64,000 bases of DNA, from the IMG/VR virus record IMGVR_UViG_3300028833_000121, positions 19,933-83,932 of that record; one strand, 5' to 3'. How positions within the stretch are numbered: the stretch's first letter is position 1; each line of letters begins with the position of its first letter. The notes beneath the pieces were generated by a model. It was given only the letters and a program-made list of their open reading frames with translations, was not told the DNA's origin and ran no database searches. Positions 1 through 64,000 of the stretch are shown here, piece by piece. The position numbers and the translations under genes were made by a program. Origin of the DNA: a virus (taxonomy: Duplodnaviria; Caudoviricetes).

Positions 1-444
1 ATCACTACCAATTACTGTATCAGTCTACTTAGTAAGACTTACTCCAGTTACTACATTACTTAAATCTATCTAAGTATCACCAATTTTCTCCCAAGTTTTA
101 CTACCAGCTTCACCAACAGGTGCATATTCATCATATTTATCCAGCGCGCCACCTGCTTGTGTCGCAGACTTTACTAAATAAAATGCGCCAGCCTGCGCGC
201 TATCTGCTGTTAAAGTACCAGTATAATTTGTGCCATTGTAAGTAACTACAACTCCTGCGGGAATATTGGCTACAACTGGTGCTGCAGAACCATCCCAGGC
301 GATAATATATGCAACACCACCAGCAATAGCCTGACTTAAAGTATCAACAACGTCTCTAATTTCCCTATCAGCAATATAATAAGTATTACCAGAAGGTAAA
401 GTTATTCTATCAATAATAGGTGTATTTACATCGACATATGCCAT
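1..444 (-). CDS. Virion-associated protein, 3' end runs off the window (code 15)
   Basis: The track ORF stops at TAG 70-72. Read as Gln, the frame stays open to base 1 (KIGDT-Q-IDLSNVVTGVSLTK-Q-TDTVIGSD). RBS AAGGAGA upstream. Confidence 0.6.
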
Positions 445-457
445 ATCTTTATCTCCT

Positions 458-817
458 TTAGTTTCTATTAAAAATTAATTCGCCTTCAATAACTTCAGAA
501 TAATCATTTACATTTAATTTATTATTCCAAAAAGTTTTTTCGACAGCAGTAACGTGAGCATTAGCATCATTTATATGTGCTAATAACTCCTATCTTAATT
601 CTTTGTCAACAAATGGAAGATCTTGTACATAAGTTTGCCCGTCTCCAACTTTGATTCCAGGCACCCAAGTAATAACATTATCCCCATTTATTTCTTCTGT
701 TATACTTTTATAATCGGTATAAATTATAATTTCTCCATCTAAAGGAACAAAACCTCTAGCATGGTTCCAATTATCTGTAGTATCTCGTTTTAATTTTATT
801 CTCGCGCTAGTACTCAT
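458..817 (-). CDS. Small protein with an Mtd_N / hyaluronidase-N-like tail adaptor domain
   Basis: IKLKRDTTDNW...VPLDGEIIIYTD...IKVGDG...DLPF motif. Reads through TAG 590-592 to TAA 458-460. Confidence 0.65.
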
Positions 818-819
818 AT

Positions 820-1149
820 TTATTCTCTCCATAGAACTGTAGTACTAGTACCACAATCAACTATTAAATTTTCAAATTTCTAATCTACGTATTCTTTTTT
901 CGCATAATCCGCGCCATCAGCTAAATCTTCTACTTCTACTGTAGATAAAAGTTCCATTAACTAATCTACTGTAATTCCAATATATTCTAATTCTAACCAA
1001 GGCGTTTCTCCATTACCTATCTTTAACCCATAAACATCATAGGCAAATCCTGGTTCTCCTAAAGCTAAAACTGGGTTTTTTGTATTCCATTCAGCTTCAG
1101 TTGCGCGGCGCAGTTTGAATATAGTCTTCAAGATCTTTTTCGTAACCAT
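820..1149 (-). CDS. Small protein with an Mtd_N domain
   Basis: FKLRRATEAEWNTKNPVLALGEPGFAYDVYGLKIGNGETPWLEL is the typical Mtd_N motif. Two in-frame TAGs; ends LIVDCGTSTTVLWRE-TAA. Confidence 0.7.
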
Positions 1150-1303
1150 CGACATCACCGCCATCAAAAATAATTATTAAATCTAGATCTAAGTTGATAC
1201 TACTATCAACTTTATTAAACTATCCTCTAAAATTTACCTAAGAATTACCAGAATTAAAACTAGACTTAAAGTAACTTTCATTATTTTTCATTCTGCCAAT
1301 CAT
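1097..1303 (-). CDS. Hypothetical 68-aa protein with IIFDGGDVDG motif
   Basis: ATG overlaps the upstream TAA; two in-frame TAGs; ends in TGA. Confidence 0.5.
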
Positions 1304-1635
1304 TAGATTTCACCATCCAATAATACATCACCAAGTCTATCTTTCATTACATCGCTTACTAAACATTCACCATTAGTTAATCTAACTCTTATCTATATCA
1401 AGATAAGTGAATCACGCTGTCTATCTAACCAGCTATATTTATCAAAAGATAAAGTATCCGCCTGCGTAAGCTATAATGAAATAGTTTCTTCATCTGGCTA
1501 AAAAGTTATATCTGTTAATTCTTTTGTAAATTTAACCTTTCCTTTCTAAAAATAAGTAATCTTTAAGACGCTTACTTCATTTTGTTTAAAAGGAAAATAA
1601 AATATATGTTTTGGGGTAGTGCCTCTATAAGTCAT
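1303..1635 (-). CDS. Phage structural protein of the 'MxRGTTPTHxF' type (baseplate/BppU-N-like)
   Basis: MTYRGTTPKHIFYFPF...ITYF(TAG)KGK...I(TAG)IRVRLTNGECLVSDVM. Four TAGs fall where Gln fits; RBS GGAGG. Confidence 0.6.
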
Positions 1636-1663
1636 ACCTATACTAACCCTCCATATCTATAAT

Positions 1664-1680
1664 ACTCTATAAATTAAGTA
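1664..1680 (-). promoter_or_regulatory. Candidate late-promoter motif TACTTAATTTATAGAGT
   Basis: Non-coding, 29 nt upstream of ATG 1635. 16/17 identical to 50851-50867, upstream of the Dit gene. Confidence 0.35.
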
Positions 1681-1725
1681 AAATAAAATTAGGTAAGCTC
1701 TACTTTTCTCAGACCGTTTTAAAAT

Positions 1726-1754
1726 TTGAAAAGTAATGAAAATTATGGTATAAT
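1726..1754 (+). promoter_or_regulatory. SigmaA/sigma70-type promoter
   Basis: TTGAAA-17 nt-TATAAT with an extended -10 TG, upstream of the ligase gene. Confidence 0.8.
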
Positions 1755-1833
1755 AAAAGAGTAGTAAGCAAAAGAAATAAATAATATAATAGGAATAATA
1801 TATAAATTAAATATATATTTAAGGAGATATATA

Positions 1834-2925
1834 ATGTATAACTTCCATAATCTAGAACCACAGAAATATTGGACTTTTGGAGCAAGCGCAAAAGTAGACC
1901 CAAGAGTTGAAGCAAAAAATATGATTTTTAGCGGAAATTATATAGGTTCACGAAAAATAGACGGCGCATTTTATAAGTTTTGGAAAGATGAAAATGGTAA
2001 CATGGAACTTTTAGGACGTTCCAAAGGAGTAAATGGAGATTATCTTAATAAAATAGATTGGGTTCCACAATTAAATTCTTTCTTTGAAGTACTTCCTAAT
2101 GGAACCTGTTTAATTGGAGAAATTTACTTTCCTAATAATGAGGGCTCTAATCATGTGACTTCAATCATGGGGTGTTTAAAAGATAAGGCTATCGCGCGTC
2201 AAATGTCTGGAGATAAACTTCATTATTATATTTTTGATGTACTTGCATACGACGGTGAATCTCTTTTAGATAAAGTTATTGAAACTCGTATTCAATTTCT
2301 TCAAATGATTATGCAAACTACTTATAAAACTCATAATACCTATATTGATTTCGCTCACTATTATGAAGGAGAAGAATTATGGAATATGCTCCAAACTATT
2401 CTCGCAGATAATGGTGAAGGTATTGTAATTACAAAAAAAGGAACTTGCTACCAACCAGGTAAACGTCCAGCTCGTCAGACTCTTAAAGTTAAAAGAGAAC
2501 TCCAAGAAAGCTTAGATTGTTTCTTTACAGGGCGCGCGACTCCTCCAACTAGAATATATAGTGGTATTAGCTTGCCTAGCTGGGAGTACTGGGAAGACCC
2601 AGTAACTAAAGAGAAGCTTAAAGGTAATCATTATAGAGAATATATGAATGGCGCGCCTATTGAACCAGTTACTAAATCTTATTTTAATGGAATGGCCGGA
2701 AGTCTAGAGATAGGAGTTCTTCGAGATGGAAAAGTTTATCCGATTGGGTATCTTAGTGGACTTAGTGATGAAATTAAGAGTAACTATAAGGATTATACTG
2801 GTAAATGTTTGGAAGTAGGAGCTATGCAGTTTACAGAAGATAACGCGCTGCGCCATGCAAAAATGATTAGGCTTCGTCCTGATTTGAATATTGAGGATTG
2901 TACTTGGGAGAAATTAGGTCTGTGA
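1834..2925 (+). CDS. lig: ATP-dependent DNA ligase
   Basis: KxDG motif (RKIDGAF), GEIY, IFDVL, EGIV, LKVKR and a C-terminal OB domain. No in-frame TAG. Confidence 0.9.
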   Translation: MYNFHNLEPQKYWTFGASAKVDPRVEAKNMIFSGNYIGSRKIDGAFYKFWKDENGNMELLGRSKGVNGDYLNKIDWVPQLNSFFEVLPNGTCLIGEIYFPNNEGSNHVTSIMGCLKDKAIARQMSGDKLHYYIFDVLAYDGESLLDKVIETRIQFLQMIMQTTYKTHNTYIDFAHYYEGEELWNMLQTILADNGEGIVITKKGTCYQPGKRPARQTLKVKRELQESLDCFFTGRATPPTRIYSGISLPSWEYWEDPVTKEKLKGNHYREYMNGAPIEPVTKSYFNGMAGSLEIGVLRDGKVYPIGYLSGLSDEIKSNYKDYTGKCLEVGAMQFTEDNALRHAKMIRLRPDLNIEDCTWEKLGL

Positions 2926-3296
2926 GTAGTTATGAAGAATAGGTGGCACTTATATTAAAAAAAGAACGTATTAAATTTTAGCGTGAAAAGACATACTCTG
3001 ATTTAAAACGCGGTAAATATAGATATGATTTTTATTTGCCTACTTTAAATTTTCTTATTGAACTTGATGGATAGTTTCACTGGTATCCAATACGTGGTGA
3101 GTAGGAATTAAAAAATTAGAAAGAACATGATAGACAAAAAAATTCTTACGCACTCGCGCATAATATACCATTATTTAGAATCCCATATTGGGATTTAGAT
3201 GGCGGCGCCATCAAAACTTTTAATGACCTTATTCAAAAGAAATATCATGTAACTAGTAAATGGCATAACGATAGATTAAAAGTCCCAAAAAAATAA
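2922..3296 (+). CDS. Stand-alone DUF559/Vsr-like PD-(D/E)xK endonuclease domain (code 15)
   Basis: GTG start overlaps the lig TGA. YRYDFYLP...LIELDG(TAG)FH...HDRQKNSYALAHNIPLFRIPYW; five TAGs; TAA stop. Confidence 0.75.
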
Positions 3297-3338
3297 AGTT
3301 CTAATATACTACTTCTACTTAGTTATGAGGTGATGGTA

Positions 3339-3833
3339 ATGGGACTTTTTAAAGCTTTTGAGAGCTGGACTTTTTCTGACTTTGCTAGCTTTATTGGCGG
3401 TTTATTTATAATAGGTTCTATCATCTTTGAGGCTTTTAAAAAGGCAACTGAACGAACCGAATGGGCCAAAAAGAGAAAAGAAAAAAGAAACGCTGAAAAA
3501 AGAGAAGCTGCGAAGAAATAGTATAGAGAATTTACAGATGAATTTGTTAAAGAATTTGTTCCTCCGTTGGTAAAACCATTTGCAGAAGCAGATGAGCAAA
3601 TTATGAAATCTTTAAGTAATCTTACTAATTCTTCTAATGATATGTTGCGAAAAGAAATGACTGACATTTATTATAGATACTTACCTTATAAGAAAATTTT
3701 ATAGTATGATAAAAAATGTTTCGTTAAATTATATCATGACTACGGCGCGCAAGGCGGAAATACTTACATTGATACTCTTTGGGAAGAAATCCAAACATGG
3801 GATACAGTATTAACTGAAGATGAATTATATTAA
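3339..3833 (+). CDS. Membrane-anchored phage protein, possibly holin or lysis accessory (164 aa)
   Basis: N-terminal TM helix and basic stretch, then after TAG 3519-3521 the C-terminal domain LRKEMTDIYYRY...KLYHDYGAQGGNTYIDTLWEEI; TAA 3831-3833. Confidence 0.55.
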
Positions 3834-3840
3834 ATTATGG

Positions 3841-3860
3841 AGAAGCTAAATTTAGCTTCT
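3841..3860 (+). terminator. Perfect 20-bp palindrome, likely an intrinsic terminator
   Basis: AGAAGCTAAA|TTTAGCTTCT followed by a T-rich tract, directly after a stop codon. Confidence 0.6.
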
Positions 3861-3878
3861 CTATTTTATTATAAAAAT

Positions 3879-3907
3879 TTGAAGTTTAAACAGATTTGTG
3901 ATATAAT
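3879..3907 (+). promoter_or_regulatory. SigmaA-type promoter
   Basis: TTGAAG-17-TATAAT with TG extension and a downstream ATATATAGAAA. Confidence 0.75.
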
Positions 3908-3940
3908 ATATATAGAAAGAAAATAGGAGTGGTAGAATTT

Positions 3941-5014
3941 ATGGAATACATTATTTACTGTATTCTTGGAGTTTTACTATTATTTTTTATTATTCTCTTT
4001 TTTAAATAGCAAAAATAGAATAAATATTTATTAGAAGAAAATAAAAAAATAGAAGAAAATAAATTAGAAGAATTAAATTAGAAATATAATAAAAGAAAGG
4101 AGTCTCTCGAAGAAGATTATAATAAAAAATAGGAGTATCTTCAAGATTAGTACAAAAAAAGAGAAAATCAATTATATCAAGATTTCTATCAAGCGCAATA
4201 GAATTATAATAAAATAACTGAAAATTTAAATTAGAATTTTAAAAGATATAAAGAATCTTAGTATAAATTAATACAAGAAGATTTAGAAGAATACAGTAAA
4301 AATGAAAAATTTAAAAAATAGATTGAAATAGAAAAAAATACTTAGGAACTTTACGAACAGTATATAAAAAAACAAAAATTACTTGAAGAAGAATTTCAAT
4401 CTAAAAAAGCAGAAATAGAATCTGAAATAGAAGAAACTTATGATGACGCCGCGGAAGCCGCCTTAGAATATTGCGATATACTTGAGACTTTAGATGATTT
4501 TCGCAGACGGCGCGAGGTCGTAAATTCATAGATATTGCGCGAAAAACAAATACAAGAAGAAAAAGATTACTACCGTATTTGTTTAAGTTAGAATGATATA
4601 GAAGATTTGTAGATTATTAAAGATATAGAACATAAATTTAATAACAAAGAAGTTTTACATAGAGCCGCTTTCGATTGTTATGTGCGCCGGCCGCTATCTG
4701 AGATGGAAAAGCGGGTCTTAGGTAATAAGAAACCGAGCGGAATTTATATCATAACCTATATTCCTACTGGAGAAATATATATAGGGCGCTCTACTGATAT
4801 AGCTAACCGCTGGGTAGAGCACGTAAAGAGCGCATTTAATTTAGGTACTATCGCGCACAGCTCTCTTCATACTAAAATGGAAGAGAAAGGAATTTGGAAT
4901 TTTAGTTTTTAGATTTTAGAAGAAGTGCCAAAAGAAAAATTAAACGAAAGAGAAAAATATTGGATTAATTTATATGGCGCGACCGCGCTATTAAATTAGA
5001 AACAGGGTGGATAA
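3941..5014 (+). CDS. Membrane-anchored coiled-coil GIY-YIG nuclease (357 aa, code 15)
   Basis: N-terminal hydrophobic helix, long E/K/Q coiled coil, C-terminal GIYIITY...IYIGRSTDIANRWVEH...F(TAG)ILEE...LNEREKYWI. Fifteen in-frame TAGs. Confidence 0.8.
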
Positions 5015-6067
5015 ATGAATTTAAGTAAAAAATAGAAAGAAATAGTTGAATCACCATATTCTAAAATAGTTGTCCATGCGGCTGCCGCTAGTGGAAAAAC
5101 TACTCTTATAACTGAAAGAGTAAAATTTATGCTTTCACACGGTTGTAAACCAGAACGAATGGTTGTTATTACTTTTACTACTGCCGCGGCAGATGAAATG
5201 AAAAAAAGAATTGGCTATGTTGAAGGGTTATTTATTGGAACTATTCATGCATATGCGCTCTATCTTTTAAGTGTATATGGTTTAAATGAAAAAGCTTTAT
5301 AGTATATAAATGAAGATAAATTTGATAATCTTTTTACTATGGTAAAACGACATAAAAAATGTATTAAACCAGTAGATTATCTTATAGTAGATGAAGCTCA
5401 AGATTGCTCTGAAAGTGAATGGGAGTTTTTTGCATTAATAGATCCTGCTGGATTCTTCTATTGTGGTGACACAAGACAATGTATTTATGAATGGCGAGAT
5501 GCTAAACCAGCTGATTTTTTAGAAGTAGCTTCTTATGAAGATGTATACACTTATTCTCTTGATGAAAATTATAGAAATGGATACCGTATTCTTAATTTTG
5601 CCAAAGATATTATAACTCGTACTAAATCTCATATGTATGATGATTCAATACCAATGCGTCATACTTCAGGGAAAGTTGAATGGGTCGAATTTAACTTAGG
5701 TAATATAGCTAAATTAATTAAAAATAGTCAAGAGCCATACGGAAGCTGGTTTATACTCGCGCGCACTAATGATTAGATAGAAAGTATATAGTATATTTTA
5801 GATTCTTATCGTATACCAAATATTACTTTTAAGCGTGGTGGAAAAAGCTTTGATGAATTAAATGCTCTTACTAAAGAAGATAAAGTAAAAGTCCTCACAA
5901 TCCATACTGCAAAAGGACTTGAGGCGGATAATGTAGTAGTTATTGGAACTAGGTTATGGGGCGATGAAGAAATAAGATTAGCTTACGTAGCGGCGACTCG
6001 TGCAAGAGAAAATTTATATTGGGTATATAATAAAAAGAAAAAAGCTAATATAGAAAGTTGGGAATAA
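5015..6067 (+). CDS. Compact UvrD/Rep-like SF1 helicase (350 aa)
   Basis: Q-motif LSKK(TAG)KEIV, Walker A AAAASGKT, DEAQD, GDTRQCIY, ENYR, ARTND(TAG), TIHTAKGLE and YVAATRA. Confidence 0.9.
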
Positions 6068-6069
6068 AT

Positions 6070-6264
6070 ATGGAAAATAAAATTATTTGGTTTAAAGAAC
6101 CACTAATTAAAACGCAAGAAAATGGAATAACTATTAGCCTGATTGGGTGGTATGATAGAGGAACGCGTGCGGTATGTCGTGGTTTTATAATTTATAATGA
6201 AGATAGTTTAGATTATATTTGTGGAGTTGATAAAAATCAAATAATAGGAGATTCTAATGTTTAA
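6070..6264 (+). CDS. Hypothetical protein (64 aa)
   Basis: Open frame, tightly packed between neighbouring genes. Confidence 0.55.
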   Translation: MENKIIWFKEPLIKTQENGITISLIGWYDRGTRAVCRGFIIYNEDSLDYICGVDKNQIIGDSNV

Positions 6265-6418
6265 GGTTAAATATAAATATAATAATGAGATTTATACTGT
6301 TCTTAGCGTAAGATATGATGAATACTATCAAACTACTCGTTTTCTTGTATGGGTAGAAGATAATTGGAAATGGGTAAGAGCTGATAATTTTGTTCCACCT
6401 AATGTAAATATAGATTAA
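6257..6418 (+). CDS. Hypothetical protein (53 aa)
   Basis: AGGAG RBS; MFKVKYKYNNEIYTVLSVRYDEYYQTTRFLVWVEDNWKWVRADNFVPPNVNID. Confidence 0.55.
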   Translation: MFKVKYKYNNEIYTVLSVRYDEYYQTTRFLVWVEDNWKWVRADNFVPPNVNID

Positions 6419-6419
6419 G

Positions 6420-6443
6420 AGAAGTCAATTAAATTTGACTTCT
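6420..6443 (+). terminator. Intrinsic terminator overlapping the -35 of the gyrB promoter
   Basis: AGAAGTCAA-ttaaat-TTGACTTCT followed by a T run. Confidence 0.65.
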
Positions 6444-6463
6444 TTTTTAATTTATGATATAAT
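6435..6463 (+). promoter_or_regulatory. SigmaA-type promoter of the gyrase operon
   Basis: TTGACT-17-TATAAT with TG extension. Confidence 0.8.
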
Positions 6464-6497
6464 ATTTATAGAAAAAGAAAATAGGAGAGTATACGAT

Positions 6498-8348
6498 TTG
6501 AGTTATACAGTTGATGATATTAAATCTCTTTCTTTTAAAGAAGGAGTGCGCCAACGAATTCAAATGTATTTGGGTTCTAATGATTTAGATGGAACTTATC
6601 AAGCGCTGAAAGAAATAATAAATAATTCTACTGATGAAGCTATTGCTGGGTATGGTAAAAGAATAGAAGTATATGTATCTGAAAAAAATAATAGAGTTGG
6701 AGTAAGAGATTACGGGCGCGGAGTACCATTCGGAATTAGAGAAGATGGAGAAAATGTACTAGTATCCATCTATTCTAAATCACATACTGGTGGTAAATTT
6801 GAAGAGGGCGCATATAAAAATGCCAGTGGTCTGAATGGCATTGGTGCTAAATGCGCGTGTCTTAGTGCGGAATATTTTGAAGTTACTTCATTTAGAAATG
6901 GAAAATTTGCAAAAGCTTTTTTTTCTAAAGGAAATTTAGTTGAGTACGTAGAAGGAATCACTGATGCGGCGGATGGTACATATGTAGTCTTTGTACCCGA
7001 TAAAGAAGTATTTAGTAATGGAGAAATAGGATATAAATACTCTAAAATTTGCGAAGATTTAAAGAATATTTCATATTTATATAATGGAATTACTTTTTAT
7101 ATTAAAAATGATGATACAAACGAAGATAAAGAGTATTGCGCGAAGAACGGAATTAAAGATTTTATAAAAGATAATTTATCTACTCCTTTACATCGTACAA
7201 TTCAATATAATAAAGTTAGCGATGGCGTAGATGAATTAGAGATTGCTTTCCAATGGGGTGCAAAGAAAGAAACCTCTTACGTATTTGTTAACGGCTTGCT
7301 TTGTCCAGAAGGCGGCAGTCCAATAACTGGCGCGAAAACAGCTATCACACGTACATTTAATTCTCTTTCAAAACAAGATTTTGATGGAGATGCGATTAGA
7401 AATAATTTATTCTATGTAATTAATTGCTCTGTCGCGCAACCTTCATTCGCAAATCAAACTAAGTCTAAAATTAATAATACAAATCTTCGTACTCTTGCGT
7501 CAAATGCTTTTAGTGAAGCACTTAAGCAAATGAAAATTAAAGTTCCGCAAGAATTTGATGTAATTGTAGAGTTGCTTAAAAAGGTAGCTCGCGCGGAAGC
7601 CGCGGCGGAGAAGGCGCGTCAGCAAGTTCTTAACGCTTCAAAAGAAATTGAAAAGAATCAAAAGAAAAAGGTTTTTGCATCTGATAAGTTGAAAGATGCG
7701 GAGTTTCTTGGGCAGGACTCAACTCTTCTTATTGTTGAAGGTAACAGTGCTATGGGTGGTATGGCTCAGGCGCGCGATTATAAGAAGTATGGTATCTTAG
7801 CAATTAGAGGTAAAATTATTAATTGCTTATCAAATCCCGAAGAGAAGATTTTTGAGAACGAAGAAATTAAACTTCTTTTGAGCGCGATGAATATCGTACC
7901 AGGAAAATATAATAGTTCAAAACTTCGTTATGGCCGTCTTGCAATTTGTACTGATGCAGATAGCGATGGATACCATATTGGACTTCTAATTATGGCTGCG
8001 CTTACCTATCTTGCGCCGCAGTTTATTAAAGAAGGTCGTTTGTGCTGGTTGCGCTCACCGCTTTATATCGTCAATAACGGTAAGCAAGAAAGTTATTATT
8101 TTGACGATGCAGAGTTTAACGCTGTGCGCGGTAAGATTAAAGGTGAAGTAACGCGCGCGAAAGGTCTTGGTGAATTACCGCCTGAAACTGCGCGAGCATC
8201 TATGTTTACTGAGCAGTATCAGCGCATGGAAGCTATGGAATATAGCGATGAAGCATTAGGTTTACTATATGATTTAATGGGTGAAGATGTAAAGAGTAAA
8301 AAAGATTTTATATTTAATAATATTGATTTTTCGGAGATAACAGAATGA
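6498..8348 (+). CDS. gyrB: Type IIA topoisomerase (gyrase) subunit B
   Basis: GHKL motifs EIINNSTDE, DYGRGVP, GGKF...SGLNGIG; TOPRIM motifs EGNSA, RGKIIN and DADSDG. TTG start after an AGGAG RBS. Confidence 0.93.
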   Translation: MSYTVDDIKSLSFKEGVRQRIQMYLGSNDLDGTYQALKEIINNSTDEAIAGYGKRIEVYVSEKNNRVGVRDYGRGVPFGIREDGENVLVSIYSKSHTGGKFEEGAYKNASGLNGIGAKCACLSAEYFEVTSFRNGKFAKAFFSKGNLVEYVEGITDAADGTYVVFVPDKEVFSNGEIGYKYSKICEDLKNISYLYNGITFYIKNDDTNEDKEYCAKNGIKDFIKDNLSTPLHRTIQYNKVSDGVDELEIAFQWGAKKETSYVFVNGLLCPEGGSPITGAKTAITRTFNSLSKQDFDGDAIRNNLFYVINCSVAQPSFANQTKSKINNTNLRTLASNAFSEALKQMKIKVPQEFDVIVELLKKVARAEAAAEKARQQVLNASKEIEKNQKKKVFASDKLKDAEFLGQDSTLLIVEGNSAMGGMAQARDYKKYGILAIRGKIINCLSNPEEKIFENEEIKLLLSAMNIVPGKYNSSKLRYGRLAICTDADSDGYHIGLLIMAALTYLAPQFIKEGRLCWLRSPLYIVNNGKQESYYFDDAEFNAVRGKIKGEVTRAKGLGELPPETARASMFTEQYQRMEAMEYSDEALGLLYDLMGEDVKSKKDFIFNNIDFSEITE

Positions 8349-8582
8349 ATAATTTTATTTGTCCAATTACTATTGAATAGCAAGAAGATTTAAAGTTTAA
8401 TTTCAATAAAAAGAAAAAAATATATTTAGATACAAATAAGTTTTTTTGGATTTATCATAATAAATTATGTTTGTATTTTTTCTCTATAACCGGCGTAGTT
8501 GAATTTTATGTACCAGAAGAAAATTTATGTAAATTTATTTAGGAGTATCTAAATAGTTCTGATTTTTCGGAGATAACAGAAT
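8324..8582 (+). repeat. 23-bp direct repeat (8324-8346 and 8560-8582) copying the gyrB 3' end
   Basis: TGATTTTTCGGAGATAACAGAAT occurs twice, 236 bp apart. Confidence 0.9.
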
Positions 8583-8584
8583 AA
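8345..8584 (+). CDS. Hypothetical 79-aa protein ending in the same DFSEITE as GyrB
   Basis: ATGA overlap with the gyrB stop; two in-frame TAGs; TAA stop. Confidence 0.55.
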
Positions 8585-8585
8585 T

Positions 8586-8831
8586 ATGGAATGTCCTAAA
8601 TGTTGTTCATATAATGATTATAATGGAATAAGCTGTAAAAGATGTGGGTATGAAAGAGAAAAGATAGTAAAACTTAATAAAGGAGATATTTTTATAATAG
8701 ATGTTCATACTTTTTTAAGAGAAGAAATGTATAAAAATCCTATATTTAAAGTTTTAACAAGAGAAGAAATAATAAAAGAAAATATGTATATTCCTAATGA
8801 ATATGGTTGGTTAGTAATAAAAATGGGGTAA
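8586..8831 (+). CDS. Small protein with an N-terminal zinc ribbon
   Basis: CPKC...CKRC. Confidence 0.55.
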   Translation: MECPKCCSYNDYNGISCKRCGYEREKIVKLNKGDIFIIDVHTFLREEMYKNPIFKVLTREEIIKENMYIPNEYGWLVIKMG

Positions 8832-8835
8832 AATT

Positions 8836-9042
8836 ATGCTTAAAGAAGATTATGAAAATTATAATATCCATGATATTGAAATGGAGATAGCTCGTAAACC
8901 TCTTAAAATAATAGAACCATCATATGAATATTTAATAGGTTTTTATGATGGTATTTTTTGTGAGCAAGGCCAATTTGAATTAAGCTATGATTACTTAAAA
9001 GGATTTTATGAAGGCGTGAAAGTGAGGAAAAGTAATAAATGA
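8836..9042 (+). CDS. Hypothetical protein
   Basis: 68-aa ORF coupled to the next gene by ATGA. Confidence 0.5.
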   Translation: MLKEDYENYNIHDIEMEIARKPLKIIEPSYEYLIGFYDGIFCEQGQFELSYDYLKGFYEGVKVRKSNK

Positions 9043-9485
9043 GTGAAGATATAATTTATTTTTCTTTTAATAATTGGTTTAGCGGTAGAGATTATCCTAT
9101 TGGAAATAAATATGAAGAATTAATAAATTCTCATAAATTTAGTGATAAAAATTGGGTTAAAGAAAATAAACTTGTTGTAGTAGCTGGTAATATTGATATG
9201 TCTGTTAATTGGTGTATCGCTGCGCCGAGAAAATGGGTAGAAGAAAATTTGCCAGAACTTTTAACTGATGAAGAATATAATTATGATATTATTTCTTATT
9301 ATAAAGGTGAGAATACAGTAACTACATATACAAAAAAATATAGTGATTTTGTATACCCTGGGACTCCTTGGGAATGTAAATATGGTATGCCTTTTAAAGA
9401 ATATGATGAAGAAGCAGTAGGTGTATATTACGTAGAAGAGGATGAGTGGGAATGGAATGATGATGAAGAGGATGAAGAAGAATGA
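9039..9485 (+). CDS. Hypothetical protein with an acidic tail
   Basis: 148-aa ORF coupled to gyrA by ATGA. Confidence 0.6.
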   Translation: MSEDIIYFSFNNWFSGRDYPIGNKYEELINSHKFSDKNWVKENKLVVVAGNIDMSVNWCIAAPRKWVEENLPELLTDEEYNYDIISYYKGENTVTTYTKKYSDFVYPGTPWECKYGMPFKEYDEEAVGVYYVEEDEWEWNDDEEDEEE

Positions 9486-11836
9486 GTGAATTAAAACCAG
9501 TAATTGAACAATCTTTCGCGCAATACGCAGGCATGGTAATTCAGTCTCGCGCACTTGTTGACGCGCGCGATGGACTTAAACCTTCTGCGCGTCAAATATT
9601 CTATTCAATGCTTCTTCATAAACTCACCCATAATAATCCATATAAGAAAACTGCTAATGCTGTTGGTATGGCTATGGCAGATTTCTATATTCATGGTGAT
9701 TCAAGCTGTGAAGGAATTATTATGCGCGCCGGTCAGGACTTTGCTATGCGCTATCCGCTAGTTGAAGTAAAAGGTAACGTAGGTTCTCCTATCGAAAGTG
9801 GTAACTGGGCTGCTTCCCGTTATACAGAATCTCGTCTTTCTTCTATTTCTAACCTTCTATTTACTGATATTGATAAAGATACAATAATAGAATGGAGAGA
9901 TAGCTATGATAATACAAAACAGTATCCGGCGGTTCTTCCATCTAAAGGATTCTATAATCTTTGCAATGGAACGCAAGGTATTGGTGTAGGTTTAGCTAGT
10001 TCTATCCCGCAGTTTAATTTAAAGGAACTTAATAATGCGCTTATTAATCTTATTCAAAATCCGGATTGCGATTTTGATGATATTTACTGCGCGCCCGACT
10101 TTGCCACTGGTGCAATTCTACTTAATGCAGATGAAGTAAAAGAAAGCTTACGTGTTGGTAATGGGCCAGCTTGTAAGTTGAGATCTGTAGTTGAATTTGA
10201 TACGGGTGAGCGGTGTCTTGTAGTAAAAGAAATTCCGTATAGCGTTTATACAAATACTATCTGTAAGCAACTTGAAGAACTTGTAGAATCAGAAGAAAAC
10301 CCTGGAATTGAACGGTTTAATGACTTAACTGGTGCGACGCCTTTGATTAAGATTTACCTTACAAAGAAAGCAAATCCAGACAAGGTATTAAAATATTTGT
10401 ATAAAAATACTTCGCTCCAGTATTACTATGGCATTAATCTTACTATGCTTGATGGTGGTAAGTATCCTAAAGTTTTTACATGGCGCGAAGCTCTTCAAGC
10501 GCATATTGATCACGAGAAGGTTGTATATCGTCGTGGTTTTGAATATGATTTAAATAGGATGAAGTTTCGTGTCCATATTATAGACGGACTTCTCATATGT
10601 ATCGCGCGCATTGAAGAGGTTATTCAGACGATTAAATCTTCGAGTTCTACCGCAGAAGCAAGCGCGCGACTTCAAAAAGAATACATTCTTGACGCCGAGC
10701 AAGCTAAGGCAGTACTAGACCTAAAACTTAGCCGATTGGCGCATCTTGAAGTAACTAAGCTGAACGGCGAAAAAAGTGACTTACTTAAAAAAATTGGTGC
10801 AATCGAACAAATTTTAAATGACGAAATCCTATTTAATAACGAGCTTATTAAGGGATGGAAAGAAGTTGCTGCAAAATATGGTGACGCGCGCCGTACACGC
10901 ATATTAAATATTTCAAAAGAAGACGAAGAAGAACCAGCAGAAGTTCGCAATCTAATTCTTAATTTTACGAATAAAGGCGGAATCTATGTAACTGAAAGTT
11001 CTTCTCTTTACACACAACGTCGTGGCGGAGTTGGAAACAAATTTAAAATGGAAAAAGGAGAATATATTGTTGGTACTGAAATTGGAGATAATACCGATAT
11101 AATACTATTCTTCTCTGATAAAGGAAATTTCTTTCAAATTAAAATGAGTGAGTTTCCTGTAAATGAAAAAACTTATATAACTCAATTTATTACTATGACA
11201 GCAACAGAGTCTATCTGTAACGCGGCCGTCTACGCAAAGAACGAGAATAAAAATATTTATTTTATTACAAAGAACGGGCTTCTTAAAAAGACTCTATTAT
11301 CTGAATATTACCTTAAACGTGGAAATAGCGCTCGCGCAATAAATCTTGATAATGATGATGAAATTGTAAGCGTTTTCTTTGGGAACGATGGCCTTGATTG
11401 TGGTATTCTTAGTAGTGATGGAAACTTCATCATGTTTAAAACCGATGACGTTAAACCTATTGGTCGTATCGCACGAGGTATAAAAGCCATTAAACTTAAT
11501 GAAGGAGCTTTCGTACAAGACGCGCGGCCCATTCCAAAAGAAACAAAAGCTATTATATCCGTAACTAAAAATGGCCTTACAAAACAAACAAATATAAATG
11601 AATTTTCATATACTAATAAAAATACAAAAGGTTCTAAAATTCAAGGTTTAACGACTAATGATATGGTAGTTTCTTTTGACGCATTGGGCGCCGAGACTGA
11701 AATTATTGTTACATCTACTACATCACAGATACGAGTTGCAGCCGCAGAAATTCCGATGCTTTCTCGTTCCGCGCAAGGAGTTCACGTAATAAAACTAAAG
11801 CCGGTTGAACGAGTAATTCAGATAGAGAAAATTTAA
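9482..11836 (+). CDS. gyrA: Type IIA topoisomerase (gyrase) subunit A
   Basis: DGLKPSARQI, HGDSS, catalytic AASRYTE, beta-pinwheel repeats and a GyrA-box-like QRRGGVG. No TAG. Confidence 0.93.
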   Translation: MSELKPVIEQSFAQYAGMVIQSRALVDARDGLKPSARQIFYSMLLHKLTHNNPYKKTANAVGMAMADFYIHGDSSCEGIIMRAGQDFAMRYPLVEVKGNVGSPIESGNWAASRYTESRLSSISNLLFTDIDKDTIIEWRDSYDNTKQYPAVLPSKGFYNLCNGTQGIGVGLASSIPQFNLKELNNALINLIQNPDCDFDDIYCAPDFATGAILLNADEVKESLRVGNGPACKLRSVVEFDTGERCLVVKEIPYSVYTNTICKQLEELVESEENPGIERFNDLTGATPLIKIYLTKKANPDKVLKYLYKNTSLQYYYGINLTMLDGGKYPKVFTWREALQAHIDHEKVVYRRGFEYDLNRMKFRVHIIDGLLICIARIEEVIQTIKSSSSTAEASARLQKEYILDAEQAKAVLDLKLSRLAHLEVTKLNGEKSDLLKKIGAIEQILNDEILFNNELIKGWKEVAAKYGDARRTRILNISKEDEEEPAEVRNLILNFTNKGGIYVTESSSLYTQRRGGVGNKFKMEKGEYIVGTEIGDNTDIILFFSDKGNFFQIKMSEFPVNEKTYITQFITMTATESICNAAVYAKNENKNIYFITKNGLLKKTLLSEYYLKRGNSARAINLDNDDEIVSVFFGNDGLDCGILSSDGNFIMFKTDDVKPIGRIARGIKAIKLNEGAFVQDARPIPKETKAIISVTKNGLTKQTNINEFSYTNKNTKGSKIQGLTTNDMVVSFDALGAETEIIVTSTTSQIRVAAAEIPMLSRSAQGVHVIKLKPVERVIQIEKI

Positions 11837-11853
11837 GGTATAATCCCCAAAAT

Positions 11854-11882
11854 TTGAATTTTTATTAAAATTCTGATATAAT
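11854..11882 (+). promoter_or_regulatory. SigmaA-type promoter
   Basis: TTGAAT-17-TATAAT with TG extension, followed by ATTTATAGAAA. Confidence 0.8.
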
Positions 11883-11950
11883 ATTTATAGAAAGTTGAGA
11901 GAGGAAATCTCAATTTAATAGAAAATAAAAAATATAAGGAGAAAAAGATT

Positions 11951-12217
11951 ATGAAGTTGACAGAAAAGCAGGCAATGGTATTCAATTATGTTAAGGAGAA
12001 CGGTGGTCGTGTTGCGATGGAGGAGCTCTGTGCTGCTCTCGGTAGTGATGCTAAGCATTTGAATCCCGTTGTTACTGGTCTCGGTGTAAAGGGCGAGCGC
12101 GCTAAGGGTCTGTTGGACTATGAGAAGATTCCCGTGGAAGGTTCTGATAAGCCCGCGAAGTACGTGTTCCTGACCGAAGCTGGTAAGACTTTCGTCCCCA
12201 GTGATGACGAAGAGTAA
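11951..12217 (+). CDS. Small winged-helix-like DNA-binding protein
   Basis: MKLTEKQAMVFNYVKEN...helix-turn-helix...YVFLTEAGK pattern. Confidence 0.5.
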   Translation: MKLTEKQAMVFNYVKENGGRVAMEELCAALGSDAKHLNPVVTGLGVKGERAKGLLDYEKIPVEGSDKPAKYVFLTEAGKTFVPSDDEE

Positions 12218-12311
12218 GTAACTAATTCCATAGATATATAATATGGAATAGGAAAGATTCCTATTCTATATTTATATATAAGAACCGATAATTATAAAAT
12301 GGAGAAAAATA

Positions 12312-13247
12312 ATGAGACAAGCAGAAAATAATGTACATATTGAAGGTATTCTATCACAGATTGAATTGGAAAATGGTTCTTATATAAAAGACGGCAGAAC
12401 TATTGAAACAGTTCGCGGCCGCATTTATGTTAGAGTTGACCAGACTATTAATGGTAAACCAACAACTAGTGAAATTCCTATCGAATTATTCTCACCCAAG
12501 CTGACAAAGGGTGGTTCACCTAATCCGTCTTATGAATCTATTATGAAGATTAAGAATGACATGAAGTCTATTGCATCTGCTGGTAGTATTGAAGGCGCTG
12601 ATTGCGTGAAGATTAATGGCGCGCGTATTCAGATGAATGAATACTTCGACCAGGCTCAGCGATTTGTTTCATTCCCTCGTATTTCCGCTTCTTTTGTAAG
12701 TAAGATTAGTAGAGAAGCGATGGAGCCTAAGGCGACCTTTAATGTTGAAATGGTAATTGGTAGCCAGGGTTATGTTGAAAACGCAGAGGGTGAGCAGATT
12801 ACTGATGCAGATGGTAACCCTCAGTACGAAATTATTGGTCTTGTTCCTATGTATGGAGATAAGATTGATAAGATTCGTTTTGTTTGCGCGAATGAGAACG
12901 TAATTAATTCAGTTAAGGACTATTGGGAAGATGGCGCGACTGTAAAGGCTAGCGGTCGTCTTAACTTTACTTCTATTACTGAGACAATTACTACAGAGCA
13001 GGGATTTGGTGAAAATATCGAATCTCATAGAACTAAGAGCATCAGAGATATTGTTATTACCGGTGGGCTTCCTACTCCTCTTGAAGGAGAGATGGCTTAT
13101 ACACCTGAAGAGATTCAGAGCGCGCTGGCCGAGCGCCAGGCTCGTCTTGAACAGCTGAAGGCTAAGAGTGCATCAGCCACACCGAAGACTCGTCCTGCTC
13201 CAGCCCCAATTAGTGGGACGAGAAAGGCTCTTGACCTCGGGTTCTAA
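12312..13247 (+). CDS. Probable phage single-stranded DNA-binding protein
   Basis: Two OB-like beta-rich halves (NNVHIEGIL..., TVKASGRL), flexible tail ending DLGF, replication-gene context. Confidence 0.55.
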   Translation: MRQAENNVHIEGILSQIELENGSYIKDGRTIETVRGRIYVRVDQTINGKPTTSEIPIELFSPKLTKGGSPNPSYESIMKIKNDMKSIASAGSIEGADCVKINGARIQMNEYFDQAQRFVSFPRISASFVSKISREAMEPKATFNVEMVIGSQGYVENAEGEQITDADGNPQYEIIGLVPMYGDKIDKIRFVCANENVINSVKDYWEDGATVKASGRLNFTSITETITTEQGFGENIESHRTKSIRDIVITGGLPTPLEGEMAYTPEEIQSALAERQARLEQLKAKSASATPKTRPAPAPISGTRKALDLGF

Positions 13248-13260
13248 GGAGTAATACAGT

Positions 13261-14229
13261 ATGGCTATTGATATTTTAAATATTGAGCCAACTGTAATTA
13301 GTAGAGATTTAAAGGGAAAGTACGTATTACTTTATGGTAAGCCAAAGAGCGGGAAGACTACGGCCGCCTGCTCTTTCCCTAATTCTCTTTTGATTGCTTT
13401 TGAGAAAGGTTATAATGCTATTGGCGGCATTAGAGCCGTTGATGTCACTCGATGGAGTGATTTTAAAACAGTTCTGCGTCAGCTTGAAAAGCCTGAAGCG
13501 CGCCAAATGTACGAAACCATTATTATTGATACTATTTCTATTGCCTGGGATTATTGCGAGCAGTTTATCTGCGCGCAGAATGGTGTATAGAAAATTGCTG
13601 ATATTGCTTGGGGTGGTGGATACAGCGCCTGTAAGAAAGAGTTTGAATCTAGTTTACGTAAGATTACTTTACTTGGATACGGACTTGTTCTGATTTGTCA
13701 TAGTGGTTCACGCATTGAGAAAACAGCAGAAGGTAATGAAATGGAGATTATTTTCCCCGATATGCCTAAACGTGCCTCTGAAATTTGTAATGGACTCGTG
13801 GACGTTATTGGTTATATTGGAGGAGAATATAATACTGAAGGAGAGTTCGAGAGGTATCTATATACACGAGAAACCCCTAGTCTATTCGCCGGCAGCCGAT
13901 TTAAATATCTTGCGCCAAAGATTAAATTCGGATATACTGAATTAGTTAATGCTATTGCAGATGCTATTGAGATGTCTGAAAAAATTGACGGTGTAAAGGT
14001 AGTAGATAAGGCAGAGGCTAAAGTTGAGGAGAAGCTTGACTTTGCGACCGTAAGAGCTGAAGCCGCGGATTTGTGGGCGAAATTGGTAGAACAAAATGAA
14101 GAAAATGCCAATATTATTTTAAAGAAAATTGAAATAATTATGGGCCATAAGATGAGGCTCTCTGAGTTTACTGAGGACCAAGTAGATTTGTTGAATCTTG
14201 CTGTTAATGAAATGCGGGATATGCTTTAA
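13261..14229 (+). CDS. AAA_24 / Sak4-like ATPase (322 aa, one TAG)
   Basis: Walker A GKPKSGKT and Walker B IIIDT. Track fragments 13261-13590 and 13741-14229 are in one frame, joined by TAG 13588-13590. Confidence 0.8.
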
Positions 14230-14284
14230 AACTTAATATAGATATAACGATAGGGCAGGCTAGGAATGGTCTGCTCTATTAAAT

Positions 14285-14313
14285 TTGACTTTTTTCTAAT
14301 TCTATGGTATAAT
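14285..14313 (+). promoter_or_regulatory. SigmaA-type promoter
   Basis: TTGACT-17-TATAAT with TG extension, preceded by a hairpin at about 14251-14280. Confidence 0.8.
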
Positions 14314-14342
14314 ATATATAGGAACAGAATAGGAGAAAATTT

Positions 14343-14879
14343 ATGCCATTTTGTAGAATATGTAAACAAGAGATAGATAAAGAATTAGATGACTGGGTAA
14401 TGCCGTCACGCAACTGGTACTATCATAAGATATGTTACGATAATTTTAAAAAAGAAAAAGAGATAAAATCTGATGAAGATTATATTGATCTGATATTTGA
14501 TTATATAGCGCGTGACTTAAAAGTTTCATATGATTATTATAAGATTAAAGCGCAGATAAAAAATTTTATGAAAAATGGTATGACCTGTAAAGGTATGCTT
14601 TTTACATTAAAATATTATTATGATAGATTTGGTAAAGAGAATTGGGATAAAGGTTATGGCGGAATTGGTATAGTTCCTTATTTTTATAAGGAAGCAACAG
14701 AATATTGGACAAATATAGAAATTAAAAAACGCGGTAGCTGCGAACTTTTGATACAGCAAATTAGAAATTTAAAAAGTGCAGGTACGGAACCAATTAAATA
14801 TAATCCTATTCAAAAGAAAAAGAAAAAAGAAGAAATAAATTTTGATGAAATATTAAAGGAGGACGAACTTGATAGTTGA
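14343..14879 (+). CDS. Phage replication-associated protein with an N-terminal Cys/His finger
   Basis: CRIC...HKIC; lies immediately upstream of and overlaps dnaB. Confidence 0.55.
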   Translation: MPFCRICKQEIDKELDDWVMPSRNWYYHKICYDNFKKEKEIKSDEDYIDLIFDYIARDLKVSYDYYKIKAQIKNFMKNGMTCKGMLFTLKYYYDRFGKENWDKGYGGIGIVPYFYKEATEYWTNIEIKKRGSCELLIQQIRNLKSAGTEPIKYNPIQKKKKKEEINFDEILKEDELDS

Positions 14880-16431
14880 TAAAAATTGTATCCAACAAGT
14901 TTTGGGTGGAATAATTAAAAAGCCAAGTATATTAGTTGAAACAGAAAAATATAGTTTATCAATTCAAGATTTTAGTTCTACTTTTGAAAAAGTTATCTTC
15001 CAGGCAATTAAAGGATTATATGAGAATGGCGCGAAGTCAATAAATATAATTGATATTGAGAACGCACTAGATAGTAATGCGGGCGCGAAGAAGATATATG
15101 AAGCTAATAATGGGATTGAGTATCTTCAAGATATAGACAGTTTTGTAGATATAGATAACTTTGACTATTATTATAATAAATTAAAAAAGATTAATTTACT
15201 TAGGGATTTCCAAAGGCAAGGCATTAATATATCTCAGTTTTATATTGAAGATTTAACTAATGAAAAAGCTTATGAAGTAAATAGTAAGTTTGAAAGTTTA
15301 ACTATTCAAGATATTATAGATGGGATAAAAAAGAAGATATTAGGTCTTGAAAATAGCTATATTAAGAATGATGCGACAGAAACAAGAGACGTTTTTGAAG
15401 GATTAGAGGATTTACTTAGTAGTATAAAAGAAGGAAATTCTGGTATTGGTATGCCGCTACAAGGCGCGATATATAATACAGTTGTAAGTGGCGCACGTCG
15501 TGGCGCGCTGTATATTCGAAGCGGTGGAAGTGGCGTATCTAAAACTCGACAGGCAGTAGGTGACGCGTGTTATTTGGCTTTTCCTTTTAGGTATAACTTT
15601 ACAGAGTGTGAATGGGAACAAGCTGGTAATAGTGAAAAAGTATTGTTTATTGCAACAGAGCAAGATTTTAGTGAAATTCAGAAAATGATTTTGGCCTATG
15701 TTAGTGGAATTAATGAAGATAGGTTTAAATATGGAAATTTCACAACTTTGGAAAAGCAAGTAATAGAAAAAGCAGTAAAGATAATTGAAAAGTATAAAGA
15801 TAATTTTCATATTGTGCGGATGCCGAATCCAACGATTGGGTTAGTTAAAAATATTATAAGAGAGAATTGTTTGATTTATAATATTGGATATGTATTTTAT
15901 GATTATATTTTTATTGGCCCGTCTTTACTTGGAGAATTTAAAGGATTTAATTTAAGAAATGATGAAGTCCTTCTTATGTTTGCGACGGCATTAAAAGATT
16001 TGGCAGTCGAACAAAATGTGTGCGTGATGACATCTACACAGCTAAACGCAAAGGGAGACGACAATCAAAATATAAGAAATGAAGGAAGTTTGGCCGGCGG
16101 GCGCGCGACGATAAATAAAGCAGATATTGGTGCAATTATGGCGCGACCAACAAAAGAAGAATTAGAAGTATTAGCGGATGTAATTAGTAATTTTAGTGAT
16201 AGTCCAAATATAGTAACAGATATTTATAAAGTTAGAAGTGGTGTATATACACAAACTCGAATTTGGTCTTATGTTGATTTGGGGACATTACGCAAACAAG
16301 ATTTATTTATAACTAATAATCGTCTTGAACCGATTGAATTTAATTTTACTGGAATAGAAAGAATGAAGAATTGGGAAGATGATGATTGGGAAGAAATAAG
16401 AAAGTTGAATAGGGAATTAAATGGATTATAA
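14869..16431 (+). CDS. dnaB: DnaB-like replicative helicase
   Basis: Walker A-like SGGSGVSKT, FIATEQ, FYDYI, STQLN and DIYKVRSG. Confidence 0.85.
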   Translation: MIVDKNCIQQVLGGIIKKPSILVETEKYSLSIQDFSSTFEKVIFQAIKGLYENGAKSINIIDIENALDSNAGAKKIYEANNGIEYLQDIDSFVDIDNFDYYYNKLKKINLLRDFQRQGINISQFYIEDLTNEKAYEVNSKFESLTIQDIIDGIKKKILGLENSYIKNDATETRDVFEGLEDLLSSIKEGNSGIGMPLQGAIYNTVVSGARRGALYIRSGGSGVSKTRQAVGDACYLAFPFRYNFTECEWEQAGNSEKVLFIATEQDFSEIQKMILAYVSGINEDRFKYGNFTTLEKQVIEKAVKIIEKYKDNFHIVRMPNPTIGLVKNIIRENCLIYNIGYVFYDYIFIGPSLLGEFKGFNLRNDEVLLMFATALKDLAVEQNVCVMTSTQLNAKGDDNQNIRNEGSLAGGRATINKADIGAIMARPTKEELEVLADVISNFSDSPNIVTDIYKVRSGVYTQTRIWSYVDLGTLRKQDLFITNNRLEPIEFNFTGIERMKNWEDDDWEEIRKLNRELNGL

Positions 16432-17473
16432 AGAGATAATTAATAATTTAAAACCTGAAGCTGTAATAAGTTTAATGGAAAAACTTGGAGTAGATAGATA
16501 TTCAGATAGAGGAGATTATATTATTTTTCCAACAATATGTCATAATATAGATGTTGAAGAAGCTTCTATGAAATTGTATTATTATAAAAATACTCATCTT
16601 TTTGTATGTTATACTAATTGCGAAAGTATGAGTATTTTTAAATTTTTAAAAGAATATTATGACACCAGAAATATTCCATATAATTGGTATGAAGATATTT
16701 ATAAAGTTATATTGGATTGTTCTTCATTTAAACCAACGGAAGGGTTTGAAACAGTCAAATATAATAAATTAAGTGATAGATATAGAAAACGCAAACAAGA
16801 ACAAGTATTGGAGATATATCCAAAAGGACTAATAGATATTTTTATAAAGAAATATCCGATAGAATGGTTGGAAGACGGAATTAGTAAAGAAGCGATGGAT
16901 AAATATAATATTCGTTTCTCTATTCCACAAAACAAAATAATAATTCCGCATTATAATATCTATAATGAATTAATAGGAATTAGAGGGCGCGCACTTGACC
17001 CGGAAGAAGTAGAGACTATTGGTAAATATATGCCAGTACAAATAGAAGGGAAGTGGTACGCGCATCCCCTAAGTATGAATTTATACGGATTAAATTATAA
17101 TAAAGATAATATACAAAGATATGGAATTTGTTATGTTGGGGAAGCAGAGAAATTTGTGTTGCAAATGGAAGGATTTGATTTTCCTAATTGCGGGGTGGCT
17201 GTCTGCGGCAGTCAATTTAATAAGTACCAACTAAACTTATTAATGAAAACTTGCAGACCCAGAGAAATAGTAATTTGTTTTGATAAAGAAGAAAAACCAG
17301 GTGAAGACAAGTATTTTAATAAATTATATAATATGTGTAGTAAATATAAAAATTATTGTAATATGAGCTTTGTTTATGATACACGAAATTTATTAAAACT
17401 AAAAGAAAGTCCGACTGATTGTGGACAAAAGGTATTTGAAGAATTAGTAAGAAGGAGAGTTTTTGTGAAGTGA
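16421..17473 (+). CDS. dnaG: DNA primase (zinc-binding domain plus TOPRIM)
   Basis: ICHN...CYTNC zinc domain, IGIRGR, NLYGL, GEAEK and CFDKE. Confidence 0.8.
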   Translation: MDYKEIINNLKPEAVISLMEKLGVDRYSDRGDYIIFPTICHNIDVEEASMKLYYYKNTHLFVCYTNCESMSIFKFLKEYYDTRNIPYNWYEDIYKVILDCSSFKPTEGFETVKYNKLSDRYRKRKQEQVLEIYPKGLIDIFIKKYPIEWLEDGISKEAMDKYNIRFSIPQNKIIIPHYNIYNELIGIRGRALDPEEVETIGKYMPVQIEGKWYAHPLSMNLYGLNYNKDNIQRYGICYVGEAEKFVLQMEGFDFPNCGVAVCGSQFNKYQLNLLMKTCRPREIVICFDKEEKPGEDKYFNKLYNMCSKYKNYCNMSFVYDTRNLLKLKESPTDCGQKVFEELVRRRVFVK

Positions 17474-19212
17474 AATATAAAGTTAAAAATACAACTAATA
17501 TTAAAAACAATTATGGAATAGGCGTATTGAGCGCGCGAGGCATAGAAGATATTCAAGATTTTCTGAATCCGACTAAAGAACATTCTTTGCAGGATTGGAG
17601 AGATTTAGATGATATATTCGACGCTACAGAAATATTACTAGCTGCATTAGATTGTGATAATCCTAAATTTGCATTAATAGTAGACTGTGATGTTGATGGA
17701 TTCACATCTGCCGCAATATTATATCAGTACATAAAAGATGCAAAACCAGAAGCTGAAATAGACTACTACTTGCATAGTGGTAAACAACACGGTTTATCAG
17801 ATTTGTGTGACACAATTATCGACAAAGGCATTCATTATACACTTTGTTTAGTGCCCGATGCAGGAAGTAATGATTATGAATATATCGAAAAATTAGGAGA
17901 ACTTTGTACGCCTACATTAGTTTTTGACCATCATATTATAGAAGATACAACAAAAATTAGTGATTGGTGTGTGATTGTAAACAATCAAAACTCTCCAAAA
18001 TATAAGAACAAAGATCTTTCCGGCGCGGGTGTTACTTATCAATTTTGTCGTGCGCTTGATTGGAGACTTGGAAAAGATTTTGCAAGTAAATATATTGATC
18101 TAGCTGCCCTTGGTATTTGCGCAGATATGATGAGCGCGCTCTCTGAAGAAAATCAATATTTTTGGAAAGAAGGGTTTTCGCATATAAATAATTTCTTCTT
18201 CCAGACGCTATGTGAGAAGCAAGAATACTCAATGGGCGGTGTTATTAATCCCACCACTGTAGCTTTTTATATCGTGCCTATGATTAACGCTATGATACGC
18301 GTTGGTTCAATGGATGAGAAAGATAGATTGTTCCATGCGTTTATAAATGGGAAAGAATTAGTTCCTAGTAATAAACGTGGCGCAAAGGGCGTAATGGCCT
18401 ATGTAGCTGTTGAAAGCGCGCGTGAATGTACAAATGCAAAAGCGCATCAAGACAAAGAAAAACAAGCTATTGTAGATAGATTAAAAATTAAAATTAGTAA
18501 TAATGACTTGTTAGATAATAAGGTTCTGTTTATTCGGCTTGAAGACGATGATGATTTTCCCGCGGAGCTTAATGGGCTGGTTGCGATGCAACTTTCTACT
18601 CTTTATAACCGCCCTACTATTGTAGCTAGATTAAATAGCGAAGGATTTGTACGTGGTAGCGCACGCGGTCTTAATCAAAGCGAGCTTACGTCATTTAAAG
18701 ATTTCTTAAATAGTACCAAGCTTTTTGAATATACAATGGGCCATGATAATGCGTTCGGTATTTCAATTAAGAATTCTGATTTAGCTAAATTTCATAAAAT
18801 GGCTAATGAAGAACTCGCACAGTACGATTTCGGAGAGAATGTATATGACGTAGACTTTGAGCGCGAAGCTTATGCAACAGATATAAAAGCTATTATTTTT
18901 GATTTAGCACAATATACAAATATATGGGGCCAACAGAATAGCGAACCAGTCATCGCAGTAAAAGATTTAGTAGTGCGCGCGAGCGATATACAAGTTATAG
19001 GAAAGAATAAGGATACATTAAAAATTAGTAAGAACGGAATTACTTATATTAAATTTTTTGCGAAAGATTTAATTAATGAAATTTCTAAATATAATGAAAT
19101 GTAGCTTACTATCGTTGGCACTGCGAATGTAAATGAGTGGATGGGCAATGTAACGCCGCAGTTATTTATTAAAGATATTGATATTAAAGAAATTACAGAT
19201 TTAAGTTTTTAA
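17470..19212 (+). CDS. recJ: RecJ-like DHH ssDNA exonuclease (580 aa, one TAG)
   Basis: DCDVDG, FDHH, ADMM and GHDNAFG. TAG 19102-19104 read-through restores the NEWMGNVTPQLFIKD end of the OB fold. Confidence 0.9.
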
Positions 19213-19230
19213 ACTTATAGAAAGGGCTAT

Positions 19231-20298
19231 ATGGGTAATTTTATAGATATAACTGGTCAAAAATTTAATAAGTTAACAGTTTTAAAATATTTAGGAAAAA
19301 GCAAATGGGAATGTATATGTGATTGTGGTAATAAAGTTATAGTTACTGGCACATCTTTAAGAAATGGGACAACTAAATCATGTGGTTGTTTTAAGTCTAA
19401 AGTTATAGATGAAACTGGAAATAGATATGGAAAGTTAACAGTTATTAAAAGAGTTGGAAGCAATAAATATAAACGAGCTATATGGCTTTGTAAATGTGAT
19501 TGTGGTAATGAAGTTGTAAGAGAAGGATGTGAATTAAGACGTGGCAATGAAAATCAAAGTTGTGGATGTTTTAAAGGCCCAAAAACTTTCGAAGCAGCAG
19601 GCGGTATAAATGAAATTGGAAATAGATATGGAAAATTAATAGTTATTGAACGAGCAGGCACTAATGAAAAGGGAAACGCTCTTTGGAAATGTAGATGTGA
19701 TTGTGGTAATGAAATAATTGCTAGTGGAGTTAAATTAAGATATGAATTAAAAAGTTGCGGTTGCCTTATTGGTAAAAACAATGTTCAATTAATACCATCT
19801 AGCGAAAAATTTGGATTATTAACAGTTTTAAAAAGAGAGGGTTCAAAAAATAACCGCGCAGCCTATAGATGTAAATGTGAATGCGGAAATGAAATAATTG
19901 TTGACAGCAATAAATTAAAAACAGGAAATACGGTATCCTGTGGTTGTCTTAAAAAATCACATGGTGAATTAAAAATAGAACAATTACTAAAAAATAATAA
20001 TATTAATTTTACCGCAGAATATTTAAATTCTGATTGTGTCAGCCATTTAAAAGGTTATTTAAGATTTGATTTTTTTGTTAATAATGAATATTTAATTGAA
20101 TTTGATGGTATTCAACATTTTATTTCAGTTGGCGGTTGGTTTGATGAAGATTTTTTAAAAAACCAACAACAGCGAGACAAAATTAAAAATCAATGGTGCA
20201 AAGATAATAATATTCCCTTAATCCGTATCCCATACTGGCATCTTCAAGATTTAACTATTGATGATTTACGTCCAGAGACATCACAATTTTTAATTTGA
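19231..20298 (+). mobile_element. Free-standing homing-endonuclease-like gene: four Cys-rich repeats plus a DUF559-like nuclease domain
   Basis: Repeats of G-x-R-YGKL-x-V...WxCxCDCGN...SCGC (TGTGATTGTGGTAAT at 19318, 19495, 19696). C-terminal RFDF...IEFDGIQH...IPLIRIPYW. Confidence 0.65.
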
Positions 20299-20323
20299 CT
20301 TTTTATTAAATTTATGATATAAT
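20295..20323 (+). promoter_or_regulatory. SigmaA-type promoter of dnaE
   Basis: TTGACT-17-TATAAT with TG extension; the -35 overlaps the upstream TGA. Confidence 0.8.
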
Positions 20324-20354
20324 ATAATTAGAAATAAAATGAAAGGAGAGGTAG

Positions 20355-23300
20355 ATGGAGTATACAGGTAGTATTCATACGCATACTGATTATAGCAACA
20401 TTCGTCTTAGGGACTGTATCATCAAGCTAGAAGACGGAATTGCGTATGCAGAAAAGCTTGGGCATAAAGTAATCGGTATAACTGACCATGAGTTTACTGG
20501 TTCTTGGGTCAAAGCAAAAAGAATAGCAAAGAAACATCCAGATATTAAAGTTATACTTGGTAATGAAATCTATCTTTGTCGAAACGGGCTTAACGTGCAG
20601 AATTATAATAGAGAATATGATAGATATTTTCACTTTATTCTTTTGGCAAAAGACCGAGAAGGCGCACGTCAGATAATGGAAATATCAACCCGTGCGTGGA
20701 AACGTTCTTACATGGCGCGCGGTATGCGTAGGGTTCCAACATATTATCAGGATTTGTTTGATATTATCGGTGCAAATCCTGGTCATGTAATAGGTTCAAC
20801 TGCTTGTCTAGGCGGCGCGCTACCTACACAATTATTAAGATATAGAGATAGTAAAAATGAACAATTAAAAGAAAAGATTGCCATTTGGGTGCAACAGATG
20901 AGCAGTCTTTTTGGCGACGGTAATTTTTATTTAGAACTTCAGCCAAGTAAAAATAAAGATCAAATTTATGTAAATCAAAGATTATTGGATATATCTAATG
21001 CGACGGGAATTCCATATATCATTACAACTGACTCTCATTATATTAAAAAAGAAGATAGAATTATTCATAAATCTTATCTTAATGCGCAGAATGGCGATAG
21101 AGAAGTTGATGAGTTCTATGCGACAACTTATATGATGGGAACAGAAGAACTTGAAAGTTTTTTTAGCTATTTATCACGTGAGCAGCTTGATAAAGCATAT
21201 AGTAATATTGAAAATATTATGAATATGTGCGAAGAATATTCTCTTGAGAAACCGTTGCGTATTCCTAATTTAAAATGGCATAGTTTTCTTTCGTATAAAG
21301 AAGAATATCCGAAATGGTTTGAACTTATTCCAGCATTGGAAAAATTTAATAAATCACAATATCCAGCAGATAGACAATTAGTCGCAGCAATTATTAGCGG
21401 TATTAAATCGCATCCAGATGTACAAAATGAAGAAGCATATAAAGAAATAAATCTTTGTCTTGAAGATACATGGGTTTCATCTGAAGTTAATAAAACACAA
21501 TGGAGTGCATATTATCTTAATCTTCAAAATATTATTGATGTATGTTGGGAAGCAGATAGTATTGTAGGCCCTGGGCGTGGTTCCGGTGTAGGATTTATAT
21601 TATTATATGTATTGGATATAACGCAGATTAATCCTATGCGTGAAAAGACTAAAACATATAGATGGAGATTTTTGAATCCCGCGCGAGTATCAGTGCTTGA
21701 TGTCGATTTTGATATTGAGGGTTCAAAACGCGCGCAAGTATTATCTAAGTTTAGAGAAGTCTATGGTGAAGATTATGTAGCAAACGTAGCAACTTTTAGA
21801 ACTGAGAAGTCTAAGTCTGCTATATTAACTGCGGCGCGTGGTTTAGGTATTGATGTAGACATCGCGCAATATATCGCAAGTCTTATCCCCGCAGATAGAG
21901 GATTATTGCGAAGTCTTGACCAGTGTATGTATGGCGATGTAGAAAATAATTTTAGTCCAATTAAGCAATTTGTTTATGAAATGACAGAGAACTATCCAGA
22001 ACTTTGGCAAGTCGCGCATGGAATTGAAGGCTTGATTTGCGGCAGCGGCATTCACGCAGGTGGAATTATTTTTGTGGATGAACCATTTACAGAATCTACT
22101 GCATTGATGCGCGCGCCCGATGGCACAATTTGTACGCAGTTTGAACTACATGATAGCGAAGCAGTTTCTTTGATTAAATATGACGCATTGTCTGTTGAAG
22201 CGATGGATAAAATCCATAATTGTATTAATCTTTTGTGTGATTATGGATATGCAGAACGTAAAAATAGTCTAAAAGAAACTTATGAAAATATAATTGGTGT
22301 ATATAATATAGAGCGTGACGCGCCGGATATGTGGAAAATGGTTTGGAATCACGAGATTCAATCTCTATTCCAAATGGAAAAACAATCTGGTATAGCAGGT
22401 ATCGCGCTCTTGAAACCTACGTCAGTAGACGACTTAGCAACTTTAAATTCTGTTATTCGTTTGATGGCGCAAGAAAAGGGCGGTGAAATGCCGACTAATA
22501 AGCTCGCGCGATTCAAAGCGAACCCGGAATTATGGGATAAAGAGATGGAGAATTGGGGTTTAAGCGAAAATGAGCGCGCAATTCTCCATAAAGAACTTGA
22601 TACATCTTACGGTATTTGTGAATCACAAGAAGGATTTATGCAGCTAGTACAAACTCCGGAATGTGGTGGGTTTGACCTAACATGGGCAGATAGGTTGCGT
22701 AAAAGTATTGCGAAAAAGAATCCAAAGGAATTTGACCAACTTACAGAAGAATATTATCAAAATATAAAAGATAAGAATTTAAGTCGTAATCTTTGTGACT
22801 ATGTATGGAAGGTTTTGGTTGCGTATAGCCGCGGCTATGGTTTTAATAAATCTCATACTCTTGCATATAGTCTTATCGCTCTTCAAGAAATGAATCTTGC
22901 GTATAAGTATCCTATTATCTTTTGGAATTGCGCTTGTTTGATTAATGATGCGGGCGGAGATGAAATGACAGAAGATGAAGAAACTATTTTTGAAGAAACC
23001 GCAGAAGTTTCTTGGAATAATGAAATAGAAGATTTCACAGGATCAGAAGATGAAGATGATGACGACGATGATGAAGAAGAAGTAAAAGATAAAAAGAAAA
23101 AGAAAGCTAAAAAAATTAATTACGGTAAGATAAGTAGTGCGATTGGTAAAATGAAAATGGAAGGAATTAATATTTCTCCACCAGATATAAATAAATCTAT
23201 ATTTACGTTCTCACCCGATCCTGAAAAGAATGTTATTCGTTACGGTTTTAGCGGAATAACTGGATTAGGTGATGACGCAATCAGAGAAATAATTAATAAT

Positions 23301-23975
23301 CGTCCATATACATCAATAAGCGACTTAATCTCTAAAGTAAAACTCAAAAAGCCACAAGTAATAAATCTTATTAAAGCTGGCGCTTTTGATGAATTTGGAG
23401 ACAGATATAGCTTAATGGAATCTTATATTGAAACTATTTGTGACGCAAAAAAGCGCATAACTTTGCAGAATATGCAAATGATGATTAATTTTAATATGAT
23501 TCCGGAAGAATATAATTTCCAAGTTAGAGTTTTTAATTTTAATAAGTATTTAAAAAAGTGTAAATTTGATAATAAATTTTACTTTTTAGATGAATATAGT
23601 TTTCCTTTCTATGAACAAAATTTTGATATGGATTTATTAGAAAATAGAGATAATATATTCTTCTTGTCGATATTAAAATGGGATAATATCTATCAAAAGC
23701 AAATGGATATTATTCGTCCATGGATAAAGAAAAATGCAGATGAATTATTAAAAACATTAAATGGATATTTAATGGGTGAAACTTGGAATAAGTATTGTCT
23801 TGGCTCTATCTCTAAATGGGAAATGGATAGTACATCTTGTTACTTCCATGCGCATGAACTTAGTAAAGTAGATTATGATTGGTATGGCTTTGATGACTTC
23901 TTCGAATTGCCTTTAACTCCAGAAATAGAAAATCAAATAAGAATTAAAAATAAATTAATTCCTATTTTAGATTAA
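20355..23975 (+). CDS. dnaE: DNA polymerase III alpha subunit (family C)
   Basis: PHP motifs HTHTDYS, TDHE and TTDSHY; PGRGSG; catalytic DVDFD; GIHAGG; GFNKSH. Ends at TAA before the OB domain. Confidence 0.92.
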   Translation: MEYTGSIHTHTDYSNIRLRDCIIKLEDGIAYAEKLGHKVIGITDHEFTGSWVKAKRIAKKHPDIKVILGNEIYLCRNGLNVQNYNREYDRYFHFILLAKDREGARQIMEISTRAWKRSYMARGMRRVPTYYQDLFDIIGANPGHVIGSTACLGGALPTQLLRYRDSKNEQLKEKIAIWVQQMSSLFGDGNFYLELQPSKNKDQIYVNQRLLDISNATGIPYIITTDSHYIKKEDRIIHKSYLNAQNGDREVDEFYATTYMMGTEELESFFSYLSREQLDKAYSNIENIMNMCEEYSLEKPLRIPNLKWHSFLSYKEEYPKWFELIPALEKFNKSQYPADRQLVAAIISGIKSHPDVQNEEAYKEINLCLEDTWVSSEVNKTQWSAYYLNLQNIIDVCWEADSIVGPGRGSGVGFILLYVLDITQINPMREKTKTYRWRFLNPARVSVLDVDFDIEGSKRAQVLSKFREVYGEDYVANVATFRTEKSKSAILTAARGLGIDVDIAQYIASLIPADRGLLRSLDQCMYGDVENNFSPIKQFVYEMTENYPELWQVAHGIEGLICGSGIHAGGIIFVDEPFTESTALMRAPDGTICTQFELHDSEAVSLIKYDALSVEAMDKIHNCINLLCDYGYAERKNSLKETYENIIGVYNIERDAPDMWKMVWNHEIQSLFQMEKQSGIAGIALLKPTSVDDLATLNSVIRLMAQEKGGEMPTNKLARFKANPELWDKEMENWGLSENERAILHKELDTSYGICESQEGFMQLVQTPECGGFDLTWADRLRKSIAKKNPKEFDQLTEEYYQNIKDKNLSRNLCDYVWKVLVAYSRGYGFNKSHTLAYSLIALQEMNLAYKYPIIFWNCACLINDAGGDEMTEDEETIFEETAEVSWNNEIEDFTGSEDEDDDDDDEEEVKDKKKKKAKKINYGKISSAIGKMKMEGINISPPDINKSIFTFSPDPEKNVIRYGFSGITGLGDDAIREIINNRPYTSISDLISKVKLKKPQVINLIKAGAFDEFGDRYSLMESYIETICDAKKRITLQNMQMMINFNMIPEEYNFQVRVFNFNKYLKKCKFDNKFYFLDEYSFPFYEQNFDMDLLENRDNIFFLSILKWDNIYQKQMDIIRPWIKKNADELLKTLNGYLMGETWNKYCLGSISKWEMDSTSCYFHAHELSKVDYDWYGFDDFFELPLTPEIENQIRIKNKLIPILD

Positions 23976-24316
23976 GTAGAATTTGCGGCACAGTTCTTGA
24001 TAGAGATAAGAATAAAAAGAATGTAACATTATTAACTCCAAGTGGAGTAGTAACAGTTAAAATTTATGGCGATGCATTTTCTCATTATGATAAGCAAGTA
24101 TCTGAACGAGGAGCCGATGGGAAAAAACATGTAGTTGAAAAGTCTTGGTTCCATCGTGGTAATAAGATTATCGTAACTGGTATCCGTCAAGAAGATGGGT
24201 TTTTGGCTAAGAAATATAGTCGAACTCCATTCCATTTAGTAGAACTCATAACTAATATTAATGAAGATGGAACTATTGATTCCCGTGGCGAACGCATGGA
24301 GGTTACAGAACATTGA
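23954..24316 (+). CDS. dnaE: C-terminal OB-fold segment of DnaE, in the -1 frame
   Basis: LSRICGTVLDRDKNKKNVTLLTPSGVVTVKIY...GNKIIVTGIR...TGA has no start codon of its own. It joins the main frame if one T is added to CCTATTTTAG. Confidence 0.7.
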   Translation: MNSYFRLSRICGTVLDRDKNKKNVTLLTPSGVVTVKIYGDAFSHYDKQVSERGADGKKHVVEKSWFHRGNKIIVTGIRQEDGFLAKKYSRTPFHLVELITNINEDGTIDSRGERMEVTEH

Positions 24317-25392
24317 TAATTGGTTTATGGGATGCGGATTTTATGAAATATAAGTAGCCAGTTTTCAATTTAGAGCTTATGAAGCTGGCTACTTATTATA
24401 AACAAAAAAAAGATATAGTTAAATTGGCTCCAATATTTGACCCTTATAAATATACAAAGTTTATTTATCGGAAGGACTGGGATGATGGCGATTATCCTAA
24501 AGAAATTTTTTTAAATAATGTAGTGTATGGCGGGCGCGCCTTTGGGGGAAAATATAAACCTTTAAGCTTAGATATAGAGCGTGTCCAACCAGATACTTAT
24601 CTATATCAAGCATTTAGTAAAGAATTTCATGGAATGTAGCTAAGTTATTTTAATATGATGTAGAACTCTGCACATATTAGACTTTCTTTAGATGGGAAGA
24701 CAATTTGGCAAGATTATAAGAAAAGTTTTACTTTTAACAGTAAAACTCGAAGTTTCTTTTTCCATGATTATGATTTGAATAAAATACAAAATAGCGCTGA
24801 AGAAATTAAATAGCTAATTGAAAGTGATGGTAGTAAGGTTGGACGTTTTGTAGGAATGAAATTCCCAGTTCAAGTCAATAATAAAGCTGACTTAGCGCAA
24901 TGGTTGGCTCTACCTGGCGCGCAGGTATATTATTCAATTCAATATAATGGAATTATGGATGAAGAAGCTTTCAAAGTTTTTCTTTCTGGAAGCGAGCTAT
25001 AGAGCCGTAACTTAGACTATATCGTAACTGCTTCACTATCTGGAGAGGATGATTTTATAAAAAATGGGTTACCAATAATTTATAAATAGCTCTTAATTTC
25101 ATAGATGCATAAAAAAAGAATTCTACTTAAATACGAAGATGATTTTTTCTAGGATAAAAGATGGGAAGACTTAATCGAGTATTTAAATGAATATAATAAA
25201 GCGGACGTCACACGCAGAAGCAAGGTATCAAAAACTCTTTTTTATTATACCAGTCATATATTAGATAAATAGAGTATGTATAAACCTAGATTCTCACGTG
25301 ACTATATAGCTGAACTTTTTGAAATGGTAAGAGAAAAAAATTATGATGTGTTTAAAATGTTTTATGAAAGTACGGGAGGAGATTTTGTATGA
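24313..25392 (+). CDS. Uncharacterised 359-aa protein; N-terminus resembles that of phage radical-SAM proteins
   Basis: TTG start; MIIGLWDADF...FNLELMKLATYYK; nine in-frame TAGs; no CxxxCxxC motif. Confidence 0.6.
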
Positions 25393-25592
25393 GTCCTTTA
25401 GAAATACATGAAAAAATAAAATTTAATAATAAATTAATTCAAGATATGTTTAATCCCAATCAGTTTGTCCTCAATAATACAGTAAGAGATTTATTGAAAG
25501 AAAATGAAAATCTTCAAAAACAATGCCCGCATCACTTTGTAAATGGGTATTGCGAATTTTGTTTTATGGAGGAACCAAATAGTAATGATTAA
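25389..25592 (+). CDS. Small protein with a C-terminal Cys/His cluster
   Basis: QCPHHFVNGYCEFC; ATGA coupling. Confidence 0.55.
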   Translation: MSPLEIHEKIKFNNKLIQDMFNPNQFVLNNTVRDLLKENENLQKQCPHHFVNGYCEFCFMEEPNSND

Positions 25593-25782
25593 ACTTTATA
25601 GTACACATTGTCCAAAATGCAAAGTTCTTACAATTAAGCTTACACAAAAAAATATTAATTTTGAAGTTATAGACGATATTGATACTATGCAGAAGATGGG
25701 GTTCAGAAGCGCGCCGATGCTTGAAGTAGATGGAGAATTAATGGATTTTGCTAAAGCGCTTGCTTGGGTAAGGGAGCAGTAA
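25585..25782 (+). CDS. nrdH: Glutaredoxin / NrdH-like redoxin
   Basis: KLYSTHCPKC...SAPMLEVDG; GGAGG RBS; adjacent to nrdD. Confidence 0.8.
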   Translation: MIKLYSTHCPKCKVLTIKLTQKNINFEVIDDIDTMQKMGFRSAPMLEVDGELMDFAKALAWVREQ

Positions 25783-25785
25783 TAT

Positions 25786-27717
25786 ATGAATATTAATATT
25801 AGACTTGATAAAAATTTTACAACTTAGTTTAATAAGTTGCAAGAAAAATATGGTGAAGAGTTCGCGCGCCTTAATGGTTTAAGTGATGAGCAACTTTCTT
25901 ATACGGATTTTATTTCTAATTTTATTGAATCAGAGACTGTCGCGGACGCTTCTGTAGATAGTAACGCTAATGTTGGTCATAAAGATATAGTAACGCTTCT
26001 TAATGAAATGCCTAAGCCGCATAGAAAACTTCTTGCGCTTCGTAAGATCTATTATGAAATGAATAAGACTTATGGCTTTAAGATTGCTAACGATTGGCTT
26101 GAGAAAGAGTGGTCGCGCGCGCTTTATATGCACGATGCAGATACTTCTACTTTTAAGCCTTACTGCTATGCTTATGACCTTAAAGACCTTGCCGAGCGCG
26201 GTCTGTTTTTCCTTGAAGGATTTAACGCTGAGCCGCCAAAGCACCTTGGAACCTTTATTGATTTTGTAAAAGAATTCATTAGCTATAATGCTAATCGTAC
26301 TTCTGGCGCTTGCGGCTTACCTAATCTTATTCCTTATATGTATTATTTTTGGAGCCGTGATGTAAAGAATAATTATTTTACTCGTGACCCCGAAAGCTAT
26401 GCAAGACAGCATATTCAGCGCTTTATCTACGCAGTCAACCAGCCATGCGTGCGCGATGGTATGCAAAGTGCGTTTACTAATACTTCTATTTTTGACCACG
26501 AGTATCTTATGGCACTTTTTGGCGGTTCTATCTTCCCTGATGGCAAATTTATGGTAGATGAAATCGAAGGCATTATGGATTTCCAAAAGTTATTTATGGA
26601 AGTAATGAGCGAGATTCGTGAGCATAATATGTTTACTTTCCCAGTTAATACTATTTCTCTTTTGAAAGTGAACGGTGAGTTTAAAGATGAAGAGTTCGCG
26701 CGCTGGGCATGTCGGCATAATATGAAATGGAGCGATAGTAATATCTTTGCAGATAGTAGCGTTAATTCACTTTCTAATTGCTGCCGCTTAAAAAGTAATA
26801 TTGAAAATCTTGGCTATTTTAATTCCATTGGCTCTACTGCACTTCGTGTTGGTAGTGTAAAGGTATCTACTATTAATCTCGCGCGCATCGCTTATGAAAA
26901 CAAAACAGAGCGTGAGTATTTAAAGGCTCTTCAAGAGATTACTGAGTTAGACCTTAAGGCGCTTGATTGTGTACGTCATATTATTCAGCGCAATATTGAG
27001 AAGGGACTTCTTCCTAATTACTGCGACGGCTTAATTGATATTAATACATAGTATAATACGATTGGCGTGCTTGGTGTTTATGAAACTATGCGTGCGTTTG
27101 GTTATACAAAGCAAGATGAGCTTGGTAATACTTATTATACGGAAGAAGCATATAAATTTGGAGAAAAAATCTTTAAAGTAATTCATAATACTAAAGACCT
27201 CTTTAATATTGATAAAGATTATAGAATTAATCTTGAAGCAGTTCCCGCAGAACAAGCTGCTGTTAAAATGCAGAAAGCAGACGAAATGTTATATCCAGAA
27301 GTAGTAGTAAAAGATTTGCCGCTTTATGGTAATCAGTTCTTACCGCTCGGTATTAAGGCTACTCTTCAGGAACGTGTTCGTATTGCTAGCACTTTCGACA
27401 GTTATTGTAATGGCGGCTCCATCTTGCACGTAAATATCGAAGCGCCATTTACTAATTTCGATCAAGCCTGGAAGATGTTGAATTATATTACAGATGCGGG
27501 CGTTACTTATTTTGCTTTCACAACAAAAATACAAGCTTGTAAAAATAACCACGCTTTCTTTGGAAAGGTTTGCCCAGTATGCGGTGAACCAGTAGCTACA
27601 GAATATAGTCGTATCGTAGGATTCTATACTCCAGTTCGTACATATTCAAAAGAGCGCAAAGCTGAATGGTAGATGCGTGAGTGGGAGGATGTAAATGAAA
27701 ATCAAATACTTAGTTGA
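25786..27717 (+). CDS. nrdD: Class III anaerobic ribonucleotide reductase without an ATP cone (643 aa, three TAGs)
   Basis: SNCCRL, GSVKVSTINL, EAVPAE, GGSILH, CPVCG and the glycyl-radical motif SRIVGFY. Confidence 0.9.
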
Positions 27718-28201
27718 AGAAGATTTTGTTAATTACAAAAAACCTTCGCTATTTATCGGATTTCCTACTTGTAGTTTTAAATGCGGAGAAATGAATTGCT
27801 AGAATAGTTCATTAGCTCGCACGGAAGATATTGAAATTTCTAAAGAAAGTATTTGTGAAAGATATAAAAGTAATGAAATAACTGAGGCTTTTGTCTTTGG
27901 TGGTTTAGAACCTTTTGATAGCTTTATGGATTTAATAAGTCTTATAGATTGTATTAGAAATAAATATAATATTAAAGATGATATTGTAATCTATACTGGA
28001 TATACAAAAGATGAATTAGAAAAAGGCCAATTTGGAAAAGATAGTGAAGTATCAAAAACAAATTATAAATATTTAATAGATACATATAAAAATATTATAA
28101 TTAAATTTGGTCGTTATTATCCTAACCAAACTGCACATTTTGACGAAATTCTCGGAGTAAATCTTATAAGTAATAATCAATATGCGGAGAAAGTTTCATA
28201 A
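27695..28201 (+). CDS. nrdG: Class III RNR activase (radical SAM)
   Basis: FPTCSFKC...NC(TAG)NS, GGLEPF, IYTGY and KFGRY. Confidence 0.85.
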
Positions 28202-29424
28202 TGGAAAATACCAAAGGATTAGATAACTTTATTAATTCAACTCTTGGCCTCGGGCATGGCTATTTAGCTAAAATGCTCGAACTAGAAGAAGAGCGTCAAG
28301 AACGAAATATTGAATTAATTGCTAGTGAAAATTATGCTTCTGAAGCAGTTAGGTTAGCTATGGCTTCTTGTTTAACTAATAAATATGCTGAAGGCTACAG
28401 CGGAAATAGATTCTATGGTGGCTGTGAATATATAGATAAAATAGAAGATTGTTGTAAGTAGACCTGGCAAAGAGTATTTAATACTGACTATAGTGTAAAT
28501 GTATAGCCGCACAGCGGTACACAAGCTAATCTTGCTGTTTATAACGCACTATTAAAACCAGGAGATACAATATTTTCATTAGACCTAAACAGCGGAGGCC
28601 ATTTGTCTCATGGCTCATCAGCCAATCTTAGCGGTAAAATATATAAAAGAATAGCTTATTCTGTTGATGAAAATGGATATATAGATATGGACCATATTTT
28701 TAGTGTTATTTTACGCGAAATACCAAAACTAATTATAGTTGGCGCCTCTGCATATCCACGTCAAATTAATTTTAAATGGATAAAAGATATAATTGACGCT
28801 TATAGACCCAAATTTAATATCTATCTTATGGCAGATATAGCGCATATTGCTGGATTGGTCGCGGCCGGTGTACACCCAAGTCCATTCGGATATGCCGATG
28901 TAGTTACAACTACTACACATAAGACTTTGCGCGGTCCACGCGGTGGTTTAATCTTCTGTAGACCAGAATTGGAAAAGAAGATTAATAGTGGTGTATTTCC
29001 TGGTACACAAGGCGGCCCATTAGAGCATGTAATACTTGCTAAAGCAGTCTGCGCGGAAGAAGCATTAAGACCCAGTTTTAAAGAATACATTAAGTAGGTA
29101 GTTTCTAATGCCAAAGAAATGGCAGATACCTTTGTCGAATTGGGATATGATGTAGTGACTGGTGGAACGGATACTCATTTATTCTTAATTGATTTTTCTA
29201 AAACACATCCAGATCTTACAGGGCGCGCCGTGTAGGAAGAATTAGACAAATATGGTATAACTCTTAATAAGAATTGCGTTCCTAATGAAAAAAGAAGTCC
29301 TTATTTAACAAGTGGTATCAGAATTGGTACTCCCGCCATGACAACGCGCGGTTGGAAAGAAGCAGACTTTTAGAAATGCGCACTTAAAATAGATAGTATA
29401 ATTAAAAATTTGACTAATAAATAA
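28201..29424 (+). CDS. glyA: Serine hydroxymethyltransferase (407 aa, five TAGs)
   Basis: LIASENY, NKYAEGY, NV(TAG)[18 protein letters not shown]-lysine [14 protein letters not shown] and [14 protein letters not shown]. Confidence 0.95.
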
Positions 29425-29438
29425 AAATATGATATAAT
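29410..29438 (+). promoter_or_regulatory. SigmaA-type promoter
   Basis: TTGACT-17-TATAAT with TG extension, overlapping the end of glyA. Confidence 0.75.
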
Positions 29439-29464
29439 ATTAATAGTAGGAGGAAACTATAGCT

Positions 29465-30292
29465 ATGGAAAAATTTGGTTTTGGCGTAGCTCCTTCTAAA
29501 ATAGATTTGCGCGATTATCGTGCTAAATTTAAAGGAGTTGCTACTGCTAAGTAGTTCCCCGCAGTATTTGAATTACCAATGCCTGCGGTTAAAAATCAGC
29601 ATGATGTAGGTAGTTGCGTCGCGCATTCATTATCTACAGCAATCGAATATTTTAATACTGTTGAAACCGGAGAAAATAGGACTATGAGTACCGGATATAT
29701 CTATGGCAACCGGCGCGGTAGTTCTTGGAAGGGAGAAGGTATGAGAGTAAGAGACGCACTTAAAAATGCGTGTAGTTATGGAGACGTTTAGAAATATCTT
29801 ATGCCCGCGAATGTTGAAGTTCCGGAAGCTATTACTATATTCGAATCAAATATAAATTAGTTAAAGCCCTACGGGGTAAAAAACAAGATTGCTAAGTTTT
29901 TTAAACTAAATGGCGCGGCCGCGATGAAACAGTGCCTTATGGAACATGGGCCGTTACTTGTTATTGTAGAATGGCATAGCGACAATTAGCTTAGAAACGG
30001 TATCTTAACTATTAGTAATAATAAGGATACTCTTGAAGGACAGCACTGTATGGTTTGTTATGGTTGGAATCAAAAAGGTTGGATGATACAAAATTCTTGG
30101 GGCAGTACCTGGGGAGATTTAGGCAGAACAATTATTCCATTTAATACTAAGTTTGTTGAAGTTTGGGGTATTTCAGATTCTAAGAATATAGAGAATGATG
30201 GATTAAAGATTAAAAAACCATATCAAAGCGAATTGGGCTAGAAGTTAGCTAAAGGACTTAGTGATTTATTAAATAATATTTTAAAGCGTTAA
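29465..30292 (+). CDS. Papain-like (C1A) cysteine peptidase (275 aa, five TAGs)
   Basis: VKNQHDVGSCVAH (oxyanion Gln and catalytic Cys), GQHCM (His) and IQNSWG (Asn). Confidence 0.85.
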
Positions 30293-30310
30293 AAGGAGTC
30301 ATATTTCTTA

Positions 30311-30967
30311 ATGATTAAGGTAGAAAATATAGAGATTTTTAATTTCGATGGTGCTATGAGAGGATTGCGAAATCCAATGAATAGTTGGGATAAGAGCGAT
30401 AGTTATACAGATGAAATTGGAATTTTTAATATTGGTTCTAATGATATGAAGCTCGCGCAACGTATGTTGAACGGCGGTCCTGAAGAATCTAAATTTATGC
30501 GGCAGATAATGATAAGTATGGATATAGATGCCCCTATTTTTTGGTGGAAAGAAATGGACACCTATAAAGTAGGAACTACTGCTAATTCATGCTCTACAAT
30601 GCACAAACTCACAAGCGAAGAAATCAGCGCGCAAAACTTTTCATTCATTAAACCAGAAGAATTTGAAGACCAATATAATCAATATTTTATTAAAACCGCA
30701 CAAGAAGAAATTATTCAATATTGTGAAATTCTTCGTAAAGCATATAATAAAACAAAAGATAAACGCATATGGCGCGCACTCATAGAAATCTTACCTGAAG
30801 GATGGAATCAGCGTCGCACATGGACAGCAAACTACCAAGTTTTAAGAAATATTTATTTCCAGCGTAGATTTCATAAATTAGACGAATGGAGAGAGTTCTG
30901 TAAGATAATTGAAGGATTACCTTATGGAAAAGAACTTATTTGTTACGAAAAAGCGAAAAAGGAGTAA
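30311..30967 (+). CDS. Divergent ThyX-like (thymidylate synthase complementing) protein
   Basis: AMRGLRNPMNSW, KFMRQI...APIFWWKEMDTYK...NSCSTMH, LPEGWNQ and QRRFHKLDEW; canonical RHR motif absent. Confidence 0.55.
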   Translation: MIKVENIEIFNFDGAMRGLRNPMNSWDKSDSYTDEIGIFNIGSNDMKLAQRMLNGGPEESKFMRQIMISMDIDAPIFWWKEMDTYKVGTTANSCSTMHKLTSEEISAQNFSFIKPEEFEDQYNQYFIKTAQEEIIQYCEILRKAYNKTKDKRIWRALIEILPEGWNQRRTWTANYQVLRNIYFQRRFHKLDEWREFCKIIEGLPYGKELICYEKAKKE

Positions 30968-30973
30968 ATTATT

Positions 30974-31318
30974 ATGACAATTAATTACAAAAATAAATTT
31001 TATATTTATCACCCCGATGGGAAATTTACAGAAGAACAGCTTATGAAAATTCTTGATGCGGCGTACAATATGGGAAAGAATGAAGGTTATAATAACGGAT
31101 ATGAAGCCGGCAGAAAAAGCAATATGACTATTACTTATCCATATTATAATACACCGACTTGGGATTGGACCAAAGTAACCTGTAATTCTACAAGCGGAGA
31201 TGCGGTTATTCCAACTGTAACAACAGCAGCTTCCAATAATCCGCCCAGTATAACTACTACTGCTACTACTACTAATAATATATGCCGGGAGTTTAAGTAT
31301 AATGGAACAGAAAGATAA
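30974..31318 (+). CDS. Hypothetical protein with a Thr-rich tail
   Basis: 114-aa ORF with a GGAG RBS. Confidence 0.55.
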   Translation: MTINYKNKFYIYHPDGKFTEEQLMKILDAAYNMGKNEGYNNGYEAGRKSNMTITYPYYNTPTWDWTKVTCNSTSGDAVIPTVTTAASNNPPSITTTATTTNNICREFKYNGTER

Positions 31319-32225
31319 TATCGTTGAAGAAGTAAAAAAAGAGGTTAACCCTATTACTGATAGCTTTGAAGCAATCTCTAAAATTATGGTCGGAGACGAA
31401 GGAGTAGAAGACGCAACCGCTATGTTTGGCGCGCTGCTCTCTATGCCAGACGATGAATTTAAAGATGTTTCTACAATTCTTTTAGACGAAATTAATCGCT
31501 CTCTAAATACTCCCGCTGAAAGAATTGCACTTGTAGCAGCAATGACTGCATAGGGTTATACTGGTGATGATTTAACTGATACATTTCAAGAACTTTGTAA
31601 TGAAATAGATACACAACTTACAGATTTATCTCAAATTAAGCGCGATTGGCTTAAGCAGTTAATGGGAGCTGTTACTAATGCAATTAATGAAACAGAAGGA
31701 ATTTCTAAGAGATATATTCGAATCCCATACGAAAAGTGCCACAAAGATGCAAAAACACCTGCTTACGCCCATGAGACAGATTCTGGTATGGATGTATTTG
31801 CCCTTGAAGATATTACTCTCGCGCCAGGCGAGCAGAAGATTATTCCTATCGGTATTAAGGTCGCGCTTCCCGCCGGCTATGAACTACAAGTTCGCCCGAA
31901 GAGCGGTGTAAGTGCAAAGACCAAACTCCGCGTTGCTAATGCCCCTGGTACTATTGATGCCGGTTACCGGGATGAGATAGGGGTTATTATTGAGAATGTA
32001 GAACCGCCTATCCGCTCTATCGCAACTGATTTTGCTGAATCTCCCAATGATTTCATTCCAGTAGGCGCAATTGAATTCGGTCGTTCTTATACAATCGGAA
32101 AGGGTCAAAAGTTTGCGCAGTTAGTTCTTTCTGAAGTACCAAAAGCAGTACTATATGAGGTAGAAAGCGTAGGTGAAATTGGCGAAGACCGCGGAGGCGG
32201 GTTCGGCAGTACTGGCTTAAAGTAA
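31302..32225 (+). CDS. dut: Trimeric dUTPase with a ~120-aa acidic N-terminal extension joined through one TAG
   Basis: SGMDV, RPKSG, PGTIDAGYRDEI, AQLV and RGGGFGSTG. 31302 and 31662 are in frame across TAG 31551-31553. Confidence 0.85.
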
Positions 32226-32227
32226 AT

Positions 32228-32953
32228 ATGGGTGTAATAAAAATAGAATCTATCTAGCAAGAGTTACCAGAAGGTTGGAAACTCATTTCAACCTCGTATA
32301 AAAACTTAGATAGTGGTCTAGAGTTTGAATGCCCAGCCGGTCATAAGGTTTATGCTAGTTGGAAAAAGATGAGAACGCGCGCCGAATGCCCAATTTGCAA
32401 AGAAAAGGCGCCACTTATAGATAATACTGTGATTCCAAAAAAGAAGGGTGTTTACCGCACAATCGGTATTGACCAAGCCACACATATAAGTGGCTATTCA
32501 GTATATGACGGGAAAGAACTTGTTAAATTTGGAACCTTTACAGTAAATGAAACAAATGAAATAGAACGTGACAACACAATAAAAATGTGGCTGTGTTCTA
32601 TTATAAATAATTGGCAACCCGACGTAATAGGGCTTGAGGGTATTCAATTCCAACAAAATGCCGCGCGCAATATAGGAATTACAACATTTGAAACTCTCGC
32701 ACGATTATAGGGTATACTTATGGAAGCTTGTTATGAACAAAAGGTAGCTTTTGTAATATGTCCTACAAATACATGGCGCGCGCATTGTAAAGTTAAAGGT
32801 CAAACTCGTGAAGCTAAAAAGAATTCAATGAGACAGTTAGCGCGCGAGTGGCATGGAATTAACGCTAGTGAAGATGAGGCAGATGCTATTGGCATTGGAA
32901 AATACGTTGCCGAGACATACGGTCTTGTACACCAACTTCAAAGTTGGGAATAA
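32228..32953 (+). CDS. RuvC-like Holliday junction resolvase with an N-terminal zinc ribbon (two TAGs)
   Basis: CPAGH...CPIC, IGIDQA, LEGIQ, TLARL(TAG)GIL and DEADAIGI. Confidence 0.75.
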
Positions 32954-32983
32954 AAAAGAAGAGGTTATTAAACCTCTTCTTTT
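32954..32983. terminator. Bidirectional intrinsic terminator between the convergent early and late blocks
   Basis: AAAAGAAGAGGTT-atta-AACCTCTTCTTTT. Confidence 0.85.
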
Positions 32984-32995
32984 TCTTTTAAAAGA

Positions 32996-33271
32996 TTAGA
33001 AATTCTTAATCTTTTCTTTCATTTCCATACTCCAACTATCTATATGATCTTTCATTAAATCCTTTATCATACTCCTATCATCTTTTACTGCATCCATAAA
33101 CATCTTCTTTGATTCGGCGTATGTTCTCTCTAATCTATCATTAGCAGAAGTAATTAAGAATTTTGCAGCTTCGGGTTCTGTCTCTTTTAATTCATAAGCC
33201 CATTCTATCCACATTCCTGCGTCTTTCAAATCGTCCATCATTTTCTTGTATAATGCTTTACACTTTAACAT
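32996..33271 (-). CDS. Small helical protein, last gene of the five-gene cassette
   Basis: 91 aa, Met/Lys/Asp-rich amphipathic helices; no TAG. Confidence 0.6.
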   Translation of the reverse strand: MLKCKALYKKMMDDLKDAGMWIEWAYELKETEPEAAKFLITSANDRLERTYAESKKMFMDAVKDDRSMIKDLMKDHIDSWSMEMKEKIKNF

Positions 33272-33273
33272 AA

Positions 33274-33693
33274 TTAATCAATATAAAATACTACAACATT
33301 AGGTGTAGTAAAGGTTGCATCCGCACCAGTGGTTTTAAAAGTTAAAATACCAGTATTATCAATAGAACAACAAGATGGACGAATTCTTACAATTGTGGAA
33401 AAAGCTAAATTAACATCAGTAGTGTTTGTCGCAGAGAGCGCGCTAGCTGTCGCGCCAGGTATCTAATCATCTTCATTAAATAACTAAACAGTTATTGGCG
33501 CGGTTTCGGTTGCTTCTGTTGCAGTAGCAATACTATTGAAAGATACAAAGTAGTAGCCGGGTCTATTTAATACCACAGCGGGCGAACCAGCTAAATGCTG
33601 TGCACTACAACTGGTCGCCACTCTGTTGGTATCAAAAGTGATGTTAGACCCGGTAGTCAACGCCTAAGGCGCCAAACTAACAATATCTAACAT
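33274..33693 (-). CDS. Beta-sandwich protein resembling the BclA C-terminal / C1q-like domain
   Basis: 139 aa; NITFD...VVLNRPGYYFVSF...IPGATAS...AFSTIVRI; three TAGs. Confidence 0.5.
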
Positions 33694-33725
33694 ATTTTAG
33701 TTCCTCCCATTAAAGCGTTAATACC

Positions 33726-34436
33726 TTAGATTACAGTGTTACCACAACCGCATCCGCAGTTACCGGTATAACCGTAAGGGTTAATAGAAGCATAAGGGGA
33801 AGTAGTAAGATATGCAGGACGAGAAATAGGCCGTAAGGTATCAATAAGATCAGCGGTCTATTGCTGCTGACTAATCTGGAAGTTAGCCGCCTGGAGAGCA
33901 CGATCGCGCTCTTCAAGTCTGTCACGTAAGTCCTGAATAGTATTTTGAGTAATAAGCGCACGAGTTGCTTCAGCTTCCCCATGAATAGCACTTGTAATTT
34001 CACAAGTATTCTTATAGGCTTCAGCCTTTACGCTATCAATATTGCGCTCAATACCACAATTAGCGATCTACTGAGCATAACGATTCTCAGCAATTTGCTG
34101 ACCAAGTCCGCAGAACCCGTCAAGCATGTCATAACGAATGTCGCCCCAAGAATCAGTAGCAACACGTTCAAAGTTAGAAAGTTCACCCGCAAGTTCACCG
34201 AAATTGCGGAACATATCCTGGCTATTATTAGCCTCGTACAAAGCAGAACGGGTTAAAGAACCCTCAACAGATGGGCTGTTACCACCGTAACCGCCACCCC
34301 AACCACCAAAGATGCCGCCACCGCCAAGCAGTGCAAGCCATACCAGGTAAATAAAGGGGTTATTACACCAATCTGCCATACCATTATTATCTTTAGTCAA
34401 TGCCATTACATCGGCCGCAGAAAGTCCATTATCCAT
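33726..34436 (-). CDS. 236-aa protein: Gly-rich TM segment, coiled coil and Cys/Gly tail
   Basis: MDNGLSAADV...LVWLALLGGGG...IQDLRDRL...RPAYLT...CGCGCG; two TAGs inside Gln runs (YAQ-TAG, QQQ-TAG). Confidence 0.7.
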
Positions 34437-34499
34437 ATTAAGTTTTGTCCTCCCATTTTTATTATATATAAAACTTCGGCGCCTGAAGTCTTATTTATA

Positions 34500-34700
34500 T
34501 TATAAAGAATGAATTATATCCATTCCTTTTTGTATATCTTCTTCGGAAATGCCTTGAAGCCGCGCTCTCTATGCAAGCTAACTAAGTAAGTTATCATTTA
34601 AATTATGCGCTAAAGCCTTAAACTTTTCTGGGTCTAATTTAGGCTATTGCTGCTACGCATACGGCGCGCGCATTAAAGGTTTATTATTGTAAAAGTTCAT
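34500..34700 (-). CDS. 66-aa helical protein
   Basis: MNFYNN...A(TAG)Q(TAG)PKLDPEKFK...ARLQGISEEDIQKGM; four TAGs. Confidence 0.6.
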
Positions 34701-35034
34701 TTAATTTACCTCCCAATTCTTCAAGACGTTTTTCTATTACTCCGATTTTGGATAACAAAAAGTCCTCAGAAGACTTCTGGTCAACTGAGGACTGAATATT
34801 GTTATCCTTTTTTTCATACGGAGCAATACTATAAACCATAAAATTCGGTGTGCCATTTTGCATAGATTTAACATACATTAAACCTTCATTTAAGCAAAGC
34901 GCAACCGAAAGTCCACTGTTCATCGGAACATTAGCTACTTCCAATGAACTACCAATCAAATACACATTTCCATGTGGCTAAAGAAAAAATGCATTCGGCT
35001 GGTACTACATAGGTAAACTGTAGTTTGCTGCCAT
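34684..35034 (-). CDS. 116-aa protein, first gene of the cassette
   Basis: GGGAGG RBS; two TAGs near the N-terminus; LMYVKSMQNGTPNFMVY core and a short coiled-coil end. Confidence 0.65.
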
Positions 35035-35125
35035 ATTTAATTGTCCTCCCTTTTGTCTTACATTTATAAGTAAGAATAATACAATGGGAGTATAAAAAAT
35101 TAAGTAAAATTTTCCAAATTTTAAA

Positions 35126-35995
35126 TTAGTAATATGGCTCTAAAGCATTACCAGAACTATTAACTATCATAACTCTATACATTTCCAGCCCAGTTCCTGC
35201 GCTATTTACCATATACACAAGATAAAGATCAAAACCGGTTCCTGCGCTATTTACTATATGAACCATAGCCATTGGTTTCCAAATAGCATACAAGGTAATT
35301 GTACCGTCACGGCTTATAGAAATTGAATTACCACCACTATATGAAGTTCCAGTTCCATCAGATTTTGTGTTCCAATTCAAAAATTCATAACCAGATCTAG
35401 TTGGCACTGTTGAAGATACGGTAAAATTTTTTGAAGAATCCGCACTATCATCAGTTGTTTTTTGCTAAGACGGTGCGCCAGAGCCGCCATTAGCATTATA
35501 ATTTAAAGTATAACTATAATCCTATGTCGTTACTTCTAATTTCGCGCTTGAAACTCTAACCCAGTCATTAGAAGTAGAATTTGTAGCATATGGCCCAACT
35601 ACATAACCATATTGTGGGACTCCATATGAAGTAAGAATCCAATTTTTTGAACTAGAAGCAGTAGTGGTAAGAATATCTGAACCAGGTGTAGTAAAATCAG
35701 ATGCAGTACTATTACTTTTAAAACGAAGTCTAATATCAGTATTATCTGTACTACTAAAATATAAATAAAACTATATTTTTGTAACCGTTTTAGTTCTTAA
35801 ACTAGCTAGAGTTGTAGCATTAAAAAGTAAGTTAGTAAAATGAGTAAGTCCAGAATCGGTAGAATGACAAACATAACCATTATAAGTACTATTTATACTA
35901 CTATTATATTCTACATTACTCCAAGTAGAATTCCAATATCCTGCCATTTTAAAACCAGTATATTTACCGGTATTTGTCAACGTATAAGAGCCCAT
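35126..35995 (-). CDS. Virion or tail-associated protein with an InlB B-repeat (Listeria-Bacteroides repeat) domain
   Basis: YTLNYNANGGSGAPS...PTRSGYEFLNWNTKSDGTGTSY...TLYAIW; three TAGs. Confidence 0.7.
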
Positions 35996-35999
35996 ATCT

Positions 36000-36755
36000 T
36001 TATACCTTTACTAATACTATATCTCCCGCCACCGCACCAGATGGTACAGAAGCTGAAGTAGTTACATACACACTACGAGTCCCTACAGTACCTTTAGTAA
36101 TAATCTAATTCGCACCACCATTTAAAATTACCGCGCCATTAGTTTCTGCATATACTATCCATTTGGAATTTGTATTATCATAAATTCCACCTTTACCAGA
36201 CGCACCAGCACATAAACTAATCTTATGGCCCTATGTAGTATTATTTGCATAAATATTAACTTCACCAGCTTTTGTAATTGTTAAATCACCACTCATTGTG
36301 CCACCAGATAATTTTAAATAGGTACTACTAATAGTATCCCCGTTTCCATCCTGAGTAGCTTTTGTAGCGCTGGTTGAATTTCCATAAAAAGTAGTATTTC
36401 CAGCAGCAGTACTCTATATTATTCTATTCTAATTTGTATAATCGTATAAATAAAAAGTATTTGCGTCATTTGCGTATCCGGCCCAAATCTATCTTGAAGT
36501 ATTATCATTATTATGTTTACTATGCCAAATTATTTGCGCGCCATTAACCATAGATGTAGTACCCATATTTAAATTACCAGTTAATGTTCCGCCAGTTAAT
36601 GGCAAATATCCAGAAGCTATATGTTCCGCCACATTTTTAATAGTACCATTATTATTAATATATAAGTCGTTGCCGTCCCAACCAAGTTCATAAGGCAATA
36701 AATCACTATTGGTTGGAGAGGTACTTCCGTGTCTTACCTATAATCTATTAGCCAT
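36000..36755 (-). CDS. Short tail-fibre-like protein (251 aa)
   Basis: YLPLTGGTLTG and YLKLSGGTMSG repeats, ATKATQDGNG; several TAGs. Confidence 0.7.
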
Positions 36756-36780
36756 TTAGCTAACCTCCAAATAAAAAAAT

Positions 36781-36825
36781 GCGCGAGGTAATTTAATTTT
36801 GACCTCTTAGAATATTACCTCGCGC
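36781..36825 (-). terminator. 12-bp stem with a 21-nt loop after the DUF1617-like gene
   Basis: GCGCGAGGTAAT...ATTACCTCGCGC, followed on the minus strand by a T run. Confidence 0.6.
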
Positions 36826-36832
36826 GAAATAT

Positions 36833-37216
36833 TTAATTTTCAGAAATAAAAGGTATTAGAAGATTTATATATTTCATTTCTAAATCTAACCCATCTAATT
36901 CATCTAAACTAAATACCGGTTCATAATCTAAGTGAATTTCTACGTTACTTAGTTCATCAATTTTGTTTTTACATTCAGAAAATTTTTCTTCTTTAATCTT
37001 TACACCTTGGCCATTATCGGTTAATATAAAGTTACCAGCTTCATCTTTTTGTCCGTATTCATCAATAATTTTTTCTAATGTTTCGTTAAAAAATTTTGAC
37101 TCAACTTCTAATTCGTTAAAAAGTCGATTCAATTTATAACTAGTTTTTATTGGAAGCTTTTTATCTACCAGCTTATTTCGTATATTTAAAATATCAAAGA
37201 CCTCAATAAGTTTCAT
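36833..37216 (-). CDS. DUF1617-like phage protein
   Basis: KLPIKTSYKLNR...KIIDEYGQKDEAGN...KIKEE pattern; no TAG. Confidence 0.6.
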   Translation of the reverse strand: MKLIEVFDILNIRNKLVDKKLPIKTSYKLNRLFNELEVESKFFNETLEKIIDEYGQKDEAGNFILTDNGQGVKIKEEKFSECKNKIDELSNVEIHLDYEPVFSLDELDGLDLEMKYINLLIPFISEN

Positions 37217-37247
37217 TTAAATACTCCTTCTTTTACTTTCTATATAT

Positions 37248-37276
37248 ATTATACCACAAATCAAATAAAAAAGCAA
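37248..37276 (-). promoter_or_regulatory. SigmaA-type promoter inside the late region
   Basis: Minus strand TTGCTT-17-TATAAT with TG extension and ATATATAGAAA, the same family as the plus-strand promoters. Confidence 0.75.
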
Positions 37277-37298
37277 ATTTTAAGAACAATTTTAAAAT

Positions 37299-40200
37299 TT
37301 AACTGTCCCAAGTCCCACCATTAATAATAAAATTATCAATAGTTAAACCATTATTAGTAATTGTAAGAGTTCCTTTAACTAAATCTCCAATATAAACTGT
37401 TTTTCGAGTCGCTGTTTCATGTAATTCTAAAATTTGATCAGTAACCCCGTTAGCTGGCGCGGTTGCATTCAAAACAAAGTAATTTTTACCATATAATAAA
37501 TTAGGCGTAGCACGATATAATACTTTTTGATTTTTATAATAATAAGTATAAGTAGAAGTTCCTGTGGGAGTAGCACTATCTATCTGAGTAAATCTTAAAT
37601 TAACTGTCACCTTCGCGCCGAAATAGACAATATCTAAATTAATTCCACTAGTGGCCCCTTGTAAAGTACCAGTACTGCTCATACTAGTAGTACCAACATT
37701 AGATAAAGAAGTAGAGCTACCTAAATCAGTATATGTACCAGTAGGGGTAGCACAATACTACAATTGCGTGACTATACTTGAATAAGAATTACTATATTTC
37801 GTATTTTGAACAGATCCACCAAAATCCGTACAAGTCCAAGTGGTAGTAAAATTATCGTTACTTTCTGATGCGTCAGTTATACTAAAATTAATAGAAGTAG
37901 GTGAAAACCTATGAAAAGATGTAGTATTTAAATTATTACTACTACTTCCATTAATTGTGCCATTGTTATTATTTGCAAGGACAATATAAACAGAATAATC
38001 TCTAGTTGCTTCTGACGCGCAAGCTGGAAGAATATACTCAATATACTTCGTACCATTTAATGTATATAGATAATTACCTGCTGTACTTGGTGCCGTCCAT
38101 TCAGAAGCAGAAATAGTTATAAAATTTAACTATGTATTTCCAAGCATAAAATATACAGTTGCTACTTGATTTGCATAAGTTTTTAATCCAGAAAAAGCAA
38201 TTCTTAAAGTCTAAGTTTCAAAAGTTGGATAACGACTAGTAAAAGAAGAAACTCTATAACTAGTTGGAATAGCTTTCCAAGAACTTGTACCGGTTTTTAT
38301 CTATAATTGCGCGGTGCCAATAGTATTGATTCCTTCTATAAAATCTAAAACTATTGTAGCTACATTCTAAAACTATTCTCCAAAAGAATTCTAAGCCGTT
38401 ATTTTTAAACTTACATTATAAGTAGAATTTGGTGCAGATGTTCCACTCCCACTAATTAATGTAATCCAATCAGAGGTTGCTTTATTGTTTAATGTACAAG
38501 TTCCAGTCACTGTACCAGAAGCATCAGTCCCTGTACTATTTAAACTTAGACTACGACCACCATATTCTAAACTTATGGTATATATTTCTGCATAAGTGGT
38601 TGGTACATTGTTTTGATTAGTAAATGCTAACGGCTAATTTGTAAAACTTATATTAAATAAAGAATTAGTATAAGGCTTAATACTAGTACCAGTTTGTGGT
38701 GTAGCAGAAATTGTCTAAGGAGTTATATCCGCCGCGCGGGTTTTAGTAAAGGTACTAGTTGTACTAGTAATACTATTGCAAGTAAATACTACCTAAAAAG
38801 TATAAGCAGTATCTCTAGTTAAAGCATTTAAATCTACATCACTATATTCAGTACCAGTTAAACTTATATCTGTCCAAGTTGTAGCTGAAGAAGTTTTATA
38901 CTACAATTTTTTAGTTAAACCATTATTATTAGTTGGATTATAATAAATTCGTATATATCGTCCAAAGTATGCCGTATTAGCAGTTGAAACATTTGAACTA
39001 GCCAACTAATTATAGACAGTAATGGTTGGTGCGGAAGGTATACAAAAAGCATTAGTACTTATCTTTGCTACGCTTTCTCCTAAATCATCAGTAACAGTTA
39101 GCTATACTCGATAAGAATTATTAAAACCAACTCCACCAGTAGTAACATCTAAATTACTATAAGAAGTAGCATTACCAAAAACAGTCTATGCAGTACTTGG
39201 CGCGCTAGAACTAGTAGCTGTACCTGTAAGAAATTTCCAACTATAAGTTAATGTAGCGGAAGGATCTTTAGTTATTGTTGGAGTATCTAACTTAATATTT
39301 TTAACATAATAGCGGTTCTATACTGTAGGAGTAAAAGTAGCTATTGCTGTCATATTAAAATCGCCAATAGAAGGAGCAATATTTACTGTAATAGCTTTAC
39401 TAGTATAAGAAGAACTATACTCTAAACCATCATAAGTCCAAAAATAATAAGTAACTGCAGAATTTAATGTAGGAGTAGTAAGTGGAGAAGTAAATAATGT
39501 TTTTGTTCCATCTGCAGCAGTCGCGTAATATAAGGTTTTAGTTTGGCTCGTATCAGGATCTGTACCAGCTGTAACTGTAAAAGTTACTGTGCTACCACTA
39601 CTTTTTACACGACTACTACTAGCCGTAACCGTTGGTGCGACAGGTAAACTATTTATTGTAACAGTAGACTACGCGGAACTAATCCCAGAACTATATCCAC
39701 TAACACTACCATTAGTAACTATTTTAAAATAATAAGTACTACCGCGAGTCGCATTTGACGGAACAGTAAAACTATATGGACTTGAAGTAGAAGTGGCACT
39801 TCCAGTATAAGAAGAGGTAGTAGGAGCTTCACCTACTTTCCAATATACTGTATAATTCTATATTGTCATATTATTGCCAGCTGTCGCACCACTCCAAGAA
39901 ATATCTACAGCACTTGAAGGCTTTTGAATAGCAGCAGAAGCAGACACAGAAGTGGGCGCGCCGCAATTTGTATAAGTAATAGCATATTCAATTACAGGAG
40001 TACCTGATATTGTAACAGTTGCACTTCTATTACAAGTATCATTTGGATATAAGATTGTAATATAACCTTGCCCATTTTGAATACAACTTTTAAAGATTGT
40101 TGTAATATCTATTCCGGTACTTGCTGAAGAAGGAGTAAAAGATTTTGCATTAGAGAAAATATTACTATCATTATATCTAACAAAAAAAGTACTTCCACCA

Positions 40201-40604
40201 TTACATATTGCATAAGAAGAACTGGTATCTCCAGAACATGAAAATTTTAATTTTGCACTTGCAATTAAATTGGCAGCTGGAACATTAGAAAGAGAAAAAT
40301 TTAATTTAAGCTGATACATTGTACCATCATAATGAGAAGTGGCTGTAGCGTAATACTCTCCCTCACTTTGTATATAACGACTAGATACACCTGAATAATA
40401 TATACCACTACGTGAACTTCCAAAAACATTTGAACCATAAATACCACCAGAATTATTTAGTGGTGAAGGGTTGTCTGGATACAATGAACTTGTTTTTGCA
40501 TCTGCAATTGCCGCAGCGCTAGAAGCTCCAGTACCGCTTCCAAAAGAATTAGTAGTTGCACTTCCATAATAACTAGTCATTGAACTAATATTAATACTTG
40601 GCAT
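37299..40604 (-). CDS. Large Ser/Thr-rich tail fibre or receptor-binding protein (1101 aa)
   Basis: One frame from ATG 40604 to TAA 37299 with about 17 TAGs; Ig/FN3-like beta-rich repeats. Confidence 0.75.
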
Positions 40605-40620
40605 TTATTCTTTCCTCCTT

Positions 40621-43600
40621 TTACTCCTCAACATACAAGCAATAATATCCATTATTTACTGCATATTTTAACATTTCATTTCCATTTGTTACTATCATAC
40701 TATTCTTATTAGTGACTATAGCGGCATCATTAATAATTTCATTAGTTAAAATTTCTACATTTGCATTACTGCTAGCTATTTTAACGCCGTTAACACCATT
40801 ATTTAACTGGATATAACTTAATCCATCTTCTAAATAATTCTATCTTAAAATAGTAGTACCAGTATTAATATTAGTAACATTAACACCAATCTAACCACCA
40901 TTAAAATTAATAAAAGGTACGACCTAACTATCGTAATAAAAACCATTGTCTGAAAGAACTAAAGTTAAAATATCATTAGTTTCACCACTTTCTTCATCAA
41001 TATTTCCTATCTACTTATAAAAACCAATACCACCTTTTGTATTATCAGTATTATAAATTTTTAAAGTGGGCTCATTTGTAGCAGAATTATTGCCCCAAAT
41101 AATAGGAGCCTTTATAATAGTATTAGTAATTAATGAATCACTAATTACACTACCTTTAAATTCGCCACTTCGCGCGAAAACATTACCTTTATCAGTAACA
41201 ATAAAGGGAGATGTTCTAATCTACCCATCCTCAGTGCCATTCGCGCCACCCCAAAAGATAATATTATCATCTGTGTATATAACTGGTTGCTCGCCAGTAG
41301 AAATTCCAGCACTCCAATCATTATAATTAAAAGAAATGGTGCGCTGAGTATTAATACCTGCATAATTATTATTACTACCACTATTACCAGCTGTTGTTAA
41401 GCTGCCGCGTAAAAATACATTATCAGCATATAAACCATAACCGATGCCTTCTGGCGCGCCACTCAAATCACCAAGTAATAATCTAATATTATAATCAATA
41501 TCACCGGTATCACTTTTATTAATTAAATTAGTGAATTCTTCCATCACTAACGCACGTGGCGGCAATACCATATTATTATCATCAGAATTTATACCAATTA
41601 ATAAATCCGTCTACGCGCCATACCCAAAAATAGTAGCAGTATTATATTTATCTTTCTAAGTTAAAACTGTACTATAATCAGTATTGCATAAATAAACATC
41701 TATGATATTATTATTTTTACTAGTTATTTTTCCATAGCGAGTATCATCACCTGATAAACCTATAATTATATCTTTTCCAGTTTCACTATCAGGAATATAG
41801 TTTTTACTATCATTATTTAAAGTAATTTTTAATGTATTGGCAGTAGAAGTAGTCTCGATATTTTCTATTTCAAAAGTGGGCTTAAATATAAAAGTACCGC
41901 CCATTGCCCTAGTTTTTTCAGTTACAAAACTTGCTGCATTAATAGTAGAAGCATTTATAACACTAGAAGTTATTGACCCACTAAAATCACCATCTGTCGC
42001 ATGAATTGTTCCACTAAATTCTCCATCATGCGCGATTATTTTCCCAAAATCGGCCACAACTCCATTCTAAGTATCCTATATTGACCAATTATTACCAATA
42101 ACATTTCCTTCATTAGTGAGAGTAAAATAATTAGTATTGCCATTTACTAAAGTAAGTACATTACCATTATTCTCATTTGGATTTAATAATTTTAAATTTC
42201 CTACCGTGACTGAACCACTTACTTGCGCGCCGTTACCTATATCTATATTCTTTACAGTAATACTAGATTCTTTAACAACTCCATTTTCTGTATAGCTAGA
42301 ATTTAATATTAAATCATTAGAAGAAATAGAATGCTCACTAATTTCAAAACCACCAATATTACCATTATTAGAAGTTATAGTGCCACTAAATTCTCCATCG
42401 GTTGCATGAATAGTGCCGCTAAATACGCCGTCACCATTCATATATAAACGTCCAGTATTCTCATCAATAAAAAATACATCTGTATAATTATTATTACTGC
42501 CAGTTTGAATTTTAAAACCACCGTTAGTAACTGTTAGACCCTCTAAATCAAATCTTAACCCAGTATTTTCTATAGCAGCAGTAATATCTGCCGCATTAAC
42601 AGAAAATTTAACCATCTATTCATTTAAACCATTTTTAATTTGAATGTATTTTTCAGCATTTAAAATAGAAGCATCTAATTGATGAACCTAAATAAAAATA
42701 ATTATATCTTCACTACTAAAAGATTCAAAAAATAGTTTTAAATTAGTAATAACATCAGCAACAATAAAATCAGTATCATTTATTTTACTATTTAAACTTC
42801 CATCATATAAGTCTAAATATAAGTTCTAAAAGTTAAAATAATAATAATATTCATCATCTGTATTTAATTTATTGTATAAATATCGTTCATAATAAGCAGG
42901 TTTTATAATTTCATTTAATTTATAACTACTTATTTGAACCTATATTGTAAAATATGTATTTCTAATATAATACTATGTAGATGAACTATATACAGTGCTA
43001 TTAGTACATTGTACATAATCATTCTAATTATTTTTATAATAATATAAGGTTTTGTTCGCATTAAAAGTAGTTGAATCAATATTGACCTTGCTATATTCTA
43101 CTATAGGAATATTAGATAATTCAATTAAATCATATCCACCGATCTACAATTCTGAAGAAGGCGCGAAGCTATAAGTAATGGTATTTGAGTTCTATGAATT
43201 ACTATTAAACTTTAGTATTTCTTCATAATTAGTATGAATAGTAAATTTCCCAGCATCTTCTCCATCTTCACCGTCTTTAGCATACATACTTATAATATGT
43301 GGCGTTGTATCACTAGTTGTATTATCAGTATACAATGTATGCTCATAATTCCATAAATATTTATCTGTCTAATCTATTGTTGGAATACTTCCAGGCGGAC
43401 AAGCAATCCAATCCTAAGAACTTGTAGATGGCGCGGCTGTAGTACTAGTTTTTGCATAATAATTTGTTACAGCACTAATACCCTTTCCATCTTGGCCAGG
43501 GCTACCTGGCGCACTATATGTACCAATTATGCGTTTACTAGTTTCACTATGTGTAGAATCAGAATAAGTAATATATTCATAATTCCATAAATATGGATTA

Positions 43601-44409
43601 CTGGCAGTAGGAACTACAACACTAGTACTCCAAGTTCCAGTCGGTGCTATAGTACTAGAATTACCAGCTTTATAATATTCAGTTATTGTACTAATTTCTT
43701 TTCCATTTGTACCGTCTTCAATTGTAATACTAGTACCATCACTAAAATTAACTGTGGTAGCAGTTCCAGAATGAGAAGTACTTGTAATTGTAACACTAGT
43801 TCCATCAGCACCATCTTCAACTAATTTAGTTGGAGTCACAAAAGTAATAGAAGTACTTGGATTATTTCTATCAATTATTGCCGCACTACTTACATAACAT
43901 GGATCATTACCACTAGGAATATATGTATTCCAACCCTAAGTATATCCAGTTAAAACGCCAGTTTCAAAATTATAACTAGTAGCAGTAGGCGTATCTTGTT
44001 GACCAAGTGCGGTTGAACTTCTTTTATATAAAAATATTGTAGCCTGATTATATCCATTAAGACCTGGCTAGCCATCCCCACCATCTTCGACTAATTTACG
44101 AATTGTCCAGTCATCATGATCAATTTCATCAGTAGATTGGTTACTAATCGCGATAGTAACTGCAACAAAGCAAGGCTACCCATTATCCGGTGGAAATGTT
44201 TGACTCCAACTTCCAATACTACCAGTCTTAAAAGTACCAGTTGCAAAATCATATATTAATCCATCAGCGGGTGCCGATGGCGCGCTATCATCACGAACAT
44301 ATAAATATATAGTAGCCTAATTATAGCCATTAAGTCCAGGTGTACCAGGAGTGCCATTCTAGACTTTTGTAATATCTACTTGACTACTTGATAAATTTAC
44401 AACACTCAT
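40621..44409 (-). CDS. Tail fibre or baseplate protein with collagen-like DGxDG linkers (1262 aa)
   Basis: All four track fragments share one frame; KLVEDGxDG, YYA...APxxTWST and DGxFSGTIHATDG repeats. Confidence 0.75.
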
Positions 44410-44423
44410 TTTATTTTACTCCT

Positions 44424-47400
44424 TTAAGAACCTGTATTATCAACATCTAACCCATCAACATCTACACTGGCTGTAAAATAAAACTTAAGACTATCCCAAG
44501 CTCCAATAATAGAAGGATTTACTAAATCTAAAGAAAAAGAATTAGTAGTCGCGCCAGTTAACTAAGTAAAATTACCAGTATTATTTTTTTGATAATACCA
44601 CACCCAATTTGTACCAGTTATTTCTTCTGTACTTGCACCGCCAACAGTCATATAAATATGTCCAGTAATAGTTGTCGCACTTGTACCAGAAGGCAAATTA
44701 TCTATATTAATTACATTGCCAAGAGAACTATTAATAGCATAAGTATAAGAAATACCTGGTGCACCATCTTCACCATCATGCCCAGGCGCGCCATCTTCAC
44801 CATCAACAACATAAGATAACGTAATTCTATCACTATAAACAATTTCAGTAGTTAAATTTTCATCTACAAATACTTTGACTTTCAAATAAGTTATTCCATT
44901 ATTAAAATCAGCAGAATTAAAAGTATACGTATAAGAATTACCTGTCGCACCAAGTATTTGATGACTATCTATTTGATTAATATTATTATATAAATACCAC
45001 TTATAAGTTATAGTACCGGTTAATCCATGAGTGACATTAAAAGTCATACTTGCAGGTGTCGCACTACTGCCATTATATTTAAATTCCGTATTTCCTGGCT
45101 AAATTCTAACCCCAACAGTTTCCTAAATACCATCTACTGTCATATTACCAATCTAACCACTAGTAGCATTAATATAACCTTCAATACTGACTCCAGAAGC
45201 TTTTAAGGTACCATCTGAATAAACAATAAATTTTTCCTAATTATTATTATCGTTAACATTAATTACTTTATAACGATTAGCACCAGGAGTAGTATCGACT
45301 TCTCCAACACCAATATAAATAGTATTTGTTTGAGTTGGAGTTCCTATTCGCATAGAATCTAAAAGCCATAAAGTGCCATCAGATTGTGTAAGAACAGTAG
45401 GAATTGGCTAATTATATTCATCTAGTTCTTGCTTATAAAGCGCAAGTCCAAAAATCTCTTCCCCGCTCGTACTGTCCTCTCCTATAAGGCCAAATTTACC
45501 ACGTAATATATCAGTATTAGTATTATTTTCTATTACTGTCTAATAGACCGCGAAATCTTCCGTAGGACTAACTCGTACAAAACCGTCCCTATGTTGCGCA
45601 CGCATAAATAAGCCGTTCCAAGTTAAGGCAAATGCTGCACTATTCTCTATATCTTCTAAACTATCTATATCAGGATTAAGTAATCCATTAACTCCATACA
45701 AACCAAAACGGCTATAATTTACAAACCTAGTTGGATCATAACTTAATATATTGCCCTAGCTATCAGTAGTAAAACCGTAAGCATTTAAACCACTACTATC
45801 CCATCTAAAAGTAGGATATGCACCAGACATAATATTGATATTATCTGCGTCAATAACACCAGCAGTTAAATAATTAGTATTAATACCATATCCACTAATA
45901 GCAACTCCCCAAGTCTAGCCACCATCAGCACTGACCAAAAGACCAGCGCTGGCTAAACGAGTTATCTATAAAGGATCGCCTAAATTAACCGCCTAAAGAC
46001 CAGTATCATCCCAAGTAATAGACTAATCTCTAGAATTAGTAATAACATAAGAACTATTAGCTAAAGTCTTTTGCATTACAGTCTGACTTACTTCACCATT
46101 TGAGGTCACAGCTACAGCCGCTCGCCCATATTCACCACTATGATATTCAAGGGTTTGTGTCGCCGCGGTAATGCGCTAAAACAAATCTTCAAAGTGAGAT
46201 TTATAATTCTAAACTTTTAACTAATTTTTATCTGGTTCATCAAGATATAAACTTTCTTCAGTAACTACAACCTATTCTCTTACAGGTGTTTTAAGGCCAT
46301 TTATTATCTAATACCCAAAAAATTCTATATCTTCGACATAAGTTTTATGCCCTATATCAAATTTATAAAGTTCATAATCTTCAAGCTGGCTTAAATCTAT
46401 TACACTAAAATTATAACTTACTTTCGGATATGCAGACTAATATAATACTGCTAAAGAATCAAGATAATACAAATCATCATCCATATAGTTATCATCTGTC
46501 CATGAACCTTCTTGTATATATCTTGCATACTTTACATTGAATTCTTTTTCTACTTCATCTGTAGCATTAGCGATAGTTTTAAGCTAATCCTAAATACTAT
46601 CATATTGCGCCTGAGTTGTTTCTAAATCCGCGCCATAATGCTCCATTTCTTCTTGCGCCTAAGTTTTATTAGCTTCTTGCGTTGTTATTTTTTCTAAAGT
46701 AGAAATGGTAAAATTATCATCAATATAATCTTCATCACCCAAGTCTGGAATACGCCTACGTGCAGCACCATAAATATAAACTTCGTCAGTAGAACTCGTA
46801 CCAGTAAAAGTTAATTTTGTTGTAGTGGCCGCAGTCTAAAAATAAGTTCCTGTAGTACCTCGCGCGCTAACCTATTCATAATATTCAGCTGTATCTCTAA
46901 ATTTGCTAGAAGCAAATAACACAAATTTGCTACCAGAAATATAATAATAAGTTTTTCCACTCTATGGGGTAACATCAGAAGTATGTATTACATAAAGTAA
47001 ATTTCCACTATCTGGGGCAATAGTTAAATTTGCACTACCAGCTTTAATATAATAAATCTCATTACCATAAGAAGGAACATTAGCATTCCCTTCAACTCGC
47101 CCAATCTAATTATAGAAATCTTCATATCTATAATGCGTATATTGATAAATAGTTCCGCTTTGCGGATCTTTCATTCGCTATAATTCTTTTTCTGCTGCGT
47201 TATATTCTAATACCGCAACCTAATATTTAGAATTTAAATCATCAATAGAATTCGCAAGAGGAGCCGCAGAATCAATTAAACTATTTCGTTCTTTATTTAA
47301 ACGCGAAAGCCTCGGATATAACCCAATACTTCCATTAATCTCTAAATATAAATCATTATTTAAAGTAGACTAATCAATAATGCCATGAGAAGTAAAATAA

Positions 47401-49694
47401 TCAAAATTATAAGCGAAGTTTTCTTTTATTGGATTATCTACCGCTCGCGCTATAGAACAAAAACCATTTTCAGCCTAATCACAAGTATTATCTTTTACAA
47501 TAATCTTCGTAACTATCTATTCACTATCTAAAGTACGATTATTATCTTTTAAATTAATACCATACTTAAATCCCGCATAGTTATCAACTAAAATCTCTTT
47601 ATAGAAAATTACTTTCTTTACTTGGCGCCGACGTGATACTTTCTAATAATACTTTTGCCCTTTTATAGCCTCTTGCTCAGTAGGTGCAACGTACTATTTA
47701 TTATACCAATCATAAATATAGTACCCAGTAGTGCTCACGCCCTCTGCAAGATTAACCAAATCGTAATAGTCAAACTCTTCTATTGAGATACGTCCGTTTG
47801 TCTCATGCTCAACCTCAAACCTAACCCAACATTCAAAAGTTTCACTTAATTCCTAAAGTAAATTAAATCTATTTGATTCTTTAGCTGTAATACTACGAAC
47901 TTTCTCAAATTCGCTTTCTCCAGTCCCATATAATGGAGTATAAAGAGATGGGTCTTCTTCACTAAAAATATAATCTTCCGGAATTAACTTGCCTATATTT
48001 TGCGCGGGGTCATAAAAATGATATTTAGTTTCAATACGTATATCCGGCAAATTCTCTACTGGATCATCTGGCGCAACAATCACGCCATTTTTACCCACAA
48101 TATATTTATAAAACTAAACATCTTTAATATAATATTTAGTATCACTGCCAACTTTTAAACTAAAGAATACGCCAACCGTATCTTTAAGTTCGCGCCATGT
48201 GGCAGAATTTAGACACTCCATATCTAAAATAGTATAGTCATCACTATCTACACTTATTGCAGTAGAATTATCATTAGAATTAAAATAAATTACATCTTCT
48301 GCTGGGGTATCAACATCAACTAATTTATATTTCTTAACAATACAGTTAAAAGGCAAATTACTTCCTGTCAAAGGAGTAAAACTATTTCCATTAACAGTTC
48401 CAACCTTAATACGTAACCTATATTTTTCTCCTTTAGTAAAAACATTAATACGTGAATAATTCTAAACAATACCCTCATTCATAAGGCGTGCATCAGTATT
48501 GCCGAACTAAGCAACTAAATAGCCCGCACGTTCTAAATCTGTATTACTAACTTTTACACTAGGAAATACTTCCGCTTTAATAGACTTACTACTACTATTA
48601 CCATAAATTCCCCAGTAAGAAGTACCCGCAAAATTAGTAGAATTATAAATATAGTTCTAAACAGTTGTGGTATCAATATAATCAGTAGTAGTATACCCAT
48701 AATACTCTGTATTATTTCTAGTATATTTTAAAACAGTCTATTCTAATACTGGGTCATAAGTAGATAGCTATTTTCTAATGTATCTTAAACCTCTATACTA
48801 CGCGACAGTAGGATTGCCGATAGCAAAATTAGGTCTTTCATTAGTCCAAGTTACATTAGATACATATAAATCATAAGTTCTTGTATCATTACAATAAATA
48901 GTAATCTTATCTTCTAATAAGTCCGGCATTAAAGTCCCTGTATCGCCATTTACATATATAAACTAGAAGTAATCTTTTTCCTAATTCATATAAGGAGTAT
49001 AATATACATATATACGCGCGCCAATTGGTATATCACTGCCAAAGTTAGTGCCATCTAATTTCTTAGCAGTAGTAATTGCGCTGGTTAATACTAAGCTATA
49101 TAACGCTTCTTCATTAGTCTATTGAATTATCTCTTGCCCTTCTTGCGCAAGCTACCAGTCAGAACCCTACAGGACTGATGCGCCTAATTCCTGCACCGTT
49201 CCCATATTATTCTCTAACTCAGTATCCAGTTCAATATTAAATCCAGTTTTACCTAATTCATTAGCCGCAAGACCAGTGCAAGTATAGGAATATTTATAAT
49301 CCCTACCCTTCTCGTCATCTTTCTTAACGATAAAATCATACCACTAATCTTCGTAATATAACTTAACTTTCCTCTCGTCAATAACTAAATCAATTAAAGG
49401 ATTCCGCACCAATTCCCCACTTTCAATATCCTCATACTGATAATACATATCAAAAGTTAAAGTTTCCGTGCCATTTATGTTCTTCTTAAAAACTGGATTT
49501 ACCGCCCGCGCGGGTGATGTCATAACATCCGAACCAATCGTTGCAAGTCGTGCTTCATCGTAATACTAATAATCTACACTAGATAAATCTGCCAAATTAG
49601 AAGTAGGCGAAGTTTTACCTTCTATTGGTGTACCTACATACATAAGTACATCTTTCCAGATACTTATTTCATAAGGTTTTTTAACTATATTCAT
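44424..49694 (-). CDS. Tal-like baseplate hub / tail tip protein (1756 aa)
   Basis: Three track fragments and a spot check share one frame; N-terminal prophage-tail-like domain, ITWDDTGL...INTNYLTAGVIDA; follows Dit. Confidence 0.7.
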
Positions 49695-49709
49695 AATTCT
49701 TACCTCATA

Positions 49710-50807
49710 TTAGAAGTAAAGATAATCATACTCTAAATTTGCTATTCCACTGTATGCCGCAGAAAATATAGGAGTAAAATACCAAGTTTTATTAGTCTCA
49801 TTCATCGGTATTCTAAACCAGTGCCCGCTTTGAATAAACTCATTATATAAATTCATCGTCCGCGCGCCCTGTGCGTCTAACCCCTCAATCAAATTAGTAC
49901 GCGAATTAAATAATAACTAAGTATCATTACCTTTTGCTGTAACTGCATTTAAGAGTAAAGTATAACTACTTAAATCATTTGTTCCATCGGTAATTTTTAT
50001 TCCAGTTATACCAGAATTAATAGGTATTATAAATTTAAAATCCGCCTCTAAATCACCAGGATTATACGTTTTGAAGCTTCCACCAGTAAAATTATCATAT
50101 GTGTCCTAACTACTTAATAATCCTGCACCATAATTCCATTCGTTTTTATTATTATATTTATACCAAGAAGGACCATTACTACCTAACTTATAATATGTTT
50201 TTGTACTATCATAGGCATCCTAGCTTGTACACTATACATATTCTCCATCAACAACAACATAATAATTTGTTTCATGCCCACTATATTGTTCTGATGTTAT
50301 TGTAACTTGATAATACTGTCCATTAACCATCCAAGTATCTAAATATTTATACTAATTTGGACAATGCGCGAATGGCTCATAACAAATAAAAGTAATAGTA
50401 CCTTCTCCTTTATAAATACGCGGTTTCGTAGCTTTATCCTCGTCATAGTTATTAAAAGGAACATAATTATATTGAGGCGTTCCGCTTACTTTCGCATAGT
50501 ATACTTTATATGGTTCCTCATCAAATACTAACGGATGAGATTTCTTATCTCCAAATACTTTGCGCGTGAGTCTAATCTAATCCTCACCTACATTATCAAA
50601 TGCAACATTTAATGTAATAGGTCTTTGTGTATAATAACTGCCAAAAAAATAAGTGCCATCATTACCGGGAACCTAAACGGTTTTATCTTGAATTGTAGGA
50701 AGTAATGCATCTGCATATCTGTCAGATGAACTTACATGTACAATCCCCAAATCGGTAGAATGGACACCATTATATGAAAAAGATATAAAATCACCCTTAA
50801 TAGGCAT
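49710..50807 (-). CDS. Distal tail protein (Dit)
   Basis: FSYNGVHSTDLGI...V(TAG)VPGNDGTYFFG...FDEEPYKVY; directly after the tape measure gene. Confidence 0.75.
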
Positions 50808-50863
50808 ATGTCATTCCTCCTTTATCGCTTTATATCTATTTGTCGCTTTAACTCTATAAATAA

Positions 50864-50886
50864 AGTAGGGTTTTTAAAACCCTACT
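50864..50886 (-). terminator. Hairpin after the tape measure gene
   Basis: AGTAGGGTTTT-t-AAAACCCTACT with a T-rich tail on the minus strand. Confidence 0.6.
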
Positions 50887-50908
50887 CTATTTATTTCGTT
50901 ATTTAAAT

Positions 50909-53900
50909 TTATCGAAGTCGAGAAAGAGTATTTACATTACGATAAGCGCCATCTTGCGCGATTCGAGCTTTAATGCGGTCAATTGCACGGTCCACATCAT
51001 AGTCACTACTCATCTAATCAACATTTACGGAAATATTATAATAATTATCTCCACCAGTTAAGGAAAGGCCTCCATTCTTACGCATATCCGCAAGTACGTC
51101 TTTTAACTCAATAAAATTTTGTGTATCACGTGCGTTAAGAACGAGTTCTGGATTTGAGGCTGTACCATCAAGCCAAGCTGGGCCAGCTTGAGTATTAAGA
51201 CCACCAGAGGCATAGCGAAGCATTACTCTACCACCCCCACCGCCACCAAGAGTACCGCCACCGGAAGTACTACTTAGTGTTGTAGAAATTTGTTTAGTTC
51301 TGCCGCAAACTGAGCATCTTCTAATATTAGATGGTGCTCCTGGTACATATCCCCAATCATGCATTCCTTGGCTATCTCTCTCTTCGCTTAATTTACCATC
51401 GTAAAAAACTTTATGCCAATGCCATGTTTCATCACTAGTCCAACTAGATTCTACTGTTCTCTTAGGCATCTTAGGGACCCCTTGACCGGAAGTTCCTGTA
51501 GTCGGACTAGAAGTACCCGTGATTGGTTTAGAAGTACCCACAGTTGGCTTCGGTGCAGCTTTTGCTTCTCCAGAAGTTTCAAAGGTCCTATAAGCTCCGT
51601 GATAATCCTAGAATACATCTTTATAAGTTATTGTAGACCCATCGCTATTAGTAACAACTACGTTACCATTCTTATCTACTTTCCCTGTTAAAGTCTATCC
51701 ATTTGCATTAGTAAAACTAATTGAAGTTCCTTCTTTAGTTCCAATATCTTCTAACTATCTCTGCATTTCAAGATAAGCAATACCTTGAGCAACCTAATCC
51801 ATTAAATCGTTAACCCAATTTAATTTTTGCTCTTCAGAAAGTTTATCCCAAGGTTCAGCAGACATTAAAAGTCGTTCTAATTCGCTCTATTTAACTAATG
51901 CGCCAATAGCATCAGTACCTTCACTAATATATTGATATACTGTATCCCAAAAAGCACCAGACTTCTCTTGCCAATCAAGAGATCTTTGCATTAAATCAAT
52001 CTATTCTTGACGTTGTTCTTGCGCCTAATCATTTTGCTATTGAAGTTCACTAATCTTCTAGTCAATTAACGTATCAGTATAATTTTGACGTTCATCTGCG
52101 AGTTCTTCTTGTAACTTTGCAATTTCAAGAGCATTCGCATTAGAAGAATCCTATTGTAAATAAGCTAGACGCTTTTCCTTGTCTGTTAATCCTTCTTCTG
52201 TTTTTGCATTATCTCTTTGTTGCCGCTGCATAGACAAAGTTTCTTGCATTGAATCAAATAATTTTTGATTCGTATCATTTATTGCCTTATCTACATCCTA
52301 AAGTTCATCTATTTTATCTTGAATTTGTTTAATTAAAGCATCACGGACTCGTTCTTCTAAAGTATTGTACTAATCCTTCCCGCGCTCTCTAATATCTTGA
52401 ATAGTATCTTCTATTTCTTCTAACTATTCAATCATATCATCATATTTAGATTGAAAATCTTCAAGTTTAGAAAGATAATCTTTTACCTTTCCACCCTCAT
52501 CTTTATCAGTTATAGAAGTTACTAGATCCCAATCAATTTCAATAGTTAAATCTTCATTATTCCACCAAGCATATTTTTGATATTCTTGATTAGCAGCAAC
52601 TTCATCTATAATTTGCTATTTGCGTTTTTCTGCGAGGTCTGCGACTATTTTAGAACGTTCTTCTAAAAGTTTTAACTAACGATTTAAATTATCATAAATC
52701 TCTTTACCAGTTTTCCCTTCAGTTTTAAGAAGTTGGTTGTAGTCTTTTTCTAGAAGATTGCGTAGACGAAGAAGCTCATTAATATCCTCGACCATATTAT
52801 AATATTTATCGAGGTCCATATTAAACTCTTCAAGTTTCTCTTTATCTTGGTCACTACCGGAACCCTTACCATTGTTATCGCCAGGTGACCAAATAGTACT
52901 TGATGTAACTGTAGTCTCTACTCCAGCTGCCGTAATTTTTCCTCCCTTCGCAAGAGAGGGGGTAACACCACGATTAATTATATCTTTAGTTTCGTCTGCA
53001 GGAAATACCTAATCACCAGGTACTAAATTAGCAAATTCCGGTCCATGTTTACCAACAAGATAAGCATAACCACCATTTTTATTCCATACAAGCTCAGGAC
53101 CTTCTTCACCAGTAAGTGCTACACCAGGTTTTACACGCCGCGCACCGGATGCATAAGATACAATACCACCTGCAGCTGACCCGGGGCTACTCCAATCATT
53201 ATTTGGATATTCTCTACCAGCTTTATTACTTCCTGAAGTATTACCTCCAGTTTTGTAGACTTCAGTAATTGTAACTGTTTTACTAGCATCTGTAGATAAA
53301 CTAGCTTGTAACTGACCTGCGTATGTAATTGCGTCGTTTATGGCACTATAATCAAGAGTAACTTTATTTTCAGTTTTTATAGTTTCTATTAATTCGTCAG
53401 CAGCTTTTTTTGCATCCTCTAAATCTCCAACTAAAACTGCAGCATTTAAACTATTAGCATTATCCTATATTGTCTATATTACTGTTTCAAGTTCTTCTAT
53501 ATTTTTAACAGTTACATCTGTTGTTTTTGAATCAAAAGATATTTGACCATTCTCTTCTTTAAGAACCTAATAACTAATTGGAACAGTTATTCCTTCAGAA
53601 CCAATAAACTAATTAATCCAATCTTCAGCACTTATAGAACCATTTTGAACTTCAGGTACTATTTCTTTAACGTTAGCTTTTAAAGTTCCAATATCAAATT
53701 GGCCATCTTTAATACCTAAACTATTTATAATTTCTTTTGCAGTTTCACCATATTTACCGCTTTCTTTTATTTCTTTAAATGATTCTGATATATCTCTTAC
53801 AACTTTTTCTGCTAATTCTTTAAACTATAGATTACTTCCATATTTCTCATTATAGGCATCTAAAACCTACTATGGAGTAATTCCTAAACCATCTGCTATA

Positions 53901-56900
53901 GCTTGTATATCTGCCTAAGACGGTTTTGCATCTCCAAAAGTTTCTTTATAAATTTCTGCAATTGCTTTTACATCATTGGCTGCTAATTCTTTGACAATGC
54001 CATAATCATGGTTTGCCATATTCTAGAATTGCATATTAAGATAATCTTCAGTAAAATCGGGTAAATTATTAGCTTTAGTATAGGCATCTGCCCTTTTCTA
54101 CATCAAAGCTCTATATTCTTTACTAGTAAAGCCTTCCGCGCCCATATTAGTCATGACACCAGTTTCTTCATCTAAACTGGCTCCCATGACATTAGTCCAA
54201 AATCTGCCTCCGTTCCATTCTTGAAGAGTTTTTAATATTTCAATTCCTCTCTCCCAACCTTCTAAATCATCAGGAGTAGTAGTAAATATAGCTTTCCAAT
54301 AGTTCTACAATTGAGGATTTCCTAATTCTCTTGAACTTATTAATTCTTCCATCGAATTAATTGCAGATTCAATAAAGTCAAAAGATTCTCCCCAATCTTC
54401 ACCAGGATCAAAATTCTTAATAAAATTCTAAGCCCTACTAACTATATCTGTTAAGCCTTCAAAACTATCTAATACTTTAAGTACATTTTCATTTAAATCA
54501 GTAATCGCTATATTACCTTTACTAAAAGCCTAAAACGCTTTCGCTAAACCATTTGCAGAAATAATATCATTATCAAGTAATACTGCAAGAGATTTACTTT
54601 CTTTTGCTAATTCTTGAATATTATATGGAGTAATCTTCCCGTTCTCTTCAATGAAACTTTCAATCTATTCATTTAAATCTTCAAATTCACTAGTCGTTAA
54701 ATAAAATTGTACTAAATTCTATCTAGAGAAAATACCTTCTTCTTCTCCAGTACTTTTTAAAGAATTAGCTAAATTCTAAACTTCCTTATTAGCGCTATTA
54801 CTTCCATCTTTAATGGCCTAAAAAGTTAAAATAATATTATCTGACAAAGAACCAATAAAACTATCTAATTCTGTACCAATGCCTCCTTCCGAGGACATTG
54901 CATCAATCATCGCGGTTTCTACTTGATTTCTAAAATTATTACCGTAATCAGTTAAAGTTTCACCAATTTTGATAACTTTTTTCTATTGTGCAATTTCTAA
55001 CTTGCTAAAATTTGTTAAAACTTTTGTATCTCTTAAACCAGAAGACATTAAAGATTTAAGAGCATTTTTAGCATATTCTTTTCTAGTCTTCTCAATCTAT
55101 TCAATATAAGTATTTAATATTTTTGCTAATCCAGTAGTATCTTCAGTGCCGAACATTTCCATAAGAGTTTTTACAATATCTTCATTTGTTAAAAGCTCAC
55201 TTAATTCAGCACCAATATTTTTTAAACTACCTTCATAAGTACCAGAAATAACTTGTAATAATTTTAATCCCTAATCTTCTTTACTTACAGCAGAAATTTC
55301 TTCAATTAAATTTGCGTATGTATCCTTTATAACTTCTGCAGAAGCTACTGCCTAGGCTATTTCTTTTTTATCAGTAGTTTCAGCTTCTACTCCATATAAC
55401 TCTCTGTATCTATTTTGAAGCTGTTCTGTAGTTGCATTACCGCTCCACCAATCAATTCTTTTCTAACGACGTAAACTTTTAAAGAAATCATCAGAATTAA
55501 AAGTTTCTGCCATCGCGGAAGCAACCGCGTCAGACATCTCATCAGAAAGATTCTATGTATTTAGCATTCGCGCGAAAGCGGTTTTTGCATAACCTTTTTC
55601 AACGACGCGTTCCTATGCAGCCTAATTCTAATACTAAGTATATCTTGCAACTTCTTCGGCCGTCATATCTCGCCAAGAAGTGAAACCATGCTCATCAATA
55701 CCTTCGTATATACGCTTATTAGCTAAATCTATTCTATCATTTTGATATTTCTTTTCATATACTGCAGCTTGTTTCCCTGCAACCATAGCTTTGGCTAATT
55801 CAGCATTTGCGCTAGCTTTTGCAGCACCTTCAGCAGTGCTCTAAGCTAAGGCACTAATAGAGGCTTCGTCTAAAGTTAAAACTAATTGCCCATTTTCAAA
55901 TGTAGAAGATATGTATTGAGCGTACTTATTACTCTACTATAGCAAATCACTAAGATAATCATTTCTTTCCTAAATAGCTTTATTTCTTTCCTAAACTGTT
56001 TCTGCTTCTTGCACAGCTGTTGTTTTTTCTTGATATTGTTCCTATACTTGCTAAGTTTTCCGTTTCGCTTCTTCTGCAGCCGTAGCAACCTTATCCATCT
56101 ATTCAGAATATTTCTTAGCCTATTTAAGCTATCCTTCTAAAGAAAATTCTGACCAAGCTGCATATGCTGCAACTATCGTTCCAACTGCAACCGCTATTCC
56201 ACCAAGAGTCACTCCTAAAGTAGCCGCACCACTAAGAGTTTCTTTTCCAAAAAGAGCACCGACTTTTGTAGAAATAGCACTACCAAACTTAGTCTTCTAA
56301 AAACTATTACCTAACGCATCAAATAAAGAAGTTCCTACTTTAGTATCTTCCATTAACGACTCAGCATATTCTGGGTCTATATTCCATAATTCCTACGGGA
56401 TATCTTCATATGCCAAACCTTTAATAATATTATGTTTATCTTTAAAATCGGCTATTTTCTTTTTTAAATTTCCGTTAAAAATATCAGATAAAAGACTAGT
56501 TCTAGGTATAATAGTAGTTTTACCCTCTGCTCTTGCCTAAGCTTCAGGAGAACCTGCTACTATATTTCCAGCTAAATCAATACCACTAGTTAATCCACCC
56601 TTAATAATAGTTTGCCCGATTCTTGAACCTTTTAGAATAGTAGTAACTGCTTTGTCAATAAAGCCACCGCCACCGAAACTTCTTTTTAAAGCTCCAAAGG
56701 TCTTAATAGCAACTGCCCATTTTAAGAAAGAACCTGCGCCACTACCAAGCGCGCCAGTAAGTTTATTAACTATCTATAATAATTTTGTAAGTGCATCAAC
56801 AGCACCCTTTAAAACCGCGTTATTCGCAAGACCCATTGCAAACTCATCCCACGCATTCTTTAAACGCGCAAGTTTTGATTGCATAGAATCCTAAGTCTTT

Positions 56901-58711
56901 TCAAATTGCTTCTCTGCAGCACCGTTACTATTATACGCCGCACTAACTAATTCTTGTGTACGCGCATAGTCTGCCATCAAAGCGATGAAACGAGACTGTT
57001 GACGAGAACCTGCGGCCTAAGTAGCGATATATCTCTATTGAATATTAGTAAGTGAATCCCACTTAGAAGCTAATTCAATAAATATATCGTCTAGTCCAAC
57101 TTCACCAAGAAAATATTTATTTAAATCAATTCCGGCAGTACGAAGCGCGGCAGATACTTTATTAACATCAATTACTTGCCCCTCTTCATCCTAACCTTTT
57201 AATTCTTCTTTATCATAAAGTTTCTTAACTTCAGAAAATCTAGCTACAACTGTCTTTAACGCAGTACCGGCAGTTTCGGCAGATTCTCTTGTACTTTCAA
57301 TAATCTATGCTAAAAACGCCGCAGTAGTTTCAAATTCCATATTAGCATTATGTGCCAATGAAGCTACTTTAGTCATAGCAGTAGAAATTTCATCTACATT
57401 AGAAGCAGACATAGCCGCCAACTAAGAATATACATCATCTACTCGTTGCGCCTATGCTGTATTTAATTCCATATTAAAGCCACGCAAAGCGTTAGTCATA
57501 CGGTCAGTAGCATCCGCCGCATCAAGACCAGCGATACGCGCCATCTTCAATGTCTCAGTTGAAAGCGCCGCAGCTTGTTCAGTATTTAAACCCTATTGAT
57601 AGTATAATGTCGCGCTTTCATAAGCTTCTTTAGTTGTAACGCCTAATTGATTCGCGCGTTTTGTATAATCTGGTAGCTATTTCCACATATCTTTAATAGT
57701 GTAATTAGTAACTACCGCAGTTTCGGTCATAGCTTTATCAAGTTCTTTTATTGTACTAAAAGAACTACGAATCGCACGCTTAACTAAATTAATAGCATTT
57801 GCAAGACCAAGAAAATATTGAATACGACTTTTTACTTGATCTAATTCAGAACCAAATTGACCAGCACTTACAGTTAAATCCTTAAGAGGTTTTTCAGTAT
57901 TCTTGGTTTCATTGGTCAATTGACTCATAGTATTAGTACAATTACTTAATTGATTATTAAGTTCTTGCGCGGCCTATGTAGAAAGCTAAAGTCCTTCACC
58001 CTATTTAAAATCTATTTTTTGCTATACATTCTAAGTCTCTTCTTCAGCTTCCTTCATTATATCAATAATAGCCTGATACTAAACGATAATTTCTTTAGCA
58101 GTTTGGCTTCCTTTTCCTTCACCAGAAGCCAATCCAGTATAACTCTTTTTAGCTTTTTCTATTAAATCTATAGCTCTCTAAATATCTTTTACATCTGTGG
58201 CGCCTTTAAAAACATCTAAAGCTTCAGTAATTTTCCCTTTAGACTTTTCAGTCTTAAGTTTACTCATTACCTATTCTATTTTTTTTAACCCATCTGGTTT
58301 AATATTATTTAACTATTTCTATAAATCTGCTATTTCTTTTTTAATGCTTTCTAATTTCTATTTTATACTATCATCTATTTTAATCCAATTATTTAAATCT
58401 ATCTAATCACCAAACTAACTTCTAATTTTTTGTACAATCTAATCATACTTTTCCATTTCAGCAATTACTTTATCAAAAGATTTATTAATTGCTGTAGCAT
58501 CAGCTTTATTCTTTATACCCTAACGACTTTTCGCCTAAAAATCATTTAAAGCTTTATCTAATTCATTAAAAGCATTATTAAAACTACTACGTAAATTATC
58601 TGGTAATTTCAAATTATTTAAAATAGTTTGAATATTTTTAATTTTTGCCTAGGCATCTCCTGCATCAAATAAAGCCTTAATATTTACAGTATAACTTGTA
58701 CTACCTGCCAT
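50909..58711 (-). CDS. Tape measure protein (2600 aa, code 15)
   Basis: TP901-type core (ELDKAMTETAVV...IQ(TAG)RYIAT(TAG)AAGSRQQSRFIALM), long helical body, YASG...GEEGPEL motifs. Frame spot-checked at six positions. Confidence 0.9.
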
Positions 58712-58735
58712 ACCCTTTACCTCTCAAAATAAAAA

Positions 58736-58763
58736 TCGACATTAACTCTAAAGTTAATGTCGA
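58736..58763 (-). terminator. Intrinsic terminator
   Basis: TCGACATTAACT-ctaa-AGTTAATGTCGA plus a T tract on the minus strand. Confidence 0.7.
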
Positions 58764-58770
58764 CTTAAAT

Positions 58771-59559
58771 TTACATATCACTATCTATATCATCGTTAAG
58801 GAAGTACATCTCTATAACTCTAGAATTCATCCGACTATCCTCCGGGATAATCTTCCCTTGAATTCTTCCCACCATGGGGTTCGCCTTCTCTCCTAAACTC
58901 ATAGATAAGTCAGACATTAACTTTAACTTAGGAATAATAATTATTCCCGTATGTACTTGACCTGTTACGTCATCCTTAATCTTTGTTCTTCCTTCGAGTC
59001 GTAAATATCCTTTTATAAGACGCTAACCGATATTTACAACGCTTCCGCCATTTTCATATTCATAATTATAATCTACTATTAAAGTTTTATACGGTAAATT
59101 AGTATTATAAGTTTTTTCATAAAAACGAGCAACTTCTATTCTTTCGCCAGTTTCTAAGTCATATACAAAAATTGGCCCAGCAGGATATTCTTTTATAGTA
59201 AAACGACCTAATTCATTCGTTTCTAATTCTTCCCTTTCAGGCACCAAAATTTTTTCTTCCTAACTAATTGTAATAAGTTTAGAATTACTTAAAAGTGCAA
59301 ACTGCGTTTTAGAAAAAATACCTCTTTCCATTATAAAATTAACTTCTTTTGTAGTTTCCCACCATACATGCGGCCTATCATCATAACCACCATGCGCGGT
59401 TACATAACTTTTGACCTCTTGAAAATTTGAAATCTATATACTATCAAAATAACATATAGTTTCTCCTTCTTCAATACGTCTGCCACCTATCTCTATAGGA
59501 TAAGTAGCTTTTAGCTTTACATCGTATAATTCTTTGAGTGAAAATTCATTTAATGCCAT
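58771..59559 (-). CDS. Tail-tube-like paralogue (262 aa)
   Basis: KELYDV...VTAHGG...VWWETTKEV...FS and IIIPKLKL match motifs of the neighbouring major tail protein; three TAGs. Confidence 0.55.
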
Positions 59560-59577
59560 ATTTCGCTCCTTAAAAAT

Positions 59578-59609
59578 AAAAGGTGGAAGAATTCCTTCCT
59601 CCACCTTTT
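59578..59609 (-). terminator. Intrinsic terminator after the major tail gene
   Basis: AAAAGGTGGA...TCCACCTTTT. Confidence 0.7.
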
Positions 59610-59627
59610 AAAATTAACCATTTACTA

Positions 59628-60500
59628 TTACTTTAAGTCATACTGTACGAGCTTCATCATATCGCCATCCTCAGGACGGAGAACAGTGAGGTTCATATTA
59701 AATACAGCAGGATCGCCCTCAGCTTCCAAAGTAATTGTATTCTCAGAGGTCATCTTGGCCTTTGGAATAATGAACTGGAAGAACTGATCGGAACCATCAA
59801 CATCAGAACGAGCATAAGTATCGCCCTGGACATAATAGGTACCGGGGAACGTATCACCAGAAATGACGATTTCAGACTTATCAGCAGAAACAGTATAATC
59901 AATCAAAACTTTCTGACCGCCTTTGCTGGCAATAGCAGTATTAATTGCCTCTAATCCCATAGTAGCAGTATCAGAAGCACTTCCTAATACTGTACCATCT
60001 TCGCCAGTAACTTTCCTTACATTTAAGCCCCTAGTAACTGCCGCGGAGAAAAGAATCATATTCGCTCTCGCCGTAGTAGTTTCCTTCATATCAACCTTAA
60101 CACGCTCAGACGTATGAGTTGTAGAATTATAAAGGTCAACCTGGATATAATCAATGTAGTCTGTAGTGTCATCAATAACACGAGCCATGATTGTACGAGA
60201 AACCGTACCACTAGATTTGGGAGTGGCAACGCCATTACCAAACATGATGGCCATGGACTTAGCAGAGAACAAAGCATCCTCGATAGAAACCGTGATTTCC
60301 TTACCATAGTCCCAAGTAACGAGCTTTGGATTGCCCTTACCACCGCGAGCATCAACAGACTCCGCGGTCTGCTCAATGGTAGAAACCTTTAATGTATCAA
60401 GGTATAAAACGGGATCGCCCTGTGTACCATCAGGCTTAATCTTATAGAAGGTAACGTCCGCAACCTCTTTAATACCATAACGGTCTAAAATACTTGCCAT
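59628..60500 (-). CDS. Major tail (tube) protein
   Basis: YGIKEVADV...DARGGKGNPKLVTWDYGKEI...EDALFS...FIIPKAK...EGDPAVF; biased codon use; no TAG. Confidence 0.75.
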   Translation of the reverse strand: MASILDRYGIKEVADVTFYKIKPDGTQGDPVLYLDTLKVSTIEQTAESVDARGGKGNPKLVTWDYGKEITVSIEDALFSAKSMAIMFGNGVATPKSSGTVSRTIMARVIDDTTDYIDYIQVDLYNSTTHTSERVKVDMKETTTARANMILFSAAVTRGLNVRKVTGEDGTVLGSASDTATMGLEAINTAIASKGGQKVLIDYTVSADKSEIVISGDTFPGTYYVQGDTYARSDVDGSDQFFQFIIPKAKMTSENTITLEAEGDPAVFNMNLTVLRPEDGDMMKLVQYDLK

Positions 60501-60518
60501 GTATAATAGCCTCCTAAA

Positions 60519-61277
60519 TTATTTATCGTTATTTTTATTCATCCAATACTATACTTTAATTTTTTTACTATCCGCGCCAGCGAGTAAACTTCGAATATCA
60601 ATATCATATTTTTCTTTCTATTGATATTTCTCAACTAACTTTTTAGACGCCGCATAGCTTATCTCTCCGATATTAAGTGGATTTAAACCAATACCCATAC
60701 AACAAATTGAGATTAAAGTTTCTTCAAAAGTAATTCCGATTCCTTTTTTAGCTTTAACTCTATCACGATAACGAGCCTTTGCTTTCATTTCTTTAATACG
60801 CGGATTCTCATTTGGATTAGGAGGTTCCATCTCTTTATCTCCAAGCGCACGCCTTATAGCATTCTAGAATTCAAAAAAATTATCTTGATTAATAATTCTC
60901 AATTCATTCATCATATTTTCAATACTAGAAATCTTTAAAAACTCTGTTTCTAAATTTCCGATAACAATACTACCTGCCGTGTACTATAAACTAACTGGCT
61001 CGTGCAGATATAACTCAAAACTATCTAAAACTTTCTTCTCAAAATCTTTATTATATTGTGAATTACCCATTATATATGTAAACGGGTCTGGTGGTTTAAT
61101 AGATTTTCCTTCATTATCCACTTTATCAATAAAATAATCTTCTAATTCTTCCTATGAAATAGTAAGAATATTAATTAATTGTTTTGTTTCTTCTCTTAAA
61201 ACCTAATTGACTGTAGGCGGATAAATAGTACATAACTTTTTAAATTTTTGCGGTATACATAAAAATGGCTCAATCAT
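60519..61277 (-). CDS. Conserved tail-region protein (252 aa)
   Basis: Single frame with six TAGs; lies between the tail-completion and tail-tube genes. Confidence 0.6.
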
Positions 61278-61761
61278 AAGAAGTCAAGTAGAAATACTGC
61301 TCATATGCGCTAATTTCTTCTGTTAAGAAGTTCAAATCAAAATTTCCGCCCTATAACTTACCTAATCCATTTATGATCTTTCCATTTAAAGATTCCTATA
61401 TCTCTCCTAAAATAGCAAACGGGCGCAACTACACATCTTTAATTATCCACTATGTAAGCGGTACAAACACTTCAATATTAATACTTACATCTTTAAATTC
61501 ACTATTTTCTTCATTTTCACGCCCGCGTGTAAAACGCATAGTAACTATAGAATGAGAAGTTTCTTTTGGACCAACGCGTGGTATTATTTTAATCAATTTT
61601 TCAAAAACTTCATTCTATATCTATTCATCTGTTAAATCCGGTTGACTTAATGGGTCTTTATCAGTATAATATAACAATTTAAGTAAAGTCTAATTCGCTA
61701 AAAGTCTTTTTATTATCTTTTGTGCGTTTTCACCTAAATCTCTACAATTTCTAACTCCCAT
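61270..61761 (-). CDS. Probable tail-completion / terminator protein (163 aa)
   Basis: LLKLLYYTDKDPL...IEVFVP...LRPFAILGEI; several TAGs; position in the neck module. Confidence 0.5.
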
Positions 61762-62486
61762 TAACTCTCACCACCTTTATTTAACCAATAAAAGTCGTCC
61801 GGATTATCTGTTGGATTCTATTCAGGCTTAGGAGAATGATCATATATATAAATTGGGTCTATACTTACATATTCCACTCCAGGAGTAGACTACCGATCAT
61901 AACCAGTAACTCTATAAGCTTCTAATAATTCATCTTCCCCAATTTCAAAATAATCATCTTTCTTTAAATCTTTATTAGTAGGAATAACCATAAAACTAAG
62001 TTTTAAGTTCTCAGAATATATAGTATCCATACGACTACGAGAACGAATTTCATCTTTCAACATATTATCTTCTTGCCCATAAAAATAGGCTAAAGTTGAA
62101 AATTCTTCTCCATCTCTCTACCATGTAATCGTATGAGTCATCTTTAACATAACATAACGATTATATCCACTGGCTTTAATATTTTCAAGCCAATAAACCA
62201 TCCAAGGAATTAATTCTAAATCCTTATTTGGAAGATAAAGAATTGTTCCAGCAGGAATATTTAAACTTACTCTAGTTAATAAATACGCGCGCGTCTCAGT
62301 TTCATCTTGTTTGTATCTTTCTAAGAGGCCAGGGCATTCTTCATTCTCATATGAAAAATCTATTCTGTACACGCTCTTCATTAATAAATGTTCGAACTGA
62401 CGCTCGCGCTAGGTTTGAACTCGGGACTAATAATTAAGTCCATACCTATTTAACCTTTTTAAATATATATCTTCAAAATAACTCAT
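61761..62486 (-). CDS. Probable head-closure / neck protein (241 aa)
   Basis: Single frame with five TAGs; neck-module position. Confidence 0.5.
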
Positions 62487-62747
62487 TTATTTAGAAAGTA
62501 GACCCATACATTCAAATACGGTCTTACGAAAATATTCATAATCTAAATAACGCAAAGAATTAGTTTTATTCATTAATTCAATCCAATTAATAGTGCGCTA
62601 TTCTTCAGAAAAACCGTAAAGTTCAATAATAATAGAATCAAGAAATTTTTCCCAATCTCTACCTTTTTCTTTTTCACAAAGCAAACCATAATACTTATTT
62701 CTTAATTTATTAAAATAAGCTTCATTAAGAATTTCATTAGTATTCAT
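62487..62747 (-). CDS. Hypothetical 86-aa neck-region protein
   Basis: One TAG; coupled to both neighbours. Confidence 0.55.
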
Positions 62748-63175
62748 TACTGTTCTCCTGCAAGAGAGGTAAAATCAAACGGTTTATTATCGTAAGAACG
62801 ATAATAAACTCGTTCTAGCTTAAGAGCATTATATTTTTCCGCTTCAAGCATAGACTAGAATTTTGCTAATAAATTTGCTTGTGAAAAATCTCGTTCTTCA
62901 TAAAGTGGCTTTACGTTTTCCCAAGTAAGAATTGTCCTATTTAACCACTCACATTTCATATAAGTAGCTAAAATCTAAATCTCTGTATTACTTAAATCAT
63001 TCTCAAAACCGAAGTCCCCACGGTCAAGAGAAACTCTAGGAAATTTAAACCAAGGTATCGCCCCTTCTAGCAAAGAGCGTAAATCCTATTTTACTTCTTC
63101 CTCAGTCCAAAAACCCCATTCATCGTCTAATATTTTTGCTAAAAAAGCATCATAAACAGTTTGATAAGAGGTCAT
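62747..63175 (-). CDS. Probable head-tail adaptor (142 aa)
   Basis: MTSYQTVYDAFLAKI...EI(TAG)ILATYMKCEWL; three TAGs; GGAGG RBS. Confidence 0.55.
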
Positions 63176-63189
63176 AAGTTAAACCTCCA

Positions 63190-63687
63190 TTATTTTTTTG
63201 CAGCTTGTGCAGCTTCCTCATCCTTCTGGTTTTCTTCAATTACCTTATAAATATCAATCATCGCGCGATCTTGAATATATTTTTTCTTATTAATATCTGG
63301 CGTGATTTTATTTGCAATTGCATACTGCGCGAGCAATACAATCTAATCATTAGATACCTTATCTAAGCCTTCCTTGAAATCACGGAACGGCATTACAGTA
63401 AGATACCGCTTCATCTGCGCCTCATTAAGAATAATAATATTTACGGGTTCTTCCACATCTTCTGGTTCAAGGCCATATTCTTTCTTAACTTCCATATCTT
63501 CAGTATAAAGAATGCCCTCCTCAAACATATTGCGCGAACCAGTATCATACATCATCGCATCAAAAATATCATGCGGTACACTAAACTTATCTCCCTTCTT
63601 CAGCCATGTATGCGTAAAGTGAATATCAGGTAACGTAATACCGACACGAGCATTAACAGTATTAACAATAACAACTTTTCCTTCCAT
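63190..63687 (-). CDS. Hypothetical protein downstream of the capsid gene (165 aa)
   Basis: The track ORF extends through TAG 63343-63345 to TAA 63190. Confidence 0.6.
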
Positions 63688-63726
63688 AATAGAATTCTCC
63701 TTTTAACTCCTTAGAATTTTAAAATA

Positions 63727-63749
63727 GGGGAGGGGAATTTCCCCTCCCC
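63727..63749 (-). terminator. Intrinsic terminator after the major capsid gene
   Basis: GGGGAGGGGA-att-TCCCCTCCCC, followed by TATTTT on the minus strand. Confidence 0.75.
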
Positions 63750-63767
63750 AATAGATATTAAATTAAA

Positions 63768-64000
63768 TTATATACCATAGGGATTGTCCATAACGGGAGT
63801 CTGGATGGCCTTATTCTGGTAAATACCCCAGTTATTATAACTGAGAATACCGCAGCCCATCTTCTTCCAAACGTGGATTTCCATAGAGTTATCATAATTG
63901 TCGTGGTCCTTAATCTGGGTTTCGCCCTCAAGAACAACCTTTACGACCTTCTCACCACCGGTAGGAAGGACATAAGCAATAGAGGGGTCAATCCAAACCT
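63768..64000 (-). CDS. C-terminus of the probable major capsid protein (partial)
   Basis: VWIDPSIAYVLPTGGEKVVKVVLEGETQI...KMGCGIL...IYQNKAI; biased codon use, terminator, position before the neck genes. Confidence 0.65.
   Translation of the reverse strand, partial: VWIDPSIAYVLPTGGEKVVKVVLEGETQIKDHDNYDNSMEIHVWKKMGCGILSYNNWGIYQNKAIQTPVMDNPYGI

What the first reader, a model, noticed from the sequence alone, without database searches (positions are those of the whole stretch)
1..64000. Strong over-representation of GCGC/CGCG in an AT-rich genome
Seen: about 25 GCGC and 20 CGCG in the 2355-bp gyrA gene, against roughly 2-3 GCGC expected from base composition; 6 GCGC in 57001-57800. They occur on both strands, in different codon phases (GCG-C, CGC-GC, G-CGC) and in non-coding hairpins (36781, 36821). 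Inference: this resembles a highly iterated palindrome like cyanobacterial HIP1. It could arise from methylation-directed repair (a Vsr-like nuclease lies at 2922-3296) or mark binding sites for a phage protein such as gyrase or a packaging factor.
Basis: partly seen in the sequence, partly recalled or inferred. Interest (0 to 1): 0.75.

Follow-up and report, generated by a model that had tools for sequence, protein, structure and literature searches.

The report
Alternating GC runs saturate phage clade
This AT-rich, TAG-recoded phage and its uncultured relatives carry short alternating G/C runs (GCGC, CGCG, up to 8 letters) 5- to 40-fold more often than chance, codon use or the likely host explain, the reverse of the usual phage habit of purging such palindromes, and the cause is still unknown.

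Summary
gyrA holds 25 GCGC and 20 CGCG against 2.7 expected each. The 84-kb genome has GCGC at 5.6x, CGCG at 4.3x and GCGCGC at 37x, while GGCC and CCGG sit near 1.0.

The excess survives shuffles that keep amino acids and codon usage (z about 20). It occurs in all codon phases, in non-coding DNA, and with equal fold in sense and antisense, so it acts on double-stranded DNA.

It is not a discrete HIP1-like word. Run lengths decay smoothly and stop at 8-9 nt, tracts are spaced at random, and 6-mer palindromes around the core are slightly avoided.

All 32 relatives show it. The odds ratio at silent sites is about 6-15 in some lineages and 2-3.7 in others, and the two groups are interleaved on the tree. 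SPbeta, control bacteria and the candidate host family lack it.

No C5 or N4/N6 methyltransferase, Vsr or TGT gene was found. The ORF called "Vsr-like" matches homing-endonuclease families. The deamination products GTGC/GCAC are not depleted.

At silent sites, gains run about 4x faster and losses about 3x slower than baseline. That points to a fixation bias: weak selection for the words, or context-specific biased repair. What reads the words is unknown. This scan noted a similar CGCG excess in another phage genome.

The parts
1..64000 (.). Window-wide excess of alternating G/C runs: 325 GCGC and 255 CGCG. Genome-wide there are 397 tracts of 4 nt or more, on average one per 211 bp.
9482..11836 (+). 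gyrA: 25 GCGC and 20 CGCG. Expected 2.7 each from composition; 17.8 in total from the synonymous shuffle.
6435..8348 (+). gyrB: 38 GCGC/CGCG against 14.4 under the synonymous shuffle.
20355..23975 (+). DnaE-type polymerase, part of an SPbeta-like replication module: 43 against 14.2.
50909..58711 (-). 2600-aa late gene, heavily TAG-recoded: 43 against 15.4.
36779..36832 (.). Intergenic inverted repeat whose arms start and end with GCGCG/CGCGC; looks like a terminator hairpin.
2898..3296 (+). It matches HNH/homing-endonuclease PHROGs, has no Pfam Vsr match and no PDB sequence match.
59628..60500 (-). TAG-free virion structural gene with 43% GC that lacks the signature (3 observed, 3.5 expected).
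33726..34436 (-). Gly-rich gene with 45% GC that lacks the signature (4 observed, 4.0 expected).

Best explanation
A clade-specific, strand-symmetric pressure acts on the double-stranded DNA. It fills silent positions so that they complete short alternating G/C runs: GCG/CGC, then GCGC/CGCG, up to 8 nt. Shown: the effect is real, it does not come from amino acids, codon usage or the candidate host's composition, and it has no discrete longer motif. Inferred: the pressure is a fixation bias of scaled strength about 1.5-2.5. My preferred reading is weak genome-wide selection for (GC)2-4 duplex words as dispersed recognition or anchoring sites for a trans-acting DNA-binding or DNA-processing factor. 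A context-specific biased repair of heteroduplex would give the same footprint. Whatever the factor is, it varies in strength among sublineages. It is weak enough to leave protein sequences unchanged, and a TAG-free, presumably highly expressed virion gene does not show it.
For: Synonymous and codon-order shuffles give z=18-30. At 4-fold sites in the context G-N-GC, C is used 56% of the time against about 12% baseline; in C-N-C, G is used 27-42% against 11%. Two-fold sites show the same effect. Non-palindromic extensions are enriched equally in sense and antisense: GGCGCG 4.9x, CGCGCC 4.7x. Only (GC)n is enriched; (AC)n/(GT)n are 0.4-0.5 and (AT)n about 1. Two-state rates between G000 and G002 at GCGC/CGCG-capable silent sites are gain 0.41 and loss 0.39, against baseline 0.09-0.11 and 1.07-1.25. 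That is gain x4 and loss x1/3, as a fixation bias predicts. All three alternative bases fall in G-N-GC, and T falls least. The number of motif-capable contexts is the same in strong and weak relatives, so proteins are not reshaped. All 32 relatives carry the signature. SPbeta at the same GC content has GCGC 0.52x and CGCG 0.07x. Bacterial loci of 25-36% GC show 0-2.4x, apart from one Patescibacteria locus at 37.5% GC with 2.6x/2.3x. The MAG that a relative's contig was binned into has 0-0.8x off that contig. One hundred genomes of that MAG's family hold 14 GCGCGCGC in about 110 Mb, against 8 in this 84-kb phage.
Against: No reader protein was identified. No gene cleanly tracks signature strength: the best candidate, a 194-aa ORF, has distant homologues in weak genomes. 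Divergence data cannot separate weak selection from a context-dependent mutation or repair bias with both gain and loss effects. Tracts show no preferred spacing or position that would suggest organised binding sites. Several genes lack the signature. The host is not established: there is no CRISPR evidence.
Confidence: 0.4

Rival explanations
1. Neutral, context-dependent mutation bias. The phage's own replication and repair machinery (DnaE-type polymerase, RecJ, UvrD-like helicase) or its dNTP supply (NrdD/G, ThyX-like protein, SHMT) makes substitutions that extend GC alternation more often and destroys them less often. The signature would then have no function.
For: The signature is genome-wide, randomly spaced, confined to silent sites, and graded in run length and among lineages. 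It is absent from a TAG-free, presumably highly expressed gene and from a tail/LRR block, as expected for a weak background pressure.
Against: SPbeta shares the syntenic replication module (yorG to yorL) yet has the opposite bias. Gains rise and losses fall together, and purines as well as T are displaced by C, so several unrelated mutation classes would have to shift at once. General dinucleotide slippage is excluded because (AC)n and (AT)n are not enriched. NrdD is present in strong and in several weak lineages.
Confidence: 0.3
2. HIP-type origin (Elhai's model, PMC4390886). A C5 methyltransferase marks GCGC/CGCG, and a methyl-directed very-short-patch repair converts T:G mismatches to C:G, building up the words. 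Since the phage has no such genes, the enzymes would be the host's.
For: The words are palindromic, dispersed and frame-independent like HIPs. CpG is depleted in A/T contexts and enriched only in G/C contexts.
Against: No PF00145 in 23 phage records across two searches, and no PF01555 or PF03852 in five. GTGC/GCAC are 0.87x under the shuffle and about 1.07x against composition. T is the least depleted alternative at G-N-GC. The candidate host family is poor in GCGC/CGCG. There is no discrete word with biased one-off variants.
Confidence: 0.07
3. Physical role in the DNA. Short GC clamps in an AT-rich, strongly supercoiled genome (the phage has its own gyrase) would limit strand opening, or would serve as preferred gyrase or other topoisomerase sites.
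For: The phage encodes GyrA and GyrB. Alternating GC has the highest stacking stability (established nearest-neighbour values; my own knowledge). Runs stop abruptly at 8-9 nt, as if longer, Z-DNA-prone or slippage-prone runs were avoided.
Against: Stability differences between GCGC and GGCC/CCGG are small, yet the latter are not enriched at all. Weak-signature relatives also carry gyrA. No spacing regularity was seen.
Confidence: 0.08
4. Chi mimicry. The words imitate the Chi site of a Bacillota host's AddAB/RexAB and protect linear phage DNA. Known Bacillota Chi sites all contain GCG: AGCGG, GCGCGTG, GAAGCGG (PMC5959072).
For: The replication module is closest to that of Bacillus phage SPbeta, and a relative's contig was binned into an Erysipelotrichaceae MAG, so a Bacillota host is likely. 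Known Chi words of that phylum share the GCG core.
Against: AGCGG, GCGCGTG and GAAGCGG are not enriched. The enrichment is orientation-free and has no specific flank. The candidate host family is poor in these words, unlike true Chi in its host.
Confidence: 0.04
5. By-product of amino-acid content and codon usage (Ala GCG, Arg CGC).
For: GCG makes up 26% of Ala codons and CGC 17% of Arg codons, high for a genome of 34% GC.
Against: Shuffles that keep amino acids and per-gene codon usage leave a 2.3-fold excess of the tetramers and 5-6-fold of the hexamers (z about 20). Non-coding DNA is enriched about 6x.
Confidence: 0.01

Closest known systems
Highly iterated palindromes of cyanobacteria (HIP1 GCGATCGC and alternate HIPs; Elhai 2015, PMC4390886)
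   Same: A GC-rich palindromic core, dispersed genome-wide in all reading frames and in non-coding DNA, far above composition-based expectation, lineage-specific, with no settled function.
   Different: HIPs are discrete 8-mers with a cognate methyltransferase and a biased pattern of one-off variants. Here the unit is any alternating run of 4-8 nt, the 6-mer palindromes are relatively avoided, no methyltransferase or Vsr is encoded, and the genome is a phage's.
VSP-repair footprint of Dcm/Vsr in E. coli (excess of CCWGG-related words, loss of CTAG-type words; my own knowledge)
   Same: Over-representation of a short palindrome through a biased process that works at the DNA level.
   Different: The expected depletion of T-containing derivatives (GTGC/GCAC) is missing, and no Vsr or Dcm homologue was found.
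Chi and other over-represented identity words (Chi of Bacillota: AGCGG, GCGCGTG, GAAGCGG; PMC5959072)
   Same: Short GCG-containing words at high density that could mark DNA for a processing enzyme.
   Different: Chi is oriented, has a fixed sequence and is enriched in the host genome. Here the words are palindromic or orientation-free, variable in length, and absent from the candidate host.
Restriction-site (palindrome) avoidance in phages
   Same: The same genome shows classic avoidance of GATC (0.25x), TCGA (0.33x) and TCGCGA (27 observed against 93).
   Different: GCGC and CGCG go the opposite way, although they are common restriction sites (HhaI, BstUI, BssHII types).
   Same: The same kind of word written into silent codon positions, clade-wide, with the cause left open.
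   Different: It is a different genome, and I could not test whether the two are related. That note describes a longer CGCG-centred near-palindrome about every 250 bp; here no longer consensus exists.

Membership tests
Highly iterated palindrome (HIP) | One discrete palindromic word of 6-8 nt that far exceeds its near variants | tested here: not met
   Run lengths of 4-8 nt decay smoothly. Palindromic 6-mers are 0.8x of independent-flank expectation (for example TGCGCA 114 observed, 169 expected; GCGCGC 481 observed, 578 expected).
Highly iterated palindrome (HIP) | Dispersed in all reading frames and in non-coding DNA | tested here: met
   All three phases are used; non-coding DNA is about 6x; spacing is near-exponential; positions within genes are uniform.
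Highly iterated palindrome (HIP) | A cognate DNA methyltransferase encoded in the same genome | tested here: not met
   No PF00145 in 23 phage records across two searches (13 of 21 in the larger one at least 90% complete); no PF01555 in 5.
VSP-repair footprint (Dcm/Vsr type) | A Vsr endonuclease is present | tested here: not met
   No PF03852 match in six-frame searches of 5 genomes. ORF 2898-3296 matches homing-endonuclease PHROGs.
VSP-repair footprint (Dcm/Vsr type) | Depletion of the T:G-derived one-mismatch words | tested here: not met
   GTGC and GCAC are 0.87x under the shuffle and 1.06-1.08x against composition. T is the least depleted base at G-N-GC.
Chi-type protective word | An oriented, fixed word that is also over-represented in the host chromosome | tested here: not met
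   Sense and antisense are enriched by the same fold; known Bacillota Chi words are not enriched. The candidate host family is poor in the words, though the host itself is unproven.
Codon-usage or amino-acid artefact | The excess vanishes under shuffles that keep amino acids and codon usage | tested here: not met
   z=21 for GCGC and z=18 for CGCG after the synonymous shuffle.
Site-specific DNA modification motif | A modified base at the word in virion DNA | not testable with these tools
No TGT/DpdA (PF01702) in 5 genomes.
Host-derived genomic signature | The same excess in the host chromosome | tested here: inconclusive
   Absent from the MAG that a relative's contig was binned into and from 100 genomes of its family. 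The host link rests only on binning and on SHMT similarity; no CRISPR spacers were found.

The most novel reading that the evidence does not exclude
The (GC)2-4 words are a self tag. A dedicated phage protein, not yet identified, reads them on double-stranded DNA. That would let the phage's replication, packaging or nuclease machinery tell phage DNA from a host chromosome that carries roughly 700-fold fewer (GC)4 runs per base.
Probability: 0.12. Interest if true: 0.85.

Novelty: new variant of a known kind. Interest (0 to 1): 0.6.

Why it matters
Phages are expected to purge short palindromes because these are restriction sites. This genome does so for GATC and TCGA, yet the same genome and a whole uncultured clade of about 100-145-kb phages load their silent sites with GCGC/CGCG. 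That implies a force acting on phage DNA that is not in the textbook list of codon bias, restriction avoidance and host mimicry.

If it is selection, there is an unknown protein that reads (GC)n on phage DNA. If it is mutation or repair bias, there is a replisome or repair activity with an unusual context rule.

There are practical consequences too. The signature separates phage contigs from host contigs: one relative is mis-binned in a rumen MAG and stands out by this word alone. The trait also changes state several times within one clade, which makes it suitable for comparative mapping of its cause.

Tried and rejected
- **Longer consensus:** 5- to 8-mers and flank profiles show only G/C-favouring flanks. 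ATGGCGCG (25 copies) is just the common sense-strand ATGG joined to the core; it occurs in all phases and is not at gene starts.
- **Spacing, periodicity, position in genes:** nothing found.
- **General dinucleotide slippage, general palindrome creation, generic G+C clustering:** rejected. (AC)n, (AT)n, GGCC, CCGG and GGGG are not enriched.
- **Link to TAG recoding:** no correlation per gene (Spearman n.s.). Standard-code relatives can be strong and recoded ones weak.
- **Early versus late genes:** raw density differs, but the ratio to the shuffle is 2-4x in both.
- **Modification and repair genes:** no PF00145, PF01555, PF01702 or PF03852. Extra genes in the 95%-complete relative G003 include a permease, a kinase/HD protein, an RNA ligase, a phosphoesterase and a weak RlaP-like match (an RNA-repair-like set), plus an F420-ligase-like gene; no methyltransferase turned up.
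- **Gene content versus signature strength:** within +-10 kb of DnaE, NrdD/G looked associated but also occurs in weak lineages. Across 14 whole genomes a 194-aa ORF looked perfect, but a more sensitive search found distant homologues in weak genomes. A GT2 glycosyltransferase is present in 8 of 9 strong genomes but missing from G003.
- **Host by CRISPR:** two 33-nt matches at 94% identity were not in repeat arrays.
- **Close cultured relative by DNA:** none.
- **Immune-evasion idea:** the pattern of neutralising CpG motifs seen in adenoviruses (my own knowledge) resembles this one. I set it aside as implausible for a phage of rumen bacteria.
Full report
**What the window is.** The window is bases 19933-83932 of an 83,932-bp virus record that is about 65% complete. 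Its GC content is 33.6% for the window and 34.7% for the genome. Standard-code ORFs cover 43% of the genome, and reading TAG as a sense codon raises this to 88%, so the phage reads TAG as an amino acid, taken here as Gln. I built a set of 86 non-overlapping genes covering 95% of the genome.

Early genes lie on the + strand: ligase, a homing-endonuclease-like ORF, a GIY-YIG nuclease, UvrD, GyrB, GyrA, an AAA_24/Sak4-like protein, DnaB, primase, RecJ, DnaE, NrdD/G, SHMT, a ThyX-like protein, a dUTPase-domain protein and a RuvC-like protein. Late genes lie on the - strand and include proteins of 1100-2600 aa, Dit and virion proteins. The block from AAA_24 to DnaE has the same gene order as yorG to yorL of Bacillus phage SPbeta, whose DnaE is 37% identical.

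Genome-wide figures:

| Word | Observed/expected |
|---|---|
| GCGC | 5.6x (425 observed, 75 expected) |
| CGCG | 4.3x |
| GCGCG / CGCGC | 13x |
| GCGCGC | 37x |
| CGCGCG | 26x |
| 7-mers | about 65x |
| GGCC | 1.07 |
| CCGG | 1.05 |
| GGGG/CCCC | 0.57 |

So this is not G+C clustering. It is specific to G/C alternation. Among all dinucleotide repeats only (GC)n is enriched; (AC)n/(GT)n are 0.4-0.5 and (AT)n about 1.

**Not amino acids, not codon usage.**
- Shuffling synonymous codons within each gene keeps the protein and the gene's codon usage. It leaves GCGC at 411 against 175+-11 (z=21), CGCG at 311 against 134 (z=18), and the hexamers at 5-6x. Shuffling codon order gives z=22-30.
- All phases are used, and non-coding DNA is enriched about 6x.
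- At 4-fold sites the rule is explicit. In the context G-N-GC, C is chosen 56% of the time against about 12% otherwise. In C-N-C, G is chosen 27-42% against 11%. Two-fold sites behave the same way.
- Non-palindromic extensions are enriched by the same factor in sense and antisense (GGCGCG 4.9x, CGCGCC 4.7x). The target is therefore duplex DNA, not mRNA or translation.

**Anatomy: a graded signature, not an element.**
- There are 397 alternating tracts of 4 nt or more. Their spacing is near-exponential, with no 3-nt periodicity, and positions along genes are uniform.
- Flanks favour only G/C, and no longer consensus exists.
- Run lengths decay by about half per added base from 4 to 8 nt and then stop. 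In three genomes, runs of 8 nt number 10-28, runs of 9 nt number 1-2, and none is longer.
- Six-base palindromes built on the cores are 0.8x of what independent flanks predict. TCGCGA is 27 observed against 93.
- Ordinary palindrome avoidance is thus superimposed on the excess. GATC is 0.25x (z=-12) and TCGA 0.33x.

**Distribution among genes.** Almost every gene of 200 aa or more, early or late, is 2-4x above its own shuffle. There is no correlation with TAG use. The exceptions are:
- a TAG-free virion structural gene with 43% GC (59628-60500);
- a Gly-rich gene (33726-34436);
- a tail/LRR block upstream of the window.

**Distribution among genomes.**
- All 32 IMG/VR relatives found with DnaE carry the excess, at 2-10x.
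- A cleaner measure is the odds ratio for the completing base at GCGC/CGCG-capable 4-fold sites. On whole genomes it is 9.6-10.2 in G000 and its closest kin, 5.6-6.9 in six other lineages, and 2.4-3.3 in five. On the 23-kb loci the ranges are 8-15 for strong and 2.1-3.7 for weak. Bacterial controls and SPbeta give 0.3-2.4.
- Strong and weak lineages are interleaved on a DnaE+RecJ+primase tree, which implies at least four changes of state.
- Both groups include standard-code and TAG-recoded members.
- The number of motif-capable contexts is alike in strong and weak relatives, so the pressure rewrites silent sites, not proteins.

**Host comparison.**
- The best SHMT match among bacterial genomes (81% identity) is a 47-kb contig of a rumen MAG labelled Erysipelotrichaceae. 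That contig is a phage relative with the same signature.
- All seven GCGCGCGC in the 1.8-Mb MAG lie on that one contig. Five other contigs of the MAG have GCGC at 0-0.8x and CGCG at 0-0.3x.
- One hundred further genomes of the MAG's family hold 14 GCGCGCGC in about 110 Mb, against 8 in this 84-kb phage.
- Bacterial loci of 25-36% GC give GCGC 0-2.4x and CGCG 0-1.35x. The highest AT-rich control is a Patescibacteria locus at 37.5% GC with 2.6x/2.3x, still well below the strong phage lineages.
- The host link rests only on binning and gene similarity. A search for spacers found nothing usable.

- No C5 methyltransferase was found in 23 phage records across two searches; 13 of the 21 in the larger search are at least 90% complete. 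No N4/N6 methyltransferase, TGT/DpdA or Vsr was found in five genomes.
- ORF 2898-3296 matches homing-endonuclease PHROGs, as does the C-terminal part of the HNH gene at 19231-20298. It has no Pfam or PDB sequence match.
- The deamination products GTGC/GCAC are 0.87x under the shuffle and about 1.07x against composition.
- At G-N-GC the alternatives change by x0.39 for A, x0.26 for G and x0.64 for T. T is the least depleted, and purines are displaced too. A T:G-to-C:G repair cannot produce this.
- The published HIP model needs a cognate methyltransferase and a biased pattern of one-off variants (PMC4390886). Neither is seen here.

**Direction of the pressure.** I compared codon alignments of 40 orthologue triplets; silent-site divergence between G000 and G002 is 40%. 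A two-state fit at GCGC/CGCG-capable 4-fold sites gives gain 0.41 and loss 0.39. The baseline is 0.11/1.07 for C and 0.09/1.25 for G. Gains are about 4x faster and losses about 3x slower, which is the symmetric pattern a fixation bias produces: weak selection, or biased conversion. A mutation process would need several classes to shift together. This is suggestive, not decisive, because the sites are partly saturated and a suitably parameterised mutation model would also fit.

**Other readings tested.** The known Chi words of Bacillota (AGCGG, GCGCGTG, GAAGCGG; PMC5959072) are not enriched, and the excess has no orientation. Searches for a gene that tracks signature strength found nothing robust.

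**Verdict.** This is a real, strong, clade-specific signature at the level of the DNA itself. It resembles cyanobacterial HIPs in being dispersed and unexplained, but it fails their defining tests.

My ranking:
1. Weak selection for short alternating GC words read by an unknown factor: 0.4.
2. Neutral context-dependent mutation bias: 0.3.
3. Structural or gyrase-related roles, host-methylation-directed repair and Chi mimicry are minor options.
4. Codon usage is excluded.

This scan earlier noted a similar CGCG excess in another AT-rich phage genome (e1-3284105). I could not test whether the two are related.

Noticed in passing
window 1-64000 (whole genome): TAG is read as sense, apparently Gln. 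ORF coverage rises from 43% to 88%. TAG is rare in replication genes and makes up about half of Gln codons in late genes. ARAGORN found no suppressor tRNA in the 84 kb; nine tRNAs lie at genome 150-2010.
   Followed up: partly
window 1-64000: Strong avoidance of GATC (0.25x, z=-12) and TCGA (0.33x). Relatives differ sharply: GATC ranges from 0.01 to 1.4, and GGCC falls to 0.15 in some. This suggests different host restriction systems across the clade.
   Followed up: partly
window 13261-23975: The replication module (AAA_24/Sak4-like, small ORF, DnaB, primase, RecJ, DnaE) has the same gene order as yorG-yorL of Bacillus phage SPbeta. An HNH endonuclease gene (19231-20298) is inserted before DnaE.
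   Followed up: partly
L034 / G001 contig C5 (47 kb): A phage relative (SHMT 81% identical, 87% nt identity over 8 kb) is binned inside a rumen MAG labelled Erysipelotrichaceae (RUG12586). It is the only contig of that MAG that contains GCGCGCGC.
   Followed up: yes
window 59628-60500: This virion structural gene (phrog_2729) has no TAG codons and 43% GC, and it lacks the GC-run signature. Its paralogue next door (58771-59604) uses TAG and has a twofold excess of the words.
   Followed up: partly
L001 10219-18720 (upstream of the window): A block of a BspA-type LRR protein, a 298-aa protein, a GT2 glycosyltransferase and a 1104-aa tail-like protein has GC of 31-45% and almost no GC-run excess, although the genes use TAG codons. 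It may have been exchanged with phages of a different signature.
   Followed up: no
G003 (L118-L119), 82-121 kb of the relative: The 95%-complete relative carries a xanthine/uracil permease, a kinase/HD protein, an RNA ligase, a phosphoesterase and a weak RlaP-like match (an RNA-repair-like set). It also has an F420-0:gamma-glutamyl-ligase-like gene.
   Followed up: no
loci L005-L031 (human-gut subclade), position after DnaE: Where this phage has NrdD/NrdG, 14 relatives carry a different 750-aa gene. I did not annotate it; it may be another class of ribonucleotide reductase.
   Followed up: no
G000, G003, G004: Alternating G/C runs end abruptly at 8-9 nt. In three genomes, 10-28 runs of 8 nt, 1-2 of 9 nt and none longer. 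This suggests selection against longer (GC)n.
   Followed up: partly
window 28201-32225 and L001 9071-9505: A nucleotide-metabolism set (SHMT, a ThyX-like protein below Pfam threshold, a 307-aa dUTPase-domain protein, a T4 gp1-like dNMP kinase) recalls phages with modified pyrimidines. No evidence for or against modification was obtained.
   Followed up: no

Follow-up and report, generated by a model that had tools for sequence, protein, structure and literature searches.

Graded use of in-frame TAG codons among the genes of a ruminant-gut siphophage that decodes TAG as glutamine

In a phage that decodes TAG as glutamine, does the distribution of this codon over the genes act as a switch? The window analysed here (the whole 64,000-nucleotide stretch of DNA) is part of a siphophage of approximately 120 kb, found in ruminant gut samples, that encodes DnaE and gyrase genes; the best match to its DnaE in a phage database is that of SPbeta (37% identity). 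The first-pass annotation proposed three tiers: a replisome readable in host code, recombination and nucleotide genes lightly locked by one to five TAGs, and heavily locked late genes. Gene families were assigned by Pfam and PHROGs searches, and TAGs were counted per gene under TAG = Gln over both the window and the whole contig. Ten whole TAG-recoded relatives served for comparison, giving 11 recoded genomes with the present one. Classes were set on the window and then applied out of sample to other genomes, eight of them distant.

The reading of TAG as glutamine is supported by alignment: for the closest relatives, a Q of the homologue lies opposite 15 of 16 and 32 of 39 TAGs, and aligned columns swap between TAG and CAG or CAA among relatives. 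Long conserved ORFs, such as those of the tape measure (2600 aa, 84 TAGs) and Tal (1756 aa, 47 TAGs), need TAG readthrough, and long-ORF coverage of related late loci rises from 0.14-0.5 to about 0.9 once TAG is read through. Close standard-code relatives seldom stop with TAG (16/457), and replication genes without TAG were found alongside TAG-rich structural genes. For crAss-like phages, Gln at TAG positions has been demonstrated by proteomics (PMC9523058). The decoder is not seen in the contig because the contig represents approximately 65% of the genome and contains no tRNA(CUA) detectable by ARAGORN (default, relaxed and intron settings) or by BLAST with the tRNA(CUA) of relatives. A suppressor tRNA with anticodon CUA is present in relatives G002, G003, G005 and G006, and none was detected in G001 or G004, two relatives with complete genomes. 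Searches for release-factor genes (PF00472) found none in the present genome or in four relatives.

Table 1. Features of the window and their TAG content (TAG as a fraction of Gln codons).
Feature	Position	Strand	TAG/Gln	Remarks
Extended -10 promoters (seven copies)	1726-29438	+		starts 1726, 3879, 6435, 11854, 14285, 20295, 29410
ATP-dependent DNA ligase	1834-2925	+	0/11	Pfam PF01068; family 0/98
HNH	2898-3296		5/7	
Host-type promoter	3879-3907	+		precedes GIY-YIG and UvrD-like genes
GIY-YIG endonuclease	within 3929-6067	+	15/28	upstream of UvrD-like
UvrD-like helicase	5015-6067	+	4/7 (0.57)	
GyrB	6435-8348	+	0/19	family 0/210
GyrA	9482-11836	+	0/25	
AAA_24 / Sak4-like annealing ATPase	13261-14229	+	1/7 (0.14)	codon 110
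Zinc-ribbon + helical protein	14343-14879	+	0/5	overlaps dnaB start
DnaB helicase	14869-16431	+	0/20	
Primase	16421-17473	+	0/9	
RecJ	17470-19212	+	1/20 (0.05)	codon 545 of 580, window 19102-19104
DnaE (Pol III alpha)	20355-23975	+	0/42	30 CAA + 12 CAG; family 0/475
359-aa protein	24313-25392	+	9/18	function unassigned; DnaE-NrdD interval; late-gene level
NrdD	25786-27717	+	3/20 (0.15)	
NrdG	27695-28201	+	1/4	
GlyA	28201-29424	+	5/10 (0.50)	
Host-type promoter	29410-29438	+		precedes peptidase group 29465-32953
Papain-like peptidase	29465-30292	+	5/11 (0.45)	
ThyX-like protein	within 29465-32953	+	0/10	
114-aa ORF	within 29465-32953	+	0/1	
dUTPase fusion	31302-32225	+	1/10 (0.10)	
RuvC-like	32228-32953	+	2/13 (0.15)	
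Late/virion block	33274-63687	-	pooled 0.53	tail proteins, Dit, tape measure, head-tail genes
Tal	within 33274-63687	-	47/74	
Tape measure	50909-58711	-	84/165	
Tail tube (major tail) protein	59628-60500	-	0/8	Gln codons all CAG

The genes for ligase, GyrB, GyrA, DnaB, primase and DnaE contain no in-frame TAG (Table 1), which reproduces the hand counts of the first-pass annotation. They are also TAG-free in all 11 recoded genomes (the sole GyrA TAG in the family falls within an ORF-extension artefact), and the replisome core is thus readable in host code in every TAG-recoded relative examined. Core genes share the first-position T-over-C bias of the late genes (Leu TTG/CTG 7.9), from which many TAGs would be predicted in them, and DnaE remains without TAG despite divergence to about 66% identity. 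Because a promoter overlaps the listed TTG start of GyrB, translation probably begins slightly downstream. SSB had also been listed as TAG-free; the ORF concerned does lack TAG, but it could not be confirmed as an SSB: searches against Pfam and PDB sequences gave no match, and its model is helical with a zinc ribbon, not an OB fold. Another SSB candidate (9039-9485) has zero Gln codons, making its TAG-free state uninformative. The zinc-ribbon ORF, the ThyX-like gene and ORF 12312-13247 have acquired TAGs in some relatives; PDB sequence searches with 12312-13247 and 30311-30967 gave no match.

A uniform TAG fraction across genes, as in a one-class binomial model, is rejected outright in the present genome, where three classes are slightly ahead of two (BIC 280.7 vs 281.5; likelihood ratio 9.1, surpassed in 0 of 60 parametric bootstraps). 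In the eight distant genomes, TAG makes up 4/1072 Gln codons in core genes versus 19/492 in recombination and dNTP genes (RecJ, NrdD, NrdG, AAA24 and dUTPase; Fisher p = 5e-7), and 256/650 (about 39%) in late genes. The intermediate density class is statistically real. Two classes are also rejected for the pooled orthogroups, where adding a third lowers the BIC from 510 to 404, and four or five levels beat three, giving a graded series of 0.4, 5.7, 16, 35 and 46% that points to a gradient. The group described as having one to five TAGs was counted correctly in all nine genes, but it mixes two kinds: genes with a truly low fraction (RecJ, dUTPase, AAA24, NrdD and RuvC) and short genes already at the late fraction (UvrD, GlyA and the peptidase). 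Heavy recoding also occurs elsewhere in the early block, in GIY-YIG, HNH and ORF 24313-25392.

TAG supplies about half of the Gln codons of the late genes, and 0.43-0.75 of them in most minus-strand genes, where many TAGs had first been noted. This level is that of a neutral synonym rather than a heavy lock: late TAG/CAG is 5.8 versus a Leu TTG/CTG of 8.1, and late CAA/CAG is 4.2 versus an A/G ratio of 3.6 for Lys and Glu combined, so that late TAG use matches the expectation from neutral codon bias. The tail tube protein, which prefers G-ending codons (family TAG 3/82), avoids the codon, and so do a putative capsid gene of relatives (0/124) and the gene next to it (0/60); as the tail tube gene is late, a TAG-free gene is not necessarily an early one. 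The tail tube and putative capsid genes are GC- and CAG-rich, and genes with a higher CAG fraction have a lower TAG fraction (rho -0.41 to -0.69 in five genomes), as do those with a higher GC3 (rho -0.22 to -0.55), as would be expected if expression level or base composition set TAG avoidance with no link to timing. We consider that explanation highly improbable. DnaE, DnaB and primase have no TAG although they are AT-rich (GC 0.28-0.34), prefer CAA and are unlikely to be among the top-expressed genes, while NrdD is more conserved and higher in GC than ligase, yet has TAGs. Across orthogroups, GC (rho -0.34, p = 0.07) and protein conservation (rho -0.36) are only weakly correlated with TAG, and neither suffices as the sole explanation.

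Selection might maintain the sparse TAGs of the recombination and dNTP genes because they form a deliberate middle gate. The yield of full-length protein would then equal suppression efficiency raised to the power of the TAG count (at an efficiency of 0.9, yields of 0.90, 0.59 and about 0 for 1, 5 and 84 TAGs), so that, as the decoder accumulates, expression would begin successively in genes with 1, 5 and 80 TAGs. The intermediate class is conserved as a class, and in the two nearest relatives 10/10 low-class genes have at least one TAG versus 8.1 expected (P = 0.065), and weak selection for TAG presence may act in the present clade. However, neither the sites nor the presence of TAG are conserved, and a lack of conservation of the single TAGs is what the first-pass annotation itself had named as speaking against its model. 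Low-class sites swap between TAG and CAG or CAA among relatives with 92% and 83% identical DnaE, AAA24 has 0-3 TAGs at other sites in relatives, and several relatives have RecJ and AAA24 without any TAG. The RecJ TAG is strain-specific: base 19102 is C (CAG) in three other samples (runs X3, X4 and X5), as it is in two close relatives whose DnaE is 92% identical. In distant genomes, 15 of 35 genes have at least one TAG, which equals random scatter (14.4 +/- 1.5). Membership is also unstable, with RuvC, UvrD and HNH switching class between relatives: RuvC, which had been placed in the middle tier, is heavily recoded in distant relatives (49/81), and UvrD is nearly without TAG there (5/99), being high only in the present clade. 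In another phage group, that of phAss-1, TAG presence is equally variable, the NrdG-activating protein and dUTPase carrying TAG in some members only (PMC10607447). A selected middle gate thus appears unlikely. Truncation-tolerant placement of low-class TAGs was rejected, as they are not in excess at the C-terminal end; 13/45 lie in the first tenth of the gene (KS p = 0.014), some of which may reflect naive start-codon calls.

TAG load could also be a record of history, combining time since a standard-code origin with a slow creep from late to earlier genes, the replisome core being the part most often refreshed by exchange with standard-code relatives. Consistent with this, the DnaE tree interleaves standard-code and TAG-code phages (TerL of G012 [L020] is stop-free), low-class TAG density is four-fold higher in the present clade (19/121 vs 19/492 in distant genomes, p = 1.4e-5), GlyA, UvrD and HNH differ sharply in TAG between clades, and ongoing TAG accumulation is known from published cases (10.1101/2023.08.07.552389; PMC7886860). 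Core and low-class genes nevertheless adjoin in the same operons and differ consistently in all genomes, and the divergence of TAG-free DnaE implies ample time for CAG-to-TAG changes. We therefore find a purely historical origin of the pattern doubtful.

Low-class genes are interspersed among core genes within single operons, from which it follows that selection acts gene by gene; the reading frames of DnaB and primase overlap, as do the genes for RecJ and primase. A conserved extended -10 promoter (TTGAnn, 14-16 nt, TGnTAnAAT) occurs seven times, and this one host-type class drives TAG-free and TAG-rich genes alike, with the TAG-rich GIY-YIG and peptidase genes directly downstream of the host-type promoter that DnaE also has. 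Only this near-perfect family was retained from the promoter scans, as terminator and promoter consensus scans gave counts not above those of shuffled sequence. Run X3 RNA contigs overlap parts of the region, and are useless for ranking genes or for timing. TAG-rich genes behind host-type promoters imply translation-level control if there is a middle gate; they fit translational gating as well as neutrality. Translation in this phage family may even be timed by the number of TAGs per gene, although we hold this to be unlikely. Host RNA polymerase would transcribe the replisome genes, the suppressor tRNA and genes laden with TAG, all from a single class of promoter, and the fewer TAGs a protein has in its gene, the sooner it would be made as suppression becomes more efficient. 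In relatives, a sigma-factor-like gene that contains 4-15 TAGs lies immediately upstream of the head genes; it would be the checkpoint that releases late transcription, and the sparse recombination and dNTP TAGs would be a tunable, strain-specific delay setting.

The reading that we prefer, with a probability of roughly 0.6, is graded purifying selection against TAG, in which per-gene density tracks the strength of TAG removal. The replisome core would have to come from unmodified host translation, making TAG effectively lethal there (density about 0). For the Sak4-like ATPase, RecJ, NrdD/G, dUTPase and UvrD, which would be auxiliary or needed later, TAG may be mildly harmful, such that CAG-to-TAG changes would appear, drift and vanish, leaving a sparse, strain-variable density of 2-15%. 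In most late genes TAG would be a neutral synonym at a level set by AT-biased codon usage (about 40-55%), and the most abundant virion proteins would again avoid it, probably since TAG is suppressed more slowly or less tightly than normal codons are read. The counts, their class-wise conservation, the turnover of sites, the agreement of late genes with neutral codon use and the sharing of promoters are shown directly; the timing of expression, which is deduced from gene function only, and the cost of suppression are inferred. The proposed finer switch thus gives way to a gradient, with no evidence of a purpose-built three-step lock. What emerges is a quantitative, family-wide view of amber reassignment spreading through a phage genome, in which the replisome core is closed to TAG, a second set of genes tolerates the codon while selection works against it, and a third set treats it as a neutral synonym, abundant virion proteins being the exception in this last set. 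As recoded and unrecoded genes are interleaved within operons, this view is useful to gene callers built on block-wise dual coding; it also points to concrete genes in which code switching could be tested as a timer of phage gene expression.

The early/late partition of TAG is already published, and our result refines this pattern while leaving the concept unchanged. Gut phages with recoded stop codons have standard-code replication genes and recoded late or lysis genes (10.1101/2021.08.26.457843; PMC7886860). Like these Borges/Yutin phages, the present family has TAG = Gln, TAG-free replication machinery, heavily recoded structural genes, a suppressor tRNA in relatives, close standard-code relatives that rarely stop with TAG, and code switches across short evolutionary distances. 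Unlike them, it represents another lineage (a ruminant siphophage that encodes DnaE, gyrase and a tail tube that is SPbeta-like), its TAG density is quantified per orthogroup as a graded series, and its TAG-rich and TAG-free genes are interleaved in single operons instead of forming blocks of their own. The phAss-1 group (proposed Phassvirus; PMC10607447) likewise consists of TAG-recoded phages, which resemble the present one in size and encode Pol III alpha, a tape measure and many tRNAs, but it is not a close relative, and its description gives no class-level statistics. TAG also accumulates in situ in persisting infant-gut phages (Lou et al., 10.1101/2023.08.07.552389), and there, as here, TAG content shifts over short timescales, mostly by synonymous changes; those shifts were followed in single populations through time and mainly in late genes, whereas ours lie between strains and in recombination and nucleotide genes.

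The contig, of which the window is bases 19933-83932, is 83,932 bp in length (65% complete by CheckV estimate), and its sequence is present in runs from gut samples of sheep, goat and bovine origin. With TAG translated as glutamine, the genes of the window form two blocks. In a phage database search, the top match of DnaE is to SPbeta-like Bacillus phages (37% identity). TGA accounts for 9 of 32 stops in the early plus-strand block versus 1 of 20 in the late block, with several lying within ATGA overlaps of coupled genes.

Features of the phage and its relatives, with in-frame TAG over all glutamine codons (TAG + CAA + CAG) family-wide
Feature	Position	Strand	TAG/Gln codons	Remarks
Replication and nucleotide-metabolism block	window 1834-32953	+		ligase, two homing endonucleases, UvrD, GyrB, GyrA, Sak4-like AAA_24 ATPase, DnaB, primase, RecJ, DnaE, NrdD, NrdG, GlyA, papain-like peptidase, ThyX-like protein, dUTPase fusion, RuvC-like protein
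Virion block	window 33274-63687	-		2600-aa tape measure, Dit, Tal, head-tail genes
Tail tube protein	window 59628-60500	-		PHROG and fold
Zinc-ribbon ORF	window 14343-14879	+		overlaps dnaB start
HNH endonuclease	window 19231-20298	+		
GC-rich gene	window 12312-13247	+		
GC-rich gene	window 33726-34436	-		
GC-rich gene	contig 3490-5001	-		DUF2828/vWA (Ro-like) protein
Extended -10 promoters	window 1726-1754, 3879-3907, 6435-6463, 11854-11882, 14285-14313, 20295-20323, 29410-29438	+		
Extended -10 promoter, further copy	contig 5108	-		
tRNA(CUA)	G006, 7136-7283	-		
Sigma-factor-like gene	L120:8690-10093 (G001)			
DnaE			0/475	
GyrB			0/210	
Ligase			0/98	
GyrA			1/273	
DnaB			3/249	
Primase			1/114	
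NrdD			11/248	
RecJ			12/201	
dUTPase			7/102	
AAA24			8/113	
NrdG			7/41	

A per-gene recount reproduced all of the TAG counts made by hand in the first-pass annotation. The genes with one to five TAGs, which had been treated as a single group, are nevertheless a mixture: some have a low TAG fraction (0.05-0.15), and others are short and have already reached that of late genes (UvrD 0.57, GlyA 0.50, peptidase 0.45). When only the window genome is considered, a model of three binomial classes (0.6%, 20% and 54%) fits slightly better than one of two. The SSB label was not confirmed: the ORF, which is conserved family-wide, carries a CxxC...HxxC motif, and its model is helical and lacks an OB fold. 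Its product is a zinc-ribbon and helical protein rather than an SSB, perhaps one that loads the helicase or organises replication.

The HNH endonuclease has no TAG among its 11 Gln codons in the window, while its best matches in relatives carry 4-8 and TAG is abundant in the window's other homing endonucleases; it may have arrived recently. The three GC-rich genes (0.42-0.46) have few or no TAGs and encode Gln almost always as CAG, and the Ro-like gene adjoins the tRNA array.

Relatives were gathered from IMG/VR by a DnaE search (32 loci) and a tail-tube search (80 more), and more than 50 related loci were flagged as TAG-recoded; for ten whole TAG-recoded relatives, genes were called under TAG=Gln and a reciprocal-best-hit table was built. 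Gene classes were set on the window and tested solely in the eight distant genomes, where TAG makes up 4 of 1072 Gln codons in the core genes (ligase, GyrB, GyrA, DnaB, primase and DnaE), 19 of 492 in the low class (p = 5e-7) and 256 of 650 in the late genes. The intermediate class that had been claimed therefore exists and, as a class, is conserved. Its membership holds for RecJ, NrdD, NrdG, AAA24 and dUTPase, but the RuvC fraction matches that of late genes in all relatives (49/81) and the UvrD fraction is high in the window's clade only. Three of the seven core-gene TAGs in the ten relatives (zinc-ribbon ORF counted in) are ORF-extension artefacts. Pooled orthogroups reject a two-class model and favour four or five levels (0.4, 5.7, 16, 35 and 46%), and TAG density across orthogroups is a gradient.

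We regard graded purifying selection against TAG as the best reading, with a probability of roughly 0.6. In late genes the TAG/CAG ratio (5.8) is near the T/C ratio at the synonymous first position of leucine codons (TTG/CTG, 8.1), and CAA/CAG (4.2) is near the third-position A/G ratio of Lys and Glu (3.6), so TAG acts there as a neutral synonym. Core genes have much the same first-position bias (7.9) yet no TAG, which implies strong purifying selection; low-class genes show a TAG/CAG of 0.35 versus 2.3 expected, which implies partial avoidance. Local composition had been named as a possible alternative, but neither GC content nor protein identity accounts for the TAG ranking of genes.

The earlier interpretation, a gate with the replisome free of TAG, recombination and dNTP genes lightly laden and late genes heavily so, is thus supported in its intermediate class but not as a maintained lock, for which no evidence was found when TAG sites and TAG presence were compared among relatives and samples. 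In AAA24, RecJ, NrdD, NrdG, dUTPase and RuvC, TAG sites swap with CAG or CAA among relatives of 92% and 83% identical DnaE, and in some relatives the zinc-ribbon ORF, the ThyX-like gene and ORF 12312-13247 have gained one or two TAGs. TAG presence per orthologue is not kept either: RecJ and AAA24 are TAG-free in several genomes, and 15 of 35 low-class genes in the distant genomes have at least one TAG, versus 14.4 ± 1.5 when the same TAGs are redistributed at random over Gln codons. Base 19102 is C in contigs of three other samples, converting the sole RecJ TAG to CAG.

TAG avoidance also appears to track protein abundance, since both the tail tube gene (0/8) and the putative capsid gene in relatives (0/124) are without TAG. 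All eight tail tube Gln codons are CAG, with no CAA; G-ending codons (AAG, GAG) are favoured, GC content is 0.43, and codon usage is unlike that of its late neighbours, which suggests selection for efficient translation. As this is a late gene, TAG-free does not equal early.

The promoters belong to one family (TTGAnn, 14-16 nt, TGnTAnAAT, then an 'atatatagaaa'-like tail) with a near-consensus extended -10, found in intergenic DNA only and pointed at the downstream gene; by sequence, the type looks like the host sigma-A/sigma-70 extended -10. Copies lie 5' of ligase, GIY-YIG/UvrD, GyrB and DnaE, and of the AAA24-containing, zinc-ribbon ORF-DnaB-primase-RecJ and peptidase-to-RuvC operons, so the family is common to TAG-free and TAG-rich genes. 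Any gating would be translational, set by build-up of the decoder (a suppressor tRNA with anticodon CUA). In the relative G006, a tRNA array opens with tRNA(CUA), whose own host-type promoter lies approximately 40 nt upstream (from the -10 element), so host RNA polymerase probably transcribes the decoder. Searches of G001 and G004 (complete TAG-recoded genomes with terminal repeats) revealed no tRNA(CUA), even under relaxed settings; G001 carries two tRNA-Gln(UUG).

Immediately 5' of the terminase and portal genes, G001 encodes a sigma-factor-like protein (identified solely by PHROG 5767, with no Pfam match) with orthologues in G002-G006 and G010. The gene contains 4-15 TAGs, has a host-type promoter in 4 of 7 genomes, and may make late transcription dependent on amber suppression. 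The window's contig, which is incomplete, lacks it.

The standard code serves replication and late genes alike in many relatives whose DnaE is 62-69% identical, and gene ends in TAG are rare among standard-code relatives (16/457). One of these, G012 (stop-free TerL), nests within the TAG clade, indicating that the code switched more than once in the family. DnaE is approximately 4.7 kb rather than 3.6 kb in several standard-code relatives (L018, L019, L022-L025 and L027) and is divided between two ORFs in G002, which suggests intein or intron insertions.

The early/late partition and variable recoding of replication genes have already been published, as have recoded genomes in which no suppressor tRNA is detectable, code switches at short range and continuing accumulation of TAG; in the phAss-1 study (PMC10607447), relatives also differ in whether NrdG and dUTPase carry TAG. 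The phenomenon is thus known, and what is new here is the phage lineage and a useful quantitative refinement.
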